A stretch of 64,000 nt of DNA from assembly GCA_027018935.1 (NCBI GenBank), contig JALUXZ010000070.1:6014-70013 (forward strand), given 5' to 3'. This stretch comes from Mariprofundaceae bacterium. GTDB taxonomy: Bacteria > Pseudomonadota > Zetaproteobacteria > Mariprofundales > Mariprofundaceae. A model generated the notes under the pieces. The model made no database searches, had not been told where the DNA came from, and was given only the letters and a program-made list of their open reading frames with translations. The translations under genes and the position numbers were made by a program. Shown here one piece after another: positions 1-64,000 of this stretch; positions within the stretch are counted from its first letter, which is position 1; every line of letters starts with the position of its first letter.

Positions 1-1172
1 CCTCTTTGAAGCTTGTTGGAGCTTGGCTGAAAGTGGTTCTTATTATGGTTGTTTTGGCATTTATGGCTAAAACATCCCAAGAATATTCGCGCTATGTTAT
101 ATTTTTATGGTTTGGATCAGCAGCTGTTGTTCAAGTTTTATGGCATATTGCAGTGAATTACATGATGTATTTTTTGAACGGCAAAAAAAATAAGATACTT
201 TCCATTATGGTAGGTACTGGTTCACTGGCCACCTATTTAACTCAGAAAATTAATGGCAACCCTTGGACAAAGCATAGGATTATTGCTGTGGTTGCAGGCT
301 CAAAAGAACCTGAAGATGCGTGGGATATGGATGGCGTACCATGTGTGGGGTCATTTGAAGCGTTGCGAGGTATTGTTGAGAAACATCAAGTGAGACGTGT
401 CTATTTCGCTTTGCCTTTACATAATAGCCATGAAATTCGTGATATACAGTTATTACTCCTTGATTTGAACGTGGATATTGTTTGGGCTCCAGATATTTTT
501 GGATTGCACTTAATTAGCCCTAGTGTGAAAGAAATTGCTGGCGTTCCACTTTACTATTTATCTGAAAGTCCGTTGGTTGATGGTGCAAAGTTTGCTAAGG
601 CAGTTATGGACAGAGTACTTGCGATGATTGCATTAATACTATTGTCTCCCGTGATGTTGACGGCAGGGGTTGCTGTAAAACTTAGCTCGCCAGGACCTGT
701 ATTTTTCAAGCAAAAACGACATGGGCTGGATGGGAAAATTATTCATGTATTAAAATTTCGTAGTATGAAAATTCATGAGGAGCTTGATCATACTGTCACG
801 CAAGCAATACGTGGAGACTCACGTATTACCAAAACTGGGGCTTTTTTGCGCAAAACCAGTATTGATGAGTTGCCACAGCTGGTGAATGTGTTAAAAGGCG
901 ATATGTCGTTGGTCGGGCCTCGACCTCATGCACTTGAACATAATGAGTTTTATGCAGGTAAGGTTTCTGCCTATATGTCACGTCATCGTATTTTACCAGG
1001 TATTACAGGCTTGGCTCAAGTGAATGGCTGTCGAGGTGAAACCGATACACTGGATAAAATGGAACGACGTGTTGAGTATGATTTAACGTATATTAACAAT
1101 TGGTCAATTTGGCTGGATATTAAAGTGATGGTTAAAACGGTGTTTACACTGTTCTCAAAAAATGCCTATTAA
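1..1172 (+). CDS. Polyprenyl-phosphate glycosyl-1-phosphate transferase (WbaP/WcaJ 'bacterial sugar transferase' family); N-terminus lies outside the window
   Basis: The frame is open to the window edge. The N-part is TM-rich. It is followed by the family hallmark block [26 protein letters not shown] ... [21 protein letters not shown] ... GITGLAQV. Confidence 0.85.
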
Positions 1173-1418
1173 CGCTAAAGGGGTGGCTTTTCTAGCACTA
1201 GAAACATTAGGATAACTTGTATGTGCTCAAGGGTGTGAATAAAGAGCTTTCGTGTCTGCCGTATTAAAGCCTGATGTGTTATGCAAGTGTTGTTAGCTAC
1301 GATTACCTTTGAATCGATATTACCAGAAACTATTAACAATGGTATGGTGCTGCATTTAGATAAAATTGCCATTCCAAAGGATTGAAGTGCTGAAGGTTAT
1401 ATGTATGGGAGAGTTTGA

Positions 1419-2291
1419 ATGAAGGGGATTATTTTAGCAGGTGGCAGTGGCACGAGGCTGCATCCTTTGACCTTGGCAGTAAGCAAGCAGTTGATGCCAA
1501 TTTATGATAAACCGATGATTTACTATCCGCTATCGACTTTAATGCTTTCAGGTATTCGAGAAGTATTGTTGATTTCGACACCTTATGACTTGCCGATGTT
1601 TAAGCATGTGCTTAAAGATGGTTCGCAGTGGGGTATGTCGATTTCGTATGCCGAGCAGCCTAGTCCTGATGGTTTGGCACAGGCATATCATATAGGCAAA
1701 GATTTTGTGCAGGGTGGATCGTCAGCTTTAATTTTAGGGGATAATATTTTTTATGGCGATGGCATGTCTAGGCAATTGGAAAATGTTGCCTGTAGAGGTT
1801 CAGGCGCATCCGTATTTGCTTATCATGTACATGATCCTGAGCGTTATGGCGTGGTTGATTTTGATGAAGCTGGTAAAGCCTTATCGATTGAAGAAAAGCC
1901 AGAGCTACCTAAATCAAACTATGCAGTAACGGGCTTATATTTTTATGATGAGCGTGTGGTTGATATTGCCGCAGACCTCAAGCCTTCGGCGCGTGGTGAG
2001 CTTGAAATTACGGATGTGAATAAGGCCTATTTGGAGATGGGTGACTTGCATGTGCAACGAATGGGTCGTGGGACTGCATGGTTAGATACAGGAACCCATG
2101 ATTCACTACTGGAAGCTGCACAATTTGTGGAAGTATTAGAGAAACGCCAAGGTTTAAAGATTGCCTGCCTAGAAGAAATTGCTTGGCAAAAAGCTTATAT
2201 TAATGATGAGCAGTTGCTTGCTTTGGCAAACCCTTTGAAAAAGAATGGTTACGGTCAGTATTTATTAAAACTTTTGGATAAAAAACTATGA
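1419..2291 (+). CDS. rmlA: Glucose-1-phosphate thymidylyltransferase
   Basis: 290 aa. [18 protein letters not shown] nucleotidyltransferase loop and end-to-end RmlA-like sequence. First of four overlapping rml genes. Confidence 0.95.
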
Positions 2292-2848
2292 AAATGAATC
2301 AAACGAATCTTGATGGGGTGTTGCATATCGAACCAAAAGTATTTGGTGATGCACGCGGTTTCTTTTTGGAAACATATAACAAAGAGCGTTATGCAAAAGC
2401 AGGTTTTCCTGACGTGACGTTTGTACAAGATAATCATTCACGCTCAAGCAAAGGAGTGTTGCGAGGGTTGCACTTTCAGTTGAATCACCCGCAAGGTAAG
2501 TTGGTACAAGTGGTTTCTGGTTCAGTGTTTGATGTAGCTGTGGATATTCGCGTAGGTTCACCCTCCTTTGGACAATGGTATGGTTGCGAGTTAAGTGCAG
2601 AAAATCATCACCAGCTTTGGATTCCGCCTAAGTTTGCACATGGCTTTTGTGTATTGAGTGAAACGGCTGATTTTATGTATAAATGCACGGATTATTATCA
2701 CCTTGAAGATGAAGGAAGTGTGTTGTGGAATGATGCCGCTTTGGCTATTGATTGGCATCTTGAGCACCCGTTATTGTCGGATAAAGATGCGAAAGCACCA
2801 TGTTTGGCTGATATTGCGCATGATAAACTTCCGAAGTACGAAGGTTGA
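2288..2848 (+). CDS. rmlC: dTDP-4-dehydrorhamnose 3,5-epimerase
   Basis: 186-aa cupin with [14 protein letters not shown] and PPKFAHGF blocks typical of RmlC. ATGA start/stop overlap with rmlA. Confidence 0.95.
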
Positions 2849-3726
2849 TGAAGATGAAAGTGCTGATTGTAGGCTGTTATGGTCAAGTGGGTTCAGAGTT
2901 GATGGCTTTGGCATCAAGTTATGGTGTGAAAGCGGTCGGTTTTGACCATGATACATTGGATATTACGGATAAGGCTTCTGTACAAGCATGTATGGCTCGT
3001 GAGCAGCCTGATGTGCTGATTAATGCAGCGGCATATACGGCTGTGGATAAAGCCGAGAGCGATAAAGCGAATGCATTTGCTGTGAATGCCACGGCAGTGG
3101 GTTATTTGGCAGCGGCGTGTGCTAGTCAAGGCATTCCATTGGTGCATATCTCTACGGATTATGTGTTTGATGGTAGCAAGCTGGGTGCGTATATTGAAAC
3201 AGATACGATCGCTCCGCTTGGTGTGTATGGCGCAAGCAAACTTGCGGGTGAAGAAGCAGTGCGCGCGTTTTGTGATGAGCATTATATTTTACGCACTAGC
3301 TGGGTGTTTTCAGCGCATGGCAATAACTTTGTCAAAACCATGTTAAGGCTTGGGCAGGAGCGCGACACCTTGGGTGTGGTCGCAGACCAATATGGTAAAC
3401 CGACCTCTGCTAGAGAAATTGCCAGTACAATTTATGCGATGTTGGCAAGTGATAAGCAAGCTTGGGGAACCTATCATATTGCACAGCCTGAAGTGACCAG
3501 CTGGCATGGTTTTGCCACCGTTATATTTGAAGAAGCAGCAAAACAGGGTGTGAAATTAAAAGTTACAACGGTGAATGCGCTTACAACAGCTGATTATCCA
3601 ACACCCGCCAAGCGCCCTGCTAATTCTGAGTTGAATTGTAACTTGTTAGAAACAACATTTGCAACCAATATAAAACCTTGGCGTGAGTCACTGGCAGACG
3701 CAATTGGAGCATTAAATCATGACTGA
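2845..3726 (+). CDS. rmlD: dTDP-4-dehydrorhamnose reductase
   Basis: 293 aa. Rossmann start VLIVGCYGQVGSEL, plus STDYVFDG and YGASKLAGE (YxxxK) motifs. Overlaps both neighbours. Confidence 0.9.
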   Translation: MMKMKVLIVGCYGQVGSELMALASSYGVKAVGFDHDTLDITDKASVQACMAREQPDVLINAAAYTAVDKAESDKANAFAVNATAVGYLAAACASQGIPLVHISTDYVFDGSKLGAYIETDTIAPLGVYGASKLAGEEAVRAFCDEHYILRTSWVFSAHGNNFVKTMLRLGQERDTLGVVADQYGKPTSAREIASTIYAMLASDKQAWGTYHIAQPEVTSWHGFATVIFEEAAKQGVKLKVTTVNALTTADYPTPAKRPANSELNCNLLETTFATNIKPWRESLADAIGALNHD

Positions 3727-4738
3727 TTTTCAACCGAAAAAGATATTGGTAACGGGTGGCGCGGGTTTTATTGGCTGTAACTATGTGCGCTATATGCTGG
3801 AAGCAGATGGAAATGTGCAAATTATCAACCTAGATGCGCTGACTTATGCAGGCTCATTGGATAACTTAAAAGATTTACCTGACCCATCACGACATACGTT
3901 TGTGCAAGGTGATATTTGTGATCGTGAATTGGTAGATAAGCTGATGCGCGAACACGAGATTGATACAGTGGTTCACTTTGCAGCAGAATCACATGTAGAT
4001 AATTCCATTTCAGGGCCTGAAATTTTTGTGAAGACCAATGTGTTAGGCACATTCACACTCTTGGATTCTGCAAGAAATTATTGGCAGGGTGAAAAAGGCT
4101 GGGGCAAGGGAGAGTGTCGTTTTCACCATATTTCAACCGATGAAGTGTATGGTACATTAACAGCTGATGACCCAGCATTTAGTGAGACTACACCTTACGC
4201 ACCTAATTCACCGTATTCGGCTTCTAAGGCAGGCGCAGATCATTTAGCAAGGGCATACTTCCATACTTATAATATGCCTATAACTACGACGAATTGTTCA
4301 AATAATTATGGTCCATATCAACATGGTGAAAAGTTTATTCCCACAGTGATTCGAAAGTGTTTGCAGCAAGCGTCTATTCCTGTGTATGGCGATGGCAGTA
4401 ATATTCGTGACTGGCTTTATGTGATGGATCATTGCTCGGGCATTGATGCTGTGATTCGCCGTGGTGAATTAGGTGAAGTGTACAATATCGGAGGCATTAA
4501 TGAGTGGAATAATCTCGATATTTGCAAACTCATTTGTCAGTTGATGGATGAGCATAAGCCAGAGAATGCACCACACACAGATTTGATAACATTTGTGCAA
4601 GATAGGGCAGGTCATGATTGGCGCTATGCCATTGATGCAAGCAAGATGAATGATAAGCTGAATTGGCAGCCCGATGAGACCTTTGAAACGGGTATTCGAA
4701 AAACGGTTACTTGGTATTTGGATAATATGCAGCATTAA
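3719..4738 (+). CDS. rmlB: dTDP-glucose 4,6-dehydratase
   Basis: 339-aa extended SDR with VTGGAGFIG, HISTDEVYG and YSASKAGADH catalytic motifs. Confidence 0.95.
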   Translation: MTDFQPKKILVTGGAGFIGCNYVRYMLEADGNVQIINLDALTYAGSLDNLKDLPDPSRHTFVQGDICDRELVDKLMREHEIDTVVHFAAESHVDNSISGPEIFVKTNVLGTFTLLDSARNYWQGEKGWGKGECRFHHISTDEVYGTLTADDPAFSETTPYAPNSPYSASKAGADHLARAYFHTYNMPITTTNCSNNYGPYQHGEKFIPTVIRKCLQQASIPVYGDGSNIRDWLYVMDHCSGIDAVIRRGELGEVYNIGGINEWNNLDICKLICQLMDEHKPENAPHTDLITFVQDRAGHDWRYAIDASKMNDKLNWQPDETFETGIRKTVTWYLDNMQH

Positions 4739-4810
4739 ATTATTTGCATTTATTTTATGAAAGTGAAATACCATGTTGAATGATATATTTATTTGCCGAT
4801 TAAATTATTT

Positions 4811-4910
4811 GTAACTATTCAGCATCGTTATAAATGAACTTATAGCTGTTCAGATTGTCGTGTTTTTCAACGCTGCTAGCGGGAAAATAAGCAGTAAGCT
4901 GAATAGTTAC
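4811..4910. mobile_element. MITE-like element, family C, copy 1 (100 bp)
   Basis: 13-bp terminal inverted repeats: gtaactattcagc at 4811-4823 and gctgaatagttac at 4898-4910. Flanked by a perfect 8-bp direct repeat aattattt at 4803-4810 and 4911-4918. The same termini recur at 29145-29285. Confidence 0.7.
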
Positions 4911-4938
4911 AATTATTTTGTATGGAGGGTGTGGATAG

Positions 4939-5922
4939 ATGAATGTGTTGGTAGTGGGTGGAGCAGGTTATATTGGCTCGCATATGGTGAAGTATTTAGG
5001 CAATCAGGGTTGTTCGGTGACGGTTTTGGATAATTTGTCTTCGGGTCATCGTGATGCTGTGCTGTGCGGTGAATTGCTTGTGGGTGATTTGGCGGACTGT
5101 GACTTCTTGGATCAAGTGTTTGAAAAGCAGTCTTTTGATGTTGTGATGCATTTCGCATCGAGCATTATGGTTGGCGAATCTGTGGTGAAACCATCGTTGT
5201 ACTATCGAAATAATGTCACGCATACGCAAAATCTTTTGGATGCAATGGTGAAATATGATGTGCAGCATTTCATTTTTTCATCTACAGCGGCTATTTTTGG
5301 TGAACCCGAATATACACCGATTGATGAGTTGCATCCTAAGTGCCCTATGAACCCCTATGGCCGAAGCAAATGGATGGTAGAGCAAATACTGGAAGATTAT
5401 GATCGGGCGTATGGTCTAAAGTCGATTTGTTTGCGTTACTTTAATGCTGCAGGTGCCGATCCTGAATGTGAGTTGGGTGAACGACATGACCCAGAAACAC
5501 ATTTAATTCCCTTGGTGTTGCAGGCTGCATCAGGAAAACGTGATGCGATTACAGTGTTTGGGCGTGATTATGATACGGAAGACGGTACGTGTATCAGAGA
5601 TTATATTCATGTGAATGATCTTTGTTCTGCACACTGGTTAGCGATTCAGAGCTTGAAGAGCAGAGGTGAAAGTCAGCGTTTTAATTTGGGTAATGGCAAT
5701 GGTTTTTCAGTGCAACAACTTATAGATGTGTGTAGAGAAGTAACGGGCAAAGATATTCAAGTGATTGATGGCGAACGCCGAGAAGGTGACCCAGCGGCAT
5801 TGGTGGCAGATGCATCACGAGCCCAATTAGAGCTTGGTTGGACTCCAAAATTTGATGATTTAAGTGCGATCGTTTCGCATGCTTGGGCGTGGGAGAGTAA
5901 GGATTGTGGTCATGTTGGATGA
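4939..5922 (+). CDS. galE: UDP-glucose 4-epimerase
   Basis: 327-aa SDR with VVGGAGYIGSH, SSTAAIFG and YGRSKWMVE (YxxxK). GalE-like throughout. Confidence 0.9.
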   Translation: MNVLVVGGAGYIGSHMVKYLGNQGCSVTVLDNLSSGHRDAVLCGELLVGDLADCDFLDQVFEKQSFDVVMHFASSIMVGESVVKPSLYYRNNVTHTQNLLDAMVKYDVQHFIFSSTAAIFGEPEYTPIDELHPKCPMNPYGRSKWMVEQILEDYDRAYGLKSICLRYFNAAGADPECELGERHDPETHLIPLVLQAASGKRDAITVFGRDYDTEDGTCIRDYIHVNDLCSAHWLAIQSLKSRGESQRFNLGNGNGFSVQQLIDVCREVTGKDIQVIDGERREGDPAALVADASRAQLELGWTPKFDDLSAIVSHAWAWESKDCGHVG

Positions 5923-5962
5923 GAGAAAATACTTATGAATGATTTACCATGCAGCTAGTTGA

Positions 5963-6277
5963 ATGACTACGACGACTCGCCGTGATTGGGTTGATATAGC
6001 CAAGGGGCTTGGTATTATTCTGGTGATTTACGGGCATGTTGCACGAGGTCTGTTTTATGCTTATGTTGTATGGTCGCTTCTTCAAGGCTTGTTGGAAGTT
6101 GTCATGTCCAATCATACCAATGGTAACAACCTTGCTTTTGAACTTACTATCATCACCATCATAAGCATACTTCTACCGATTTTATTTGTGAAAATATCAC
6201 GTTCGTTGAACTTTAATTTTTTGTTTAAGCCGCCTGCTGTTTTATCAGTTGAAAAATTTTCTAATAAGGCAGGATGA
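5963..6277 (+). pseudogene. Probable remnant of an acyltransferase-3 (O-acetyltransferase) gene
   Basis: Only the first ~30 aa (RRDWVDIAKGLGIILVIYGHVARGL) resemble the N-terminus of acyltransferase-3 proteins, which are about 330-380 aa. This ORF is 104 aa and runs into the next gene. Confidence 0.35.
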
Positions 6278-6284
6278 TTCAAAT

Positions 6285-7058
6285 ATGAATAATAATTTAA
6301 ACACATATAAGCCTATTGTGGAGATGTTTGGCTTGCAATTTGATCAATGCACATTGCAACAAGCTGTTAAGATGGTTGTGGATGCAGGGCTTAAACGTGA
6401 AAAAAGCTTGGTAGTGACACCGAATGTGGATCATATTGTCATGCTGGAAAATGATGAAGATATGAGGGCGATATATCAAAAATCAAACTTTTGTTTTGCT
6501 GATGGCATGCCGTTGGTTTGGCTCAGTAAAGTGATGAAAAAAACGCTGCCAGAAAGAGTCACTGGAGCTGATTTGTTGCCTGCTATTGCAAAGCGAGCAG
6601 CTGAAGTGGGTGTTCGTTTGTTCTTGCTAGGGGGGCAGGAAGGTGTTGCAAAAGAAGCTGCCTGTAAAATGCAGGAAAAAAATTCAAACCTTCAAATTGT
6701 TGGCACATATTGTCCACCATTTGGCTTTGAACATGATGATGAAGAGAATAAAAAAATTATAGCGATGATCAATGATTCAGAAGCAGATATTCTTTTTGTA
6801 GGTGTGGGAGCCCCCAAACAAGAAAAATGGGCTGCAAAGCATAGCAATCAGTTGAATGTTGGCCCTATATTGGGCGTGGGTGCAGCGTTTGATTTTGTCG
6901 CAGGTAATATTAAGCGTGCGCCGCAGATGATTCAGCGGTTGGGGTTTGAATGGTTATGGCGGCTTATGAGTGATCCTAAAAGGTTATGGAAAAGGTATTT
7001 GATCAATGATCCTAAGTTTATACTTTTAAGCCTTCGTGAATTAAGGCGTGCTAAATAG
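6285..7058 (+). CDS. WecB/TagA/CpsF-family glycosyltransferase
   Basis: VVTPNVDHIV ... FADGMPLVW ... RVTGADL ... GAPKQEKW ... APQMIQRLGFEWLWRL are family-typical blocks. Start moved to the ATG at 6285, which follows a purine-rich aggcagga. Confidence 0.85.
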   Translation: MNNNLNTYKPIVEMFGLQFDQCTLQQAVKMVVDAGLKREKSLVVTPNVDHIVMLENDEDMRAIYQKSNFCFADGMPLVWLSKVMKKTLPERVTGADLLPAIAKRAAEVGVRLFLLGGQEGVAKEAACKMQEKNSNLQIVGTYCPPFGFEHDDEENKKIIAMINDSEADILFVGVGAPKQEKWAAKHSNQLNVGPILGVGAAFDFVAGNIKRAPQMIQRLGFEWLWRLMSDPKRLWKRYLINDPKFILLSLRELRRAK

Positions 7059-8558
7059 CGTTTTTTGAGTATCGCGTAATACAGCGTACTTTGTATTGGC
7101 TGGATTTTGATCATACCACTCCAGTGCGCCCCACCTGCCATATTTTGAGTTTCGACTTACCGAACCAAAGTGCATAAAAAGTGCGCCGTTGCTTGCAAAC
7201 CAATTACTAAGATGCTGTGAATAGAGTGTATTCATTTGAGGGCTACGATTGATGCGGTCAAAGAGAAGATTGAGCTTGGAATTGTTTCTTGCAACCAAGT
7301 GTTGCCCACCTTCATAGGCAAATAATTGAAGGTGTTTGGCCGAGGTTATGCTTTGCTGTTGTTGAATTAATGTTTTCTTCTTTTTTAAGTCCTGCTGTAA
7401 TAAATTAAACAATGTTTGTTGATTTTGTTTTGTTGCTTGGAGTAAAGCTTTATTGATGCCTCCACCAAAATAATCACCAATGGCATAGGCATCGGCATAT
7501 TTCCAAGCATTCCTCCACGTTAGAATTTGTGTTGTCATGTAGGTGGCGACAGCTTGCCCTGATAAGACCCGAACTAACCGATGAGGCTCGCGAAAAACGG
7601 ACTCCCAAACATGAAAAACTTCAACGGATCGTTGTGAGTAATAACGGATAGGTTGAAGGTATTCGTGCTGACTTAGGTCTAACCTTTCCCCTTCTTGTTG
7701 TGCGTATTGATGCTGTTTGAATGATTGGTTCCAGACCTCATTGGAATATTCGATATAGATATGAAGATTCGGTTTTAGTGTCTTTTTAACCAGTGTGGCA
7801 AAGTTACGAATGTAAGCATCTGTAGCTTGGTGAGGCATGCAAAACCAAGGTGAGATATTTAGCGTATTAGCTAATTCTATCATGTATTCCAGTGATACGC
7901 CTTTTCTGGATGCTTGAGAGAAGTCATTGATATGCGCTCGGTCTGACCAGTTTTTTTGCTTTGAGTTATTGGTTTGCATCCAGTCCATAAAACGGATGGC
8001 AGAAAAGGGCTTCCAACGCTCAAGAAAATCAGGGCGAAAGGTTGCCGTTTGAATAGTATCACCAGAGTAGATTCGAATATTGTGAATGTAATTGCTTGGA
8101 TCGGTTCTTTTTATCACGAGGCTTAGGTTCTGCGCATGTTCTTTTAGGCGAATTAATAACCGCCCTTGCTGTTGCTTTAGGATGATTGCTTCAGGAAACG
8201 TAATAAGCCCATCACCTTCATACAGACAGGTGAATACTTTTGAAGGAAAATGCCCTTGAAAATCGGTCAATATATATGTTTGGGCGGTTTGCCCAGGTTG
8301 CAACGCTTTGACCCAGCCATGACTATCGAGTTTAAGTGAAGCAGAAGGTTTGTTGTTAATCCATGGGCGAGCGCGTTTGAAATAATCATTGAATACAAGT
8401 TCCGAAGACCAGTCTTTGATGCCCAATAAATTCATGCCGATAGCTTTGTGATTCATGGTTGTTTCAGAGGCATCAAGTTGGTTTGTGGGAATAAAGTAGC
8501 AGGCTAGAAAAAAAGCAGCTAAACTCAGCCCGAATTTGGTTTTCATGAGGGGTTTCAT
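7041..8558 (-). CDS. Secreted clan-A-like (TIM-barrel) glycoside hydrolase candidate
   Basis: N-terminal signal peptide. YIEYSNEVWN (candidate acid/base NE) and FAYEGGQH (candidate nucleophile E) are spaced as in clan GH-A enzymes. It is the only minus-strand gene in this part of the polysaccharide locus. Confidence 0.45.
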   Translation of the reverse strand: MKPLMKTKFGLSLAAFFLACYFIPTNQLDASETTMNHKAIGMNLLGIKDWSSELVFNDYFKRARPWINNKPSASLKLDSHGWVKALQPGQTAQTYILTDFQGHFPSKVFTCLYEGDGLITFPEAIILKQQQGRLLIRLKEHAQNLSLVIKRTDPSNYIHNIRIYSGDTIQTATFRPDFLERWKPFSAIRFMDWMQTNNSKQKNWSDRAHINDFSQASRKGVSLEYMIELANTLNISPWFCMPHQATDAYIRNFATLVKKTLKPNLHIYIEYSNEVWNQSFKQHQYAQQEGERLDLSQHEYLQPIRYYSQRSVEVFHVWESVFREPHRLVRVLSGQAVATYMTTQILTWRNAWKYADAYAIGDYFGGGINKALLQATKQNQQTLFNLLQQDLKKKKTLIQQQQSITSAKHLQLFAYEGGQHLVARNNSKLNLLFDRINRSPQMNTLYSQHLSNWFASNGALFMHFGSVSRNSKYGRWGALEWYDQNPANTKYAVLRDTQKTLFSTP

Positions 8559-8580
8559 TTTAGTGTCCAGTTTAAAAGAT

Positions 8581-9111
8581 ATGAATGCGATGCCATCAGC
8601 CCATCATGAAGACTGGAGTCGTGAAAAGCCACGGCAGTTTTGGGATCCAAGTCGGAAGCTTCTCAAGAGTATTCGTACTTATCAACGCCTGCAAAAGAAA
8701 ACTTCGATATGGGCATTTTTACCGCGTAAGCTGTGTGTTATAAGACATCGTTTTTGGAGTGTGGTGACAGGCGCTGAAATTCAACTTACAACATCTATTG
8801 GGGGAGGCTTAATGATTCCTCATCCTAATGGTATTGTTATTCATCCGCGCGTTGAAATTGGCCCTAATTGCATGATTTTCCAACAGGTGACATTGGGTGC
8901 CACCCATGATGGGGAAATACCTAAGCTTGGAGGGAATGTCTTGGTTGGTGCGGGAGCCAAGGTTTTAGGGGCTGTGTCTGTTAGTGATAATGTTCGGATT
9001 GGTGCTAATGCGGTGGTTTTAAGCTCCGTATCGGATGGTGAAACAGTGGTAGGTATTCCAGCGAAAGTTATGGGTCATTTGTTGTCTCGTGAGAAAATTA
9101 CTGCTGTTTAA
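8581..9111 (+). CDS. Hexapeptide-repeat O-acetyltransferase (CysE/WcaB-like)
   Basis: Left-handed beta-helix repeats: IHPRVEIGPNCMIFQQVTLGA ... GGNVLVGAGAKVLGAVSVSDNVRIGANAVV ... VVGIPAKV. The start is uncertain. The track start at 8536 overlaps the divergent gene. Confidence 0.75.
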   Translation: MNAMPSAHHEDWSREKPRQFWDPSRKLLKSIRTYQRLQKKTSIWAFLPRKLCVIRHRFWSVVTGAEIQLTTSIGGGLMIPHPNGIVIHPRVEIGPNCMIFQQVTLGATHDGEIPKLGGNVLVGAGAKVLGAVSVSDNVRIGANAVVLSSVSDGETVVGIPAKVMGHLLSREKITAV

Positions 9112-9297
9112 TGAAAATGAAGCCCTCATATTCACGGTTATGTGATAGGGTTAGACTGGGGGGGAAGGTTTAGGTTACTCCTTTTATATGCTTGTGTTCA
9201 TTTTAATAGTGAGTATGTCTGAAATGGTGTGAGGCTGAGGTTGATAGGGCAGTAAGCTTGGTGTTAAATGAGTGAGAATAAGTATTAGGAGAATTAT

Positions 9298-9981
9298 ATG
9301 GCTGTGAGTCAAACAAGTCGGATAGATGAATCATATCAAACTAAAAATGAAGGTTACTTTAGCCATGCCAGGCAAGAGGTTATAGATCTGTTGCCAAAGC
9401 AGTATGAATCTGTGCTTGAAGTTGGCTGCGGCATGGGTTCAACACTACGGCTGATTCAGTCTTTAGGTATGTGTAGTTGGATCGGTGGAGTCGAAATTTC
9501 TAAGGATGCTGCGAGTGAAGCGCGAAAACATTTGAACTTCTTGGTGGAGGGTGATTTTGAGAAGTTAGAGTTGGATATGAAACCCGCTTCTTTGGATGTA
9601 ATTTTATGCCTCGATGTGCTTGAGCATATGAATGACCCTTGGCTTGCACTAGAGCGTTTGAAAAAACTATTGAAACCAAATGGTGTGTTGATTACAAGTT
9701 TACCTAACGTGAAGCACCACTCTGTATTGTTGCCTTTGATTTTTTCTGACCAGTGGCAATATCAAGATGCGGGAATTATGGATAAAACCCATTTGAGGTT
9801 TTTTACGTTTAAAACATCTGTGGAGATGCTCAATCAAGCTGGTTTTTCAGTGGAGGCTGTAATTAAAAAGTCTATTGTGGGAGGCGGGAGAGGCAGATGC
9901 TTTGTTAGATGGTTAGGCATGACGCTGTTGCCAACATTTTGCTCGGTTCAATATATTATTAAGTCGGTAAAAAAGAGTTGA
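9298..9981 (+). CDS. Class I SAM-dependent methyltransferase
   Basis: Motif I VLEVGCGMGS, then LDVILCLDVLEHM and LKPNGVLITSLPN. Confidence 0.8.
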   Translation: MAVSQTSRIDESYQTKNEGYFSHARQEVIDLLPKQYESVLEVGCGMGSTLRLIQSLGMCSWIGGVEISKDAASEARKHLNFLVEGDFEKLELDMKPASLDVILCLDVLEHMNDPWLALERLKKLLKPNGVLITSLPNVKHHSVLLPLIFSDQWQYQDAGIMDKTHLRFFTFKTSVEMLNQAGFSVEAVIKKSIVGGGRGRCFVRWLGMTLLPTFCSVQYIIKSVKKS

Positions 9982-9982
9982 T

Positions 9983-10792
9983 ATGAATCAGGCTGCAAAG
10001 AGGCATGTGATTCTTACCAGTGGAAGAAGTGGAAGTAACTACTTGGCCAACACCTTGAACTTGCACCCTCAGATTGTTAATTATGGCGAAGTACTTGGGT
10101 CATGGACGCTGTCATGGAAGCTTTTTAGACCCTTGCGCATAATGGGACTTGGCGTACTTTCATATCTTGAATATATTTATGCTAGCCATGTGTTTTTCAT
10201 AGCTGCTCAAATGTACTCTTCCTTTTCTCATTTGAGAAAAAGTAAAGCAATAAAGTGTAAATATCGTAGGTATATTAAACACATTGGTATTAAAGATTTT
10301 TTTATTAACTTCGAGAGGCGGGGTGCTTTTGACTTTATTTTAAATCAACCAGAAATTGATGTGATTTACTTGAGTCGCTGTAATATTTTACGTCGTTACT
10401 TGTCTATGCTGCATATGGAAAAAAGCAATGCGGCGGTGAGTGAAACTTCGAACCTAAAAGTACATCAAGTTAGGGTAGATATTGACCATATGTTGCATAA
10501 CCTTATGATTTTAGAGCAAGAGGTCAGGGATGAGGAAGCTATGCTAAAGCGTATTGAGAAAGCAGGGCATAGGTTGATGCGCATTAATTATGAAGATTAC
10601 TTTAAAAATACAACCACTATAGAATCAACGAATAAAAAAGTATTTCAGTTTCTTGGAGTTAAAGCTATAGCATTATTGAGTGAACATAGAAAAATACTAC
10701 CAAATTCTTTTTCAGATATTATTGTGAATAAGCAAGAGGTGGTGGCTGCTTTAAAGGGTACAGTGTATGAAGTGTATTTACATGAAAATTAG
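9983..10792 (+). CDS. Putative sulfotransferase
   Basis: N-terminal VILTSGRSGSNYLANTLNLHP resembles the 5'-phosphosulfate-binding loop. VIYLSRCNILRRYLS resembles the 3'-phosphate-binding R...S motif of Stf0-like sulfotransferases. Confidence 0.5.
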   Translation: MNQAAKRHVILTSGRSGSNYLANTLNLHPQIVNYGEVLGSWTLSWKLFRPLRIMGLGVLSYLEYIYASHVFFIAAQMYSSFSHLRKSKAIKCKYRRYIKHIGIKDFFINFERRGAFDFILNQPEIDVIYLSRCNILRRYLSMLHMEKSNAAVSETSNLKVHQVRVDIDHMLHNLMILEQEVRDEEAMLKRIEKAGHRLMRINYEDYFKNTTTIESTNKKVFQFLGVKAIALLSEHRKILPNSFSDIIVNKQEVVAALKGTVYEVYLHEN

Positions 10793-10822
10793 GCACCTTT
10801 ATAATTTCTTGGAGTATTTAAG

Positions 10823-12292
10823 TTGGAACTAAAAGCATTAGCATTTATTTCGTTTGCTTTTTTGATGGCTACAGCTTTTCTTTTTGCTTCTTTTCGTGAT
10901 GCTTATTACCTACGCTGGGGTGGAATTGCAGTACTTATTACGGCATCTGCATTTTTGACAGGAAACTACTTTGTAGTTGCGGGGTTATTAATTTCTGTGG
11001 CATTTGTCATTCGGAATCAGTACAACGCAGATAAAATTGCTGCGTGGCTGTTTATGCTACCTTTATTGCCCGTAGCTTGGAGCTACCATGTTCCTATGGT
11101 AGGCGTTAATTTTCTTTTGGAACTTAATTATCCAAGGCTTTTAGCACTTATTTTTCTTGCTCCACTGTTGTTTGCAGCTTTGAGGAAAGGGATGCTTAAG
11201 GGTGGGGGAAACCGTGCATGGTTCATAGATGCGTTGGTTTTAATCTATTTTCTTTATATTTGCCTGTTTGAGTTTCGAAGAGAGTCTGTTACAAATACCT
11301 TGCGTTATATTACATATGATTTTCTACTGATAGCCCTGCCTTATATTGTAATGACAAGGTTTATACAAACAAAAAATGATTTATTCAAAGTGCTTCGAGC
11401 ACTGATGTTTTCGACAATGTTATTTGCTTTGTTGGCCATAGTGGCGGAATTGTTCAAATGGAATCTTTATGGTGCTTTGCATTCACCATATTTGATTGAA
11501 CTTCGCTTAGCTGATTTTTCTGAGTTTAGAGCTGGTATCTTGCGTATTAAGGCAACAATGTTTAGCCCCATTGTGTTTGGATATTTTTTATTATTGGGGG
11601 CGGCTTCTCTTTATGCATTTAAAGGTTACCTAAACCGCAAGCAAGGTTTAATCACGCTGGGGTTGTTGTTATTGTTGTTGCTTGCCATTTTATTTACGTT
11701 TTCACGGGGAGTCTGGCTTGCGGTAGTTATTACAGGTCTGGCGATTATCTACCTTCGCTTGCCTGGCAAGGGCGTTCGTCAGATGTTTCCTGTATTACTT
11801 GGCATGGCAGCAGTTGTTTTTTACAAATTCAGTGCTGTAGCTGAAGGTATGGATACATATGGCACCTTTGATTATAGGGCCGCACTTATTGATGCTTCGT
11901 GGGTTGTATTTGAAAAGAATCCCGTATTTGGTAGCTTGGGCTTCCGAGAAAATACCGTTTTTGAACTACTTCAACAAGGAGGGGGGTTTGTAGATTTTGT
12001 AAATAGTTATGTGAATATCACGCTGGATTCTGGTCTTGTTGGGCTGGGGTTGTACCTTATTATTCCAGTTGTTTTACTGTTTCAAATTTATCGCAAGCTG
12101 CAAGTGCCATGGCTTTACCGCGATAAAGTGATGAAACATACGGGTATAGCGTTTTTTGCAATTATAACAGCTACAATGGTACTTTTGTTAACGGTTAGTT
12201 CAATTACATTTATCCCCATTTATTATTGGATTCTTATAGGGGTCTCATCAGCCTGGGTTAGAATGGCTAATATGAAAGAGGTATTACAATGA
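10823..12292 (+). CDS. Wzy-type polysaccharide polymerase / O-antigen-ligase-like membrane protein
   Basis: 489 aa with at least 10 predicted TM helices and a central FTFSRGVWLAVVI block typical of the Wzy_C region. Located in a Wzx/Wzy locus. TTG start. Confidence 0.7.
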   Translation: MELKALAFISFAFLMATAFLFASFRDAYYLRWGGIAVLITASAFLTGNYFVVAGLLISVAFVIRNQYNADKIAAWLFMLPLLPVAWSYHVPMVGVNFLLELNYPRLLALIFLAPLLFAALRKGMLKGGGNRAWFIDALVLIYFLYICLFEFRRESVTNTLRYITYDFLLIALPYIVMTRFIQTKNDLFKVLRALMFSTMLFALLAIVAELFKWNLYGALHSPYLIELRLADFSEFRAGILRIKATMFSPIVFGYFLLLGAASLYAFKGYLNRKQGLITLGLLLLLLLAILFTFSRGVWLAVVITGLAIIYLRLPGKGVRQMFPVLLGMAAVVFYKFSAVAEGMDTYGTFDYRAALIDASWVVFEKNPVFGSLGFRENTVFELLQQGGGFVDFVNSYVNITLDSGLVGLGLYLIIPVVLLFQIYRKLQVPWLYRDKVMKHTGIAFFAIITATMVLLLTVSSITFIPIYYWILIGVSSAWVRMANMKEVLQ

Positions 12293-12909
12293 TTAAAAGA
12301 GGTCTGTCTTTTTTTTTGCGCAATATGGCGATAAAAAATAATAGGTTGGTTGCTTTATATAAGAAGGTATGTAAGCCAAATGGAAAAGAGTGGGCTCAGT
12401 ATCTGAGGAAACATGGTCAGTTTTACGCAATGGGTGAAGACTGTCTAATTGAAGTTGGAGCATCGTTCACAGATTCAGCGTATGTAAGGCTTGGGAATAA
12501 TGTGCATCTATCAGGTTGTAAGTTAATTGGGCATGATGGATCAATTGGCATGCTGGGTAGAAGGTATGGGGTTAAGTTGGATCGAACTGGGAAGATTGAT
12601 ATAAGAGATAATGTATTTATAGGTGAAGGGGCTATAATTTTACCAGGAGTCACCATTGGTTCCGATGTGATTGTTGCAGCAGGAGCAGTGGTCGCTAGTT
12701 CTGTACCAGAAAACAGTGTGGTGGGTGGGGTTCCAGCTAAATTTATTATTCAAACATCGGCTTTAGTAGAGAAGTGGCGAGAGGATACTTTAGTGCTTCC
12801 TTGGGCTGAACTGATTGAACGTAGAGAGGGTGCTTTTGACCCCGTAATAGAGCCGAAACTTATAAGAATGAGAGTGAATTATTTTTATAATAAGAATTCA
12901 GACTCTTAA
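12289..12909 (+). CDS. Hexapeptide-repeat acetyltransferase
   Basis: IDIRDNVFIGEGAIILPGVTIGSDVIVAAGAVVASSVPENSVVGGVPAK. There is a T9 tract at 12309-12317 close to the 5' end. Confidence 0.75.
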   Translation: MIKRGLSFFLRNMAIKNNRLVALYKKVCKPNGKEWAQYLRKHGQFYAMGEDCLIEVGASFTDSAYVRLGNNVHLSGCKLIGHDGSIGMLGRRYGVKLDRTGKIDIRDNVFIGEGAIILPGVTIGSDVIVAAGAVVASSVPENSVVGGVPAKFIIQTSALVEKWREDTLVLPWAELIERREGAFDPVIEPKLIRMRVNYFYNKNSDS

Positions 12910-12949
12910 AATAAAAAGGTGTAAATATTTTTAGGGGTGAAGCTAACTG

Positions 12950-13927
12950 ATGGAAAAAAAATCCAAAAACAACTTTCCAGCAAGTGTGGTGGATATATCA
13001 GTCATCTTGGTTTCCTACAATACGGCTTCATTGTTACCCAAGGCGATTGCGTGTTTGCGACAATCGGCGGGAAATATGGTGCTACAGACTATTATTGTTG
13101 ATAATGCTTCACGAGATGATTCGGTGGCTTTGATTAAGCGTGATTACTCTGATTGTGAGCTGATTGAAAATGACAAAAATGTAGGATTTGGCAGGGCAAA
13201 TAATCAGGCTCTACCCTTTATTAAAGGGCGGTATGTATTGCTATTGAATACAGATGCCTTTGTTTCACCCGATACGTTGGAAAAAACAGTGGCTTATATG
13301 GATGAGCATGAAAAATGCGGGCTGCTTGGTGTGAAATTGATTGGGCGTGATGGCGTGCTCCAGCCATCATGTAGATATTTTCCTACGCCGTTCAATATCT
13401 TTTTGCAGCAGACAGGGTTTAAGAAATTCTTCCCTGCAAAGCGTATGGTAGATGATATGAGTTGGGATCATGCATCGCCTAGGGAATGTGATTGGGTTCC
13501 TGGTTGTTATCTTCTAATCAGAAAAGAAGTTGTTGATCAAGTTGGATTGTTTGATAAAAGGTATTTTCTTTATTCAGAAGAGGTGGATTTATGTTTTACT
13601 GCTAAAAATGCAGGTTGGCAGGTGCATTATTTTTCAGATACATCGGTGGTTCATTTGGGTGGGGAAAGTGCCAAATCGGACGGTGAGATTACAGAGAGTG
13701 GTGGTCAGCTCGAATCTTTACAGATAGAAAGTGAGTTGTTGTATTTTAGAAAGAATCATGGTTTCTTTGGTGTATTAAGCCATGTTATTTTACAACTTAT
13801 AGCAAGTGCGATGCTGCTTGTGAAAAGTTTTTTGAAAGGTAAGGGCAGAGGCGCTTCTTGGAAGCGATCAAAGGCAGTTTGTTTGTTGTTTTGGAAAACA
13901 CGCAGGGGAATGCAGGCAATACGTTAA
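12950..13927 (+). CDS. Family 2 glycosyltransferase
   Basis: ISVILVSYNT ... IIVDNASRDDS ... LLLNTDAF ... YSEEVDLC (GT-A DxD and ED motifs). There is an A8 tract at 12954-12961 in codons 2-4. Confidence 0.85.
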   Translation: MEKKSKNNFPASVVDISVILVSYNTASLLPKAIACLRQSAGNMVLQTIIVDNASRDDSVALIKRDYSDCELIENDKNVGFGRANNQALPFIKGRYVLLLNTDAFVSPDTLEKTVAYMDEHEKCGLLGVKLIGRDGVLQPSCRYFPTPFNIFLQQTGFKKFFPAKRMVDDMSWDHASPRECDWVPGCYLLIRKEVVDQVGLFDKRYFLYSEEVDLCFTAKNAGWQVHYFSDTSVVHLGGESAKSDGEITESGGQLESLQIESELLYFRKNHGFFGVLSHVILQLIASAMLLVKSFLKGKGRGASWKRSKAVCLLFWKTRRGMQAIR

Positions 13928-13935
13928 GGGGTCTT

Positions 13936-14457
13936 ATGTTTGATCATATAAAACAAGATTATCATGCATATGCTGGACGTTGGGGTGAGCAAGGCTTTTG
14001 GGTTATGCTAGTGTATCGCTTTGGTCGCTGGAGGTACCATGTTCGCCCAGCATTGCTGCGCAAGCTTTTTTCACTCATATATAAATTGATGTATAAATTC
14101 ATTCAGATAGTTACTGGGATTGAGTTGCCTTGCGAAGTGAAGGTTGGAAAAAACTTTGTCATCGATCATTTTGGAGGCATTGTTATTAGTGGCTATGCAA
14201 GTTTTGGCGATCATTGCCGCATTCGTAATGGTGTCGTGGTTGGGCTAAAATCAGTAGAAGATCCTAAAGCACCATCTATTGGAAACAATGTGGATATTGG
14301 AGCTGGCGCAAAATTATTGGGAAATATTAAAATTGGAAATGATGTTATTATTGGTGCCAATGCGGTTGTTCTTGTGGATGTTCCAGATCATAGCCTTGCA
14401 GTTGGCGTTCCTGCGGTGATTAAGCCTAGGCGACCTGTGGAGACAATGCGTGAATAA
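13936..14457 (+). CDS. Hexapeptide-repeat O-acetyltransferase (CysE/WcaB-like)
   Basis: Start at ATG 13936, after aagggg and after the upstream stop codon. IGNNVDIGAGAKLLGNIKIGNDVIIGANAVVLVDVPDHSLAVGVPA. Confidence 0.75.
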   Translation: MFDHIKQDYHAYAGRWGEQGFWVMLVYRFGRWRYHVRPALLRKLFSLIYKLMYKFIQIVTGIELPCEVKVGKNFVIDHFGGIVISGYASFGDHCRIRNGVVVGLKSVEDPKAPSIGNNVDIGAGAKLLGNIKIGNDVIIGANAVVLVDVPDHSLAVGVPAVIKPRRPVETMRE

Positions 14458-15427
14458 GATGATAGGTGCTGTTGTGATTGGTCGTAATGAAGGTGATAGG
14501 CTAGCTGTTTGTTTACAATCGTTATTGGTTCAGGTGGACACATTGGTTTATGTGGATTCTGGCTCTACAGACCATAGTTTGGAAATTGCTGAGAAGCTTG
14601 CTGTGACGGTTGTGAATTTAGATATAAGTATTCCATTTACAGCAGCACGAGCACGCAATGAAGGCTTTGCGAAGCTTATGCAAGTATCTCCTGATATTCA
14701 GTATGTGCAATTTGTTGATGGGGACTGTGAGGTGTTTTCGGATTGGTTGCCGCAAGCATTGCCGTGTCTTATGGAAAATGAAAAATTGGCAGTGGTATGT
14801 GGACAAAGAAAAGAACGGTACCCAGAGAAATCTGTATATAATCGTTTGTGTGATATTGAATGGGATACACCTGTCGGTGAAGCACTTACCTGTGGTGGGG
14901 ATGCACTTATTCGAGCGGCTGCTTTTGATGGGGTTGGGGGTTATGATGCGTCGTTGATAGCGGGAGAAGAGCCAGAAATGTGCGTGCGTTTGCGAAATTC
15001 GGGCTGGAAAATTTCTCGTATTGATGCAGAAATGACGTGGCACGATGCAAACATGACAGACTTCTCCCAATGGTGGAAACGAGCGGCTCGTTCGGGTCAT
15101 GCTTATGCGGAAGGTGCATGGATGCATGGTCAGACATCGCAAAAGCACTGGGTTCGTGAAGTTCGTAGGAATTGGTTTTGGGGGCTAAGTTTTCCCGTGT
15201 TGATAATGGTTTCGGCGATATGGCCGACGATGGTGTTTTTATTGTTGATTTACCCTATTCAAGTATTTCGAATCTATAGGCACTCGAATGTGCACCGAGA
15301 CTTTAAAGATCGAAGTGCTTTTGCTTTTTTTTGTGTGTTGGCGAACCTTCCCATCATGTTTGGACAAATAAAATTTCATAGTAATCGGCTGATGGGTAGC
15401 AAAAGCCAGCTCATTGAATATAAGTAA
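14450..15427 (+). CDS. Family 2 glycosyltransferase
   Basis: AVVIGRNEGDRL ... YVDSGSTDHS ... FVDGDCEV ... GEEPEMC: a GT-A fold with a C-terminal TM region. Confidence 0.8.
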   Translation: MNKMIGAVVIGRNEGDRLAVCLQSLLVQVDTLVYVDSGSTDHSLEIAEKLAVTVVNLDISIPFTAARARNEGFAKLMQVSPDIQYVQFVDGDCEVFSDWLPQALPCLMENEKLAVVCGQRKERYPEKSVYNRLCDIEWDTPVGEALTCGGDALIRAAAFDGVGGYDASLIAGEEPEMCVRLRNSGWKISRIDAEMTWHDANMTDFSQWWKRAARSGHAYAEGAWMHGQTSQKHWVREVRRNWFWGLSFPVLIMVSAIWPTMVFLLLIYPIQVFRIYRHSNVHRDFKDRSAFAFFCVLANLPIMFGQIKFHSNRLMGSKSQLIEYK

Positions 15428-15451
15428 GGTATGACTTGAAAGTAAACTATA

Positions 15452-15612
15452 GGGCACCTCGAAAAACCTCGCACGAGTTAAACGACGTTGATTTTCGCTC
15501 ATAGCAAGGCGCAATAAAATGAGTAATAGCATCGCTATTACCCATTTTATTCAACGCCGCTAGGGGTGAAAAGCACAAGTTTGGCGAAGTGCTGAGGTTT
15601 TTCGAGGTGCCC
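15452..15612. mobile_element. MITE-like element, family A, full copy 1 (161 bp)
   Basis: Termini are gggcacctcgaaaaacctc ... gaggtttttcgaggtgccc. Flanked by the direct repeat TATA at 15448-15451 and 15613-15616. I counted about 5 mismatches against the copy at 26572-26732. Confidence 0.8.
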
Positions 15613-15694
15613 TATACACCATAGTTGGATAGAATTCGAGCAATATCAACTTTTCTTTAGTGCTTCTGCCGACTATCTCTACAGCAGTCGGACA

Positions 15695-16705
15695 TTATTT
15701 TTTACTGTTTAATTTTCCTGAAATTGTTTTCCCTAATGAAATCCAATATTTTTCATAATAAAATGTTGATACATGGGCAGCTAAAAATAAAACAATAAAC
15801 AACAATGGACGCTTTAAATATGTAATAATTTTGTCGTCACCACTGGCTAGCCATGTTTGTAATAATATTGGATGAATTACATAAAGCGCATATGATATTC
15901 CAGCAATATAAATAAGTGCCTTTATGCTTAAGTAGTGGTTAATTTTTAAATCTTTTTGATATAACGTTACACCTATTAACAATGCAGCTAAATAGGGGCG
16001 TAAATAATTCATAAATCCGCCATCTGGATGGCATGCAACTAAAAGCAATGCAAGCAGCCAATATGGATTTAAATATCTCAATAATTCAGGGATACTTTTT
16101 CCAAGCTTATTACTGTACGCCAATGCTAAAATGCATCCAGTAAGAATTTCATCAATGCGGAAAGGCGTTACTATGGAAATATGCACGCCATTTGCAATGC
16201 GATAACATGTGATAGCAATGCATATAACTGGTAGTAAAAGAAGCCCGCGTTCTTTCATTAAGGCATACAATACTGCGACCCCGATATAAAATTGAACTTC
16301 AATGCACAGGCTCCAAAGGTGACCTGTGCCGTGTTTAACTAAAAACTCAATCGGAGGCGTATTAACATAAAACAGAAAGTGGGGAAGATAAGCATCAGTC
16401 TCCACGTCAAGAATCGGTAACACAATAAGGAGATATAGCCAGACCAATGGTAAAATACGGAAAAAACGTCTTACCAAAAAATCAGTGACCGTAGGCTTTT
16501 TGATAAGGAAATTTGTAATCAAGAAACCAGATAACACGAAAAATAGACTCATTCCCAAAGGCCCAACCATACTATTCAGCTGCCATGATTTAGGTCCGAG
16601 AGGAAGTAAATGCGCAGCAAGCACGCACAAGATGCTAAACCCGCGCCAACCATCCAATACCTGATAGCGATGAGAAACGGAATCAACGATTGATGTTATT
16701 GACAT
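15695..16705 (-). CDS. Acyltransferase-3 family O-acyltransferase (OafA/WecH-like membrane protein)
   Basis: LDGWRGFSILCVLAAHL N-terminal signature and about 10 TM helices over 336 aa. Confidence 0.85.
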   Translation of the reverse strand: MSITSIVDSVSHRYQVLDGWRGFSILCVLAAHLLPLGPKSWQLNSMVGPLGMSLFFVLSGFLITNFLIKKPTVTDFLVRRFFRILPLVWLYLLIVLPILDVETDAYLPHFLFYVNTPPIEFLVKHGTGHLWSLCIEVQFYIGVAVLYALMKERGLLLLPVICIAITCYRIANGVHISIVTPFRIDEILTGCILALAYSNKLGKSIPELLRYLNPYWLLALLLVACHPDGGFMNYLRPYLAALLIGVTLYQKDLKINHYLSIKALIYIAGISYALYVIHPILLQTWLASGDDKIITYLKRPLLFIVLFLAAHVSTFYYEKYWISLGKTISGKLNSKK

Positions 16706-17034
16706 ACAGGTTTATAAAAACAATAGATAAAAATAATCTCTCCCTCATTACAACTATCCTGAATTAATGGACACCATCATAAAGCTTCCTCGCTCAATCA
16801 TCAGTGCCTTTGATAAATATTAGCTTTTGAAATTATACCTGCGATAGCGGGCATAGTAAGTGTGTCATGGTTGTACGTCTATAACCAGCATGTTGCAAGT
16901 TCTTGAATTTAAATAATTCATTTTAAATGAGATACTTATGATACGAGTTATATCGAATTGTTTAGTTATAATGGCGCTGGAAATGCTTTGTTACTGTTTT
17001 TTATGCTAAAACTTCGATTGTAACGATAGCGGGT

Positions 17035-17054
17035 TAGGTTTTTCGAGGTGCCCG
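17035..17054. repeat. Solo terminal repeat of MITE family A
   Basis: taggtttttcgaggtgcccg matches the right terminus of family A. No matching left end lies nearby. Confidence 0.5.
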
Positions 17055-17440
17055 TAAGTGTACTGTATGTAAAATAAACTCTTGCCCCTTGAGTGTAACT
17101 TGCTTGCTTAATAATATGTATAATATATTTTTCTAAATACCCTTGTTTATGTATGTATAGTCTTCTTTTTCATTTGCAACAAGAAAGGTGTGTTTTCAAT
17201 TTTGTTGTTTTTTTTAGGGGAATTCCTTGCGTTTCTATATAAAGTAATCTATAAACCCCCTGACTTTTAATAATTGAAGTTTCAATGGCTTTTAACAATA
17301 AAGCAGAGGTTGTTATTATTATACTCAGATTGAAATATTAAATATTTTATAGAGATGGCGTAATGTCATGTGATATAGAAAAAAGGTGGGTTGTTTTGCA
17401 AAGTAATAAATTTTCTAAAAAAAAAGGTAGGATCTTTAAC

Positions 17441-20400
17441 ATGCTAGAAGTTAAAAACTTTATCATGCTTTTGTGTATGCTAATGTTGTACGGTGGGGCT
17501 GTTCAAGCGGCTGTGCTGGTAGCACCAGTGACTGGAAACATTGAGGCATATGCAGCGAATGAAACGAGTGTGGCTGGTTATAGCGGTGATGGCGGTTTGG
17601 CAGTGAATGCGCAATTGGCAGCACCGCGTGGTATTGCCGTTGATAGTCTAAACCGTGTATATATTGCAGATTTTAATAATAGTGTGGTTCGCCGTGTTGA
17701 TCCCGCTACAGGTTTGATTTCAACCGTTGCGGGTACGGGCGTTTTTGGTTTTTCTGGCGATGGCGGGTTAGCGACTGCTGCGCAATTAAAGCGACCTTGG
17801 GGTCTTGCCATCGATGCATTTGATAACTTATACATAGCCGATAATGCAGAGCGTCGCATACGTAAAGTTGATGCTGCTACGGGTGTAATTACCACAATCG
17901 CAGGTACAGGAGGCTATGCTGGCACATGGACTCGTAATGATGGTGGCGATGCTTTGCTGGCTGCGTTTACAGGTATCACGGGTATCACAGTTGATGCTTC
18001 GAATAATATTTTTATTGCCACAGACAGTGGGCGCATTAGACGTATTGATGGCGTGACCAATATTATTACAAGTATCGCAACGGGCTATGGTCTTATTTCT
18101 GATGTTGCTATGGATCCTTTTGGAGGCGTGCCTGGGTTATATTTCTCAGACAGAACCAATCATGTGGTGAATGTTCTAAACTTGACAAGCTTGGCTGTAA
18201 CACCAGTTGCTGGAATTCAAGGTGTTGCAGGGTATACTGGAGATGGAGGGGTTGCTATTGATGCAAGTCTTAATGCTCCTGAAAGCCTTGTAATGAATGC
18301 GGTGACAGGGGAGCTTTTTATTGCAGATTCAGGCAACCATGTCATTCGTCGTATTGATGTTGCATCAGGATATATATCGACAGATGCAGGAACGCCTGGT
18401 CTTGGCGCGGGGAATAACGGTGATGGCGGAATAGCGCTTGCGGCTAAAATGCATACGCCAAGTGGTTTAGCGATGGATGGCAATGGTTCAGTTTTGTTTT
18501 CAGATTTCCAATATAACCGTGTTCGGATATATCAACCTGTGCCAGTAGTTCTTAATTCCATAGAAACAAGTTTTGACAGCACAACGATGTCTGTAAATTC
18601 TAAGCAGAAGCTTGAGGCTCGCGGGGTTTATAGCGATGGCAGCCGCCGTGCTTTGGCAAACGTTGTGTGGACCAGTTCTTCCAATGCAATTGCGACGATT
18701 GATGCTTTTGGTGTAGTGAGTTCTGCCAGCCCCGGTAATGTTACCCTCACGGCAACATCGGGTGGCGTGAGTGCCACAGTACAACTGACGATTACCGCTG
18801 CAAGTATTACCTCGCTTGAATTGTCTCCTTTAAGCTCATTGCCTCAGGGGATTAGTCACCGTTATGCTGTATGGGGTTTGGTCAGTGATGGTAGTAAAGT
18901 AAATGTAACCCCTTATGTTACATTGAGCAGTAGTAATGCGGCGGTGATTACAACGGGCACATACGGTTTGGTTACGGCTGTATCTGCGGGAACAGCGACG
19001 ATTGTTGCAACATATGGTGCTCTTTCAGTGTCGGCTCCCGTAACAGTATCAACCGCGACATTGAATCAAATTGAAGTGGTGTCACAGGATCGCTCGATTG
19101 CTACGAAAACAAGCACGCGTTTCTTCGCAACGGGTATCTACTCGGATGGAAGCCGCCAAGATTTGTCTTCTCAGGTTACTTGGAGTAGCAGCAATGCTTT
19201 TGTGGCATCCATTAGCAATAGTCCTCGTAATATTGGTTTAACATCTGGGCTTACGGCAGGTAATGTAAGCATTACAGCGACACTGGGAGGCTTCTCAGGT
19301 TCTGCACCATTGGAAGTACGCGGCGTTAACCTTTTAAGTATTGAAGTTTCACCTTATGATATTTCAGTTTCAAAAGGGGAGTTTCACGGTATGCGTGTCA
19401 CAGGGCGGCTTAGTGATAATAGCAAACAAGATTTAACCTATCAGGTGGTCTGGAGTAGCTCGAATGAAGCGGTTGCCAAAGTTGGTAATGTGTGGCCGAA
19501 TTTTGCTAAAGTTCAAGGTATTTCACCTGGTGTGGCGACGATTACAGCAAGATTTGGCGGTTTGAGTGCCAGTGTTGCCGTTACGGTTAACACTTCAACA
19601 TTGTCTCGCATTGAAGTAAGTCCATTTAACAATGATATCGTACAAGGCACCAATATGCGGTTTTATGCGACAGCCATTTACTCTGATGGGCGTAAGGTTG
19701 ATGTCACGTACAATACAAGTTGGTCATCAAGTGTTAGTGGTGTTGTGAATATAAAAAATGATGCTGCAAATATGGCTGTAGCGGATGGTGTTTCAGCAGG
19801 TTTGGCAACGATCACAGGGAACTATGTGGATGCGTTAGGGGTTTCGCATACGGATAATGTGGCGATGACTGTTACAGCGGGTATTTATAATGGTTTCGAA
19901 CTATCTGCAGACTTCATTAAAAATAATGTAGGTCACCGTTACTCGTTACGTGCTGTGGCATTCTTCAATACAGATCGCAAACAAGATATTACCAATCAAG
20001 TATCTTGGCAGTCATCAAACCCTTCGGTTGCACGTGTTTCACCAAGTGGTCAGGTTACAAGTGTGACAACGGGTAGTGCGATAGTTTCAGGGACATTTAA
20101 CGGCTCTACTTTATCTGTACCTGTGACAGTGCTTCCTGCAGTGGCTCCTGCATACCTTACGATTACGCCAGCTACAAAAGATATTCCTCTTGGGCAACAA
20201 TACAGGTTGCGTGCGGTTGTGACTTATACGGATGGCACTGAAAAGGATGTGTCTTTTGACACATTATGGCTGTCAACTCAGCCTACAGTTGCACCGATTG
20301 GTAATAACTGGCCTGGCATTGCTACAGTAACAGGATTAAATACAGGCAATACAACGATTGGAGGCTTTTATAAAGGCTTGCATGATTCAGTTAGTGTTTT

Positions 20401-21259
20401 TGTTAACTCTCCCGTTTTGACGGCTGTAAATGTTACTGCACGTGATGCAAGCCTTCCTGCAAGTTTGGGACAACGTTATACGGCGACTGCTGTGTATTCA
20501 GATGGTAGCCAGTTTGATGTTAGCTCAAAAGCAGTGTGGAGTAGCGATAATGCAGCTGTTGCAAGAATTGGTAATGGCGGCATTTCTAATGCTAAGATGG
20601 CTTCTTTTTCACCTGGCGGGCTTGTGAATATCAGTGCAACTTTTGGTGGTATTACAACACCATCAGCACTTGCAGTTAATAATGTGAGTTTGGTTGATCT
20701 TGAAATTACGCCAGCAGTATTATCGATGCCATTGAAAATGGACCAGTATTATCGCGCAACAGGTGTGTATAGTGATGGTAGCCGTGTTATTTTAAGCAAT
20801 CAGGATGTTGTTTGGAATAGTAGTGACCAAGTGAATGCGCCGATTGGCAATGCTGCATGGTTAAACAATGCTCGTGTGTATGGCATGGGTTCTACAGTTG
20901 CAAGTATTTCAGCTCATTATAAGGGTGTGCAAAGTTCAGTGGCCTCATCGCTGACTGTTACAGGTGCAACGCTTGTAGATATTCAAGTTACACCTTTGGT
21001 CGCAACGATTCTAACAACGGGTGAGCAGCTTTATGCAGCTTACGGGGCGTATAGTGATGGTACAACACACAATTTGACCTACAAGGTGATTTGGTTGTCC
21101 GATAATCATGCAGCAGCGACAATTGGAAGTACATGGCCTTTGGTTGGCAAAGCAAGAGGTGTTGGTGTTGGTATAGCGAACATTACGGCTACCTACCATG
21201 ATAAATTGGATGCTACAGTGGGTACATCATCTGTTCCTGCTGTATTGACCGTCAACTAA
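17441..21259 (+). CDS. Large secreted surface protein: six-blade NHL beta-propeller plus about ten Big_2 (bacterial Ig-like) domains
   Basis: The likely start is ATG 17441 (MLEVKNFIMLLCMLMLYGGAVQA signal), after aggtagg. There are six NHL-like blades of the form GDGG.A..A.L..P.G.A.D....YIAD..N..VRR.D. These are followed by about ten ~85-aa repeats with the Big_2 signature (A.G.YSDGS..D.T..V.W.SSN..VA.I ... G.A.ITA). Confidence 0.85.
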   Translation: MLEVKNFIMLLCMLMLYGGAVQAAVLVAPVTGNIEAYAANETSVAGYSGDGGLAVNAQLAAPRGIAVDSLNRVYIADFNNSVVRRVDPATGLISTVAGTGVFGFSGDGGLATAAQLKRPWGLAIDAFDNLYIADNAERRIRKVDAATGVITTIAGTGGYAGTWTRNDGGDALLAAFTGITGITVDASNNIFIATDSGRIRRIDGVTNIITSIATGYGLISDVAMDPFGGVPGLYFSDRTNHVVNVLNLTSLAVTPVAGIQGVAGYTGDGGVAIDASLNAPESLVMNAVTGELFIADSGNHVIRRIDVASGYISTDAGTPGLGAGNNGDGGIALAAKMHTPSGLAMDGNGSVLFSDFQYNRVRIYQPVPVVLNSIETSFDSTTMSVNSKQKLEARGVYSDGSRRALANVVWTSSSNAIATIDAFGVVSSASPGNVTLTATSGGVSATVQLTITAASITSLELSPLSSLPQGISHRYAVWGLVSDGSKVNVTPYVTLSSSNAAVITTGTYGLVTAVSAGTATIVATYGALSVSAPVTVSTATLNQIEVVSQDRSIATKTSTRFFATGIYSDGSRQDLSSQVTWSSSNAFVASISNSPRNIGLTSGLTAGNVSITATLGGFSGSAPLEVRGVNLLSIEVSPYDISVSKGEFHGMRVTGRLSDNSKQDLTYQVVWSSSNEAVAKVGNVWPNFAKVQGISPGVATITARFGGLSASVAVTVNTSTLSRIEVSPFNNDIVQGTNMRFYATAIYSDGRKVDVTYNTSWSSSVSGVVNIKNDAANMAVADGVSAGLATITGNYVDALGVSHTDNVAMTVTAGIYNGFELSADFIKNNVGHRYSLRAVAFFNTDRKQDITNQVSWQSSNPSVARVSPSGQVTSVTTGSAIVSGTFNGSTLSVPVTVLPAVAPAYLTITPATKDIPLGQQYRLRAVVTYTDGTEKDVSFDTLWLSTQPTVAPIGNNWPGIATVTGLNTGNTTIGGFYKGLHDSVSVFVNSPVLTAVNVTARDASLPASLGQRYTATAVYSDGSQFDVSSKAVWSSDNAAVARIGNGGISNAKMASFSPGGLVNISATFGGITTPSALAVNNVSLVDLEITPAVLSMPLKMDQYYRATGVYSDGSRVILSNQDVVWNSSDQVNAPIGNAAWLNNARVYGMGSTVASISAHYKGVQSSVASSLTVTGATLVDIQVTPLVATILTTGEQLYAAYGAYSDGTTHNLTYKVIWLSDNHAAATIGSTWPLVGKARGVGVGIANITATYHDKLDATVGTSSVPAVLTVN

Positions 21260-21270
21260 GGGGAATAGAT

Positions 21271-21510
21271 ATGAAATATATAATATTGATTGCATGTTCA
21301 ATGATGACAGGAATTTCTTTTGCAAATGCTGCTGATACCGACCAAGCTGCTTTAGAGCAATCAAAGATTCAACAGCAGGCAGAGCAACAAAATAGTGTGG
21401 ATCAGTATACACTTCGTGAACGTGAAGAGATGGATCGTCTTCATGTGTTGGATGTATATCAGCAAAATGCATTACGCGAAGCGTCGATTTTGCGTCAACA
21501 AAAGCATTAA
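21271..21510 (+). CDS. Small secreted coiled-coil protein (unknown function)
   Basis: aagggg RBS, signal peptide MKYIILIACSMMTGISFANA and a Q/E-rich helix. An intrinsic terminator follows directly. Confidence 0.5.
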   Translation: MKYIILIACSMMTGISFANAADTDQAALEQSKIQQQAEQQNSVDQYTLREREEMDRLHVLDVYQQNALREASILRQQKH

Positions 21511-21529
21511 GCAGGTCAATGGGTAAATA

Positions 21530-21563
21530 AAAAAGCTGGTGATTTAATCACCAGCTTTTTTTC
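21530..21563 (+). terminator. Rho-independent terminator
   Basis: aaaaagctggtga-ttta-atcaccagct followed by a T-run. Confidence 0.75.
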
Positions 21564-21744
21564 TTTCAAGGAAATGCTATAGTGGTTTAGGTTTACGATG
21601 CTTTTTGCTCGTCATTCCCGTGAAGGTGGGAATCTGGCACATTGTAAATCAATGAATGCCCGTCTGCGCGAGCATGACGGCGTAATGGATAAGCCACTCC
21701 ATGACTATATTGTATCAATGCTCAAAAAGGATTTGAAATTATTC

Positions 21745-22959
21745 ATGCGTATTGCCTATTTTGTTAATCAATACCCTAAGGTTAGTCAGAGCTTTATTCG
21801 CCGTGAGATACTTGAATTGGAAAATCAAGGGGTGGAGGTATTCCGCTATTCTGTGAAGCGTGAGCGAAGTAATGATGTTGTTAGTGATGATGATAGAGCT
21901 GAGTTAAGCAAAACAGCGTATGTGGCAGACCAGAAAAAAACAACGATTCTTAGCGCGTTAATTAAGGTCTTTCTGCACTCACCAAAGCGATTTGGGAGAG
22001 CATGTCTGACGATGATTCGCTTAAGTTTGCGCTCTCAGGTTGGGCTGGCAAAGCATATCATTTATTTTATTGAAGCTTGTGTACTGCTTGATTACCTACA
22101 AAAACATGACATTCAGCATGTGCATGCACACTTTGGCACCAATTCAACGACGGTTGTGATGTTCGCTAAGTTGTTGGGTAGTATTTCCTACAGTTTTACA
22201 GTGCATGGCCCCGAAGAGTTTGATAAACCGGAGGCTTTATCGTTGGGAGAGAAAATTCAGCATGCTTCATTTGTGATTGCGATCAGCTCTTTTGGTCGTA
22301 GCCAGTTGTTTCGCTGGTGTGACCTTTCTTGTTGGAATAAGATTCATATAGTTCATTGTGCTCTAGGGTCAGATTTTTTGGAGTCAGAGGTAACCCCAGT
22401 ACCTGATAATCATAGGCTGGTATGTGTTGGGCGCTTGTGTGAGCAGAAAGGCCAGCTTCTCCTGATTGAAGCAATACACAGGGTCAAAGAAAAAGGCATT
22501 GCTATCGAACTTGTTTTGGCAGGCGATGGTCCGATGCGTGATGAAATAGAAGCTCTCATTGAGAAATATAAACTTACTTCGCAAGTGCATATTACAGGGT
22601 GGATTTCAGGCTCACAGGTGTTGGATGAAATCAAAGCAAGTCGCGCTCTTGTGTTAGCTAGTTTTGCGGAAGGGTTACCTGTTGTATTGATGGAGGCTTG
22701 TGCATTGCACAGACCGAGCGTGACAACATCGATTGCAGGTATTCCAGAGTTGATTAAGGATAAGCAAGGTGGTTGGCTTATTCCTGCGGGCTCTATTGAG
22801 GATTTATCGGATGCTTTGATAGATGTGCTGGAAACACCGATTGAATCATTGCAAGCCATGGGTACGTATGCATATCAACAAGTGTGTATCAACCATGATG
22901 TAAGGATAGAGTCTGCAAAGCTTAAGAAGCTATTTCAGGAAGCTTTGAAAAATGATTGA
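21745..22959 (+). CDS. GT4-family (GT-B) glycosyltransferase, WcaL-like
   Basis: The start is set at MRIAYFVNQYPKVSQSFIRRE, after aaggat. The C-terminal E(x7)E region reads SFAEGLPVVLMEA. The 49 codons upstream in the track ORF are repeat-like non-coding sequence. Confidence 0.85.
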   Translation: MRIAYFVNQYPKVSQSFIRREILELENQGVEVFRYSVKRERSNDVVSDDDRAELSKTAYVADQKKTTILSALIKVFLHSPKRFGRACLTMIRLSLRSQVGLAKHIIYFIEACVLLDYLQKHDIQHVHAHFGTNSTTVVMFAKLLGSISYSFTVHGPEEFDKPEALSLGEKIQHASFVIAISSFGRSQLFRWCDLSCWNKIHIVHCALGSDFLESEVTPVPDNHRLVCVGRLCEQKGQLLLIEAIHRVKEKGIAIELVLAGDGPMRDEIEALIEKYKLTSQVHITGWISGSQVLDEIKASRALVLASFAEGLPVVLMEACALHRPSVTTSIAGIPELIKDKQGGWLIPAGSIEDLSDALIDVLETPIESLQAMGTYAYQQVCINHDVRIESAKLKKLFQEALKND

Positions 22960-24136
22960 AGCATTGATGTGGATAGTCGTATCACTGTTTCTTTTGCCTG
23001 TGCTAGTTATTATCCTTGAATTTTTTTGTTCGTTATTGCCAGCTAGAAGCAAGAAAGGCGCGGTAGTAGATAGATTAGGGCTGGTGGTATTGATTCCAGC
23101 TCATAATGAATCGGCAGTGATATCGGATACACTCGCATCCATTATGTCTCAACTTAAAGAAGGGGATCGGGTGTTGGTTGTTGCAGATAATTGCACAGAC
23201 GATACGGCCTCGATTGCTGCTTCAATGGGTGCGACAGTTCTTGAGCGTTATGATGAAGAGAATCGTGGTAAAGGCTTTGCGCTTGCGCATGGGATAGAGG
23301 TACTTCACAAACAACCGCCAGAAGCACTGATCATGGTTGATGCTGATTGTGTTGTGAAGCAAGGCAGCCTTGATGCGTTAGCCCGTAATGTGGCAATGTA
23401 TGATCAACCCATTCAGGCACTTGATTTGATGCATGCAGGGGAGAAAGCATCATTAAAAATAAAAGTGGCTGCTTTCGCATGGGTGGTGAAAAATAAGATG
23501 CGACCTCTAGGCTTGTCTCGTTTGGGTTTGCCTGTTCAATTGATGGGAACTGGCATGGCTTTTCCTTGGCATGTTATCAAAGATATGGATATGGGTGGTG
23601 GTGCCATTGTGGAAGACATGCAAATGGGCATTGAACTCGCCATACAAGGAAGTCCAACGCGTTTTTGCCCTGAAGCACTTGTTAGTAGTACCTTTCCTAG
23701 CTCGGAATCTGATGCTGGAACACAGAGGAAGCGCTGGGAGCATGGGCACATCATGATGATTCTGCATCATGTGCCTAGATTGATCGTTGCAGCAATCAGC
23801 AAAAAAGATGTGAAACTACTTGCTTTGGGGTTGGATTTAATGGTGCCTCCACTTGCCCTTCAGTCGATATTGTTATTGGTCGGCTTGATGATAATGGGTA
23901 TGGCAAGCTTATTTGGTATGTCTTTTAATCCCTTTTTAGTTTTAGTTTTAGCTTTAGGAAGTGCTTTGTTCTTAAGCACTATTTTTAGCGCTTGGTATTG
24001 CTTTGCACGTGACATCATTAGCCTTAAAGAATTGCTTTCTATCCCCGCCTATATTTTCTCTAAGCTTTCGATTTATGCGTCCTTTATTTCTTCGCGTGAA
24101 TCCAAGTGGAATAAAACAGGGCGCAGTGATGATTGA
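22952..24136 (+). CDS. Membrane-anchored family 2 glycosyltransferase (synthase-like)
   Basis: VLIPAHNES ... VVADNCTDDT ... MVDADC ... GAIVEDMQMG ... QRKRWEHG (a Q(R/Q)xRW-like motif), with TM helices at both ends. Confidence 0.8.
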   Translation: MIEALMWIVVSLFLLPVLVIILEFFCSLLPARSKKGAVVDRLGLVVLIPAHNESAVISDTLASIMSQLKEGDRVLVVADNCTDDTASIAASMGATVLERYDEENRGKGFALAHGIEVLHKQPPEALIMVDADCVVKQGSLDALARNVAMYDQPIQALDLMHAGEKASLKIKVAAFAWVVKNKMRPLGLSRLGLPVQLMGTGMAFPWHVIKDMDMGGGAIVEDMQMGIELAIQGSPTRFCPEALVSSTFPSSESDAGTQRKRWEHGHIMMILHHVPRLIVAAISKKDVKLLALGLDLMVPPLALQSILLLVGLMIMGMASLFGMSFNPFLVLVLALGSALFLSTIFSAWYCFARDIISLKELLSIPAYIFSKLSIYASFISSRESKWNKTGRSDD

Positions 24137-24536
24137 AGTACAAGTAGTGCAAGGAAGCACGCACTTTATGATTGGTTTTGTACTGGGTTATGCACTGTTT
24201 TGGTTGTTTTTACTTGCCCGATTGGGGCATGATAAGACTGCGATTTATGCGCCTTTAACTCCATTTTTTATGGGTATATGGTTTGCTATGCCTTATGTAT
24301 TTGAGCTGGGTGGCATGGGGGAGTTACAGCATTATATTGGAGAGGCAGTGAATCTGTTTGGTGCTTATGGTTGGCTACACCACAGCTCCTTTGTGGCGAA
24401 CTATCTGACTGGACTTAACAAAGTGGCGATGCTTTGTGGGTTGATTTATGTGCTGATTATTTTGCACTACATTCGATTGATTAAAGCTCTAAGGAAACGA
24501 AAAAGGCGTAAGCGGAGGAAGTCGCATGCCAGCTAA
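24129..24536 (+). CDS. Small integral membrane protein with a polybasic tail (unknown function)
   Basis: ATG 24129 overlaps the upstream stop (atgattga). Four hydrophobic helices. The C-terminus is KALRKRKRRKRRKSHAS. Confidence 0.45.
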   Translation: MIEVQVVQGSTHFMIGFVLGYALFWLFLLARLGHDKTAIYAPLTPFFMGIWFAMPYVFELGGMGELQHYIGEAVNLFGAYGWLHHSSFVANYLTGLNKVAMLCGLIYVLIILHYIRLIKALRKRKRRKRRKSHAS

Positions 24537-24951
24537 ACACTTTTATTTTGCAAATGGTGCGATGCTGGGCTCAATGCTTGTTATAGCTGTGCGCTTTAAG
24601 CGCAAATGGCTGCATGAAAAATTTCTCTGGTTTAGACAGTTATATAGTTTTGATCGCGACTGGTTTCTTTATTTCCCAGTGGTGATTGGATTGTTTGGTC
24701 TATATGGCCTAATACCAGATATATTATATGCCATAGGTCTTCTCTCCAAAGGTCTGATACGTTCTGATTTTTTCAATTTATTTTTGGGTTATGCATGGTT
24801 TGAAAGTGTTGAAGATTTGCCTGAATATGCTCATCTGGATAGAATTTTTAATTGGTTCGGCGAAATTATATTGTTCACTATTGCAATAGGAATACTTGTT
24901 TTTTACGTCCGTTTAAGCAATGAAATCATCTCTAGGAAAGAGGGCTCTTGA
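24526..24951 (+). CDS. Small integral membrane protein (unknown function)
   Basis: 141 aa, several hydrophobic helices, start overlaps the upstream gene. Confidence 0.4.
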   Translation: MPAKHFYFANGAMLGSMLVIAVRFKRKWLHEKFLWFRQLYSFDRDWFLYFPVVIGLFGLYGLIPDILYAIGLLSKGLIRSDFFNLFLGYAWFESVEDLPEYAHLDRIFNWFGEIILFTIAIGILVFYVRLSNEIISRKEGS

Positions 24952-24990
24952 TGTTGTTTATCACTGCAAGAAAAGGGAGTCTTTATTTCT

Positions 24991-26376
24991 GTGCTTAAAA
25001 GTGGCGCGATATGGGTCTTAGCATCCAATGCTGGCGGACAAGTATTAAGACTGTTTAGTAACCTCATATTAGCGTGGTTATTATTGCCTGAGGATTTTGG
25101 ACTTGCAGCTTTGGCCGCAGTATTTTTCTATGGTGCTGTGATGATTTCAGATGCAGGGACTGACGCTTCGCTTATCCGCAGTAAACGAGGTGACGAGCCT
25201 TTGTTTTATAATACAGCTTGGACATTTCAGCTGCTTCGAGGTTTGTTGCTGTGGTTGTTTTGTTGTTTGATTGCATTACCTGCTTCTCAATTCTATGGTG
25301 AAGAACAGCTGCAATGGTTGTTGGTAGTTGGAGGATTTGGTCTTTTTGTTCAAGGCTTTAAATCAACGGCTTTAGTATCAATGATGAGGGACATGCGCTT
25401 TAAGCGGTTGGCGATTTATGAACTCATTGCCCAGCTGTGTTCTATTATTGTATCGGTGATTGCTGCGTGGGTTTGGCGAGATGCTATGGCATTAGTGCTT
25501 GGAATTATTGTGAATAACTTTGTGCTGGTTGTGCTTGGACATGTGCTGCACAGGTCGGAAGTTCAGAATAGATTATGCTGGGAAAGCGATGCTTTTAAAG
25601 AATTATTTCATTTTGGGAAGTGGGTATTTGCATCTTCTTTTGTTGGTTTCCTTGCGATGCAGGCGGATAAGCTTCTTTTAGGTAAAATAGCATCAATGGA
25701 AGTGCTTGGTGTGTATGCCGTGGCTTTTGGATTGGCTCAGCTACCAAATTTTGTAGTTAAAATGTTAGCATCAAAATTCCTATACCCTGTTTTTGTTCAG
25801 TTTGCGAAGAAACCTAGGGAAGATTTAGTCAGAGAGGCGAACAAGATTCGAAACATGATGCTCCCATTCATGCTGTTTGTTACGCTGGGTGTAGTTTTGT
25901 TATCAGGCCCTTTCTTTGTGTACTTATATAAAGCAAGTTTTCATGATGCCGTCTGGATTGCGCCTGCCATTGCACTTTTTCTTTGGTTTGAGATGATGGT
26001 TTATTCATTGGGGGGGATTCCCTTAGCAATGGGTGATAGTCGAGCATTGGCGACGACATGGTTATACATATTTATAGTTCGGCTTCTTGCTTCTTATCTT
26101 GGTTTTTTAAATTTTGATCTTGAAGGTTTTATAGCAGGCTTAGCTCTAGGCTCTTTTGTAGGCTACGTGTATATTGCCATTTATATTAAGAAGTATGGGT
26201 TTTATGTTTTGAAATATGATGCTAAATATTCTTTGGTGTTAATCATTGCTAGTGCGAGCTATTTTATAGTAAAGCCGTGGGTAGAAGAAGGTCTGTCTAG
26301 TGCGCTTCTATCAATTGCTTTTGTTGCTTTATCAGCTTTGATATCAATCCAAATGTTTCAACGCAGGCAGAAGTGA
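24991..26376 (+). CDS. Wzx-type polysaccharide flippase (MOP superfamily)
   Basis: 461 aa with about 12 TM helices and an N-terminal pattern typical of 'polysaccharide biosynthesis protein' flippases. GTG start. Confidence 0.75.
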   Translation: MLKSGAIWVLASNAGGQVLRLFSNLILAWLLLPEDFGLAALAAVFFYGAVMISDAGTDASLIRSKRGDEPLFYNTAWTFQLLRGLLLWLFCCLIALPASQFYGEEQLQWLLVVGGFGLFVQGFKSTALVSMMRDMRFKRLAIYELIAQLCSIIVSVIAAWVWRDAMALVLGIIVNNFVLVVLGHVLHRSEVQNRLCWESDAFKELFHFGKWVFASSFVGFLAMQADKLLLGKIASMEVLGVYAVAFGLAQLPNFVVKMLASKFLYPVFVQFAKKPREDLVREANKIRNMMLPFMLFVTLGVVLLSGPFFVYLYKASFHDAVWIAPAIALFLWFEMMVYSLGGIPLAMGDSRALATTWLYIFIVRLLASYLGFLNFDLEGFIAGLALGSFVGYVYIAIYIKKYGFYVLKYDAKYSLVLIIASASYFIVKPWVEEGLSSALLSIAFVALSALISIQMFQRRQK

Positions 26377-26478
26377 GAATAAGTTATTTTTGATTAGATT
26401 GGTGTTTTGACGCTTTATATACGATTGATTCATTTGTTAGTTGCAAGAAAGTGAAGCGATAAAGCGTCGCTTTCCTAG

Positions 26479-26804
26479 GGAGATGCTGATTAACTCTGGA
26501 TGAGTGGATATGCGATTCAGAATTTTCAACCCCAAGGCGGCAAGCGCAAGTAATAGGTCCGCTATTGTTAAGGGCACCTCGAAAAACCTCGCACGAGTTA
26601 AACGACGTTGATTTTCGCTCATAGCAAGGCGCAATAAAATGAGTCATAGCATCGCTATTGTCCATTTTATTCAACGCAGCTAGGGGTGAAAAGCACAAGT
26701 TTGGCGAAGTACTGAGGTTTTTCGAGGTGCCCTTAAGTTTGCTAACGCAGGAGTTGGCGGTTTTGGGCGTATAGGCATCATTCATTGAGTTGAATAGCAC
26801 CTCC
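26479..26804. mobile_element. MITE-like element, family B, copy interrupted by a family A element (nested)
   Basis: Termini are ggagatgctgattaactc ... gagttgaatagcacctcc, flanked by CTAG at 26475-26478 and 26805-26808. With 26572-26736 removed, it aligns with the uninterrupted copy at 37422-37581. Confidence 0.8.
26572..26732. mobile_element. MITE-like element, family A, full copy 2 (161 bp), inserted inside family B
   Basis: Same termini as 15452-15612. Flanked by TTAA at 26568-26571 and 26733-26736. The empty site is visible in the other B copy (gctattgctaagtttgc). Confidence 0.85.
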
Positions 26805-26832
26805 CTAGCAATCTGCTTGTTTCCTTCACTTA

Positions 26833-26880
26833 CAGGTTTCAAAAGGGCGCGTGTTACAGCACTCAACCTTTTGAAACCTG
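26833..26880. repeat. Perfect 14-bp inverted repeat with a 20-nt spacer
   Basis: caggtttcaaaagg at 26833-26846 and ccttttgaaacctg at 26867-26880. No T-run follows. It lies upstream of the export operon. Confidence 0.6.
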
Positions 26881-27158
26881 ACGTTTCGGCGCATCTTGAA
26901 CCGGGACAATGTTGCTTTCACATGTACCTCTCTCTGCGCTCTTTGGTGGAAAAATGTAACAAACGACTTTTTGAGGAAGCTCTAGATAGTAGCAGCATCA
27001 AGCTTTATTTGACGTAATGATATATGCCAGCTATAAGGAATAGGAAATTATAAAGGTAGATGTAATAGACTGCTTGTAAAAACCTTTAAAAGGTGTATTT
27101 TGCGAAAAAAATAATCATGCCTTCTCACATGTAAGGCTACAAATAAGGTTGGTGGAAA

Positions 27159-28349
27159 ATGAAAAAACGTATAGTGGTGATTGCCATGACACAAGTTATG
27201 GCTTTGTTTTTTGGTGCATCTGTAGCATCGGCGGAGGCGGGTGGAATTGCAGTAGGCAACATGCAGCTTGTGCCCCAAATTACATTGGGTGAATCTCGAA
27301 ATGATAATATATTTTTGCAAGAGTCGGCAAATGCGATTAAAAAAAGTTGGATTACTACAATTGATCCCAGTGTTGCATTAAAGGCAGATGATGGTGCAAA
27401 TAAGTATGAATTGGGTTATAACTTGTCGGAAGGTATTTATCATCAAAGTCATGCAGATGATTTCATTGATCAAGTCGCCAGCTTTAAGGCAAACCTAGGT
27501 CTTTCGCGCAAATTAATGGTTGATTTTAATGTTGATTACAACTTAAGTCATGATACGCGAGGTTCAACCTTTACTGGTGGGGCTGCAGCAGCGGTTTCGA
27601 CTCCTGATAAATACCATGAAACGAATGTGGGAGCATCTGTAAATTATGGCGCAAATGCACATATAATTATAAGTGGCGATTATAGTAATAAACGCTATAG
27701 CAACAACCGTACGCGTACCATAGCACGTGACCTTGATACCATTGGCGGTATTGCTGAATTTGATTATGATTTAACAGGTAAAACATCAGCAGTGTTGGAA
27801 GCGCGTTACACGCAGTTTAACTATCAATATCAAACGGCTTTGGTAAATCTTGATAGTAGAGAGCAAGTATATTTTGTAGGGCTGAACTGGGAGGCTACTG
27901 GGAAAACATCAGGAAAGGCTCGCGTTGGTTACACGAAAAAGAACTTTACCAAGGCATCATTAATAGATGCTGGTTTTTTCAGTTGGGAAGTGGGTGTTGA
28001 ATGGTTGCCAATGAGCTATTCATCTTGGACTTTGAAAACAAGTTCAATGCCTTATGAAACCGATGGTTCAGGTAGTTTTATTAAGAATACGGGAGTTGAC
28101 CTTGCTTGGGATCATACATGGAATCAGCGTGTGCATCATGAGGCAACACTGAGTTACAGTAAAGCGGACTATCAGGGTGGTAGCGCGCGTGTAGATAATA
28201 TTACGAAGGCTAGTGCTTCAGTGAGTTATCAATGGCTGCGTTGGTTGGCTATTCAACCACTATATGAGTATACTAATAACTCATCAAATGCTGTAAAGGC
28301 TAGCTATAAACAAAACATTTGGACGCTTAATCTAGTAGGAACACTCTAG
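27159..28349 (+). CDS. Outer-membrane beta-barrel protein, putative polysaccharide-export porin partner
   Basis: Signal peptide (…FFGASVASA), then alternating amphipathic beta-strand pattern rich in Y/W/N/G over about 370 aa. Sits immediately upstream of the OPX gene. Confidence 0.6.
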   Translation: MKKRIVVIAMTQVMALFFGASVASAEAGGIAVGNMQLVPQITLGESRNDNIFLQESANAIKKSWITTIDPSVALKADDGANKYELGYNLSEGIYHQSHADDFIDQVASFKANLGLSRKLMVDFNVDYNLSHDTRGSTFTGGAAAAVSTPDKYHETNVGASVNYGANAHIIISGDYSNKRYSNNRTRTIARDLDTIGGIAEFDYDLTGKTSAVLEARYTQFNYQYQTALVNLDSREQVYFVGLNWEATGKTSGKARVGYTKKNFTKASLIDAGFFSWEVGVEWLPMSYSSWTLKTSSMPYETDGSGSFIKNTGVDLAWDHTWNQRVHHEATLSYSKADYQGGSARVDNITKASASVSYQWLRWLAIQPLYEYTNNSSNAVKASYKQNIWTLNLVGTL

Positions 28350-28381
28350 GAGCTTGGTGCTTGGAAAGTAGAGGGAGAGCC

Positions 28382-29143
28382 ATGAGAAAGGTATTGAATC
28401 ACTTGCTTGTAGCATGTATGGCATCTGTACTATGGGTGGCAGCTGCGAGCGCAGGCGATGTTGTGGATGAATACGAGCTTGGTTCGGGTGATAAAATTAA
28501 AATCCATGTTTTTGGTGAGCCTGAGTTAGATATGGAAGTTCAGTTGGGTAGTTCAGGAGATATACGTTATCCCTTTTTGGGAAGGGTGCATGCTGTTGGT
28601 AAGAAATTATCCGAATTGGAGAATATACTTGTTAAAGGGCTTGCCGATGGCTATTTAATTAACCCTCAAGTACGTGTTTCAATGGAAGAGTTTCGCTCGT
28701 TTTTTGTCAATGGTGAAGTAAAAAAACCTGGAGCGTACCCTTACAAACCTGGTCTTAATGCGCGCAAAGGAATTTCTCTTGCGGGTGGTTTTAATGAGGA
28801 TGCTGATAAAAATAAGATTTTCTTAATTCACGCCAAGGATAAAGATAAGCATGAAGAGAAAATAAAGCTTGAAACGAGAGTTTTGCCTGGTGATATTATT
28901 ACAGTAAAACGAAGCTTCTTTTTTGTGAATGGTGAAGTAGAACAGCCTGGAAAATATGCTTATCACGCGGGTATGACTTATCGCAAAGCTATTGCGATGG
29001 GCGGTGGTATGAAAGAACGTGCTGATGAAGATAAAATTTATGTTATTCATGATGGGCAAGGCGAAAATATGCATCATGTAGATAATATGGACACAGAAAT
29101 TCAATCTGGCGATGTTATTATTATTAAACAGGGATTGTTTTAA
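28382..29143 (+). CDS. Short outer-membrane polysaccharide export (OPX, Wza-like) protein without a C-terminal OM helix
   Basis: Signal peptide. Poly_export block YELGSGDKIKIHVFGEPELD ... IRYPFLGRVHAVGK ... INPQV. Two SLBB-like repeats (FFVNGEVKKPGAY and FFVNGEVEQPGKY). The protein ends directly after SLBB2. Confidence 0.85.
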   Translation: MRKVLNHLLVACMASVLWVAAASAGDVVDEYELGSGDKIKIHVFGEPELDMEVQLGSSGDIRYPFLGRVHAVGKKLSELENILVKGLADGYLINPQVRVSMEEFRSFFVNGEVKKPGAYPYKPGLNARKGISLAGGFNEDADKNKIFLIHAKDKDKHEEKIKLETRVLPGDIITVKRSFFFVNGEVEQPGKYAYHAGMTYRKAIAMGGGMKERADEDKIYVIHDGQGENMHHVDNMDTEIQSGDVIIIKQGLF

Positions 29144-29144
29144 G

Positions 29145-29285
29145 GTAACTATTCAGCATATTCATTCAAACACGCAATCATGTGTCATGTCGAACGTAGT
29201 TGAGACATCTTTTAACGCAATCTCTATGAAAGATCCCTCGACTTCGCTCGGAATGACACCTGAAAATATCATGCTGAATAGTTAC
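29145..29285. mobile_element. MITE-like element, family C termini, copy 2 (141 bp)
   Basis: gtaactattcagcat at 29145-29159 and atgctgaatagttac at 29271-29285. Flanked by ttttaag at 29138-29144 and 29287-29293. The left duplication contains the OPX stop codon. The interior differs from copy 1. Confidence 0.7.
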
Positions 29286-29316
29286 ATTTTAAGTACATTG
29301 TCTTAATCATAGTGGG

Positions 29317-31284
29317 ATGAGTGGAGTGGAGTGTAGGGTGCAAAACAATAATAACGTCGGTTCGTTTGTTGAAGAAGAAATAGACTTAAAGAAATATTGG
29401 CATATTATCAATCACCGTAAATGGGGGATTATGGGCTTAGCGCTTTTAATCACATTACTTGTGGCATTAGTTGTTCTTTCTATGACTCCTATATACAAGG
29501 CGACATCAACATTATTAATTGAGCAGGAGCAGCCTAAATTGCCATCTGTTGATGAATTATTTGCATTACAAGGTAAAGGTAGGGTGTATTACCTTACGCA
29601 AATAGAGTTGCTTAAGTCACGCAAGCTGGCTGAGCATGTTATTCACGATTTAAAACTTGAGAGTAATCAAGAGTTCTTACCGAAAAAAGGCGGATTTCAT
29701 CCCATCGAAACACTGAAAGCATGGCTTTCACTTGATGAAAAGGCTGAAAAAGAAAAGCCTATGCTTGATTTGATTGTTAATCAGCTTCAGAGACGCTTAA
29801 CCGTGTCTTTAATCAATGGCACACAACTAATTCAATTAAGCTTTGAGGCAGAGTCAGCGGTATTGGCGGCTCAAATGGCAAATGCCTTGGGTAATGCTTA
29901 TATTGATGATCAATTGGTATCACGACTTGAAATGACACAAAAGGCAACACGCTGGATGGAAGAGCGGATTGCCGTATTAAAAAATAAACTTGAGCAATCA
30001 GAAGCTGCGTTACAATCTTATAAAGAATCCAATGACCTTATTGATGTGAAAGGGGTTAGCACTTTAACCGCACAAGAGTTGGATGAATTAACCAGTCAAC
30101 TTGTGATATCGCGTGCTAAATATGCTGAACTAGCGAAACGCTATGGGGCGAAACACCCCAAGCTTATTGCGGCAAAATCTGAGCTTAGAGCAGCAGAACA
30201 GCAGCTTCTACGTAGTAAGGGTAAGATTCAGAATATTGGTCGGAAATCTGTGAAGTTACGAGAGCTACAGCGTCAAGTTGAAGGCAACCGTCAGCTGTAT
30301 GATACCTTTATGGAGAGTTTTAAAAAGGCTAGTCAGGCAGTGGATCTACAAGCTGCAAACGCACGTATTTCAGACCCTGCAATTGCCCCACTTGTGCCTA
30401 TCAAGCCAAAAGTAAACAAGATTATTGGACTGGCATTTTTTGCAAGCTTGATGTTAGGTGTTTTGTTGGCGTTACTCTTTGAATCACTGAACCGTACTTT
30501 TAAAATACCATCAGATATTGAAGAGAAACTCGATCAAGCTGTGCTGGGTATATTGCCACTGATTCAATCGAACGCCAAAAATCGTAAGGCACAGGCTATT
30601 GTGATGCTGGATGAGGGCGCGCAAAGCTCTTATGGTGAGGCGATGCGCACGATTCGTACGGGGTTGATTCTTTCAAGCTTAGATAATCCTCACAAAGTAA
30701 TCTTGGTGACATCATCTGTGCCAGGCGAAGGCAAAACAACAGTCAGTAGTAATTTAGCGATGGCGATGGGAAAAATGGAGAAAGTCCTGCTTATTGGAGC
30801 AGATTTGCGTAGACCCTCACTTTCAAAAGCCTTTGGTGCAGAAAGCTCGCTGGGTTTGTGTAATATTGTTGCAGGAACATCTAAATTTAGTGAATGCATT
30901 CATCATGTTAAGAGTGCAAGCATTGATTTCTTGCCATGTGGCATGCTGCCTCCTAATCCACTTGAATTGTTATCATCTCAACGTTTTGCCAAAACAATGA
31001 AACTTTTAGAAAAAAATTATGATCGTATTGTGATTGACTCGCCTCCTGTGCAGGCAGTAAGTGATGCATTGGTATTATCGAAATATGCCAAGGCAGTGGT
31101 TTATGTGGTGGAAGCTGATAAAACGCATCAAGATTTGGTAAAAAATGGTATCAAACGTTTGCTGCAATATGATGCACCGATTGCAGGGATTGTTTTGAAT
31201 AAATTTAATGTGGATAAATCAGTATCATATGGGTATGAATACAGTGGTTATTATGACCATTATGGCTATGATGAGAAGGCATAA
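29317..31284 (+). CDS. wzc: Wzc-type polysaccharide co-polymerase / BY tyrosine autokinase
   Basis: Wzz-like N-domain with two TM helices and a coiled coil. Walker A SSVPGEGKTT, Walker A' LLIGADLRRP, Walker B IVIDSPPV. Tyr-rich tail YGYEYSGYYDHYGYDE. Confidence 0.9.
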   Translation: MSGVECRVQNNNNVGSFVEEEIDLKKYWHIINHRKWGIMGLALLITLLVALVVLSMTPIYKATSTLLIEQEQPKLPSVDELFALQGKGRVYYLTQIELLKSRKLAEHVIHDLKLESNQEFLPKKGGFHPIETLKAWLSLDEKAEKEKPMLDLIVNQLQRRLTVSLINGTQLIQLSFEAESAVLAAQMANALGNAYIDDQLVSRLEMTQKATRWMEERIAVLKNKLEQSEAALQSYKESNDLIDVKGVSTLTAQELDELTSQLVISRAKYAELAKRYGAKHPKLIAAKSELRAAEQQLLRSKGKIQNIGRKSVKLRELQRQVEGNRQLYDTFMESFKKASQAVDLQAANARISDPAIAPLVPIKPKVNKIIGLAFFASLMLGVLLALLFESLNRTFKIPSDIEEKLDQAVLGILPLIQSNAKNRKAQAIVMLDEGAQSSYGEAMRTIRTGLILSSLDNPHKVILVTSSVPGEGKTTVSSNLAMAMGKMEKVLLIGADLRRPSLSKAFGAESSLGLCNIVAGTSKFSECIHHVKSASIDFLPCGMLPPNPLELLSSQRFAKTMKLLEKNYDRIVIDSPPVQAVSDALVLSKYAKAVVYVVEADKTHQDLVKNGIKRLLQYDAPIAGIVLNKFNVDKSVSYGYEYSGYYDHYGYDEKA

Positions 31285-31314
31285 CCTTCAACGACTTAGT
31301 TATGCATAGACTTT

Positions 31315-32037
31315 ATGTATGATATTCATTGTCATCTACTGCCTGGGATTGATGATGGGGCGGATAATCTTGAACAATCCCTTGCATTAGCTCGCCACGC
31401 GGTAAGTGATGGTGTGACGCATATGGTTGTAACACCGCATATTCAACCTGGTCTTTATGAAAATAATCGCGCTTCAATTATGGCTGCTTTTAAGGTTTTT
31501 CAGTCGGGGCTTGTTGAGCATAATATTTCTTTGCATATTGCAATGGCTGCTGAAGTACGCCTATCTCCAGAAATCTTACCCATGCTTGAGCAGGATGATA
31601 TTCCGCTATTTGAAGCGATGGATGGTCATAAAACAATGCTTCTGGAGCTGCCACATAGCCATGTTCCACCAGGTACGGAGCAGATGCTAGGCTGGCTTCT
31701 TAAACAACATATAAATGTTTTGATTGCTCACCCTGAGCGTAATAAAGAATTGATGCGTAATCGCAATAAAATTGAAGCTTTGCATTATTTGGGTTGTAAG
31801 TTTCAAATTACAGGACGCTCTGTAATAGGCGGCTTCGGCGAGCCTTCACAGCAAGTTGCTGAATATATTTTAAAGAAAGGATGGTGTGATGTGTTGGCTT
31901 CTGATGCACATAACTTGCATCATCGTCCACCTGAATTATTTGCAGCTCAGCAGGCAGCAGCTGAACTGATTGGTGAAGTTGCCGCTGCTAAGCTAACCTA
32001 TGCATCCCCACAAAGTATGGTCGCGGGTTTGTTTTAG
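31315..32037 (+). CDS. PHP-family protein-tyrosine phosphatase (CpsB/YwqE-like)
   Basis: MYDIHCHLLPGIDDGA start, plus TPH, HPER and SDAH metal-ligand blocks. Confidence 0.85.
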   Translation: MYDIHCHLLPGIDDGADNLEQSLALARHAVSDGVTHMVVTPHIQPGLYENNRASIMAAFKVFQSGLVEHNISLHIAMAAEVRLSPEILPMLEQDDIPLFEAMDGHKTMLLELPHSHVPPGTEQMLGWLLKQHINVLIAHPERNKELMRNRNKIEALHYLGCKFQITGRSVIGGFGEPSQQVAEYILKKGWCDVLASDAHNLHHRPPELFAAQQAAAELIGEVAAAKLTYASPQSMVAGLF

Positions 32038-32732
32038 TGAGCGCACAAGGTGTCTCTGTATTACCTACGGGAGCTAAACGTATTGGGATGATGATTCTCA
32101 TTACCGTGCTGCTTGTGTTGATTGTATTTTCTGCGCGTGCTGGGGTGAGTTATGTGGTTCAATACCGAACCCATGCTGCGCTTGATCATTGGCAAAAGTC
32201 CCCAGACAAGAGACCAACATTGAATGCATGGCAGGGTATGTTGGATTCGGTAAAAGAAATGTTGGCTTTTGATGCAAAAAATGCTGACCTTCAGAATGCT
32301 TTGGCTCGCCTTTATTTTTACCGTGCAGGAAATATGGATAGCTCTGCCAAACAATCGTTGCAAGATTATAAACAAGCCATAGCAGGTTACCGAACTGTTA
32401 TAGCACTGAGACCTAGTTGGCCTTATGGCTATCTCAATTTGTTATATAATAAAGTTTTTGTGGGCGAGCTGGATGCAGAGATGCGAGATAGTTTGCTGCA
32501 TTTAATACAGCTTTCTCCATGGGAAAAAAACACTTTATCAGACACGGTAAAAGTAGCGGTTTTCGTTTGGCCAGGTTTAGATAAACAAAGCCAGCAGGCT
32601 GTTAAATCCTATTTACTGCTAACATCAGAGAAGCGTAAAGGTGAGGTGGTACGTGCTTTAAAAGAGAGTCAATTGAAAGATCGGTTTTGTCAGCAAATTG
32701 CTAGAGGTCAAGCAATGAGTGTATGCCGATGA
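32037..32732 (+). CDS. Membrane-anchored helical-repeat (TPR-like) protein of unknown function
   Basis: One N-terminal TM helix (MMILITVLLVLIVF), then an alpha-helical repeat-like region. GTG start overlaps the upstream stop. ATG 32088 is an alternative start. Confidence 0.4.
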   Translation: MSAQGVSVLPTGAKRIGMMILITVLLVLIVFSARAGVSYVVQYRTHAALDHWQKSPDKRPTLNAWQGMLDSVKEMLAFDAKNADLQNALARLYFYRAGNMDSSAKQSLQDYKQAIAGYRTVIALRPSWPYGYLNLLYNKVFVGELDAEMRDSLLHLIQLSPWEKNTLSDTVKVAVFVWPGLDKQSQQAVKSYLLLTSEKRKGEVVRALKESQLKDRFCQQIARGQAMSVCR

Positions 32733-32775
32733 GAAGTTTAAATACAGTTTTTTTTTGTATGATTTTTATAGCTTG

Positions 32776-33477
32776 ATGTTTCCATTAAAGCTATGTCAGA
32801 GGTTCTTCTTCTGCACTGTATTGCTGCTCAGTGTGCCTGTCAATGCTGGTAAAGGAGGCTTTTCTGCCGAGTTTCTCCATAATATTGAATTGCACTATGG
32901 CAGTGCTGCTAAGCGGCGGGTGAGTGATTGGCAAACGTTGATAAAGTTTGAACAGGCTGAGCATAATAGCGAGTGGAGCCTTATTCATACAGTAAATAGC
33001 TTTTTTAATAGAATGCACTTTATATCTGATAAGAAGCATTGGAATAGAGAAGATTATTGGGCAACACCTGTGGAATTTCTATCCACCAATGCTGGCGATT
33101 GCGAAGATTTCTCCATTGCAAAATACTTTACACTTCTTGAAATTGGTGTGCCTGATGAGCGACTGCGTATTACGTATGTGAAAGCGATACGCCTGAACCA
33201 AGCGCATATGGTGCTCGCCTACTATGAAACACCTGAAAGCGAACCGTTGATTTTAGATAATTTAACCAAGCGTATTCAAGCTGCATCACAACGCAGTGAT
33301 TTATTACCCGTGTACAGTTTTAATGGTAGTCATTTGTGGATGGCGAAAGAACGTGGGCAAGGTCGTCGTGTGGCAGGAGGCTCTCAACGTATCAACCTGT
33401 GGCGTGATTTAAATCTCCGTATGCAACAAGAACGAAATTTAGGCCGTAGTTTTACGGCTAAAAATATAACACGATAA
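32776..33477 (+). CDS. lapG: Periplasmic transglutaminase-like cysteine protease (BTLCP), LapG-like
   Basis: Signal peptide, then EDYWATPVEFLSTNAGDCEDFSIAKYF (catalytic Cys), RITYVKAIRLNQAHMVLAYY (His), PLILDNL (Asp) and PVYSFNGSHLW. Confidence 0.85.
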   Translation: MFPLKLCQRFFFCTVLLLSVPVNAGKGGFSAEFLHNIELHYGSAAKRRVSDWQTLIKFEQAEHNSEWSLIHTVNSFFNRMHFISDKKHWNREDYWATPVEFLSTNAGDCEDFSIAKYFTLLEIGVPDERLRITYVKAIRLNQAHMVLAYYETPESEPLILDNLTKRIQAASQRSDLLPVYSFNGSHLWMAKERGQGRRVAGGSQRINLWRDLNLRMQQERNLGRSFTAKNITR

Positions 33478-33486
33478 GGAAATATT

Positions 33487-35421
33487 ATGACATTATCCAA
33501 ACAATTGATTGCACTTATTTCTGGCATGTTTCTACTTATTTTTATAGGTACATTTTGGATTAGTGTGGAGAATACGCGTTCTTACTTGATGTTGCAGCTA
33601 GAAACTCAAACTCAAAATATCGCTGATTCTTTCGGATTATCGCTGGCATCACATATGCAACGTAAAGATATAGCAGCCGTGGATACCATGGTCAATGCAG
33701 CCTTTGATAGTGGTTATTATAAGTCGTTAACATTAAGTGATATATCTGGAAAAATTATTATTGAACGTGACAATACCTCGAAAATTGAGGGGGTGCCTGC
33801 ATGGTTTATCCAGCGTTTAACATTGGAAACGCCACAAGTGGAATCCATTATTACAACAGGCTGGATGCAAACAGGTAGGTTGACGATAGTGGCTCACCCA
33901 GGGCTGGCGTATAAAAAATTATGGCAAACGACCCAGCAAACATTTTGGTGGTCGGTTATGGCATTTGTTGCTTCTTTGGGAGCCGTTCTTTTATTGCTCA
34001 GAACAATACTTCACCCGCTTAAAGCTGTTGAACAACAAGCATTGGCGATTTGTGATCGTGAATTTCCAGTGCAAGAACAAATACCTCGTACGCGCGAATT
34101 GAAACGGGTGGTCTTAGCAATGAATAATATGTCGGAGAAACTACGAGATTTTATTCATAAGCTTAGTGATCGTGCCGAAAAAATGCATAAAGAGGCCCAT
34201 GAAGATGCGCTGACAGGTTTGAGAAACCGGCGTGCCTTTAACACCATGCTGGAGAGTATATTACATGCTCGAGAAGAAGGCATGGTCGGCTCATTGGTGA
34301 TTGTTCGCATGAGTGCTTTTGCAGATTATAATAAGCAACACGGTATTCAGGCTGGTAATGAATTGCTTGTCGATATAGCTAAAAAACTTCATGAAATATC
34401 AATGCAATATTCTACTGCTGAAGTATTCCGTATGAGTGGTACTGATTTTTCCATGCTTTTACCAAAGACTGACTTGGTGCTTGCAGATGAAGTGGGCCGA
34501 AGCTTGAGCGATGCGATGAATGCTCTAGCGATAACGCACAATATTGAAGAATTAGCACATATTGGCATAGCTTTATTCAAGGATGGTTATCAAATGAGTG
34601 AGATTTTGTCGGATGCCGATGCGGCTCTGGCATCGGCTCGCTATATGGGGGTGAATAGTTATGCTGTGCAAAGGAAAAAGAGTGAAGCCCTGGGCAATGA
34701 TGCATGGAAAAAACTGATTGAATCAAGCTTATCACATAAAAAAATTGAGCTATTAGGGCAGCCGGTTTTTAATAAGTTAGGGGAAGTGTTATACAAAGAA
34801 GTATTTATCCGTATACGTGATGAATTTGGAGAAGCTATTGCGCCAGGTGTATTTGTTTCGATGGCAGATCGTTTGGCTTTAAGTGAACAGCTAGATAAAC
34901 TAGTCATTATGCAGGCAACAGAATTAATTGAGAAAAATACTACAGTATATGGAGTATTGGCGGTGAACTTATCAGTATATTCGATAAGTAAGCCATCATT
35001 TCGGAATTGGTTGATGCAGCATTTTGATAAGCATTCTGATTTGGGAAACAGGTTGATATTTGAAGTAAGTGAACAAGGTCTGATGCCGCATATTGAAAGT
35101 GCCAAAAATTTTGTTGATTTGCTACATAGCAAGGGGAGTCAGATTGTTATGGAAAATTTTGGAACCCGTTTAAGCTCATTCCAAACTTTACATCAACTTA
35201 AAGTAGATTTTATTAAAATGAGTGGCGGTTATACCCGTGATATTGCCAATCATGGCGATAACCGTTTTTTCTTACAAACAGTGACGGATATTGCTCACGG
35301 CTTGGGTATTAAAGTTATTGCTGAACAAGTGGAAACAGAAGGTGAAGCAAAGGCATTGGAAAAAACTGGAATTTATGTAATGCAGGGCTATTACCTTGGA
35401 GTACCTGAATTGTTGCGTTAA
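33487..35421 (+). CDS. lapD: Inner-membrane c-di-GMP receptor with degenerate GGDEF and EAL domains, LapD-like
   Basis: The order is TM, periplasmic domain with a GW hairpin (G125-W126), TM, HAMP, GGDEF domain, EAL domain. The GGDEF signature is replaced by SGTDF. The EAL signature is replaced by EVF. Confidence 0.85.
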   Translation: MTLSKQLIALISGMFLLIFIGTFWISVENTRSYLMLQLETQTQNIADSFGLSLASHMQRKDIAAVDTMVNAAFDSGYYKSLTLSDISGKIIIERDNTSKIEGVPAWFIQRLTLETPQVESIITTGWMQTGRLTIVAHPGLAYKKLWQTTQQTFWWSVMAFVASLGAVLLLLRTILHPLKAVEQQALAICDREFPVQEQIPRTRELKRVVLAMNNMSEKLRDFIHKLSDRAEKMHKEAHEDALTGLRNRRAFNTMLESILHAREEGMVGSLVIVRMSAFADYNKQHGIQAGNELLVDIAKKLHEISMQYSTAEVFRMSGTDFSMLLPKTDLVLADEVGRSLSDAMNALAITHNIEELAHIGIALFKDGYQMSEILSDADAALASARYMGVNSYAVQRKKSEALGNDAWKKLIESSLSHKKIELLGQPVFNKLGEVLYKEVFIRIRDEFGEAIAPGVFVSMADRLALSEQLDKLVIMQATELIEKNTTVYGVLAVNLSVYSISKPSFRNWLMQHFDKHSDLGNRLIFEVSEQGLMPHIESAKNFVDLLHSKGSQIVMENFGTRLSSFQTLHQLKVDFIKMSGGYTRDIANHGDNRFFLQTVTDIAHGLGIKVIAEQVETEGEAKALEKTGIYVMQGYYLGVPELLR

Positions 35422-35542
35422 GTGCTGAAATAACGCAAATGTAAGTTACTTTAAGTTCATATTGCTACTTCAGCTTGTGCTTTGGATGATTTTTGCTATG
35501 CTGCCGATAAATATTTTAATTACCTGAGAGGGAATAACTCTA

Positions 35543-35938
35543 ATGAAGAAAATAATTATTACGATGATGCTGCTGGCAATAAATATGGTTGCGATAGACA
35601 GTTTTGCAGAAACATCCTCAAAGGTTCCTGATACAGCAACGATTGAAGAGGCTATTAAAGCTGGTTCAGAACAAACTGCTGATTTGCTTAAAGAGATGAT
35701 TGATGAGAGCGAAATGACCCTGACAGAGGCTGTGAAAGCCATGATTGAAAAAACAACAGATAAGCAAACGCCCATTGTGAATGCTGCAAAATTAATTGAC
35801 CCTAATTTTACTTTTGAGTTTGACCCTACTGAAAAATTTGCTGCGCCAGCAGCAGGTGATGATACAGAGACTGGGGATACCCCTACATTTACTCCAGGTA
35901 CGCCTGCTCCCAATGGCGGCGGTAGCGTTAGCCCTTGA
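35543..35938 (+). CDS. Small secreted protein with a PAAG motif and a Pro/Thr/Gly-rich C-terminal tail
   Basis: Sec-type signal MKKIIITMMLLAINMVAIDSFA, then a helical acidic domain. P102-A103-A104-G105 is followed by DDTETGDTPTFTPGTPAPNGGGSVSP. A strong terminator follows. Confidence 0.55.
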   Translation: MKKIIITMMLLAINMVAIDSFAETSSKVPDTATIEEAIKAGSEQTADLLKEMIDESEMTLTEAVKAMIEKTTDKQTPIVNAAKLIDPNFTFEFDPTEKFAAPAAGDDTETGDTPTFTPGTPAPNGGGSVSP

Positions 35939-35960
35939 TAGATGGCTTTATTGTTTTGCA

Positions 35961-35988
35961 AAAGGCTCCGATAATCGGAGCCTTTTTT
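35961..35988 (+). terminator. Rho-independent terminator
   Basis: ggctccg-ataat-cggagcc followed by tttttt. Confidence 0.8.
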
Positions 35989-36009
35989 GTTTGCCGAGAA
36001 TGCTAATGT

Positions 36010-37446
36010 ATGAGTGTTTGTTCTATGTCACAGATGCAAAAAAATAATATTTTTTATGCATATTTAGGGTTGTTAATATGGCTGCCTATTCCTTTGGGTA
36101 GTAAGCATCCTTGGGCGGTATCAATTGCTGAAGTATGGTGTTTTTCCCTAGCGATTTTCTCACTGGTTTCTTGTTTTAGGCATGGAGTTGTGTTGCCGCA
36201 AGCATTTAGAGTCGCGCGACCAGCATTGTTTCTTTTAGCCTTAAATTTGGCTTGGTTAATATTTCAGTGTCTACCGCTTCCTATAAGTCTACTAACACTA
36301 CTGTCACCGCATGCAGCAGCCTTGCAACAATTAAATGATGCAAGCGTTGCTATGGCATCTATCTCGCTTGATAGGCATGCAACATGGCTTGATGTTGTTG
36401 AGGCGAGTTATCTATTTACTTTTTTTTGCCTTACATTGTATGTTATTGATTCAAAACAAAAGATTCGCATATTGGTTTACGTTATTGTTCTGAGTGCACT
36501 GGCACAGGCTGTTTATGGAGCCTTTATGATTTTATCGGGCACTGAGTATGCCTTCTTTGTTTCCAAGGCTGACATAAATTCACATATAGGCTCTGCAACA
36601 GGAACATTTACGAACCGTGACCACCTCGCGGGCTATCTTGAAATGGCACTGGCACTTGGTATTGGTTATATGCTATCAATGATGAATGATGCTGGTTCAT
36701 TGGGGGGCTGGAAAGTATGGTTAAGAAAGTGGTCTGATATACTATTAGGCTCTAAAGCGCGACTTCGATTGATTTTAATTCTGCTTTGTTTGGGATTGGT
36801 GCTGACGCATTCACGTGGTGGTAATATTGGTTTTTTTACTAGCTTGCCGATTGCAGGTGTTGTTTTTATGCTTTTTGCGCGCAAAAAACCAAGGGCGACA
36901 GTTATATTTTTAAGTAGTATTATTCTACTTGATATTCTTTTGATGGGCTCTTGGGTAGGCGTATCAAAGGTCATGACACGGTTAGAAAACACCTCAATAC
37001 AAACAGAGCAACGCGATGATGTTTATGCAGCTACTTTACCATTGATTCAAGACTATTGGCTTACAGGAACAGGGGCAGGAACTTATTTTGAAACCTTCCC
37101 TACATATAAAACATCTTCTCTTTCGGGCTACTGGAACCACACACATAATGATTACCTTGAAATATTAGCAGAACAAGGCGTGATAGGCTTTGGCTTGCTT
37201 GCATCGGTTGTCCTGTTTGCATTATTTATCATTGTTCAGACCTTACGAAGGCAACGTTCATCGTTAGCATTGGGAATGAGCTTTGGTAGTCTTATGGGTA
37301 TTGTAGCCTTATTGGTTCATTCAGCGGTTGATTTTAATTTGCAGATCCTTGCTAACAGTAGTTTGTTTATGTTGCTGCTGGCTTTGCCGATGATTTTTAG
37401 GTGTTTAAATACGAAAGTTAGGGAGGTGCTGATTAACTCTGAATAA
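36010..37446 (+). CDS. Wzy_C-domain membrane protein (O-antigen ligase / PglL-type O-oligosaccharyltransferase-like)
   Basis: 478 aa with about 12 TM helices. LVLTHSRGG and HNDYLEILAEQG blocks in the large periplasmic loop region. The last 8 codons and the stop codon are supplied by the MITE-B insertion. Confidence 0.75.
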   Translation: MSVCSMSQMQKNNIFYAYLGLLIWLPIPLGSKHPWAVSIAEVWCFSLAIFSLVSCFRHGVVLPQAFRVARPALFLLALNLAWLIFQCLPLPISLLTLLSPHAAALQQLNDASVAMASISLDRHATWLDVVEASYLFTFFCLTLYVIDSKQKIRILVYVIVLSALAQAVYGAFMILSGTEYAFFVSKADINSHIGSATGTFTNRDHLAGYLEMALALGIGYMLSMMNDAGSLGGWKVWLRKWSDILLGSKARLRLILILLCLGLVLTHSRGGNIGFFTSLPIAGVVFMLFARKKPRATVIFLSSIILLDILLMGSWVGVSKVMTRLENTSIQTEQRDDVYAATLPLIQDYWLTGTGAGTYFETFPTYKTSSLSGYWNHTHNDYLEILAEQGVIGFGLLASVVLFALFIIVQTLRRQRSSLALGMSFGSLMGIVALLVHSAVDFNLQILANSSLFMLLLALPMIFRCLNTKVREVLINSE

Positions 37447-37581
37447 GTGGATATGTGATTCAAAATTACCAACACCAAGGCAGCAAGTGCAAGTAATAGC
37501 CCGCTATTGCTAAGTTTGCTAACGCAGGTGTTGGCGATTTTGGGCGTATAGGTATCATTCATTGAGTTGATCAGCACCTCT
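37422..37581. mobile_element. MITE-like element, family B, uninterrupted copy (160 bp)
   Basis: Termini are ggaggtgctgattaactc ... gagttgatcagcacctct, flanked by TTAG at 37418-37421 and 37582-37585. By eye it is roughly 85 percent identical to the split copy at 26479-26804. Confidence 0.75.
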
Positions 37582-37585
37582 TTAG

Positions 37586-37633
37586 GAGTGGAAAGTATAA
37601 GTTTGGTAACGTTGTGAATTTTTTCGAGGGACC
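37586..37633. repeat. Degenerate right half of MITE family A
   Basis: gagtggaaagtataagtttggtaacgttgtgaattttttcgagggaccc aligns with gggtgaaaagcacaagtttggcgaagtgctgaggtttttcgaggtgccc. Confidence 0.45.
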
Positions 37634-37991
37634 CAGAGGGTGAAAGTGATTAAGATTTTGAAAGCCATGATGTTTATTTTTATGCCTAGCTTACCCAGTA
37701 CAGGCAGTGTTAATGTTGGGGTTACTTCTGTAGGGAGGCAATATAAAGAAATGTTGGGAAAGAAAATTGGCTATCTTACAAGCGCTTGGAAAGCTATATC
37801 GCCACTTACGCAGGGTGAGGGATGGCAAAATTTAGGGAACGGAGATCAGAGTTTGAATATGTTGCGCAAATTATCTTTGGTTGATATTGCTTTATGGAAT
37901 CAGCCACAGAAACATAATGTCTTGAGAAGCACAATGTTGTGGTCTAATAATAGCTGGAAAACCATACCTGTTGGTGCTACTTAACGTGGTG

Positions 37992-38807
37992 ATGAATATA
38001 AATAAGTGGTTGCCTAACGTGCCGCGTTATATTGAATTATTCATGGTTGTTTTGCTGGCATGGGTTGTTGCATCTTGGTGGCAAACGGGCGACATAAAGG
38101 GTGAATTTGCATTAAGCACGCTTGATGAAACTCAGGAAGTGAAGCCCTTATTGGATATGAAAAAAATGCTTGTTATTCCCATTTTTGGTGCAAAAAAGGC
38201 GCGACCAATTGTTCAAAAAAAAGTCATCAAGCCAGTGGTGCTAAGTCGTTTAAATATTGTGCTTTTGGGGACTGTTCTCGCTGGTGAACGCTCTGCTGCT
38301 GTTGTAGCCTTAAATGGCAAGCAGCAGGCATTTGTGTTGGGGGATGCTATCCAGGCGGGTGTTACTCTGACGCGCGTGGAAGCGGCAGCTATCGTTATAA
38401 ACAACTCAGGTAGGGTTGAACGTATTGAGCTGAAAAAAGAAAAAGCTGCTGTAGGCATTCATTCCTCTAGAATAACAAAACCACAGAGGATACAACATAC
38501 CTTTACACGCTCATATCTGAATCAAGAAATAGGTAATTTTCCGAAGTTGTTGAGCCAGGCGCGTGTATTTCCTCATTTTAGTAATGGTAAGCCAGATGGT
38601 TTTGTGATTAAGGCGATTGTGAATGGCTCGTTGTATCAAAAAATAGGTCTGAAAAATGGTGATATACTACGTAAAGTGAATGGTGTCGGAATAACAGGTG
38701 CTAAACAGGCTATGGCGATGTATAAAAATTTACAAAGTGCAAGATTCATTGATTTGGAGTTGTTACGTAATAACGCTATCATGCCCATCCATTATGAAAT
38801 TAAGTAA
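37992..38807 (+). CDS. gspC: Type II secretion system protein C
   Basis: N-terminal TM helix (IELFMVVLLAWVVASWW), an HR-like middle region and a C-terminal PDZ (GLKNGDILRKVNGVGI). Sits immediately upstream of gspD. Confidence 0.8.
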   Translation: MNINKWLPNVPRYIELFMVVLLAWVVASWWQTGDIKGEFALSTLDETQEVKPLLDMKKMLVIPIFGAKKARPIVQKKVIKPVVLSRLNIVLLGTVLAGERSAAVVALNGKQQAFVLGDAIQAGVTLTRVEAAAIVINNSGRVERIELKKEKAAVGIHSSRITKPQRIQHTFTRSYLNQEIGNFPKLLSQARVFPHFSNGKPDGFVIKAIVNGSLYQKIGLKNGDILRKVNGVGITGAKQAMAMYKNLQSARFIDLELLRNNAIMPIHYEIK

Positions 38808-40717
38808 TGAACAGGAAAATAATAATGTGTTCTAAATTGATAAAAACTGGCTGTATGCTGCTACTACTGCTGTTTTCACAGGCTGTATTTGCTGCCGATA
38901 TAACGTTGAATTTCAAAAATGCCGATATTCGCGCGTTTATTGATTTTGTAGCGGGGTTTTCAGGCAAGAATTTTTTAGTCGACAATCGAGTGAAGGGCAC
39001 TGTTAGTATTGTTTCACCCTCAGCTGTTGATGAAATAGAGGCATATAATATTTTTCTATCGGTGCTGGAAGTCAATGGTTTTGCGGCTGTAGATGCAGGA
39101 AGTGTGATTAAGATTGTACCTAGAGCTGAAAGCAAGCAAAAGGCTGTACCTGTGCATGAGGGGAACGCTAGAAGTAATGATGCGATGGTGACGCAGGTTT
39201 TACGCCTGAAATATGCAAATTCACAGCAGCTGGTGGCTTTGATTCGCCCTTTAATTTCACCCAATAGTCATCTGGTGGCATACCCGCGTGGTAATATGCT
39301 TTTGCTTACGGATTCATCCAGCAATATTCGTCGCATTCAACAGGTGCTAAAGCTTTTGGATAGGAAAGATGCAGTAGGAGTTAAAATATTTACGCTGAAA
39401 TATGCCTCAGCAGGCAAGCTAGCATCAACATTGACCAAGCTTTATCCACCAACGTCCAATTCCGCATTGGGTATGAAAGTAATTGCTCATCAACCTGGTA
39501 ACATATTGGTTGTAGTGGGAGCACCACAAGTGGTGAATGAAGTGGCTAGCGTCATAGAGAAGCTCGATATAGCTCCTGAATCTGATAGTGATCGCCTTCA
39601 GGTTAGATACCTTAAATATGCGAAGGCCAAGAATATAGAAAGCGTGCTCGCAAGCTTAATGGGGTCGAAAGAATTACCAGGAAAATCATTGTTTGTAGGT
39701 GATGTGAAAGTGGTGGCTGATGAGGCTACGAACGCATTGCTTATTACTGCGGACCCAAGTGATATTGATGCTGTTGGGCGGATTGTTGATAAGCTGGATG
39801 TGCGTCGCAGACAGGTGTTGATTGAAGCGTTGATTGTGGAGGTGAGTGGAAACTCTATCCAGCGTTTCGGTGTAGAATGGATGGCAAGCAGTGGTATTGG
39901 GGCTGGCGTACAGAGCTTTCAAAATATAAAATCAGTGGGCGCAGGGCTTACTACGAATGCTGCATTAGCAACGCCTGCAAGTGTTAGCACAGTATTAACT
40001 GCAACGGCTCCTACAGGGCTGACTTTAGGTGTTGTAAACAAAGCATTGTCCATTGGTGCATTGCTGCATGCGTTGGAATCAGACAATGATGCCAATGTGT
40101 TATCCACACCCAATTTATTAACCTTGGATAATGAGGAAGCAGAAATTGTTGTAGGACAGAATGTGCCTTTTATTACGGGCACAAGCGCATCGACAGGAAC
40201 GGCAAATCCCAATCCTTTTCAAACCATTGAGCGTAAAGATATTGGTTTGACATTACGCGTAACACCACAGATTTCTGGGGATGATTCAGTCACGTTGGAT
40301 ATTTATCAGGAGATTTCTAACATTGACACAAAGGCTGGCGTGCAAGGCTCGGATTTAATTACCACCAAACGCTCGATTAAAACCAAAGTGTTGGCGAATG
40401 ATGGGCAAATGATTGTATTGGGTGGTTTGATGCGTGAGGATGAGACTGGCAAAGTGCAAAGGGTGCCTTGTATTGGCAGTGTACCATTGCTAGGAGAGCC
40501 TTTTAAGTTTACAGAGAACACAAAGGCAAAAACAAATTTAATGGTTTTTCTAAAACCACATATTATTAAAAGCTCGAGCTACTTGGAGTCGATAACCAAT
40601 CGAAAATATAATAATATAAAAGGTCTTTATGAGCATAAAGTTGAGGGAGGCACGATTTTATTTCCTCAAGAGCAAAAGCATATGCCTAAAACAATGCAGC
40701 CCCATGAAAATAAATAA
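38807..40717 (+). CDS. gspD: Type II secretion system secretin
   Basis: Signal peptide, N0-N3 domains (ITLNFKNADIRAFIDFVA) and a secretin core (VLSTPNLLTLDNEEAEIVVGQNVPF ... VPLLGEPFKF). Confidence 0.95.
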   Translation: MNRKIIMCSKLIKTGCMLLLLLFSQAVFAADITLNFKNADIRAFIDFVAGFSGKNFLVDNRVKGTVSIVSPSAVDEIEAYNIFLSVLEVNGFAAVDAGSVIKIVPRAESKQKAVPVHEGNARSNDAMVTQVLRLKYANSQQLVALIRPLISPNSHLVAYPRGNMLLLTDSSSNIRRIQQVLKLLDRKDAVGVKIFTLKYASAGKLASTLTKLYPPTSNSALGMKVIAHQPGNILVVVGAPQVVNEVASVIEKLDIAPESDSDRLQVRYLKYAKAKNIESVLASLMGSKELPGKSLFVGDVKVVADEATNALLITADPSDIDAVGRIVDKLDVRRRQVLIEALIVEVSGNSIQRFGVEWMASSGIGAGVQSFQNIKSVGAGLTTNAALATPASVSTVLTATAPTGLTLGVVNKALSIGALLHALESDNDANVLSTPNLLTLDNEEAEIVVGQNVPFITGTSASTGTANPNPFQTIERKDIGLTLRVTPQISGDDSVTLDIYQEISNIDTKAGVQGSDLITTKRSIKTKVLANDGQMIVLGGLMREDETGKVQRVPCIGSVPLLGEPFKFTENTKAKTNLMVFLKPHIIKSSSYLESITNRKYNNIKGLYEHKVEGGTILFPQEQKHMPKTMQPHENK

Positions 40718-40722
40718 ATTAA

Positions 40723-42261
40723 ATGTATAGTTTGCCCCGTTTAACATATGAGCAAGTGGATGTGGAACGGACGTTAATGTTTTCACTGCCTATATTAAGG
40801 CAAGGACCCATTTTACCTTTATTGGCGTTTGATGATTTGCATTGCCCTGTTGCGGTGCCAGATGCTGTTTTAGAATGGCCGTGGGAATTGTTAGATGATT
40901 GTCGCCGGATATTTGGCTGTGAGGTGCAACCTGTACAGGTTCCGAAAGATGTTATTTTAACGAGCCTTAATCAGGTATTTGATATGTCTTCTGCATCAGC
41001 AGAGCAGATGCTGGAAGACATCTCTGATAGTGACGGCTTATCCAAAGAAATTGAAGAAATTGGTGATTTATTAGAGTCGGAGGATGATGCGCCCGTTATT
41101 CGTTTGGTGAATACGTTGATTTCACAAGCCATGAAAGATCGTGCTAGTGATATTCATATTGAACCCTTTGAAAAAAAAGTTGTGGTGCGTTTTCGTATTG
41201 ATGGCGTGTTGCATAGCATTGTACAGCCTCCGAAAAGTGTACAAAATGCCATGATTTCACGTATCAAAGTGATGGCTGGCTTGGATATTGCGGAAAAGCG
41301 TCATCCCCAAGATGGACGTATAGGGATTCGTATTGCAGGGCGTGATGTTGATGTGCGCGTATCGATATTGCCAACGGCATTTGGTGAACGTGTGGTGATG
41401 CGTTTGCTCGACCGTAGTGCTAAAATACTAACATTGCCAGAACTTGGCATGAGCTCTATGCAATTCTCAAGTATGCAAGAGGTGGTTAAAATGCCGCATG
41501 GTATTGTGCTGGTAACTGGACCAACAGGTTCTGGTAAAAGTACAACATTGTATGCAGCGTTAATGGAAGTTGACCGTGTAAATAACAATGTGATGACCAT
41601 TGAAGATCCGATTGAATACCAAGTGCAAGGTGTGGGACAAATGCAAGTGCAGCCAAAGATTGGCTTGGATTTTTCTTCAGGTTTACGCTCGATTCTTAGG
41701 CAAGATCCTGATATTGTCATGATTGGTGAAATTCGCGATTTGGAAACAGCGGAAATTGCCATTCAAGCATCGCTTACTGGACACTTGGTATTTGCAACCT
41801 TACATACCAATGATGCACTTTCAGCGATTGTTCGCTTACAAGATATGGGGGTAGAGCCTTATCTTGTGGCATCTTCCTTGATGATGGTGCAAGCCCAGCG
41901 CTTGGTGCGCAGGTTATGCCCGCATTGTAAACAAACGAGGGCTGTGCGTGATGATGACTGGGCTGTTTTAGAAGTCTCTAGTGATATGTATGACTGTAGC
42001 GAACTGTTTGAAGGCGTTGGTTGTGAGCAGTGTATGCATACAGGCTTTATTGGGCGTATTGCGATTTATGAGATGTTAAATGTATCGGATGCTATGCGCA
42101 ATGCGATTCATGATGGTAAAGGGCTTCCTGCTTTGCGTAGGCTGGCTAGAAAAGAAGCGATGGTAACATTGCGGCAAGATGGGGTGCGGCATGTGGTTGC
42201 AGGTATGACCACGGTTGAGGAAGTGTTGCGGGTGTCTTCTGAGGGTGTGCTAGAAATATGA
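40723..42261 (+). CDS. gspE: Type II secretion ATPase
   Basis: Walker A GPTGSGKST, Asp box, Walker B MIGEIRD, His box and a CPHC...CEQC tetracysteine motif. Confidence 0.95.
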   Translation: MYSLPRLTYEQVDVERTLMFSLPILRQGPILPLLAFDDLHCPVAVPDAVLEWPWELLDDCRRIFGCEVQPVQVPKDVILTSLNQVFDMSSASAEQMLEDISDSDGLSKEIEEIGDLLESEDDAPVIRLVNTLISQAMKDRASDIHIEPFEKKVVVRFRIDGVLHSIVQPPKSVQNAMISRIKVMAGLDIAEKRHPQDGRIGIRIAGRDVDVRVSILPTAFGERVVMRLLDRSAKILTLPELGMSSMQFSSMQEVVKMPHGIVLVTGPTGSGKSTTLYAALMEVDRVNNNVMTIEDPIEYQVQGVGQMQVQPKIGLDFSSGLRSILRQDPDIVMIGEIRDLETAEIAIQASLTGHLVFATLHTNDALSAIVRLQDMGVEPYLVASSLMMVQAQRLVRRLCPHCKQTRAVRDDDWAVLEVSSDMYDCSELFEGVGCEQCMHTGFIGRIAIYEMLNVSDAMRNAIHDGKGLPALRRLARKEAMVTLRQDGVRHVVAGMTTVEEVLRVSSEGVLEI

Positions 42262-43457
42262 GTTTGTTTGTGTGGCAGGCTTTGAATGCTTCTGGTCAAC
42301 GTAAACGCGGCGAAATTGAAAGTGACTCAGAACGTTCTGCGCGCAAACAACTCAAACAACAGGGCTTGATTGTTCAGCGTCTGACATTACAAGAAGGGCA
42401 TAAAAAATCAGATAATCTTAACAAGAAGAAAAGTTTGAATGGTGTTGAAACAACACTATTTCTTCAGCAATTATCGACGTTAACATCAGCAGGTATGACA
42501 CTAAGTGAAGCATTATCTGCCGTGGCAGATGGTATGGAGGTTAAGCGGGCGCGCCGTGCTGTCTCGTTTGTGCGTCAGCAGGTGTTAGAAGGTTCAAGCT
42601 TGGCGAATGCATTACGTGCCATCGGCATGGATGATGTGGTTTGCAACATGGTTGCGGCAGGTGAGGAAACGGGGCAATTGGAAGCGGTTTCTGAACGGCT
42701 TTCTGAACTGTTGGAAAACCGACAACAAATGAATCAGGAGCTATTATCGGCAATTTTATATCCATTGATTATTTTGTGTTTTGGTATGTTGGTGATGCTT
42801 GTTTTACTGACATGGGTTGTGCCACAAATTGTGTCGGTATTTGAGCATACAGGTGGTGAGTTACCTGGTTTAACGCAGTGGGTCATTGCAGCATCAGATA
42901 TATTACGTGAGTATGGTTTGTTGCTACTGATTTCGGGAGCGGGATTGCTGTTAGCGGCAAGTTTGGCGATGCGCCGTGAATCGGTGCGTGATTGGCGAGA
43001 TATGTGGCTTTTACGTTTGCCTGCCTTATCTAACTTATTGAGTAAAATTGAAATTGCGCGTTTTTCACGAACTTTGGGTATGTTATTATCGGGTGGGGTA
43101 TCGACTTTGGCTGCGATGCATATTGCTAACCAAAGCTTTGTTTTATTGCCTTTTCAGCGTTTGGGTGAAAAGGCGCGGGAATCATTGCGTGAAGGTGGTA
43201 ATTTATCAGATGCCTTTAGAGCTGGGCATGTACCGCATTTAGCTGTGCAGTTAATTTCAGTGGGTGAGAAAAGTGGGCAATTGGATAAGATGCTATTACG
43301 TGTTGCAAACCAATATGAGCAGGAAATATCACGTAATTTAAAACGTATGTTAACTGTAGTGGAGCCAGCATTAATGTTGGTGATGGCGGTGATGGTAGGG
43401 CTTATGGCGGTTGCTATTTTATTGCCCATTGTCGAAATGAATAGTTTGGTACGCTGA
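42258..43457 (+). CDS. gspF: Type II secretion inner-membrane platform protein
   Basis: 399 aa, duplicated GspF/PilC domain, three TM helices, coupled to gspE. Confidence 0.95.
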   Translation: MSLFVWQALNASGQRKRGEIESDSERSARKQLKQQGLIVQRLTLQEGHKKSDNLNKKKSLNGVETTLFLQQLSTLTSAGMTLSEALSAVADGMEVKRARRAVSFVRQQVLEGSSLANALRAIGMDDVVCNMVAAGEETGQLEAVSERLSELLENRQQMNQELLSAILYPLIILCFGMLVMLVLLTWVVPQIVSVFEHTGGELPGLTQWVIAASDILREYGLLLLISGAGLLLAASLAMRRESVRDWRDMWLLRLPALSNLLSKIEIARFSRTLGMLLSGGVSTLAAMHIANQSFVLLPFQRLGEKARESLREGGNLSDAFRAGHVPHLAVQLISVGEKSGQLDKMLLRVANQYEQEISRNLKRMLTVVEPALMLVMAVMVGLMAVAILLPIVEMNSLVR

Positions 43458-44071
43458 TGAAAAGCTGGTTGTTTGTTTTTTTGTTGTTATTTTCGCTGCA
43501 AGCGCAAGCTGTAGAGCCTTCTTCAATGGTATATAAACAATCATTATTGTTAGCTTCAGAAGGAAAAATAGACCAGTCTATTATTGCTTTGCAAGCTGCA
43601 AGTGCTGTGTTGCCACAAGGTGATATATGGCGGGAGCGCATGATTGCAGCCTCGCTATTGTTACGCATGCAAAAGCAACAATTAACGCGATTAGTGCCTA
43701 TAAAGCATAATGATTATTTAAAACTTGTAGATGCCTATAGGCAAGCGCATGCAAAACCCCAAGCTACTCAAACATGGCCAGTGGTACTTTTGGCAAGCAT
43801 CTTTCCAGGAGCTGGGCATGCTTGGCTTGGGCGTTGGCATGATGCAGGTGTTGCAGCTTTATTTGTGTGGCCGTTATTGCTACTTACATTATGGGCGGCA
43901 CGACGGAAAATGGGACCCGTGACCGTATTTTTTGCATTACTGACGGTGTGGTTATGGTCAGGCACTATTTTTTCAGCGATTTCATTGGCAGAGCGAGGAA
44001 GCTTTGAGGTGTATATGCAATGGTGGCAACAGCTATGGCAGGCATCAGCATTGCCAGGTAGACCATGGTGA
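43457..44071 (+). CDS. Membrane protein of unknown function embedded in the gsp operon
   Basis: Signal peptide, a helical periplasmic part, then TM helices carrying IFPGAGHAWLGRWHDAG. Start and stop overlap both neighbours. Confidence 0.45.
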   Translation: MKSWLFVFLLLFSLQAQAVEPSSMVYKQSLLLASEGKIDQSIIALQAASAVLPQGDIWRERMIAASLLLRMQKQQLTRLVPIKHNDYLKLVDAYRQAHAKPQATQTWPVVLLASIFPGAGHAWLGRWHDAGVAALFVWPLLLLTLWAARRKMGPVTVFFALLTVWLWSGTIFSAISLAERGSFEVYMQWWQQLWQASALPGRPW

Positions 44072-44436
44072 GCTTAAACAATGCTTTTAAATTGTATGTC
44101 ATGATGGCTTTGTTAAGTTTGGGGGGTGCAGGTGTTTGGCAGTCGATGCATTTTCCCATTACTGCGCCGCAAGGCTTTATGATACAGTTTTACCAACGTG
44201 TTTTGGGGCACTTGGATGGGCGTTCTTGTTCGGCATATCCCGTATGTTCAGTTTATGCGCGACAAGCACTGGTGCAACATGGTTGGTTGTGGGGTTCGTG
44301 GTTGGCAATGGATCGTTTGATTCATGAAGCGGATGATTTGAAGGGTTTGCAGAAGAGACATATGATCGTATTTGAGGGCGAACGGCGCTTGTATGACCCT
44401 TTGTCACGCAATGATTTTTGGTTAAGTAAGGAGTGA
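44065..44436 (+). CDS. YidD-like (membrane protein insertion efficiency factor family) paralogue
   Basis: FYQRVLGHLDGRSCSAYPVCSVYARQALVQHGWLWGSWLAMDRL aligns with the E. coli YidD core [48 protein letters not shown]. The terminal CHP is not conserved. Confidence 0.6.
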   Translation: MVSLNNAFKLYVMMALLSLGGAGVWQSMHFPITAPQGFMIQFYQRVLGHLDGRSCSAYPVCSVYARQALVQHGWLWGSWLAMDRLIHEADDLKGLQKRHMIVFEGERRLYDPLSRNDFWLSKE

Positions 44437-44444
44437 GGTAGGAA

Positions 44445-44858
44445 ATGAATATGCAAGGTTATCAAAATAAAGAACGTGGTTTCTCGCTACTCGAAATTAT
44501 GGTGGTATTGATTATTATCGGGGTGATGGCATCGATTGTGGCACCGCGTTTTATTGAGAGAGCAGATGAAGCCAAGGTGGACAGCACCAAGGTGCAAATG
44601 AAAAATATTGAGCAGGCTCTGAAGTTATATCGTTTGCAGCATGGCAAATATCCGACATCAAGCGAAGGTTTGAAGGTGTTGACGCATCCTGGTAAAGGCG
44701 GCAAACGTTATATGGATACACTGCCTAAAGATGCTTGGGGCTTTGATTTTATATACTTATCGCCTGGCGTGCATGGTGATGTGGATATATTATCCTATGG
44801 CGCAGATGGTAAGTCTGGTGGTTCGGAATTTGATGCTGATATTGGCAACTGGGAATAA
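44445..44858 (+). CDS. gspG: Type II secretion major pseudopilin
   Basis: Prepilin leader ...KERG/FSLLEIMVVLIIIG, 137 aa, with the GspG-type C-terminal DGKSGGSEFDADIGNW. Confidence 0.95.
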   Translation: MNMQGYQNKERGFSLLEIMVVLIIIGVMASIVAPRFIERADEAKVDSTKVQMKNIEQALKLYRLQHGKYPTSSEGLKVLTHPGKGGKRYMDTLPKDAWGFDFIYLSPGVHGDVDILSYGADGKSGGSEFDADIGNWE

Positions 44859-45395
44859 GTGAGCCGCTCATTACCTGTACAACAGAAAGGTTTCACACTG
44901 ATTGAAATTTTGCTGGTGATTGTGATTATGGTGGTGCTTTCGGCCATGGTTGTGCCGTCATTTTTTCAAGCGACGGGGGCAAGTGTTGAGGGGGAAACGC
45001 GCTATATGCAAAAGCTATTGCGTTTGGCGGCTGAAGAAGCTCAGCTAACGGGTAAAGTGGTGCGCTGTTCAATCTATGCGGATCATTTGACGTTTGAATG
45101 GGTCGATAGTGATGGTAAGTGGCAAGCGTTGGCAGATGATGTTTTTCAAATTGTGCTGCCGCAAGCCCCCATTATTGTAAGGCGAGCGCATTTAAATGGT
45201 GATGCAGGTTTAGTCTATGGGCATTTGAAAGATGGCGAAAAACCACCATTAGCACGCTTTTTATTTTGGTCTGATGGACGAGTGAGTGCTGGCAAAGTGG
45301 TGTTGGGTGTTAAAGGTGAAAGTGAAGCTGCAGAAAAAACCATAGAGCTTCGTTCAGGGCTTGGTGGTATTCATGTATTGGATGATACACCATGA
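44859..45395 (+). CDS. gspH: Type II secretion minor pseudopilin H
   Basis: GTG start. QKG/FTLIEILLVIVIM prepilin signal. Position after gspG. Confidence 0.8.
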   Translation: MSRSLPVQQKGFTLIEILLVIVIMVVLSAMVVPSFFQATGASVEGETRYMQKLLRLAAEEAQLTGKVVRCSIYADHLTFEWVDSDGKWQALADDVFQIVLPQAPIIVRRAHLNGDAGLVYGHLKDGEKPPLARFLFWSDGRVSAGKVVLGVKGESEAAEKTIELRSGLGGIHVLDDTP

Positions 45396-45742
45396 AAAAT
45401 GAGCAAGGCTTTACGTTGATTGAAGTGTTGGTGGCATTGGGTATTGCTTCTTTTGCACTGGTTGCATTAATGGGGCGATTGGGAGCTTCAGCGGATGTAC
45501 AGCGCAGCTTGATATTACATGCTGTGTCCATTGAGACAGCGCGTAATATTTTGGCAGAAGACCGCTTGTTGGAAACTATTCCTAGCAGTGAAAAACAGGG
45601 TGATATTGAAGCTAAGGGCGTAACACTACATTGGCGAACGTGGAGCGAAAAAACGGCGTTGGATAACTTTGTACGCCGTAATGTGGCTGTGAAGGCTGGT
45701 CATGAACCAGAAGTGATGTTGTTTATGTATCGAGTGAGATAA
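45392..45742 (+). CDS. gspI: Type II secretion minor pseudopilin I
   Basis: NEQG/FTLIEVLVAL, 116 aa, by position. Confidence 0.85.
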   Translation: MKNEQGFTLIEVLVALGIASFALVALMGRLGASADVQRSLILHAVSIETARNILAEDRLLETIPSSEKQGDIEAKGVTLHWRTWSEKTALDNFVRRNVAVKAGHEPEVMLFMYRVR

Positions 45743-46341
45743 TGCGAGTATATCAAGCAAAAGAACAAGGCTTTACATTGTTAGAGGTCTTGATGTCACT
45801 CACGGTTTTTGCTCTTATTGTAGGGGTGAGTTATACGGCATTAGGCCCTGCGGGTGAAGGCTTCAAAGAGTTGCAGGAAGTCCGAGATCAAAGCGAATCC
45901 TCATCATGGTTGGCTAGACAGTTGCGAGCCGATGTAGGTGGCTTAACAAACTCGGCAATTAAAAAATTACCACCGATTCAAATACGCTCGGATGCCCGTG
46001 GTGACACATATGTGGATGAGTTAACGTTGCTTGTGCGTGAGGCTGGGCGCAGTGGTTTAACGCTCGTACATTATAAAATAAATGAAGATAATGATGAGCT
46101 ATTGCGTGAATCGCGCATGGCATGGGCGCGGGATAGCGTTGAGTCAGATCGTATGGTATTGGCAAAGGTGTCCTCATTTCATGTTGAGATTATGGATAAA
46201 AATGGGCAATGGAAACAAAGGTTGGCGACTGAGAAGGATAAGAGTGCTGTATTTGTTTGGCCAAAGGCGTTACGCGTGACGATTCAGCAGGGCGATAAGT
46301 CACAGCAGTGGTTGATGCCGTTGTACCAAGCATTGCTATGA
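45742..46341 (+). CDS. gspJ: Type II secretion minor pseudopilin J
   Basis: KEQG/FTLLEVLMSL, 199 aa, by position. Confidence 0.85.
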   Translation: MRVYQAKEQGFTLLEVLMSLTVFALIVGVSYTALGPAGEGFKELQEVRDQSESSSWLARQLRADVGGLTNSAIKKLPPIQIRSDARGDTYVDELTLLVREAGRSGLTLVHYKINEDNDELLRESRMAWARDSVESDRMVLAKVSSFHVEIMDKNGQWKQRLATEKDKSAVFVWPKALRVTIQQGDKSQQWLMPLYQALL

Positions 46342-47291
46342 GTTTAGCCGTCAATAAAAGGCATGCCGAGAAAGGTGCAGCATTGATTATTGTGCTGGGT
46401 TTGGTGGCAGTAATTGCCGCTTGGGCGGCGACAGCAGCCTATGAAGATATGCTGTCATTGCGACGTGCTGAAAATGTAGTGGTGAGCATGAAATCGGAGC
46501 TTGCATGCTTATCGGCATTGGCATTGGCAAAGGTAACTTTAAAGCAAGATGCTCGTGATGGAAGTACAGATAGCTTGGATGATGACTGGGCACAGGTGAG
46601 TGCTCCTTTTCCAATCGATGATGGTTTGGTCTCAGGGGAAATAGTTGATGCCAATAGGTATTTAAATTTGAATGACTTGGTTGATGTAAAAGGTGAAGCT
46701 GTGTTGTCCATGGTCGATGTGGCAAAACGATTGTTTGCAATTAAAAATTTGGACACTGCGCTGGTGGATGCGCTGGTGGATTGGATGGATGTGGACGATG
46801 TGCCCTTTGGCTTAGGTGGTGTGGAGGATTCTGGTTATTACGATAAGCCTTACAGTGTAAAGAATGCGCACTTGGATCGCCTGGCAGAATTGCGTCTGAT
46901 TAAAGGCTTTGACAAAGATGTCATAGATGCACTAAAAGATGTGGTAACGGTTTGGCCTTTGGCTAAGGATGTTGTGTACAGCAAAGTAAATGTTAACACG
47001 GTGCAAGAAAGTGTATTGTTGGCTATATTCCCTCATATGAGCGATGTGGATAAGGCTGATGTCATGAGTAATCGACCTTATGACAGTGTGGATGTGTTAA
47101 AAACGGCGCTTTGGGCGCAAGGAAAAGAGGCGCAAGCGATGTTTTCACACTTGAGTGTGGTGAGTAATCATTTTATGGTACGAGTGCATGCGGTATTTGG
47201 TCGCGCTGATAGGCAAGAGGAGTATGGATTGTTTCGAGATCATGAAAAAATAACATTGCTCTGGCGTGAACGATTGTTGTGGCAACCATGA
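46338..47291 (+). CDS. gspK: Type II secretion minor pseudopilin K
   Basis: ATG 46338 overlaps the gspJ stop. KGAALIIVLGLVAVIA lacks Glu5, as GspK does. DDWAQ and SGYYDKPYSVKNAHLDRLAELRLIKG blocks. Confidence 0.85.
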   Translation: MSLAVNKRHAEKGAALIIVLGLVAVIAAWAATAAYEDMLSLRRAENVVVSMKSELACLSALALAKVTLKQDARDGSTDSLDDDWAQVSAPFPIDDGLVSGEIVDANRYLNLNDLVDVKGEAVLSMVDVAKRLFAIKNLDTALVDALVDWMDVDDVPFGLGGVEDSGYYDKPYSVKNAHLDRLAELRLIKGFDKDVIDALKDVVTVWPLAKDVVYSKVNVNTVQESVLLAIFPHMSDVDKADVMSNRPYDSVDVLKTALWAQGKEAQAMFSHLSVVSNHFMVRVHAVFGRADRQEEYGLFRDHEKITLLWRERLLWQP

Positions 47292-48556
47292 AGCGGGAAT
47301 CAGAATCATTGCCGAGTATTGATTTAAGTTGGGATGGTGCGTCTATCATGTGGAAAGACCAAGCGGGTGGCATGCATGCTGATGTCAGATCTGCTGATGA
47401 ATCTGAATCACTTGATATTGCAGAGCTGCCTAGTTTACCCAATGAGAATGTATTGCTCAGTCGTGTGTATATACCTATGGAATGGCTATTGGTACGTTAT
47501 GTTAGCTTGCCTTTAAAGCAACCATCTATGGTAGATGTGGCTATTTTATTTCAGGAACTGGCAGATAGTAGTGATTTGGATGCCAATGATTGGTGGCTGA
47601 CATGGCATTTGAATGTGTGTGAAAGTGGTGTGGCGGGGATGGGGTTTTGCTTGCCTGAATCATTGCGAACATCCATGTTAGCTTCTGAGCCTTGGCTAAA
47701 TACCAAAGAAGTTTTGGTAGATGGCTATGAACGCTTACATGTTTATGTAGAAGAGGGGCAGGCTTGCTTGGTGCTTGACCAAGATGATGAAGGTGTATTT
47801 TTTGGTGTATATGATGGTCAGGTATGGCGAGGTATGCGCCGCTTAAATGGGGATGTGGAAGCACTTTGGCAGCAATTGCTGCATTCATGCTGTGCTATGG
47901 GCTTTGATGCTCAAAATGATGCTGTATATGGTCAAATTTATGATGTGTTGTTGGATAAAATAAGGGCAGAAAATTTAATTTGGCAAGGAGAGTGTCTAAA
48001 CACACAGCGAACGCGTCATGAAGCCAACTTAAGCATATGTCAAGGTGATGGAAAAGCTGCTTTAAACTTACGTCATGGACGTTGGTCTTCACGCCGTGAA
48101 TGGGGTTACTTGCATATATGGAAGCGGAGTGCTGCATTGACTGCTTTGGTGTTGCTGGCTTGGATTGTTGGTTCAGTGATTGGGTTGCATCGTATGGATA
48201 AACAAATTGAGGTTTATAAACAGCGTATTGAAGCAGCTTTTCATCAAGGTTTGCCGAATGAGCCAGTTATGCTTGATGCATTAGCACAATTGCGTCAGGC
48301 AGCAGCTGGAAGAGGGGTGGCTGATACCACCTTTCTATCAAGTTTGCAGGCTGTGAGTGAAGTATATAAAGCCCAAGCTTGGCAATTAAAAACGCTAGAG
48401 TTGCATGATGGTAAAATGCATATGACAGGTGAAGTAAAGGATATTAAAAGCTTAAATAAAATACAGGCAAGTCTGCAAAAATCCTTGCAGAAAGAAGTGA
48501 GCATTGCAGACACCAATATCCGTGGCGAAAAAGTATCATTTCGGATGCTCTGGTAA
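47279..48556 (+). CDS. gspL: Type II secretion protein L
   Basis: 425 aa: cytoplasmic domain, a single TM helix (ALTALVLLAWIVGSVIGL) and a periplasmic domain. Position between gspK and gspM. Confidence 0.75.
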   Translation: MATMKRESESLPSIDLSWDGASIMWKDQAGGMHADVRSADESESLDIAELPSLPNENVLLSRVYIPMEWLLVRYVSLPLKQPSMVDVAILFQELADSSDLDANDWWLTWHLNVCESGVAGMGFCLPESLRTSMLASEPWLNTKEVLVDGYERLHVYVEEGQACLVLDQDDEGVFFGVYDGQVWRGMRRLNGDVEALWQQLLHSCCAMGFDAQNDAVYGQIYDVLLDKIRAENLIWQGECLNTQRTRHEANLSICQGDGKAALNLRHGRWSSRREWGYLHIWKRSAALTALVLLAWIVGSVIGLHRMDKQIEVYKQRIEAAFHQGLPNEPVMLDALAQLRQAAAGRGVADTTFLSSLQAVSEVYKAQAWQLKTLELHDGKMHMTGEVKDIKSLNKIQASLQKSLQKEVSIADTNIRGEKVSFRMLW

Positions 48557-49098
48557 TGAAAGATATGATGAATAAATTTACAATGCTAAATTTCAAGCAA
48601 TATTGGCAGTCAATGCTTGAACAAAGGTGGATGCCTTATTATCAATCATTGGCGGAACGTGAGCAACGAATATTATTGTTTGCGAGTGTTATTTTGCCAT
48701 TTGTATTGTTTGTTTTTATGGTTGTTTTGCCATTAAATGATGCGCAGAATAGCAAGGAAACCTCATTGCAGTTGCTGCAAAAAGAGGTGCATGATGCTGA
48801 ACTGCTGGCAGTACGTTTGCAGGCTCAAGGTGGCGTGCAGGCGCGTAAAGGAAGTGTGATGTCTGTGGTGGATCAAGTAGCTCGAACAACGCAGGTACGT
48901 AAATTCATAACACGTTTGCGCCCTCAAATAGGGGGGCATGCTGGTCAGCGTTTGTTGATTCAAATGCGTGATGCGCCGTACGATAAAACAGTGGCGTTTT
49001 TTGAAACGTTATCTAAAAAAGGACTTGGCTTGATTCAAGTGAAATTTCAGCAAGCTGAAAGGCAAGGCTTTATAAATGTACAGGCGGTTGTTGAGTAA
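48556..49098 (+). CDS. gspM: Type II secretion protein M
   Basis: 180 aa with an N-terminal TM helix after ERE(Q)R and a ferredoxin-like C-domain. By position. Confidence 0.7.
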   Translation: MKDMMNKFTMLNFKQYWQSMLEQRWMPYYQSLAEREQRILLFASVILPFVLFVFMVVLPLNDAQNSKETSLQLLQKEVHDAELLAVRLQAQGGVQARKGSVMSVVDQVARTTQVRKFITRLRPQIGGHAGQRLLIQMRDAPYDKTVAFFETLSKKGLGLIQVKFQQAERQGFINVQAVVE

Positions 49099-49110
49099 GC
49101 CTTCATTGGT

Positions 49111-49166
49111 TTGCTATGAGTGAAAATCAACATCGTTTGACTCGTGCGAGTTTTTTCGAGGTGCCC
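49111..49166. repeat. Half copy (left arm, reverse orientation) of MITE family A
   Basis: ttgctatgagtgaaaatcaacatcgtttgactcgtgcgagttttttcgaggtgccc is the reverse complement of the first ~56 nt of family A. Confidence 0.65.
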
Positions 49167-49202
49167 GATGGTATTGGGTACCTTCATCCTAATCACTACA
49201 AA

Positions 49203-50033
49203 TTATTGAGTCATTAGAGTCCATTGAGGTTGCCCCAAGGTGCCCGTAATTTTAACTTTTCCTTTTGTTTTCGGCAGGATTGCTGCCAAAGGGGTGTTTT
49301 CACTGGTTTTCACGTCAATATTACCTTGTAATTTCCACATGAAAGGTGGGTTGCGATTTATTTGTAATGTTCCACTTCCTTTGGTTTGCAGTTGCTCTCC
49401 ACCTTGTAGTGTCCAGACTTGGTTTTGCTCAGTTTGTTTTAAATTCAACACATAATTGCCTAATATATAACTCTGCTGCATCATATTGAGTGTTGCATCT
49501 TGCCAGCTTATTTGTAAATCAGTCTGTATGGGGCGACCTGTACTTGAATTTATTTTAATATTACCTTGCCAGTACACGTTGCCAGCAGCTTGGGCTAGAG
49601 ATGTCTGTCCATACCAAGCCTGTGCAGCCCTCACATCTAGCTGACCTGTTAAACTGGTCAACATGATGGATGTGCTATGTGATGAAATAGATGTGCTCAT
49701 CTGAATAAAGCTATTTTTAATCTTCACCGATACAGCCAGACGCATTTTCCACAATGCCGACCAGTCCAATTGCAAATAAACATCACCCAAGAGCAATGGT
49801 TTGGGCATATCAAGTAGGCGCAAGTAAACATTTGACAACTCTAGGCTTGTAGGATGAAGGTCTAATGTATCATAAGTTATATCGAGATGGTTCTGTGCGA
49901 TAGCAAAGTCTAATTTTCTCTGAACCCAAGATTCAATATCCCACCGAAATATTGAGAAAAAGATAAGACTAACTATAAATAGCAAGCTCAGTTGTTTATT
50001 AAACATAGGCTTTATTTTTTCTTTATGAGTCAT
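49203..50033 (-). CDS. gspN: Type II secretion protein N candidate, on the opposite strand to the gsp operon
   Basis: About 270 aa. An N-terminal TM helix is followed by a beta-rich periplasmic domain ending ...GKVKITGTLGQPQW. Size and architecture fit GspN, but similarity was judged by eye only. Confidence 0.5.
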   Translation of the reverse strand: MTHKEKIKPMFNKQLSLLFIVSLIFFSIFRWDIESWVQRKLDFAIAQNHLDITYDTLDLHPTSLELSNVYLRLLDMPKPLLLGDVYLQLDWSALWKMRLAVSVKIKNSFIQMSTSISSHSTSIMLTSLTGQLDVRAAQAWYGQTSLAQAAGNVYWQGNIKINSSTGRPIQTDLQISWQDATLNMMQQSYILGNYVLNLKQTEQNQVWTLQGGEQLQTKGSGTLQINRNPPFMWKLQGNIDVKTSENTPLAAILPKTKGKVKITGTLGQPQWTLMTQ

Positions 50034-50148
50034 TCAAAAGCCGCCTGCATATAACCCTGTTGGTATCTTTGCTTATTGATAATCAGAACCTTTTTGTTGA
50101 TGAAATTTGGAAGCATAAGCTTACAACGTATAATTTTACATAACCATA

Positions 50149-50199
50149 GGGCACCTCGAAAAACTTCGCACAAGTTTGGCGAAGTTTTTCGAGGTGCCC
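50149..50199. mobile_element. Miniature internally deleted copy of MITE family A (51-bp near-perfect hairpin)
   Basis: gggcacctcgaaaaacttcgcacaagtttggcgaagtttttcgaggtgccc: both family A termini are joined with almost no interior. Confidence 0.7.
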
Positions 50200-50334
50200 T
50201 ATGGCATAAGCGTAATTATTTTTAATCATACCGTCAAATTGTTAAACAAGTGAAAAGCGGAGCCTTATTCAAGATCTTCTTTGAGTTTCTCTTCTTTCTA
50301 TTAAAGGTTTTAAAACTTAGCAGGCTGTGTATAG

Positions 50335-50350
50335 TGTGACTTATATCACA
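50335..50350. promoter_or_regulatory. CRP/Vfr-type operator candidate upstream of the pilin genes
   Basis: TGTGA-cttata-TCACA, with perfect half-sites at N6 spacing (extended palindrome agtgtga/tcacact). It lies 64 nt upstream of the pilin ATG and about 13 nt upstream of a TAGAAT -10-like hexamer at 50363-50368. Confidence 0.4.
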
Positions 50351-50413
50351 CTGCTTCATCGGTAGAATATATATTTTTATTAGGGCAGCAGCCCGTCAAA
50401 CTAGGGGATTAGA

Positions 50414-51202
50414 ATGAAAGATAGAACAGCGGGCGAAAAGGGTTTTACACTTATTGAAATGGCCATTGTACTGGTGGTAATTGGGCTTATTTTGGGAGCG
50501 GTATCTATTGGTAAGGATTTGCAGAGAAATGCTGAATATGACACTGTGAAACAGAAGTTTATCGATCAGTGGGCCACAGCATACAATATATATTATCAGC
50601 GTGTTGGGGTGGTATTGGGTGACTCTGAAGTTGCACCGCGCTTGATGGTTGCAGGCAGTGCATATGCAGCCCCGGTTGGTACCCCTATTTCTGGAGGAAA
50701 TATGGCGGTAGTACCCTCTCCTGGAGCAATCTGCCAAGGTCTAGCACCAGTAGGAATTACTCTCGCAACACCTTCAGCAACATTGTTTGCAGCTACTATG
50801 CATACATATTTTGATCAGACGGGCATAAGAATGCCTCCAGGTCGTGCAGAAGGCAGTGAAGATCGTTTTGCTTATCTGGACAGTAATGGTAACCCTCAAG
50901 AGATTCAGGTTTGCTTTAGGTGGAATGCTCCAGCTACACCAGAAGGTGCGGGAAATGTCATGTTGATTGCTGGATTAACGCCAGATTTGGCACGAGCTTT
51001 GGATCAAATGATCGATGGTAAGCCTGATGCTCAAGAGGGCATGTTTCGCCAGCTTGGTGTTGTGAATGGTGTTGCGGGAGGTCCTGGTATTTCTTGGAAT
51101 ACGAATAATACACAAGTTTTTGGTGCTGGTGCCGGCTCAGGGACAAACCTTGATGAAGATCAGGTTGTAACTGTTACTGCAGTCTACAAGATGAATCAAT
51201 AA
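50414..51202 (+). CDS. Large type IV pilin-like protein, paralogue 1 (262 aa)
   Basis: Prepilin signal MKDRTAGEKG/FTLIEMAIVLVVIGLILGAV with Gly-1, Phe+1 and Glu+5. Two conserved Cys. Ends ...VYKMNQ. Confidence 0.85.
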   Translation: MKDRTAGEKGFTLIEMAIVLVVIGLILGAVSIGKDLQRNAEYDTVKQKFIDQWATAYNIYYQRVGVVLGDSEVAPRLMVAGSAYAAPVGTPISGGNMAVVPSPGAICQGLAPVGITLATPSATLFAATMHTYFDQTGIRMPPGRAEGSEDRFAYLDSNGNPQEIQVCFRWNAPATPEGAGNVMLIAGLTPDLARALDQMIDGKPDAQEGMFRQLGVVNGVAGGPGISWNTNNTQVFGAGAGSGTNLDEDQVVTVTAVYKMNQ

Positions 51203-51207
51203 GGGAG

Positions 51208-52023
51208 ATGATTATGTTTAAGCAAAAAGGAAAGCTGGCAAAAGGCTTTACGCTTATAGAAATGGCGATTGTTTTGGTTGTGATCGGGTTGATTCTTGGT
51301 GCAGTATCGATTGGTAAAGATTTACAGAGAACGGCGGAGTTTGATGTTATTAAACAGAAATTCGTTGATCAATGGGCTCAAGCTTATAATCAATATTACA
51401 CACGGGTAGGTGTGGTAGTGGGTGATTCTCAAGTTGCCCCTGTGTATATGGTTGATGGAAATAGTGTGACTTTGAACACGCCATTGGCGGCAAGGCTTCC
51501 TGTTAACATGGCGAATACGGGTTTGCGTATTTGTGAAGGTCAAGGTTATGGCGCGAACTCAGTGGGTACTGGAGACCCTGGTTTGTCGGCACAAAGCCTA
51601 TTTGCGTTGTTTGATCGCCAGGGAATTCGTATGCCTCCAGGGCGTGCAGAAGGGTCAGAAGATCGTTATAACTACTTAGATTCAAATGGTAACCCCGCTG
51701 AGTTACAGGTTTGCTTCCAATGGAATGTTGACGGAACCAATAGTGGTTCAGGCAATGTTATGGTTATTCGTGGCTTAACGCCAGATTTGGCTCGTGCTCT
51801 TGATCAGATGATTGATGGTAAGCCTGATGCTCGAGAAGGTATGTTCAGGCAGCAAGATGTTGCTTTGAATACTACTGGAACTAGCCAGGTTCCTGGTAGT
51901 GAGTGGGCTGCTAATAATACGTATCGTCAGAATGGCACCGTACCAACGGCGGTTGGAACGGGTAATAATCAAGATGAAAACAGAGTTGTACTGTTGACTG
52001 CTCATTATAAGATGAATCAATAA
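51208..52023 (+). CDS. Large type IV pilin-like protein, paralogue 2 (271 aa)
   Basis: GKLAKG/FTLIEMAIVLVVIGLILGAV. It shares IRMPPGRAEGSEDR, VCF.WN and GLTPDLARALDQMIDGKPDA.EGMFRQ blocks with paralogue 1. gggaga RBS. Confidence 0.85.
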   Translation: MIMFKQKGKLAKGFTLIEMAIVLVVIGLILGAVSIGKDLQRTAEFDVIKQKFVDQWAQAYNQYYTRVGVVVGDSQVAPVYMVDGNSVTLNTPLAARLPVNMANTGLRICEGQGYGANSVGTGDPGLSAQSLFALFDRQGIRMPPGRAEGSEDRYNYLDSNGNPAELQVCFQWNVDGTNSGSGNVMVIRGLTPDLARALDQMIDGKPDAREGMFRQQDVALNTTGTSQVPGSEWAANNTYRQNGTVPTAVGTGNNQDENRVVLLTAHYKMNQ

Positions 52024-52053
52024 GAGTGATTGTGTATAAAGGCGAAATGAACC

Positions 52054-52533
52054 ATGGATAAGCGGGTAACTTTGGTCACCGTGTTGGCAGTGATTGGTTT
52101 TCCAATTGCTATTTACAGCGCAGTAACCGCATACCACCACCGTGCAGACGCGAGGATGCAGTTGCAAGTTTTGCAGCAGCATGATGTGCGAATGGAAGAA
52201 ATTAGAAGAGAATCGGCTATGTTTAAGCAGTATCAGGAGCGCTCTCATGCATTTCTTGATGCTGCTAAGGCTGAAGGTATTGTGAGTGAATCGTGGGATC
52301 GGCGACGTTTTGATGTCGAGAATCGCATTGTTAGTTATCGAGATTTGAGTGATTATATACGCAAAGCTAATCATGATGCGAATTATTACTTTATTCCTGA
52401 ACGGCTTGATTTAAAAACACCTGAAAAAGCTCTGGAAGACAATGCTTCGGGGTCGATTTTTCAGTATTATGACCGTTCAAAGCCTGTCTTGGCTTTAACG
52501 ATGCAGGGTGAGCTATTGGTGAAAGTTTTATGA
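52054..52533 (+). CDS. Bitopic membrane protein, PilO/GspM-like assembly component candidate
   Basis: N-terminal TM helix (VTLVTVLAVIGFPIAIYSAV), a coiled coil and a small alpha/beta C-domain. Assigned by position in the pilus locus. Confidence 0.35.
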   Translation: MDKRVTLVTVLAVIGFPIAIYSAVTAYHHRADARMQLQVLQQHDVRMEEIRRESAMFKQYQERSHAFLDAAKAEGIVSESWDRRRFDVENRIVSYRDLSDYIRKANHDANYYFIPERLDLKTPEKALEDNASGSIFQYYDRSKPVLALTMQGELLVKVL

Positions 52534-53852
52534 ACCTAAATGACTTTGATTCTGTAATTCTTGATTTAGATGGTTCAATTATTGCTTTTGATGGCAGCGA
52601 ATATACTCGAGTAAATGAGCTTGCTGAAGTGCAAGGTCATAAAATTATCATGACGGACTATCAAGGCGCGACACCGTTTGCGATGATGATTAATGCGCCT
52701 GAGAAATATGTTGGACCTGTTATTGAGAAAAAACTGTTGGAAGAAGGCGTGATAGAAGGTGCTAGTAAGATACTTATTCATGCCACTCGCTCTTATGGAC
52801 CAGCTTTAACACATGTTTTTTTCACGGCTGTGCCAGCTGATGTGTATGCGGATTATGATAGAAGCGAAGAGCGAGATGACGATCACCATTTAGTTTGCTC
52901 TCTCAATGCGGCACTTTATGCGCAGTTAAAAGGTCTGAAAGCGGGTGTCGTTGTTGCAGGTTTGTTTGTGCATGGCAGGCATGTGGATATTCTTGTTATG
53001 GGGGATGATTGTATACATGCAGCTCGGCGCATTACTGTTTTTGGTGGTCATGATGAACATGCATTAAGACGTGATAATATTGTTGCAGTTTTACGTGCAA
53101 TCGAGCGGGAAGCTCGCATTACTATAGAATATATATATGTGAATTATCATTGCCATGAAAGTGAAGGGTCTATTGCTAGCAGCTTGTCTGAATCAATGCA
53201 GGTTGATTGCAAAGATGCTGCTTTAGAGCATTACATGCTTGATGGAGAGGCATATATGTCGTCGTCTATGGCAATGATTGCTGCTCTAAACGTGAAAGAT
53301 TTGAGTGCAAACATGAAAAGGAGCCTGTGCTATCTAAGCTGGAAAGCTTTGCCGCTGGCGGCATCAATTGTTTTCGGGTTTGCTCTCGCATTGTTTGCGA
53401 TAGCGATGGTTTGGCAGAGTGAAACAAACACCTTGAATGCAGAAGCAGTTAAGATGCAGGAGTCTTTTGAACAAGATAAGGCATCCTTGAAAAGCTTAAA
53501 AGTCATACATGATATTCCAGATTTTCAAAGTTCGCTGGTGTTGGCTGAAGACATGGCGAGAGCTCAGATGATGCCATCGATGCAAGAAGTATTGAGTGAT
53601 CTTTCGTATGCTTCCAAACAGTCAGTATTGCTTGATCATATATCTTTAATTTATGGATCAGAGAATGTTCGTATACAAGTATCTGGCAAAATAAAAGCCT
53701 CATTTGCTGAGGGTATTGAATCGTATAGTTACCTTATTTCTGCGATGCAGAGTATGGGCTATGTTTTGATTGAGAAGAATATAGGCATGGATATGAAGGT
53801 TAATACGTTCATGGTGATAATGGAGAAAGACTTTGTTAAGAAACAAGTATAA
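52530..53852 (+). CDS. MshI-like fusion (PilM-like cytoplasmic domain, TM helix, PilN/O-like periplasmic domain) candidate
   Basis: A start resembling an actin-like phosphate-1 loop (VILDLDGSIIAF), a single TM helix near residue 275 (LPLAASIVFGFALALFAIAMVW), then a coiled coil and a ferredoxin-like end. Confidence 0.45.
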   Translation: MNLNDFDSVILDLDGSIIAFDGSEYTRVNELAEVQGHKIIMTDYQGATPFAMMINAPEKYVGPVIEKKLLEEGVIEGASKILIHATRSYGPALTHVFFTAVPADVYADYDRSEERDDDHHLVCSLNAALYAQLKGLKAGVVVAGLFVHGRHVDILVMGDDCIHAARRITVFGGHDEHALRRDNIVAVLRAIEREARITIEYIYVNYHCHESEGSIASSLSESMQVDCKDAALEHYMLDGEAYMSSSMAMIAALNVKDLSANMKRSLCYLSWKALPLAASIVFGFALALFAIAMVWQSETNTLNAEAVKMQESFEQDKASLKSLKVIHDIPDFQSSLVLAEDMARAQMMPSMQEVLSDLSYASKQSVLLDHISLIYGSENVRIQVSGKIKASFAEGIESYSYLISAMQSMGYVLIEKNIGMDMKVNTFMVIMEKDFVKKQV

Positions 53853-54324
53853 GGGTCTGTTATCGTTCGCGATGCTTGGTGTGAGCTTGGGTGTTGGGGC
53901 TTTGATATATTCGCATGGACGGAGTATTGATGCGGCAATATCTGGTTATCAGCCGCGCATTGATAATCCTTTATCGGGTGAAAAGTTTGACCAACTAGAG
54001 TTCGTTATGCTTGGAGAGCTGATTAATAAAATGGATAAGTTGCCGTATCCACCTGTTGTTAAATCGAGAGACGTTCGATTTGCAATTTTAGACGACAAAG
54101 CAAATAAGAAAATTGTTAAAATGAGAAATTTTGTCCGAGTTAAACCTTTTAATTATAAAGTGTCTATGGTGTTTATTTCTGAGGAACAACGCTATGCGGT
54201 AGTTTCTGGAGGGTTTGTGCATGTGGGTGAGCACCTGCGAGATGGTGCTCTTGTAGAAGCTATTCAAAAAGGGAAAGTTAAAATATCTCGCTCAGATGGT
54301 AGTCGTTGGATTAAAGTGAGATAG
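53833..54324 (+). CDS. PilP/MshK-like periplasmic assembly protein candidate
   Basis: N-terminal anchor. The C-terminal beta-domain YKVSMVFISEEQRYAVVSGGFVHVGEHLRDGALVEAIQKGKVKI resembles the PilP / GspC-HR fold pattern. TTG start is uncertain. Confidence 0.4.
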   Translation: MLRNKYKGLLSFAMLGVSLGVGALIYSHGRSIDAAISGYQPRIDNPLSGEKFDQLEFVMLGELINKMDKLPYPPVVKSRDVRFAILDDKANKKIVKMRNFVRVKPFNYKVSMVFISEEQRYAVVSGGFVHVGEHLRDGALVEAIQKGKVKISRSDGSRWIKVR

Positions 54325-54394
54325 TCAGATGCGAGGCGCGAATTGATGAGGGAAGATCTTATTTTATCTTAAAATATGTTTGGGGGGTAGTGTT

Positions 54395-55012
54395 GTGAGT
54401 GTACGAATGATTTTGTTGATCGGCACGATTGCAGTTTTTTCATTTATAGGTATTTATTTTTTGTCGGATATGGGCTATGAGGTGAATATTCGCAAGGTGG
54501 AATCGGATCAGTCTGCCGTACAGGGTCAAGTCTCGAGCCAGCCGTTGTCCAAGCCAGTGGTGCCAGCGCAACCTGTTTTTCAAGTGCCACAGAAGCCAAA
54601 CCATACAATTAATTCTCCCGTGGCTAAAGGTCAGGTAAATGCACAGCCAGATTTACAAAAGCATTTGCAAGAATTGCATTCGATTCAGTTGGAGATGACG
54701 CAACTTAATGGGCGTGATGGGAAAATTAATATTGCAAAGCTTGAGGGTGCGATAGATAAGTTTGCAAGTTTAGGGGAACGGGCACCAGAGTTGGGTATTG
54801 GTAAGGTCATAAATGCAGGGAAGCTTAAGGAATTGGTTGGCTCGCTACGTGGTATGGAAAAGTTGCAAGTTGAAATACAAGAAATATCAAAAGATCCAGA
54901 ACACATTGATATGGAAAAGATGAGTGCCAAACTGGCTGAATTACAGTCACTGCAGGCTGAAATGATGAAAACATTACCTTACATAAGGCCGAATCTGCCA
55001 TATGCCCAATGA
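54395..55012 (+). CDS. Bitopic membrane protein with a Pro/Gln-rich linker and coiled coil (unknown function)
   Basis: TM helix ILLIGTIAVFSFIGIYFL, then PVVPAQPVFQVPQKP, then repeated L.EL.S.Q.EM heptads. GTG 54395 follows tgggggg. The track start is TTG 54380. Confidence 0.35.
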   Translation: MSVRMILLIGTIAVFSFIGIYFLSDMGYEVNIRKVESDQSAVQGQVSSQPLSKPVVPAQPVFQVPQKPNHTINSPVAKGQVNAQPDLQKHLQELHSIQLEMTQLNGRDGKINIAKLEGAIDKFASLGERAPELGIGKVINAGKLKELVGSLRGMEKLQVEIQEISKDPEHIDMEKMSAKLAELQSLQAEMMKTLPYIRPNLPYAQ

Positions 55013-55782
55013 TTAAGAGGGTAGAGGGTGGTTTTAGTTTGCTGGAGCTGTCTGTAGTTTTGGTCGTAATGGGGTCAGTTTTATCCATTGCAACATTTTC
55101 CTATGGGTATGTTTTGAGGAAGGTAGACCAAGCGAAAACAGCCCGCAGTATGGATGAGGTTCAAAATGCTTTATTGACCTTCGTGATAACCAACCATCGC
55201 CTTCCCTGTGCAGATACGGATGGTAATGGTTACGAAGGTACTGGTTTGCCAGCAAGCTGTTTGTCAGCGCAAAGTGACAAGGCTGGTGGATTACCTTTTA
55301 AAACATTGTTTTTAGATTCTGAGCCGTTTGATGCGGCGCATCATAAATTTCGCTATGGCGTTTATCGAAATAGTGCTAGTTCAGCTGATTTGGCAACGAA
55401 TACTGAACGTACAGGAGATGCCGCAACTACGGAAAGGTTTCAGAATCTGGATGATTTTATTCAGGCTTTGCGTAATGCACAGGGGGTGAGCCCTTTATTA
55501 GCGACGCAGGTGTTTGTTACAGGTGATGGGGTTAGTAGTGGAGCGATACAGTGCGCCACTAACATTGTAGCGAATGTTGCTTATGTTTTGATAAGTGGTG
55601 GGGATGATGATTTAGATGGGTTAAATGGATATTTGGATGGGGCGAATGGGGCATTTGGTGGGGCGGTGACATGTTCGGAGTCGCCTTTTCGTGTTTCATC
55701 TGGATTGTATGATGATCAGGTTATGGTTGAAAGTTTTGTGGGTTTAACAGGTAAACTCCTAAAGTTGCCAAAAAGGCTTTGA
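55009..55782 (+). CDS. Minor pilin-like protein (prepilin N-terminus, Cys-containing)
   Basis: MIKRVEGG/FSLLELSVVLVVMG. The NHRLPCADTDGNG...C and RYGVYRN blocks are shared with the ORF starting at 63166. Confidence 0.7.
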   Translation: MIKRVEGGFSLLELSVVLVVMGSVLSIATFSYGYVLRKVDQAKTARSMDEVQNALLTFVITNHRLPCADTDGNGYEGTGLPASCLSAQSDKAGGLPFKTLFLDSEPFDAAHHKFRYGVYRNSASSADLATNTERTGDAATTERFQNLDDFIQALRNAQGVSPLLATQVFVTGDGVSSGAIQCATNIVANVAYVLISGGDDDLDGLNGYLDGANGAFGGAVTCSESPFRVSSGLYDDQVMVESFVGLTGKLLKLPKRL

Positions 55783-55809
55783 ATTTTTTAGATAAATGGG
55801 TGGTTTTTT

Positions 55810-57564
55810 ATGAATATTGTACGAATAACAGGCGTAATCATATTGATGGCTTTAACGAGTTGCCAAGGCGCGCACAAAATCCCTGAAGCAGCTGAAAATA
55901 GTCATTATAATGAGCAGTTGAAGAAGGATCAGCGAGCTCAAACTGATGCTTTGCACCAAAACCTTGTTGAAAACAATCAAAATTTTTATCGCATGCAAGA
56001 TAAACTTCGGGCTGATATCGAGAAAATAAGCACGCCACCGCAAGTTTTTGTTCCAGTCATTCCCACTTATAATCCATTGGACAATGTGAGGGTTACGATA
56101 GATATTGATAACGGCGATGTTCAGTTTGTTTTGCAAGCTTTGGCTCGTCAGGCAGGGATGAATTTGTTGCTGCATCCAAATTTATCTAGCTCAAAGCGGA
56201 AGATTAGTTTGCACTTTTTTGATGTGGAGGCATCAAGAGTGTTTGAAGAAGTGCTTCGTATTACGGATCTTCATGGTGAAGTGAAAGGCAATATGCTGGT
56301 TGTTAATCCTTACGAAGAAAAGATTTTGTCAGTTAACTTCATTGAGACTTCTGTGGTTGGTGATTTCTCATCAGGTGGTGACGTGCTTGGTTCTGGGCAA
56401 GCCACGGGTTCTGGGAGTTCTGGAGGCTCTGGGGGTTCTGGAAATTCGAGTAGTGGTGGTAGTAGCTTAACAGGGAACTTTAGAATCACGGGTAGCAGCG
56501 CGCCTAACTCAAATGCCTATGATCAACTGGAAAGTATGTTGAAGCGTATGGTTGGTAATCATGACAATTCAGCATCAAGTGGTGTTATATCTGCCAGTTC
56601 ACTGCGAGAAGTCGGCGTTAAATCAATGCTGCAAAGTGCTAAGCAGGTTGAAACTGCGAAATACGTGTTAAACAGACGTGCAGGAACGCTATATATTCAG
56701 GCTAAACCGTCAGTTGTGAATGCAGTTAGTAAGATTGTTGAACGCTATCGTGAAGTCTTGGCTAGACAGATATTAATCGAGACACAAATTTTAGAAGTAA
56801 GTTTGAATGATAAATACCAGTATGGTATTGATTGGGCAAATTTCAGAGGTCGGTTTGCAACCAGTTATGCTGGAGCCCAGCAGCTGTCACCAGTTTCGGG
56901 AACTTTGCCTAATTTGATTCCAGGAGCAGCTGGGGTGACTATTCCTATGGGTGGTCTTGGTGTTCTTGGACGGGCATTAGGCATATCGTATGCGGATGGA
57001 GGTCTTGGCGTTAGTGTAAGTCTTTTAAAAGGCTATGGTGATGTCCATGTTCTATCTAATCCGACAATAAGGGCGATGAATTCGCAGCCATCATTAATCA
57101 GTGTTGGCAGAACCAATACGTACATTGCCAAGACCTCAGTGACAACGGCAACGGCAGTGACAACGACAGGTGTTGTGTCATCAGATGTGACTGTAAACTC
57201 TGTTTTTAATGGTTTGATTTTAGGCGTGATTCCGTCGATTGCAGATAGTGGTGAAATTACTTTGTCTATTCATCCGATTCAAAGTGAGGTTGATCAAAAT
57301 AGTATTGATACGCTTATTGATGTTGGCGGTAATAGCAAAATTACTTTGCCACGCGTTGATATTAAAGAGATTAGTACCACTATTAAGTTGAATGATGGCG
57401 ATACAGTGATTCTTGGTGGTTTGATTGATAAGTCTAAAACATCGAGTAATGAGGGTGTCCCATTTCTTTCAGAGATTCCTGTTCTTGGGAATTTATTTAA
57501 ATCTAAGCGTGGTTCAACAGCAGTCCGTGAGATGGTTATTGTGATGAGAGTTCATCTATTGTGA
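55810..57564 (+). CDS. Lipoprotein secretin (MshL/PilQ-like)
   Basis: Lipobox LMALTS-C. A 26-aa Gly/Ser linker. Secretin core VLSNPTIRAMNSQPSLISVG ... GVPFLSEIPVLGNLFKS. Confidence 0.9.
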   Translation: MNIVRITGVIILMALTSCQGAHKIPEAAENSHYNEQLKKDQRAQTDALHQNLVENNQNFYRMQDKLRADIEKISTPPQVFVPVIPTYNPLDNVRVTIDIDNGDVQFVLQALARQAGMNLLLHPNLSSSKRKISLHFFDVEASRVFEEVLRITDLHGEVKGNMLVVNPYEEKILSVNFIETSVVGDFSSGGDVLGSGQATGSGSSGGSGGSGNSSSGGSSLTGNFRITGSSAPNSNAYDQLESMLKRMVGNHDNSASSGVISASSLREVGVKSMLQSAKQVETAKYVLNRRAGTLYIQAKPSVVNAVSKIVERYREVLARQILIETQILEVSLNDKYQYGIDWANFRGRFATSYAGAQQLSPVSGTLPNLIPGAAGVTIPMGGLGVLGRALGISYADGGLGVSVSLLKGYGDVHVLSNPTIRAMNSQPSLISVGRTNTYIAKTSVTTATAVTTTGVVSSDVTVNSVFNGLILGVIPSIADSGEITLSIHPIQSEVDQNSIDTLIDVGGNSKITLPRVDIKEISTTIKLNDGDTVILGGLIDKSKTSSNEGVPFLSEIPVLGNLFKSKRGSTAVREMVIVMRVHLL

Positions 57565-58514
57565 GTGTTATTTTTGATGCATTGCGTGAATTAGACCATG
57601 AAAAACCGAGTGGTTCGCGCGAAGGCTTTGCTGAGGTTAGTGATGCTAAAGACAGGCATGGCTTCTCAGCTTGGGCTCGAAGGGGGTTGTTGCTTCTGGC
57701 GCTTGGAGTTACGAGTGTTATAGGCTTTTCTGTGTGGAATAATTACAGCAAACAGCTGAAAGAAGTTGCTGCAGAAAAGAATATTCAGACTGAAATTACA
57801 CGACGAGTTGATTTTAAAAGCATGCCTCAAGACACTGCTGTGACGAAGCCTGTGACTGCAGATGCCTTGGAGAAACCAATATTGATAGGGGGGCGTGCGG
57901 ACGAACGAGTTGTGACCGTTAAAGGTGAAAAATTGTCGCAGTTAAAGACAGAGGCTACGGTACAGTCCACCAAACAGCCGTCTATGAAGCAGGGAGTTAC
58001 TACTTCCCAGCCTGTGAGCGTAGCTGTTTCAAATCAGCCAAGGACGTATGCTGTAAAGCAAACTTCTGCTGCATCAGCTAATCAGGTGGTAGTAAAAGCA
58101 AGGCAGACCCCTGCTGTTAGGCAGGGAAAGAGTTCTTTTCAAATGCAATATAATATATCGCAATTGATACCTCGTCTGAAGCTAGCTATGGCACAAAAAA
58201 ATGAAGCCTTGGTGGCTAAATATCTTGATGAATTGGCTGAAATGAGCGGCGATGAAAGTGTTTTTGTTAATAAAATGCGTGCATATTGGGCTTTAAGTAA
58301 TGGGCATTTTGATGAAGCGTTTTCACGTTATCAGAGTATTATTGCTCAGAACCCAAATGATATTGAAAGCCAAATGAATGCAGCGTCGGCAGAAATGCAG
58401 TTGAAGCACTTTGAGAATGCTTATAAGAGACTTGTTATGTTGGCAGGTAAGCATCCTAATGATGCGCGAGTTAGCTCGATGCTTGATCGGTTGAAGGCGA
58501 TATATCCATTATGA
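57561..58514 (+). CDS. Bitopic TPR protein (MshN-like position)
   Basis: One TM helix (LLLLALGVTSVIGFSVW), a Ser/Thr/Gln-rich spacer and C-terminal TPR-like helices (YWALSNGHFDEAFSRYQSIIAQNPND). GTG start. Confidence 0.55.
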   Translation: MSVIFDALRELDHEKPSGSREGFAEVSDAKDRHGFSAWARRGLLLLALGVTSVIGFSVWNNYSKQLKEVAAEKNIQTEITRRVDFKSMPQDTAVTKPVTADALEKPILIGGRADERVVTVKGEKLSQLKTEATVQSTKQPSMKQGVTTSQPVSVAVSNQPRTYAVKQTSAASANQVVVKARQTPAVRQGKSSFQMQYNISQLIPRLKLAMAQKNEALVAKYLDELAEMSGDESVFVNKMRAYWALSNGHFDEAFSRYQSIIAQNPNDIESQMNAASAEMQLKHFENAYKRLVMLAGKHPNDARVSSMLDRLKAIYPL

Positions 58515-60184
58515 GTTCGCATGAATATTTGTCGCGATTGGGCCTGGATAGTAACCCATTCCCAGTTGTTCCAGACGCGAGCAATTATTATTTGCCAGAG
58601 CACCTTAATACTATCCTGCTCGAAATTATCCATGTGATCGATACTCGAAAGGGTTTTGCTGTTGTAATCGGTGATATAGGTCTGGGTAAAACGACCATGA
58701 CGCGCGTGTTGATGGGGAGGTTACATGATTTAGGGATGTCTACCTCATTGGTTTTTAATACGATCAATCAAGGTGAGATGCTGCTTGCTGAGATTAATAA
58801 AGATTTTGGAATTAAAGTATCTGGTGAGGGGCTAGCCGCTCAAATGAATGCGCTCAATATGCACCTTCTGGCGTGTTATGAGAAAGGTGAAAATTGTGCA
58901 ATTGTTATTGATGATGCGCAGCATTTGACAGTGGATAGCCTTGAATTGATTCGTCAAATATCCAATTTGGAAACAGATCATGAGAAAATAGTTCAAATTC
59001 TTCTCGTGGGTCAACCAGAATTGAATGAGAAACTTCAACAGCATGGGTTAAGGCAATTAAAAAGTCGTATTGTTTATCAAGCTACGGTGCGGTTATATAG
59101 CCAGGAAGAGACTCAGCATTATGTAAATTTTAAATTAAATGCTGCAGGCAATAAAGGCTTAATTCAAATTCCAGCATCATCTATACGCGTTTTACAACGC
59201 ATAAGTGGCGGTAGTCCGCGCTTAATCAATGCTATGATGGATCGTTACTTATATGGATTGGTGGCTTGTCGCTGCAAGAAGCTGAATGGCAAGCAATTTA
59301 GGGCAATAGCCTTGGAATCGGGGCTTTTTGCGGTGCCGAATAAATACGCGTTAAGCTCTTGGCTGGGTTGGGGGGCTGGGTCTGTATTGGTTGCGATTGC
59401 AGCGTCACTATTATTTTTTGGAAACACCCAGAAAAACAATAGTTTTTCTGTCGCAGAATTGATTCCTGCGTTTACTGGTAGGGCGAATACTGCGGAGTTA
59501 TTTAAGGCGGATACGAAGTTAAATTCGGAAGGGGACGAGCCGATAAAAGTGCCCGCAGAAGAAGCTGTAGTTAGTATGAAACATCAATTGTCATCTAAGA
59601 GTGACATTGAGGTTGATGGGAGCTCTGAAGAAGCCTTGTCTATTAAAGATCCGTTGCTATCACAGTTTTTAAATGACTACGATTATGCTGCACATCAAAA
59701 GCTCTTCATTACGGCGATTAGTCAGGGAATGCCAGACTCAGAGGTTAAGAAAATAAACAAGCTTGGCGAGTTGAAGCTTATTATATTGCCCAATGTTAGC
59801 GAAAAACTACGCCAACAATTTTCAATTTATACCATGGCACCCACAGAGTTAAGCAGTATGAAATATTTATTTCTGTGGAACCCAAGCTTGGTATTGGAAG
59901 GTTTCTATTTTGGTTATCAGTCAGATTCCGTAAAACAATTGCAGCAGAGGCTTTCGGCATTGAATTTTTATACGGATGTGGTTGATGGTGTTGTGGGCAT
60001 CAAAACAATGTCCGCAGTTGCACGTTTTCAAGCTGCTCATAAATTAATGCCTACAGGTCAGCCTGATAATGCAATGTTATTTTTGCTAGATCAGGAAAAC
60101 CAGCAGGTACATGCTGAGAATTTAACGATGAATATTACAGGTCAATTAAAAGTATTGAATATAGGTGTAGTCAGCTATGGATGA
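58511..60184 (+). CDS. ExeA/MshM-like AAA+ ATPase with a C-terminal peptidoglycan-binding domain
   Basis: Walker A GDIGLGKTT, Walker B AIVIDDAQHL, a TM helix (GAGSVLVAIAASLLFF) and a PG_binding_1-like end LQQRLSALNFYTDVVDGVVGIKTMSAVARFQ. Confidence 0.8.
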   Translation: MSSHEYLSRLGLDSNPFPVVPDASNYYLPEHLNTILLEIIHVIDTRKGFAVVIGDIGLGKTTMTRVLMGRLHDLGMSTSLVFNTINQGEMLLAEINKDFGIKVSGEGLAAQMNALNMHLLACYEKGENCAIVIDDAQHLTVDSLELIRQISNLETDHEKIVQILLVGQPELNEKLQQHGLRQLKSRIVYQATVRLYSQEETQHYVNFKLNAAGNKGLIQIPASSIRVLQRISGGSPRLINAMMDRYLYGLVACRCKKLNGKQFRAIALESGLFAVPNKYALSSWLGWGAGSVLVAIAASLLFFGNTQKNNSFSVAELIPAFTGRANTAELFKADTKLNSEGDEPIKVPAEEAVVSMKHQLSSKSDIEVDGSSEEALSIKDPLLSQFLNDYDYAAHQKLFITAISQGMPDSEVKKINKLGELKLIILPNVSEKLRQQFSIYTMAPTELSSMKYLFLWNPSLVLEGFYFGYQSDSVKQLQQRLSALNFYTDVVDGVVGIKTMSAVARFQAAHKLMPTGQPDNAMLFLLDQENQQVHAENLTMNITGQLKVLNIGVVSYG

Positions 60185-61928
60185 AAAGCAATGGATACCA
60201 AAAGAGGATACACTTTCTGCAACTGTTGTGACTCGCCTCACAGCGCATGAACGAGACCGTTTAAAAACAATGGCAGGAAAAGCCCACCAAAGTATTGGTG
60301 TGCTTCTCAAAGAACAAGGTATGGTTAATGAGGAACAAATTAATTATGCTTTGCAGAAGCAAAGAGTTACAGGAGAACGTTTAGGAGAATTATTCGAGCG
60401 TTTAGGTTTTGTTAGCGGTTATGATGTTGCGAGGATGTTGGCAGATCAAGAAGCCTTGGATTTTGTTGATGTTCGCCAAATTGTTCCACAAGAAGATGCG
60501 TTGCAACTTTTTAATATGAAACAATGTTTGGTTGAGCATTTTTTACCTATTCGCCGGGATGGGGATGAACTTGAGGTGGTTTGTGCAAGCACCAACCTTG
60601 CACATTTACGTCAAATTGTCCTATCTCGATGTGGTTTACGCCCACGCTTTACTTACGGGCAGCGTTCTGAAATTCATCAAACTATCCGTCAATATTATTT
60701 CTTCCTTGAAAATCCATTAGAAAGCTTACTAGAGAAGGAAATTACGCTTGCAACGAGTGATGTTGAGATGGTTCGCAGTCTCGATACCTTATTAGACCAC
60801 TTGTTGCATTTAGCTGTGAAGTATAGAGCAACAGATATTCATATTCAGCCTGAAGAGAAAAGTATTCACGTATCATTTCGTATTGATGGCGTATTAAGAC
60901 CAATACTTTGTATGGATAGGTGTTTGAAGCGTTTGGTTTCAACGATAAAAATGAAATCAGGGATTGATATTGCTGAGCAACGATTGCCGCAAGATGGTAG
61001 TTTTACTGAAAATATACTTGATCATACTTATGATTTGCGTGTTTCTACTGTTGTTGGCATGCATGGTGAAGCGGCTGTAATGCGTATTTTAAAACGCGAT
61101 AATGCTGTTAAAGGCTTTGCAGAGTTAGGCTTTGCTGATGTGGATAGAGTTTTATTGAATCGCATGTTTTCCCAGCCATCGGGAATGATTTTACTTACAG
61201 GTCCAACGGGATCGGGCAAAACGACATCACTTTATGCAGGACTTCGATCCATGAATTTATTGCAAAAGAATGTACTGACGATTGAAAACCCTGTCGAATA
61301 CCAAATTCCTATGGCAACTCAAACGGAAGTGAATCGTCGTTCAGGTTACAGTTTTGAACATGCAATTATGCATTTTTTACGACATGATCCTGATGTTATG
61401 CTAGTTGGGGAAATACGTAATATTGAAACTGCAACGACAGCCGTAACGGCAGCGGAGACAGGACACCTAGTATTATCGACACTGCATGTAAATAGTGCAT
61501 ACGGGGTTATCCCACGATTAATATCATTGGGTGTATCGCCACATTTGTTGGCAGATTCTTTGGTGGGCATCATCAATCAGCGCTTAGTTCGGACTATTTG
61601 TGGCAGCTGTAAAACTCAATATACAGCGAGTAAAGAAGAGCAGGCTTACTTGGGTGATGATAGTATTGAAACGTTACAGCGTGGCGTAGGTTGTGAAACA
61701 TGCCGTGGTACTGGTTATGTGGGGCGTATGCCCATTTATGAGGCAATAGGCATGGCAAAAGGTATGCCCGAAATGATTGTTGATGGCAAAAGTAGAAGTG
61801 CATTTGAGGCTCTGGCTGAAAAGAATGGTTTTAAATCAATTTTTTCAATGGCCGTTGAACAAGTGGCAAAAGGTTTTGTATCTGTTGATGAGATAAAACG
61901 CGTTTTGGGCGATGACCTAAGACGATGA
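60177..61928 (+). CDS. MshE/PilB/GspE-family assembly ATPase with an MshEN-type N-terminal domain
   Basis: Walker A GPTGSGKTT, Walker B LVGEIRN and a CGSC...CETC motif. The N-terminus carries two tandem 24-aa MshEN-like motifs. Confidence 0.9.
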   Translation: MDEKQWIPKEDTLSATVVTRLTAHERDRLKTMAGKAHQSIGVLLKEQGMVNEEQINYALQKQRVTGERLGELFERLGFVSGYDVARMLADQEALDFVDVRQIVPQEDALQLFNMKQCLVEHFLPIRRDGDELEVVCASTNLAHLRQIVLSRCGLRPRFTYGQRSEIHQTIRQYYFFLENPLESLLEKEITLATSDVEMVRSLDTLLDHLLHLAVKYRATDIHIQPEEKSIHVSFRIDGVLRPILCMDRCLKRLVSTIKMKSGIDIAEQRLPQDGSFTENILDHTYDLRVSTVVGMHGEAAVMRILKRDNAVKGFAELGFADVDRVLLNRMFSQPSGMILLTGPTGSGKTTSLYAGLRSMNLLQKNVLTIENPVEYQIPMATQTEVNRRSGYSFEHAIMHFLRHDPDVMLVGEIRNIETATTAVTAAETGHLVLSTLHVNSAYGVIPRLISLGVSPHLLADSLVGIINQRLVRTICGSCKTQYTASKEEQAYLGDDSIETLQRGVGCETCRGTGYVGRMPIYEAIGMAKGMPEMIVDGKSRSAFEALAEKNGFKSIFSMAVEQVAKGFVSVDEIKRVLGDDLRR

Positions 61929-63166
61929 ATTACTTTGTTTTTAAACTTCTACAGGATGATGGTCGACTTTTTCGGGGAATTATCATGCGACCTCACGGCA
62001 ATATTGCTTCGGCTCGAGTATACCTTGAGCAGCGGTATGATATGCCAGTTTTATCATTGTGGCGGATGCCATTATTTCTTAAAGAAATGTATGTTTTTTT
62101 TACGCGCATGTTTAGGAAACCTGTTAAGACTGCGGATGTCTCGGAATTTTTACGCAATCTTTCAGTGATGTTGAGAAGTGGTATACCTGTGATGGAGGCA
62201 TTGAATGACGCGGCAGATGATTCTAAAGGATCCCCTCTTCAGTCGGTGACAGAGGATATATATCTGGGCATTGAGTCTGGCATGTCTTTGTCTATGGGGA
62301 TGGCTCGACATCCAGACATTTTTCCCAACACCGTTCTTTTTTTAGCTCGTATTGGTGAAACATCAGGTTGTTTAGACCGGACGTTAATGGATGCGGCAAA
62401 ACACTTGGAGCGTTTGCGTAATATGCAGCGAGATACAAAACGTGCCTTGATTTATCCAGTTTTTGTTTTTACGACCATTTTTTTTGCAGCTGCATTTTGG
62501 ATGGTTTACGTGGTTCCAGGCATGGCTGATTTATTTCATTCGATGAGCGCAACTTTACCGCCCTTAACATTAACATTGATTTGGTTGTCTGAATTTCTAC
62601 AAGAAAATCTTTTTATGATTATGGTGGTATTGGTATGTTTTATTTTATTTATTATTTATCAGATACGAAATCATTATAAATCGCGTTTAGTTTTTCAACG
62701 TATATTGATGCGCATACCAGTGAGTAAGGGGTTGATTGAGTCGTCATCGCAGGCCTATCTTTCTGAGTATTTAAGCCTTTTGATTGCTTCGGGTATTGAT
62801 ATTTTGAGTAGCTTGGAAATTTTAGAAGGTGCCATGAGCAATGAAGTGTATAAGCTAAAAGTTGCAGCCATGCGTAATGGAGTTATCAAAGGACATTCAC
62901 TTGAACGCACATTTCGTAATGCAAATATTTTCCCCAAATTTGTTATTCGTATGATTGCGGTGGGGGAGCAAAGCGGAACGCTTACAGAACAGTTGGATTA
63001 TATTGCAACAGAATATCGTTTACGTTTGGAGCACACAATTCAATCATTGGCAGAGACATTGAAGCCAGCTGTGATTATTGTTGCGGGCATTTTGTTTGGA
63101 GTTATTATTGCAGGCTTATTTTTGCCTGTTTATCAATTAATTGGACAAGTGGGGACATTGCGATAA
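61925..63166 (+). CDS. PilC/MshG/GspF-family platform protein
   Basis: 413 aa, duplicated T2SSF-type domain, three TM helices, coupled to the ATPase gene. Confidence 0.9.
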   Translation: MNYFVFKLLQDDGRLFRGIIMRPHGNIASARVYLEQRYDMPVLSLWRMPLFLKEMYVFFTRMFRKPVKTADVSEFLRNLSVMLRSGIPVMEALNDAADDSKGSPLQSVTEDIYLGIESGMSLSMGMARHPDIFPNTVLFLARIGETSGCLDRTLMDAAKHLERLRNMQRDTKRALIYPVFVFTTIFFAAAFWMVYVVPGMADLFHSMSATLPPLTLTLIWLSEFLQENLFMIMVVLVCFILFIIYQIRNHYKSRLVFQRILMRIPVSKGLIESSSQAYLSEYLSLLIASGIDILSSLEILEGAMSNEVYKLKVAAMRNGVIKGHSLERTFRNANIFPKFVIRMIAVGEQSGTLTEQLDYIATEYRLRLEHTIQSLAETLKPAVIIVAGILFGVIIAGLFLPVYQLIGQVGTLR

Positions 63167-64000
63167 TGCACTCTATTCAGGTTAAAAAGACTCATCATGA
63201 TGCTGGGTTTAGCTTAATTGATATGTCAATTTTGATGGTGTTGATTGGTGGCTTAATCGTCATTGCCATCGGCATTGTGCCTCAATACTTGCAAAAAAAA
63301 TCTTTAGAAGAGAGTAAACAAGCCATCGCTAAGGCAGACCTTGCCGTGCGAGGTTTTGCAGTAAGTCATGGTCGCTTGCCTTGCCCTGCTACCAATGCAG
63401 GGGGCTTTGAAGACTGTACGGTAAGTGTGGGCACACTTCCGTGGAAGACGCTGGACTTAGCATCGGCAAGCAAGGATTCTCAATTTACCAGTCTACGTTA
63501 TGGCGTTTATAACAATGCTGCTGCGAATGCTAACTTAACGGTGCTTCAAAATGATTTTGTTCCTGCAGTGCCTAGCACTGTGACGACTCCAGTTAATTTG
63601 AATGGTTTGGATTTTTGTCAAAGTCTCAAAAATGCTGCAGGAGCGGCTTTTTCAGTGGCATCTGTGAATACAGGTTTGGGGGCATCACAGCGGAATGTTG
63701 CTTATGCTTTAGCTGCATCGGGTTTTGCCAATGCAGATGCGCTTGGTACTGCCTTTGACGGTTTGAATGGAGGGGCAACGCTTGCATTCGGGCAGGTTAA
63801 TCAGGTGCGTTCGCAAAATTATGATGATTTAGTTTTAGTTAGAGATTTTAATACATTATACGACAGCTTGGCATGTGGGCATGTGATTGATTCGTTATCA
63901 GTGATGTCTGAGATTGTGGATTTTTCGGACGTTGTACTTGGCAATGCAATTGAAGCTAGAGATAATCTTATTTTTTCAGTGGTTTTGGATACGATTGGTG
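63166..64000 (+). CDS. Minor pilin-like protein, paralogue of 55009-55782; 3' end outside the window (not in the ORF track)
   Basis: My own translation from ATG 63166 (taATG overlap) has no stop to the window end. It reads MHSIQVKKTHHDAG/FSLIDMSILMVLIGG ... SHGRLPCPATNAGGFEDC ... LRYGVYNN. Position +5 is Asp rather than Glu. Confidence 0.7.
   Translation, partial: MHSIQVKKTHHDAGFSLIDMSILMVLIGGLIVIAIGIVPQYLQKKSLEESKQAIAKADLAVRGFAVSHGRLPCPATNAGGFEDCTVSVGTLPWKTLDLASASKDSQFTSLRYGVYNNAAANANLTVLQNDFVPAVPSTVTTPVNLNGLDFCQSLKNAAGAAFSVASVNTGLGASQRNVAYALAASGFANADALGTAFDGLNGGATLAFGQVNQVRSQNYDDLVLVRDFNTLYDSLACGHVIDSLSVMSEIVDFSDVVLGNAIEARDNLIFSVVLDTIG

Follow-up and report, generated by a model that had tools for sequence, protein, structure and literature searches.

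The Lap circuit, in which c-di-GMP, LapD, LapG and a LapG substrate act in series, is a paradigm of inside-out signaling, and its known outputs consist only of giant adhesins. The published determinants of a LapG substrate are a targeting helix, a DP dipeptide and a [T/A/P]AAG site, and the criterion for such a substrate is Ca2+-dependent cleavage that is abolished by an AA-to-RR substitution (PMC13090378). For LapA and DvhA, models have been reported with the site at the Cys-His-Asp triad of LapG and the helix docked on the LapG beta-sheet, at an ipTM above 0.8 (PMC13090378). A survey found 2,720 genomes that encode LapD and LapG without a recognizable LapA-like protein, and unrelated substrates were proposed for them (10.1101/2020.05.11.089839). 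It has also been known since 2014 that HvyA of Caulobacter, a BTLCP encoded in a capsule locus together with Wza, Wzc, a metallophosphatase and an O-antigen polymerase/ligase, abolishes capsulation by its protease activity, through a substrate not yet named (PMC4241560).

On the polysaccharide side, two further systems are relevant. Short OPX proteins (280 aa or less, without an outer-membrane helix) pair with a beta-barrel gene within five genes to give a composite translocon of the VpsN/VpsM type (PMC9601211). O-linking OTases all carry a Wzy_C domain; among them, TfpO and TfpM act on the C-terminal Ser/Thr of a protein encoded immediately upstream, and TfpM is able to transfer long polysaccharide chains (PMC9829042).

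The window analyzed here, a stretch of 64,000 nucleotides from a Mariprofundaceae bacterium, contains an EPS export module with lapG and lapD, followed by a small gene and a ligase-family gene (positions are those of the window):

27159..28349, + strand, outer-membrane beta-barrel (BBP2_2, EpsL/VpsM-like; Pfam PF10082 E=1e-32, weak TIGR03014/03016)
28361..29143, + strand, short OPX/Wza protein of 260 aa with Poly_export and two SLBB domains (Pfam), adjacent to the barrel gene
29317..31284, + strand, Wzc-type PCP/tyrosine autokinase (Wzz, GNVR and AAA_31; TIGR01005/01007)
31315..32037, + strand, CpsB/PHP-type tyrosine phosphatase (PF19567 E=1e-44)
32037..32732, + strand, VpsP-like protein with one N-terminal TM segment (15-33) and a TPR region (TPR_11; NF038257 E=4e-15, below cutoff)
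32719..33477, + strand, LapG, periplasmic Ca-dependent BTLCP cysteine protease (Peptidase_C93; NCBIfam LapG E=6.5e-68)
33487..35421, + strand, LapD-like protein (LapD_MoxY_N, HAMP, GGDEF and EAL; NCBIfam LapD E=1e-139)
35543..35938, + strand, small-protein gene (ATG start, 131 aa, TGA stop), with homologs and conserved synteny
35960..35994, + strand, intrinsic terminator (12-bp stem, 3-nt loop, T-run; z = -4.15), between the small gene and the next
36010..37446, + strand, Wzy_C#2, membrane protein of the O-antigen ligase superfamily (478 aa, about 10 TM; PF04932 E=3e-23, weak TIGR03097 "O-glycosylation ligase")

The Wza protein, with its 260 aa and its position directly after the BBP2_2 barrel gene, fits the short-OPX definition in both length and barrel coupling, and the two proteins are predicted to form the periplasmic and outer-membrane halves, respectively, of a composite polysaccharide translocon. 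The barrel is co-conserved with the export module in most loci compared, and the VpsP-like gene lies in the module or beside Wzy_C#2, again in most loci. LapG aligns with the Legionella LapG structures 4u65 and 4fgo (E=1e-48) across the GDCED, AHMVL and LDN contexts and, judged by this alignment, keeps its catalytic context. The LapD protein aligns with P. fluorescens LapD (3pjw) and with the Legionella periplasmic domain (4u64), has TM segments at 7-25 and 157-175, and looks like a degenerate receptor. The window ORFs that were scanned include no T1SS genes.

The small gene begins 121 bp after the end of lapD, with lapG and the VpsP-like gene just upstream, and its start is preceded 9 nt upstream by GAGAGGGA, read as a ribosome-binding site. 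Its product can be divided into four parts:

35543..35608, + strand, predicted Sec signal peptide, residues 1-22 (cut predicted between DSFA and E, read from the sequence)
35633..35797, + strand, four-helix domain, residues 31-85 (AlphaFold2 on a 14-sequence alignment, pLDDT 82-86)
35822..35857, + strand, LapA-type cleavage cassette DP-TEKFAA-PAAG, residues 94-105 (from spacing, hhalign and an NF033682 match; unique in the window)
35858..35935, + strand, disordered acidic Pro/Thr/Gly-rich tail, residues 106-131 (pLDDT below 50), ending in GGGSVSP

The N-terminus, MKKIIITMMLLAINMVAIDSFA followed by ETSS, reads as a Sec/SPase-I signal in its n/h/c layout, which all family members share, and has S-F-A at positions -3 to -1. 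The preliminary description had placed a 131-aa, Sec-secreted protein directly after lapD, with FAAPAAGDD at residues 99-107, a 26-residue tail after PAAG and no RTX region, and each of these features was recovered (the Sec signal as read from the sequence, the absence of RTX repeats in the form of no Pfam or NCBIfam domain at all). The helical domain of about 80 aa given there is indeed helical, and its size has to be reduced to about 55 aa. A search of 1.84 billion proteins returned only 11 representatives of the family, neither the small protein nor any of seven diverse relatives was assigned to a family by Pfam or NCBIfam at normal thresholds, and Foldseek detected no structural neighbor of the AlphaFold2 model in the PDB (best E=2.8).

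Several other identities were rejected. The small protein is not a lipoprotein, as it has no lipobox Cys, nor a pilin, since its Sec signal is of the ordinary kind, with an AXA-type site, and a pilin leader, N-terminal hydrophobic helix and pilin domain are all absent. A PEP-CTERM or other C-terminal sorting tag, which would consist of a motif with a TM helix and a basic cluster behind it, was ruled out by the end ...NGGGSVSP, which includes no hydrophobic or TM segment. An overlapping minus-strand ORF (35470-35961) was dismissed because the plus-frame protein keeps its conservation down to 26% identity and comes with a signal peptide, a ribosome-binding site and a terminator; 13 of 20 homologous intergenic regions contain a hairpin and T-run comparable to that terminator.

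The cassette carries the central finding. In the AlphaFold2 model, the last helix (residues 72-85, pLDDT about 85) occupies the position of the LapG targeting helix, DP dipeptides come after it at 86-87 and 94-95, and PAAG follows at 102-105, so that the three published substrate determinants occur in order, with a predicted scissile bond between Ala103 and Ala104 (codons at 35849-35854). In full, the LapA-type layout runs from a helix through DP-x6-[T/P]AAG into a Gly-rich stretch, and all of it is present. The DP-x6 spacing is that of all 27 real LapA retention modules compared (27/27), and it is kept in 20 of the 23 DP-bearing family members. When a profile of 25 family members was aligned with one of 27 LapA N-termini by hhalign, a match of 92.8% probability (E=3.9e-7) was obtained, with TAAG placed on TAAG, versus 0.6% for reversed controls. 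Among 18,950 NCBIfam models, retention_LapA (NF033682) matches the most members (7/14, best E=2e-4), always on the same segment of about 20 residues (profile positions about 100-121 of 145). By these profile comparisons, the segment is homologous to the part of genuine LapA retention modules that LapG cleaves. Membership of the retention-module family as such was rejected, since the NF033682 scores (7.7 bits for the small protein, 21.5 for the best member) are far under the 50-bit cutoff and the body of the protein is different.

The cassette is also rare. By chance, the tetrapeptide alone would be expected 0.02 times per 131-aa protein and the full DP-x6-[TAP]AAG cassette 1.6e-5 times; it was found once in 37,253 aa of six-frame ORFs in the window, and the non-family ORFs of loci L001-L088 (812,704 aa) do not contain it. 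Family sites include TAAG (seven times), PAAG (four times), AAAG and SAAG, as well as TASG (four times), TVSG and TSSG, with TLAG (L018), TATG (L024), TSAG (L055) and TGAG (L035) as further variants of the Ala-Ala pair. The pair is replaced in a third of the members, some of them beside LapG/D. To our knowledge, AA-to-RR is the only Ala-Ala substitution that has been tested.

Beyond the cassette, the most conserved feature of the family lies at the C-terminus, where GGG..S is invariant and the conserved Ser stands one or two residues short of the end (position -2 or -3). A C-terminal SPx/VSx motif was detected in 27 of 42 proteins encoded upstream of Wzy_C#2 orthologs, versus a background of 3.7% (p ~1e-28). 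The gene pair itself is conserved at 32-46% Wzy_C#2 identity, including orthologous pairings at 43% and 37%, in L001, L005, L006, many of L009-L088, L089, L116, L117, L128 and L146. Wzy_C#2 carries a periplasmic-loop motif, HTHNDYLE, that is invariant in three orthologs; it is unrelated to the other Wzy_C protein of the locus (10823-12292), and a sequence search of the PDB gave no match at E<=1. It could be a plain polymerase or a lipid-A-core ligase. The LapG gene at 32719-33477, the link to the downstream Wzy_C#2 and the S-P-x tail are points that go beyond the preliminary description.

The distribution of the family was examined in two independent sets of loci, one anchored on Wzy_C#2 in genomes and the other on LapG in metagenomes. 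A family member was present in 8/8 loci of the first set with LapG/D versus 12/72 without (Fisher p=4e-6), and in the second set it followed lapD directly in 6/6 loci that combine LapG/D with an EPS module versus 0/74 others (p=3e-9); both tests ignore kinship, and many contigs are short. Pooled, the two sets comprise 14 independent EPS-module loci with LapG/D, every one with a family member. In about 22 LapG-anchored loci, a LapA-type adhesin takes the place of the family member, and the two never occur together. Zetaproteobacteria, Burkholderiales, Chromatiales and unclassified Gammaproteobacteria all have cassette-bearing signal-peptide proteins, whose genes either follow lapD directly or lie between lapG and Wzy_C#2. 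The family also occurs in Wzx/Wzy polysaccharide loci of Gallionellaceae, and its carriers include Mariprofundus, Sideroxydans, Gallionella and Halieaceae. Two loci, L024 and L035, keep the small gene beside lapD at a distance of 5 kb from Wzy_C#2.

The association has a looser side as well. Cassette-bearing members with no LapG/D within 5-10 kb occur in L015, L022, L033 and L034, and the link between tail and Wzy_C#2 is present without the cassette in many lineages. In LapG/D-free loci, the tail proteins of L057, L058 and L065 and those of Halieaceae have no cassette, which indicates a modular design. The N-terminal bodies are highly variable: some members have the four-helix domain, others from one to over 12 copies of a 15-aa Ala-rich repeat, and others again an unrelated domain of 150 aa. 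In a crude tree, the EPS-associated LapGs are interspersed with adhesin-associated ones, which implies no change of specificity.

Considering these features together, the small protein is best read as a LapG substrate of a new class that is routed by Sec and, more speculatively, as a cleavable periplasmic stopper for a ligated polysaccharide. The reading as a whole, in which it would be the substrate of the adjacent LapG, with a tail that serves as the working end for Wzy_C#2, is judged probable. A Sec-routed class had been put forward in the preliminary description, and it gains support from the profile homology and the three-part substrate definition; the site is conserved, as DP-x6-[T/P]A[A/S]G, in homologs down to 26-37% identity, and small proteins adjacent to lapD recur in the lineages named above. 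The roles suggested there fared unequally: an EPS tethering factor is favored by the synteny, and specific support was found neither for a released peptide signal nor for a pilus tether.

Mechanistically, Sec would export the protein to the periplasm and the signal peptide would be removed, leaving a helical body, the LapG recognition cassette (helix, DP, PAAG) and a 26-residue Gly/Pro/Thr thread with the GGGSVSP end. At high c-di-GMP, LapG would be held at the inner membrane by LapD and the small protein would stay intact. At low c-di-GMP, we infer that the freed LapG would cut between Ala103 and Ala104, separating an 81-residue body from a 28-residue tail. The tail, which co-varies with the neighboring Wzy_C#2, would be the working end, and its near-terminal Ser would most plausibly be modified by Wzy_C#2, by analogy with TfpO/TfpM, which glycosylate the C-terminal Ser/Thr of an upstream-encoded protein. 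In the most coherent mechanism, the polysaccharide of the Wzx/Wzy locus would be ligated to the tail and then exported through the short-Wza/beta-barrel translocon, with the folded body remaining periplasmic as a stopper; the polymer would thus be kept on the cell until a LapG cut released it. In its most explicit form, this amounts to a "retention module for a polysaccharide", in which Wzy_C#2 would move EPS from undecaprenyl-PP onto the near-terminal Ser, the body would jam, and the LapG cut would shed the EPS, which would be a cell-bound capsule at high c-di-GMP and be lost once c-di-GMP falls. This specific version is tentative and on balance unlikely; jamming of the translocon by a 55-residue helical domain is a proposal.

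The same cassette and synteny would also suit a LapG substrate that works as a switch and not as a tether, with no covalent glycan. Here, the intact protein or a fragment would activate or inhibit a periplasmic EPS component (Wzy_C#2, the VpsP-like TPR protein, Wzc or the OPX/barrel translocon), and the LapG cut would toggle polymer synthesis or export in response to c-di-GMP. A membrane-anchored VpsP-like TPR protein is co-conserved in the module, and TPR proteins commonly bind short C-terminal peptides. The observation that HvyA stops capsulation at unaltered levels of export proteins (PMC4241560) also fits a small, unseen regulator. However, such variable N-terminal bodies are easier to reconcile with a bulky, passive domain than with one that binds a specific partner, the gene pairs most strongly with that of a ligase-family enzyme, and the near-terminal Ser in the Gly-rich tail is the most conserved feature and resembles a modification site, so a pure switch is regarded as rather improbable, and a little less so than the explanation considered next. 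According to that explanation, the small protein would be an acceptor or accessory protein of Wzy_C#2 that LapG does not process; the LapA-like segment would be a shared low-complexity linker, and LapG/LapD would act on an adhesin elsewhere.

Such a role is compatible with the cassette-bearing members that have no LapG/D nearby (L015, L033 and L034), with the replacement of Ala-Ala in a third of the family and with the cassette-free tail/Wzy_C#2 links; moreover, the window covers 64 kb of the genome, and a LapA-like adhesin might be encoded elsewhere. It is nevertheless held to be improbable, given that an exact DP-x6 spacing and a controlled profile match are unlike a generic linker, that the cassette is absent from the 812,704 aa of other ORFs, that a family member occurs in all 14 LapG/D EPS-module loci and never beside a giant adhesin, and that the small gene comes after lapD, not Wzy_C#2, in L024 and L035. 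The last possibility, that PAAG arose by chance in a small ORF that is spurious or of no note, would draw on the frequency expected of the tetrapeptide alone, on the lack of a Pfam or NCBIfam family at threshold and on the scarcity of representatives in the protein search. Against this stand the ribosome-binding site, the signal peptide, the terminator, homologs to 26% identity with kept synteny, the failure of the reversed-profile controls, and a full cassette that is unique and expected only 1.6e-5 times; this possibility is effectively refuted. The preferred reading remains that of a LapG substrate whose tail serves Wzy_C#2.

The small-protein family is a concrete candidate both for the missing LapG substrates and for the HvyA question, as it would represent a Sec-exported mini-substrate built into Wzx/Wzy loci of Zetaproteobacteria, Gallionellaceae, Burkholderiales and several Gammaproteobacteria. 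If the cleavage is true, c-di-GMP would control a polysaccharide system post-translationally and from the periplasm. If the tail is glycosylated, a new way of attaching and releasing EPS would follow, together with a new acceptor/ligase pair that is possibly useful in glycoengineering. Should the retention-module version apply, it would describe a protein-anchored exopolysaccharide releasable by proteolysis, and it would offer an answer to how Wzy-dependent polymers leave their lipid carrier yet stay on the cell, as well as to what BTLCPs such as HvyA cut.

Among the systems described so far, the Vibrio VPS-II module (VpsM/VpsN/VpsO/VpsP) resembles the window locus in pairing a short OPX protein with a barrel and in encoding a kinase of the Wzc type and a member of the VpsP family; the window proteins, for their part, score under the cutoffs of the VpsP and EpsL models. 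LapG/LapD of V. cholerae have been described as controlling large adhesins (PMC6890996) and not as parts of the vps locus, and no small cassette protein has been described in Vibrio vps loci. In the literature on LapG/BTLCP proteins with polysaccharide export, no earlier small LapG substrate in EPS loci was found. HvyA and the window LapG are both LapG-family periplasmic proteases encoded inside a Wzx/Wzy polysaccharide export locus (PMC4241560); a LapD/c-di-GMP partner, however, plays no part in the control of HvyA, which depends on cell-cycle transcription and instability.

TfpO/TfpM and Wzy_C#2 are alike, by description, in being Wzy_C membrane enzymes of about 420-480 aa whose acceptor gene (a candidate one in the case of Wzy_C#2) is small and lies directly upstream, and Wzy_C#2, at 478 aa, carries the Wzy_C domain and lies slightly above the TfpO/TfpM-type range of about 420-470 aa (PMC9829042). 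The pair of small gene and Wzy_C#2 and its C-terminal Ser motif, which recalls the Ser/Thr determinant at the extreme C-terminus of the TfpO/TfpM acceptor, are conserved across phyla. The TfpO/TfpM acceptor is a pilin with a terminal Ser/Thr, whereas the small protein is not a pilin and has its Ser at -2 or -3.

CdrA of P. aeruginosa provides a precedent for a non-T1SS LapG substrate, in which a periplasmic stopper is cut off and the cargo exits via an outer-membrane beta-barrel (PMC4694147; 10.1101/2020.05.11.089839). CdrA itself is large, an adhesin that has CdrB as a dedicated transporter, whereas the small protein is tiny and the only beta-barrel of its locus is part of a polysaccharide translocon. 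LapA-like adhesins have been defined by a length of more than 1000 aa, by RTX repeats or a T1SS signal, and by NF033682 at cutoff (10.1101/2020.05.11.089839); the small protein has 131 aa, no Pfam or NCBIfam domain, and the site with a match below that cutoff. The LapA retention domain has been described as beta-strand (PMC13090378), whereas the body of the small protein is helical; the small protein is expected to reach the periplasm via Sec and ends 26 residues past the site, where LapA continues into the adhesin. What it shares with the T1SS adhesin retention modules (LapA, MapA, FrhA, CraA and DvhA; NF033682) is a folded periplasmic domain, a helix, DP-x6-[T/P]AAG and a Gly-rich segment, with both encoded beside lapG-lapD and with a profile match that covers exactly the cleavage segment.

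A large Wzx/Wzy exopolysaccharide (EPS) locus in the window carries the small gene, an ORF at 35543-35938 (+), close to its end; the features of the locus are as follows.

Features of the EPS locus
Priming transferase, rml genes, glycosyltransferases and flippase, within the locus
10823-12292, first Wzy_C protein
27159-28349, BBP2_2 beta-barrel (export block)
28361-29143, short Wza of 260 aa (export block)
29317-31284, Wzc (export block)
31315-32037, CpsB phosphatase (export block)
32037-32732, VpsP-like membrane-anchored TPR protein
32719-33477, LapG
33487-35421, LapD
36010-37446 (+), Wzy_C#2, the second Wzy_C protein

LapG matches Legionella LapG structures (E=1e-48) and retains the sequence contexts of its catalytic Cys, His and Asp, and LapD aligns to P. 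fluorescens LapD, its degenerate GGDEF (SGTDF) and EAL (KEV) motifs appearing, as expected, to fit a receptor. The window ORFs that were scanned include neither a T1SS nor a giant adhesin. The 260-aa Wza beside the barrel fits the composite OPX/beta-barrel translocon type, which includes VpsN/VpsM (PMC9601211). The two Wzy_C proteins are mutually unrelated (BLASTP E=0.017) and could divide the roles of polymerase and ligase between them; of the two, Wzy_C#2 alone has the small protein as its partner. The locus also encodes a 1298-aa NHL-repeat/Big_2 protein (17363-21259), in which the DP-x6-TAAG cassette is absent, and two small predicted membrane proteins of two TM segments each without family assignment (24003-24536 and 24526-24951); in the close homologue locus, unannotated genes (L001:35-857) stand at the corresponding place, between the GT2 glycosyltransferase and the barrel gene. 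Starting 525 bp after Wzy_C#2 is a complete gene cluster for type II secretion (gspC, D, E, F ... N; 37971-50033), and in Beggiatoaceae (L041, L042, L051) a longer Wzy_C#2 orthologue (~680 aa) lies 3-5 kb from gspC-gspD.

In agreement with the preliminary description, the small gene has 131 codons, PAAG occupies residues 102-105 within FAAPAAGDD (99-107), and a tail of 26 residues follows. The gene has an ATG start, and the N-terminus (MKKIIITMMLLAINMVAIDSFA before ETSS) is predicted to be a Sec signal of SPase-I type; it lacks a lipobox. A putative ribosome-binding site (GAGAGGGA) stands 9 nt upstream of the start. AlphaFold2, given an alignment of 14 sequences, models four helices at residues 31-85 (pLDDT 82-86) and disorder from residue 86 on, so the folded part, previously put at about 80 residues, is reduced to about 55. 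A 163-aa TTG-start ORF overlapping in antisense (35470-35961, minus strand) was rejected as a shadow ORF, the plus-frame protein being the one conserved in distant homologues.

The best-supported statement is that the small protein is probably a LapG substrate of a new class, with cleavage being predicted. According to a 2026 structural study, the optimal LapG substrate comprises a targeting helix, a conserved DP turn and a scissile Ala-Ala in [T/A/P]AAG (PMC13090378). All three are present in this order in the small protein: predicted helix 72-85 continues straight into a first DP, and a second DP lies six residues ahead of PAAG (DP-TEKFAA-PAAG). A word-index search recovered four close homologues with identical synteny, and an exhaustive profile search matched only 11 proteins among 1.84 billion representatives, so the family is rare and fast-evolving. 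Relatives at 26-37% identity keep the core DPTxxL(D/N)(A/P)-[T/P]-A-[A/S]-G, after which come an acidic or Gly-rich linker that varies and the C-terminus GGGG(A/V)(V/S)(S/P)x; the site itself, whose conservation the preliminary description had proposed to check, is retained at that distance.

The NCBIfam model matching the largest number of family members (7/14, best E=2e-4) was NF033682, which describes the LapA retention module; each match falls on one and the same 20-residue stretch around the site, at a score far under the 50-bit cutoff. A LapA-type N-terminal query served as bait only, retrieving 122 real proteins, many NCBI-named 'retention module-containing protein', which align as LQQAIAAGxDPTxxLEA[T/P]AAGP...GGGH. 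With hhalign, 25 small-family sequences matched 27 real LapA N-termini at 92.8% probability (E=3.9e-7), TAAG on TAAG, versus 0.6% (E about 0.1) with either alignment reversed. The DP-x6-site spacing holds in 27/27 LapA modules and 20 of the 23 DP-bearing family members. A chance origin of PAAG in the small protein is extremely improbable: the window's six-frame ORFs (37,253 aa) contain the strict cassette a single time and 812,704 aa of non-family ORFs not at all, and composition predicts 1.6e-5 per 131-aa protein.

Two independent samplings of loci were examined, anchored on Wzy_C#2 (80 genome loci) and on LapG (80 metagenome loci). In the former, where the export block, VpsP and Wzy_C#2 are widely conserved, a family member was present in 8/8 loci with LapG and/or LapD versus 12/72 without (Fisher p=4e-6, loci counted without phylogenetic correction); two of the eight are weak, L009 being partly masked and L078 having a degenerate site (profile E=0.065). 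In L024 and L035 the small gene stands immediately after lapD, with Wzy_C#2 5 kb away; in L031 and L055 it is flanked by lapG and Wzy_C#2, the L031 site reading AIEAGADPSIIGQAPAAG, essentially a LapA site. Among the LapG-anchored loci, six contain EPS export genes, and the adjacency flagged for checking recurs in all of them, with a family member right after lapD (6/6 versus 0/74 others, p=3e-9); about 22 carry a LapA-type retention module instead, and none of the 80 has both. A deep subclass (L116, L117, L128, L146; LapG identity 51-55%, Wzy_C#2 32-34%) keeps the order lapG-lapD-small-wzyC2, its small proteins ending ...LLAAIAAGADPTTVSTATAAGG...GGGDTTASTN. A crude NJ tree splits the EPS-associated LapGs, which are ordinary LapGs, into at least five groups intermingled with adhesin-associated ones.

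Counter-evidence comes from Zetaproteobacterial members with no LapG/D within 5-10 kb (L015, L033, L034, L022) and from about one-third of members, some adjoining LapG/D, in which Ala-Ala is replaced by A-S, L-A, A-T or S-A. In three Mariprofundus loci, the gene just before the small gene or Wzy_C#2 encodes an HD_5 protein (L010:660-1295, L011:181-792, L014:3698-4291; E=2e-37 for L014) that reads as HD-GYP type; where LapG/LapD are not neighbours, it may provide a further connection to c-di-GMP. Two close-homologue MAGs labelled Flavobacteriaceae or Flavobacteriales (L001, GCA_002400505.1; L025) carry LapD/LapG and a proteobacterial-type EPS module resembling Zetaproteobacterial or Gammaproteobacterial loci, and are probably mis-binned or mislabelled.

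The pairing of the small gene with Wzy_C#2 persists where lapD is missing (Wzy_C#2 identity 43% in L005 and 37% in L006). Of 42 signal-peptide proteins encoded before Wzy_C#2 orthologues in different lineages, 27 end ...SPx or ...VSx, versus 3.7% of background ORFs (p about 1e-28), for example GGGSVSP, GGASPS, KKKKPSPS, CPSPH, GDPSPS, VSPN and KSPN. In L024, L035, L057, L058, L065 and L078, which have VpsP immediately before Wzy_C#2, the protein with the tail heads the operon, ahead of the barrel gene. Body length is highly variable. Tiny signal-peptide proteins encoded before the Wzy_C#2 orthologue in Halieaceae and relatives (L040, L049, L066, L071, L073, L074, L077), unrelated to the family, end ...CPSPH or in a poly-lysine run then PSPS (e.g. 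KKKKKKKKKKKKPSPS), sharing the S-P-x rule with no LapG cassette and no LapG/D nearby. Longer proteins, likewise encoded before Wzy_C#2 orthologues (L072:4329-5363, L084:44-859, L024:4087-4695, L025:3206-3643, L012:54-740) contain 2 to >12 tandem 15-residue Ala-rich units (PxxAAAITTAAVTAA), of which the window protein appears to hold one or two degenerate copies; those of L024, L025 and L012 are profile-positive family members, and those of L072 and L084 are not. Since the cassette is absent from tail proteins of loci without LapG/D and the tail is shared by otherwise unrelated proteins, the design, as read from these sequences, is modular. The folded body varies and the LapG cassette is optional; a Gly-rich thread of 20-45 residues then leads to a conserved end that contains Ser. 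A strong intrinsic terminator lies 3' of the small gene, with a comparable one in 13/20 homologous intergenic regions. Terminators placed in this way are typical where a small protein made in abundance is encoded ahead of an enzyme of low abundance.

For the pairing of tail and enzyme, the nearest documented analogy is that of the O-linking oligosaccharyltransferases, every one of which has a Wzy_C domain; TfpO, of 440-470 aa, and TfpM, of 420-440 aa, modify the C-terminal Ser/Thr in the product of the gene just before their own, and TfpM can transfer long polysaccharide chains (PMC9829042). Combined with LapA/CdrA retention logic, this pairing yields a coherent tether-and-release model, in which EPS would be ligated to the small-protein tail and would leave by way of the OPX/barrel translocon, with the body serving as a periplasmic stopper, and at low c-di-GMP LapG cleavage would shed the polymer. 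Such anchoring by protein and release by proteolysis is a speculative reading, less likely than not. Caulobacter HvyA, a BTLCP in a capsule export locus built of the same parts, abolishes capsulation through its activity, its substrate being unidentified, an effect that agrees in direction with LapG-driven shedding (PMC4241560).

A cleavable regulatory switch with no covalent glycan would draw on the same cassette and LapG/LapD association; the near-terminal Ser of the tail, which looks like a modification site, and the pairing with Wzy_C#2 speak against it, and this reading is rather unlikely. That the protein is a Wzy_C#2 acceptor or accessory uncut by LapG is favored by pairing without lapD and by members with altered Ala-Ala, is opposed by the LapA-like cassette and its co-occurrence with LapG/LapD, and seems quite improbable.

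As a predicted LapG substrate, the small protein would work like a LapA retention module, yet it is not a member of the LapA type, being too small for a LapA-like adhesin and without its RTX repeats (10.1101/2020.05.11.089839), and scoring below the NF033682 cutoff. It likewise resembles a TfpO/TfpM acceptor but, unlike one, is not a pilin. The literature searched described no small LapG substrate that depends on Sec, and no case of LapG/LapD lying within EPS export loci. The MapA study counted 2,720 LapD/LapG genomes without an identifiable LapA-like protein and predicted convergent LapG substrates (10.1101/2020.05.11.089839).

What the first reader, a model, noticed from the sequence alone, without database searches (positions are those of the whole stretch)
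50335..64000. Non-canonical MSHA/T2SS-hybrid type IV filament system (the main candidate for a new system)
**Gene order:** pilinA1, pilinA2, PilO-like, MshI-like (PilM-N fusion), PilP-like, a 210-aa coiled-coil protein, minor pilin, lipoprotein secretin, TPR protein, ExeA-like ATPase, MshE-like ATPase, PilC-like platform, then a further minor pilin that continues past the window.

It resembles the Vibrio msh locus (I-J-K-L-M-N-E-G, then pilins) but differs in these ways:
- Giant tandem pilins lead the operon.
- The TPR and AAA genes are swapped (L-N-M).
- The AAA protein carries a peptidoglycan-binding domain, like T2SS ExeA rather than MshM.
- There is an extra coiled-coil bitopic protein.
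- The minor pilins form their own family with an RLPC...C motif. One has Asp instead of Glu at +5.
- No prepilin peptidase and no PilT-type retraction ATPase occur in the 13.6 kb seen.

It directly abuts a complete T2SS. Both machines must therefore share a peptidase encoded elsewhere.
Basis: partly seen in the sequence, partly recalled or inferred. Interest (0 to 1): 0.75.

Follow-up and report, generated by a model that had tools for sequence, protein, structure and literature searches.

The report
Rearranged MSHA-like pilus gene cluster
This is a real and complete gene cluster for a type IV pilus-like machine, related to the cholera MSHA pilus but belonging to a distinct, widespread and so far unstudied branch with an unusually large and unusually conserved pilin.

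Summary
The locus runs about 7.4 kb past the window end. It continues with three more RLPC pilins, a third large pilin and a 1308-aa surface protein.

It is not a one-off. The same order occurs in Thiomicrorhabdus immobilis, Pseudomonas sp. GWSMS-1, Methylobacter sp. G7, Rhodoferax ferrireducens and several metagenome contigs.

It is MSH-related:
- The secretin passes NCBI's MshL equivalog cutoff and is sister to reference MshL (91% bootstrap).
- The TPR protein is an MshN homolog.
- The AAA domain is MshM/ExeA-like.
- The ATPase carries the MshEN c-di-GMP module.

It does not nest in the reference MSH group I could assemble. The ATPase and platform form their own 100%-supported clade that never joins MshE/MshG in my NJ trees.

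T2SS-like traits are real: an ExeA/GspA architecture and a GspB-type domain in the family of the 163-aa protein.

The lack of a peptidase and of PilT is normal for MSH loci, and the neighbouring T2SS is not a conserved feature.

Two features stand out. The ~260-aa pilin is the most conserved component. Three minor pilins carry ~130-aa alanine-rich hydrophobic tails.

Verdict: new variant of a known kind. Function is untested.

The parts
50107..50134 (+). Promoter-like site (TTGGAA-16-TATAAT) in the 380-bp gap upstream of the first pilin
   Evidence: It is a consensus match only, and the number of such matches in the region is not above the shuffled expectation.
50414..51202 (+). Large major-type prepilin A1 (262 aa; G|FTLIEM, Glu+5)
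   Evidence: N_methyl and TIGR02532 hits. The search returned 1539 proteins at E<=0.001; the best 120 listed are mostly 60-67% identical over nearly the full length, across classes. Invariant motifs are shown in alignment A4.
51208..52023 (+). Large prepilin A2 (271 aa), a paralog of A1 (62% identical)
52054..52533 (+). 159-aa bitopic protein (N-terminal TM). It sits where a PilO/GspM/MshJ-type assembly protein would be expected.
   Evidence: Conserved in position in L003, L004, L088, L091, L171 and L172. No family hit.
52530..53852 (+). 440-aa PilM-like actin-fold cytoplasmic domain, then a TM/long helix, then a ferredoxin-like periplasmic domain (MshI/GspL-type fusion)
   Evidence: AF2 pLDDT 91.7. 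Foldseek top hits are PilM 5eox (E 1.6e-8), FtsA and GspL-cyto 4pht_Y. The family has 264 50%-identity cluster representatives.
53833..54324 (+). 163-aa bitopic protein of a GspB/PilP-type (secretin-binding HR-like) family
   Evidence: 5 of 9 family members hit PF16537 T2SSB (best E 1.1e-6) and 2 hit T2SSC. The window's own member gives only a weak Y4YQ_C hit.
54380..55012 (+). 210-aa bitopic helical protein (start codon uncertain; a gene caller starts it at 54407). Variable accessory component.
   Evidence: A gene of similar size occupies this position in L003, L004, L091, L171 and L172, but only L091 is alignable (39%). It is absent in L088.
55009..55782 (+). RLPC-family minor prepilin without a tail (257 aa)
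   Evidence: N_methyl and TIGR02532 hits. Family alignment A6 has the invariant motifs RLP(C), G..E..C and YDD.V.
55810..57564 (+). MshL-type lipoprotein secretin (584 aa; lipobox LTSC)
   Evidence: TIGR02519 at 288.6 bits, above the 250.2 cutoff. PF00263 at E 6.5e-36. Sister to reference MshL in an NJ tree with 91% bootstrap.
57561..58514 (+). MshN-like bitopic TPR protein (317 aa)
   Evidence: TPR_19 hit. hhalign against MshN gives probability 93.7%, E 1.8e-7, aligned from residue 1. It shares the N-terminal MS(V/L)I..AL..LD motif.
58511..60184 (+). GspA/ExeA-architecture protein: MshM/ExeA-type AAA domain, then a TM, then a periplasmic PG_binding_1 domain (557 aa)
   Evidence: AAA_22 at E 7e-19 and PF01471 at E 2e-13. 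It is 33% identical to Aeromonas MshM and 35% to Aeromonas ExeA.
60177..61928 (+). Assembly ATPase with an N-terminal MshEN (tandem 24-residue c-di-GMP motif) module (583 aa)
   Evidence: PF00437 at E 4e-106 and PF05157. NF053729 at 51.5 bits, above the cutoff of 38. It falls in its own clade with 100% bootstrap.
61925..63166 (+). PilC/GspF/MshG-type platform protein (413 aa)
   Evidence: PF00482 at E 4e-50. It scores 147 bits to Aeromonas MshG against 98 bits to the window's own GspF.
63166..64000 (+). RLPC-family prepilin-like protein with Asp at +5. It is cut by the window end; the full length is 396 aa with a ~130-aa Ala-rich hydrophobic C-terminal tail.

Best explanation
**What it is.** The locus encodes one complete type IV filament machine of a distinct, widespread branch related to the MSHA (MSH) pilus.

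**Proposed mechanism (inferred from the families; nothing was tested experimentally).**
1. Seven prepilins are cleaved by a prepilin peptidase encoded elsewhere. They are three ~240-270-aa major-type paralogs and four RLPC minor pilins.
2. The MshE-like ATPase polymerises the large pilin on the PilC-type platform. The ATPase is probably switched on by c-di-GMP through its MshEN module.
3. An inner-membrane assembly complex links the motor to a self-piloting MshL-type lipoprotein secretin. The complex comprises a PilM-PilN-type fusion, a 159-aa bitopic protein and a GspB/PilP-type protein.
4. The ExeA-like AAA protein binds peptidoglycan. Together with the MshN-like TPR protein it helps the secretin assemble through the cell wall, as ExeAB does for ExeD.
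5. The three tailed RLPC pilins most likely form the initiating tip complex.

**Most likely output.** A surface pilus used for c-di-GMP-controlled attachment.
For: **Components shown by family or structure searches.**
- Pilins, secretin, TPR, AAA+PG, ATPase and platform.
- MshL equivalog passed.
- MshEN/c-di-GMP domain passed, and the tandem motif is visible in the sequence.
- The 440-aa protein has a PilM-like fold.
- The 163-aa family carries a GspB-type domain.
- The TPR protein is homologous to MshN.
- The AAA domain is 33-35% identical to MshM and ExeA.

**Phylogeny and synteny.**
- The secretin is sister to MshL at 91% bootstrap.
- The gene order is conserved in Thiomicrorhabdus, Pseudomonas, Methylobacter, Rhodoferax, L088 and L091.
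- No peptidase occurs in any of 15 related loci, matching the rule for MSH loci (PMC6668835).

**Published support for the inferred steps.**
- Three minor pilins followed by a ~1300-aa protein mirror mshD-O-P-Q of V. cholerae (PMC13533445).

**Context.** The locus sits beside an EPS cluster and a LapD/LapG c-di-GMP adhesion switch.
Against: - No experiment exists for any member of this branch that I could find.
- The major pilin is the most conserved component. It is 57-64% identical between classes, against 48-50% for the ATPase and 43% for GspG in the same genome pair. This is the opposite of exposed adhesive pilins and resembles secretion pseudopilins.
- The first half of the MshEN motif lacks the Arg of RLG in this genome (SIG).
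- The ~90-residue strongly hydrophobic stretches in the RLPC tails are hard to reconcile with extraction into a fibre.
- The pilin fold could not be modelled (pLDDT 60.6).
Confidence: 0.55

Rival explanations
1. It is a secretion machine rather than an adhesive pilus. The large conserved pilin would form a short periplasmic endopilus that pushes substrates or polymer through the MshL-type secretin. Possible cargo is the adjacent 1308-aa surface protein or exopolysaccharide. In this reading the locus is a second, MSH-derived T2SS-like system.
For: - The pilin is more conserved than the motor, and more than GspG in the same genome pair.
- GspA/ExeA architecture and a GspB-type domain family are present.
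- There is no retraction ATPase.
- The locus lies next to a T2SS here and in Thiomicrorhabdus and next to an EPS cluster.
- The N-terminal halves of the RLPC pilins hit GspG models.
Against: - There are no homologs of GspK, GspL or GspM.
- The ATPase is outside the GspE-type group.
- The secretin groups with MshL, not GspD.
- T2SS adjacency is not conserved.
- The 1308-aa protein is not conserved in L088.
- No substrate has been identified.
Confidence: 0.25
2. It is an ordinary MSHA locus whose genes have merely been shuffled. Function and components would match those of Vibrio and Aeromonas.
For: - The MshL equivalog is passed.
- MshN homology, an MshM-like AAA domain and an MshEN domain are present.
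- There is no peptidase and the system is a single locus, as for MSH (PMC6668835).
- Genome papers call such clusters MSH (PMC3770913, PMC10734482).
Against: - The ATPase, the platform and their concatenation never group with the reference MshE/MshG (0-19 of 100 bootstraps) and form their own 100% clade.
- There is no detectable homology to MshA-D, O, P, Q, J, K or F beyond the pilin N-terminus.
- The pilins are about 100 aa longer and belong to a family of their own.
- The AAA protein has an added TM and peptidoglycan-binding domain.
Confidence: 0.07
3. It is a separate, as yet unnamed family of type IV filament systems. The outer-membrane module (L-N-M) would be shared with, or recruited from, MSH. 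The motor, the pilins and the tip complex would be independent, with a function not yet seen in T4F systems.
For: - The motor forms its own 100% clade on a long stem.
- The pilin family is unique and hyper-conserved.
- The tailed RLPC pilins are conserved across distant members.
- The assembly proteins have no sequence-level link to MshI, J or K.
Against: - NJ trees with simple distances cannot resolve deep branches.
- The secretin, TPR and AAA parts are clearly MSH-family.
- The MSH clade of Denise et al. already includes Beta- and other Proteobacteria that may be this type.
Confidence: 0.13

Closest known systems
MSHA (MSH) type IV pilus system of Vibrio cholerae and Aeromonas (mshH-Q). The references used here are Aeromonas caviae L006, Legionella adelaidensis L089 and metagenome genome L020.
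   Same: - Lipoprotein MshL-type secretin.
- MshN-type TPR protein with the same N-terminal motif.
- MshM-type AAA domain.
- ATPase with an MshEN c-di-GMP module.
- PilM-N-type fusion protein.
- Single locus, with no prepilin peptidase and no dedicated retraction ATPase.
- Several minor pilins followed by a ~1300-aa protein.
   Different: - The order is pilins-(J?)-I-(K/B)-x-pilin-L-N-M-E-G-pilins instead of I-J-K-L-M-N-E-G-F-B-A-C-D-O-P-Q.
- The AAA protein carries a TM and a PG_binding_1 domain.
- The ATPase and platform form a separate clade.
- The pilins are about 260 aa and belong to a different, hyper-conserved family.
- The minor pilins are the RLPC family, three of them with Ala-rich tails.
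- No MshF, MshH or MshQ homologs are detected.
Type II secretion system accessory pair GspA/GspB (ExeA/ExeB of Aeromonas hydrophila)
   Same: - The 557-aa protein has the ExeA architecture: AAA domain, TM, periplasmic peptidoglycan-binding domain.
- Its AAA domain is 35% identical to Aeromonas ExeA.
- The 163-aa protein family carries the T2SSB (GspB) domain.
- The TPR protein starts with the same MS.L..AL motif as ExeB.
   Different: - The pair serves an MshL-type rather than a GspD-type secretin.
- GspB features are split between two proteins.
- The rest of the T2SS core (GspC, K, L, M and a GspE-clade ATPase) is absent from this locus.
Type IVa pilus (PilABCD, PilMNOPQ, PilT)
   Same: - Class III signal peptides.
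- A PilB-family ATPase with an N-terminal MshEN-type domain.
- A PilC-type platform.
- A PilM-like fold.
- A secretin.
   Different: - Single locus.
- PilM and PilN are fused.
- There is no PilT/PilU and no PilD.
- The secretin is of the MshL type.
- MshM/N-type accessory proteins are present.

Membership tests
MSH (MSHA-type) pilus system | MshL-type secretin | tested here: met
   TIGR02519 equivalog at 288.6 bits against a cutoff of 250.2. A lipobox is present. NJ places it as sister to the three reference MshL sequences with 91% bootstrap, and both groups are 100% supported.
MSH (MSHA-type) pilus system | MshE ATPase carrying the N-terminal c-di-GMP-binding MshEN domain | tested here: met
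   PF05157. NF053729 at 51.5 bits, above the cutoff of 38. The tandem 24-residue motif with a 5-residue linker is visible in the sequence, but the first RLG is SIG here. Binding itself was not tested.
MSH (MSHA-type) pilus system | ATPase and platform fall inside the MSH clade | tested here: not met
   NJ with 100 bootstraps: the X clade is 100% supported and the reference MSH group is 100% supported. X+MSH is recovered in 0/100 (ATPase), 19/100 (platform) and 0/100 (concatenated) replicates. Caveats: there are only 2-3 MSH references and the distance method is simple.
MSH (MSHA-type) pilus system | MshM (AAA) and MshN (TPR) accessory pair next to the secretin | tested here: met
   The AAA domain is 33% identical to Aeromonas MshM over 246 aa. 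hhalign of the TPR family against MshN gives probability 93.7%. The gene order is inverted, and the AAA protein has an extra TM and peptidoglycan-binding domain.
MSH (MSHA-type) pilus system | MshI/J/K assembly proteins | tested here: inconclusive
   The 440-aa protein has a PilM-like fold, a TM and a periplasmic domain. hhalign against MshI, I2, J and K is not significant; the best probability is 16.9%.
MSH (MSHA-type) pilus system | MshA-D, O, P pilins and MshQ | tested here: not met
   BLASTP against the Aeromonas locus finds only the N-terminal pilin helix. The 1308-aa protein has BNR/sortilin, Ig-like and JDVT-CTERM domains.
MSH (MSHA-type) pilus system | Single locus without a prepilin peptidase | tested here: met
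   There is no A24 peptidase in the window, in L001 or in the 15 related loci. The rule is stated in PMC6668835.
MSH (MSHA-type) pilus system | Classified as MSH by TXSScan/MacSyFinder | not testable with these tools
   The profiles are not available here. The model needs 3 of mshA, E, G, L and M (PMC6668835). L and M would very probably hit; E and G are uncertain.
Type II secretion system | Core GspC, D, E, F, G-K, L, M with a GspE-clade ATPase | tested here: not met
   There are no BLAST hits to the window's own GspK, L or M. The secretin and platform score higher to MshL and MshG than to GspD and GspF. The ATPase lies outside the GspE-type group.
Type II secretion system | GspA/ExeA: AAA domain, TM and peptidoglycan-binding domain | tested here: met
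   AAA_22 plus PF01471. It is 35% identical to Aeromonas ExeA over 248 aa, E 4e-40.
Type II secretion system | GspB (T2SSB domain) partner | tested here: inconclusive
   5 of 9 members of the 163-aa family hit PF16537 (best E 1.1e-6), but the window's own member does not.
Type IVa pilus | PilT retraction ATPase and separate PilM, N, O, P, Q genes | tested here: not met
   There is only one PilB-family ATPase in the locus. PilM-like and PilN-like parts are fused in one protein.

The most novel reading that the evidence does not exclude
This may be a separate, unnamed family of type IV filament machines spread through Zeta-, Gamma-, Beta- and Deltaproteobacteria and Magnetococcales. It would share only its outer-membrane and cell-wall module with MSH.

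Its hyper-conserved ~260-aa pilin, and its three tip pilins with ~130-aa alanine-rich hydrophobic tails, point to a job other than classical adhesion. Possibilities are a secretion endopilus, or a filament whose tip inserts into membranes or hydrophobic or mineral surfaces.
Probability: 0.25. Interest if true: 0.7.

Novelty: new variant of a known kind. Interest (0 to 1): 0.5.

Why it matters
Type IV filaments are usually sorted into T4aP, T4bP, Tad, Com, MSH and T2SS. This branch is common in environmental Proteobacteria: iron and sulfur oxidisers, methanotrophs, Comamonadaceae, sulfate reducers and magnetotactic bacteria. In the annotated records I saw its parts are named only generically, for example 'type II secretion system protein', 'GspE/PulE family' and in some cases 'TadA'.

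It joins MSH parts to ExeAB-type cell-wall parts. That makes it a natural test case for how secretins are inserted through peptidoglycan.

Its pilin behaves evolutionarily like a secretion pseudopilin, not like an exposed adhesin. The tailed minor pilins have no described counterpart that I could find.

Cultured hosts with complete or near-complete genomes carry the locus: Thiomicrorhabdus immobilis, Methylobacter sp. G7, Rhodoferax ferrireducens and Pseudomonas sp. GWSMS-1. The question 'pilus or secretion device?' is therefore directly testable.

Tried and rejected
1. **Genome-contig scan with an ATPase alignment.** It returned 80 generic PilB/GspE loci rather than orthologs. I used them only as outgroups.
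2. **AF2 model of the major pilin.** Mean pLDDT was 60.6, and Foldseek found nothing with E<=0.001. The pilin fold is unresolved.
3. **PDB sequence and profile searches for the pilins, the 440-aa family and the AAA+PG protein.** They found only the N-terminal pilin helix, or nothing.
4. **E. coli K-12 GspA as a comparator.** It is too degenerate to be useful. I replaced it with Aeromonas ExeA.
5. **Supplements of Denise et al. 2019.** I searched them to see how orthologous loci were classified. The stored trees and tables are truncated or lack species names. I learned only that their MSH clade includes Janthinobacterium, Leptothrix, Methylomonas denitrificans, Woeseia and Desulfurispirillum.
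6. **Literature searches for an experimental description of this variant.** I found none. There are only passing genome-paper remarks.
7. **Pfam and hhalign tests of the 159-aa protein as PilO/GspM/MshJ.** No signal.
8. **T2SS adjacency as a functional link.** I considered this and rejected it, because three of five named genomes lack it.

Full report
**1. What is in the sequence**

Thirteen ORFs lie head to tail on the + strand from 50414 to the window end, many with overlapping stop and start codons.

Family scans give the following:
- Two large prepilins of 262 and 271 aa (N_methyl/TIGR02532).
- Four proteins without curated family hits (159, 440, 163 and 210 aa).
- A 257-aa prepilin.
- A secretin that passes NCBI's MshL equivalog model (TIGR02519, 288.6 bits against a cutoff of 250.2).
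- A TPR protein.
- A 557-aa protein with AAA_22 (E 7e-19) and PG_binding_1 (E 2e-13).
- A PilB/GspE-family ATPase with MshEN and the 'MshE-related c-di-GMP motif' domain (NF053729, 51.5 bits against a cutoff of 38).
- A T2SSF platform.
- A further prepilin-like ORF cut by the window end.

The following can be read directly from the translations:
- The secretin lipobox (LTSC).
- The RLPC...C motif in every minor pilin.
- Asp at +5 in the last ORF.

A T2SS lies immediately upstream, with gspC-M at 37971-49098 and gspN on the other strand. Neither a prepilin peptidase nor a further PilB/PilT-type ATPase is found in the window.

**2. The locus continues beyond the window**

The same contig is held in public assemblies. 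L001 (ENA ERZ27262636) extends the locus by about 7.4 kb. In order it adds:
- The full 396-aa RLPC pilin.
- Two more RLPC pilins (403/384 aa and 412 aa).
- A third large pilin paralog (236 aa).
- A 1308-aa protein with BNR/sortilin-type propeller repeats, Ig-like domains, a choice-of-anchor U domain and a JDVT-CTERM sorting signal.
- A type I restriction-modification methylase gene, which marks the end of the locus.

Each of the three long RLPC pilins ends in a ~130-aa tail. The tail is 28-32% alanine, rich in Val, Gly and Leu, and almost free of charge. The tails contain stretches of up to about 90 residues with Kyte-Doolittle hydropathy above 1.6.

**3. It is a conserved, widespread system**

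- *Major pilin.* The search returned 1539 proteins at E<=0.001. The best 120 listed are mostly 60-67% identical to the query (four closer relatives reach 74-100%) and cover 94-100% of it. They come from Methylobacter, Thiomicrorhabdus, Pseudomonas sp. GWSMS-1, Rhodoferax ferrireducens, Hydrogenophaga, Xylophilus, Pseudomarimonas, Desulforhopalus, Marinicellaceae and others.
- *The 440-aa protein.* It has 264 relatives among 50%-identity cluster representatives.
- *Gene order.* The order is two large pilins, ~160 aa, ~430 aa, ~175 aa, ~200 aa, ~255-aa pilin, secretin, TPR, AAA+PG, ATPase. It recurs in these genomes:
  - Thiomicrorhabdus immobilis AP024202
  - Pseudomonas sp. GWSMS-1
  - Methylobacter sp. 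G7 CP159583
  - Rhodoferax ferrireducens
- *More distant members.*
  - A 4.4-Mb genome (L088) has three leading pilins and four downstream RLPC-type pilins, three of them with Ala-rich tails.
  - A metagenome contig (L091, platform 70% identical) has every gene of the window locus in order, including the three tailed pilins and the third large pilin.
  - Magnetofaba australis and several deltaproteobacterial-type contigs keep the core secretin-TPR-AAA/PG-ATPase-platform.
- *Closest named relatives.* They are Mariprofundaceae MAGs, so the host is probably a zetaproteobacterium.

**4. Relation to MSH**

I assembled three reference msh loci:
- Aeromonas caviae (L006), with the order I-I2-J-K-L-M-N-E-G-F followed by pilins.
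- Legionella adelaidensis (L089), whose secretin is annotated MshL.
- A gammaproteobacterial genome (L020).

The comparison with these references, component by component:

| Component | Result |
|---|---|
| Secretin | After its own orthologs (339-483 bits) the next best hits are the three MshL proteins (153, 147 and 119 bits); all other secretins score 100 or less. In an NJ tree the two groups are sisters (91% bootstrap; each group 100%). |
| TPR protein | Profile comparison with MshN gives probability 93.7%, E 1.8e-7, aligned from residue 1. Both families start with MS(V/L)I..(A/M)L..LD. |
| AAA domain | 33% identical to Aeromonas MshM and 35% to Aeromonas ExeA. |
| ATPase N-terminus | Same layout as MshE: two 24-residue motifs joined by a 5-residue linker. 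|
| ATPase, platform and their concatenation | Own 100%-supported clade on a long stem. Joins the reference MshE/MshG in 0, 19 and 0 of 100 bootstraps. Raw scores to MshE (276-280 bits) are lower than to many PilB proteins (295-330 bits). |
| Assembly proteins and pilins | No detectable sequence similarity to MshI, J, K, F, A-D, O, P or Q beyond the pilin N-terminal helix. |

The core genes therefore do not 'nest inside' the reference MSH group I could assemble. The outer-membrane and cell-wall module is nonetheless clearly of MSH ancestry.

My trees are neighbour-joining with a simple distance and few MSH references. Deep placement must be regarded as unresolved.

**5. T2SS-like traits**

- The 557-aa protein has the ExeA/GspA architecture: AAA domain, TM and a periplasmic PF01471 domain. 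Canonical MshM is about 295-300 aa and lacks these extras.
- In the family of the 163-aa protein, 5 of 9 members hit Pfam T2SSB, the GspB domain (best E 1.1e-6), and 2 hit T2SSC.
- ExeB of Aeromonas begins with MSTLLKALRRAD, which resembles the start of MshN and of the TPR protein here. This resemblance is weak (E 0.07) and is offered as a lead only.
[quoted passage not shown] I infer the same role here for the MshL-type secretin.

**6. The 440-aa protein**

With a 49-sequence alignment, AlphaFold gives pLDDT 91.7. The model has three parts:
- An N-terminal alpha/beta domain.
- A 60-residue helix that includes the TM segment.
- A C-terminal ferredoxin-like domain.

Foldseek against the PDB finds P. 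aeruginosa PilM (E about 1e-8), FtsA, M. xanthus PilM and the cytoplasmic domain of GspL. This supports the label 'PilM-N-type fusion, like MshI or GspL'.

**7. What is unusual**

(a) The major pilin is the most conserved part of the machine. Identity between the window and the gamma- or betaproteobacterial loci is as follows:

| Component | Identity |
|---|---|
| Major pilin (A1/A2) | 57-64% |
| ATPase | 48-50% |
| Secretin | 36-48% |
| Platform | 29-43% |
| 440-aa protein | 24-27% |

Between the window and Thiomicrorhabdus, the T2SS pseudopilin GspG is only 43% identical. The other components are far more diverged, so recent transfer of the whole locus cannot explain the pilin's conservation. 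The cause must be a constraint specific to the pilin.

From my own knowledge, exposed type IV major pilins are normally the most variable part of their systems, whereas T2SS pseudopilins are conserved.

Alignment A4 shows long invariant blocks:
- GIRMPPGRAEG.EDRY.YLD.NGNP.E.Q.CF.W
- GLTP.LAR.LDQ..DGK.DA.EG.FR
- a C-terminal YKMNQ

The resemblance of two of these blocks to the GspG calcium loop is recalled from memory and was not tested.

(b) The three tailed RLPC pilins are conserved as a set in distant members (L088, L091). Their tails end in a shared motif, (A/M/L)D..G. Their position is three minor pilins followed by a large protein. This parallels mshD-O-P-Q, which is proposed to form the tip initiation complex (PMC13533445).

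**8. What is not unusual**

[quoted passage not shown] None of 15 related loci here has a peptidase.
- T2SS adjacency occurs here and in Thiomicrorhabdus. It does not occur in Pseudomonas, Methylobacter or Rhodoferax, where two-component regulators sit upstream instead.
- Emerson et al. already noted that Sideroxydans ES-1 and Gallionella ES-2 carry MSH clusters with 'a significant gene rearrangement' relative to Vibrio and Pseudoalteromonas (PMC3770913). I could not check whether those clusters are this type.

**9. Mechanism and verdict**

The best-supported reading is a c-di-GMP-gated, MSH-related type IV filament machine. It relies on a peptidase encoded elsewhere and on an ExeAB-like device to place its secretin through the cell wall.

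Whether it makes a surface pilus for attachment (my preferred reading, 0.55) or works as a secretion endopilus (0.25) cannot be decided from sequence. The conserved pilin and the T2SS-type accessories argue for secretion. The MshL/MshE(N) parts, the many minor pilins and the biofilm-type neighbourhood (EPS cluster and LapD/LapG) argue for attachment.

I found no experimental work on any member.

I rate it a new variant of a known kind. It is real, widespread, poorly annotated and has two features worth a specialist's attention, but it is not a categorically new system.

Noticed in passing
L001:11242-14826 (window-equivalent 63166-66750); also L088:15053-20072 and L091:11242-14829: Three paralogous RLPC pilin-like proteins each end in a ~130-aa tail that is 24-32% alanine and nearly free of charge. 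The tails contain strongly hydrophobic stretches of up to about 90 residues and end in a shared (A/M/L)D..G motif. I found no described pilin with such a tail.
   Followed up: partly
window 50414-52023, compared with L003, L004, L088, L171 and L172: The ~260-aa major pilin is more conserved between proteobacterial classes (57-64%) than the ATPase of the same system (48-50%). It is also more conserved than the T2SS pseudopilin GspG in the same genome pair (43%).
   Followed up: yes
L001:15581-19507 (beyond the window): A 1308-aa protein with BNR/sortilin-type propeller repeats, three Bact_surface_Ig-like domains, a choice-of-anchor U domain and a JDVT-CTERM sorting signal closes the locus. It is not present in L088, so it may be lineage-specific cargo or an adhesin.
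   Followed up: partly
window 32719-35421: A LapG cysteine protease gene and a LapD c-di-GMP receptor gene (an adhesin-release switch) lie between the EPS cluster and the T2SS. No LapA-type substrate lies next to them. A 1298-aa NHL/Big_2 protein is at 17363-21259.
   Followed up: no
window 1-31284: A large polysaccharide biosynthesis and export cluster. It includes:
- dTDP-rhamnose genes
- glycosyltransferases
- a Wzy-like polymerase
- a flippase
- an EpsL/BBP2-type outer-membrane protein
- an EpsE/Wza-like exporter
- a Wzc-like tyrosine kinase

There are weak hits to PEP-CTERM/exosortase-associated models.
   Followed up: no
window 36010-37446 and 43457-44436: An O-antigen-ligase-like gene sits directly upstream of gspC. 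Two ORFs of 204 and 123 aa lie between gspF and gspG of the T2SS. The 204-aa ORF gave no NCBIfam hit at E<=1e-5; the 123-aa ORF was not scanned against any family library. The T2SS lacks gspO.
   Followed up: no
L003:6979-9639 and L171:6934-9602: In Thiomicrorhabdus and Methylobacter a 7TMR-DISM sensor kinase and an OmpR-type response regulator sit immediately upstream of the pilin genes. Pseudomonas and Rhodoferax have other two-component genes there. The window has none.
   Followed up: no
window 57561-57600; L006, L020 and L089 MshN; L173:3453-3490 ExeB: MshN, the TPR protein of this system and Aeromonas ExeB all begin with MS(V/L/T)(I/L)..(A/M)L(K/R)..(D). This may be a shared cytoplasmic peptide that docks onto the MshM/ExeA-type AAA domain.
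   Followed up: partly
L094:4672-5169 and L099:6264-6761: Deltaproteobacterial-type members of the clade carry an extra ~165-aa bitopic gene between the TPR and AAA genes. Their pilins are shorter (~211 aa) and only about 30% identical to those of the window.
   Followed up: no
whole window: GC skew is positive in every 2-kb bin (0.10-0.35) and nearly all long ORFs are on the + strand. This is consistent with a leading-strand segment.
   Followed up: no
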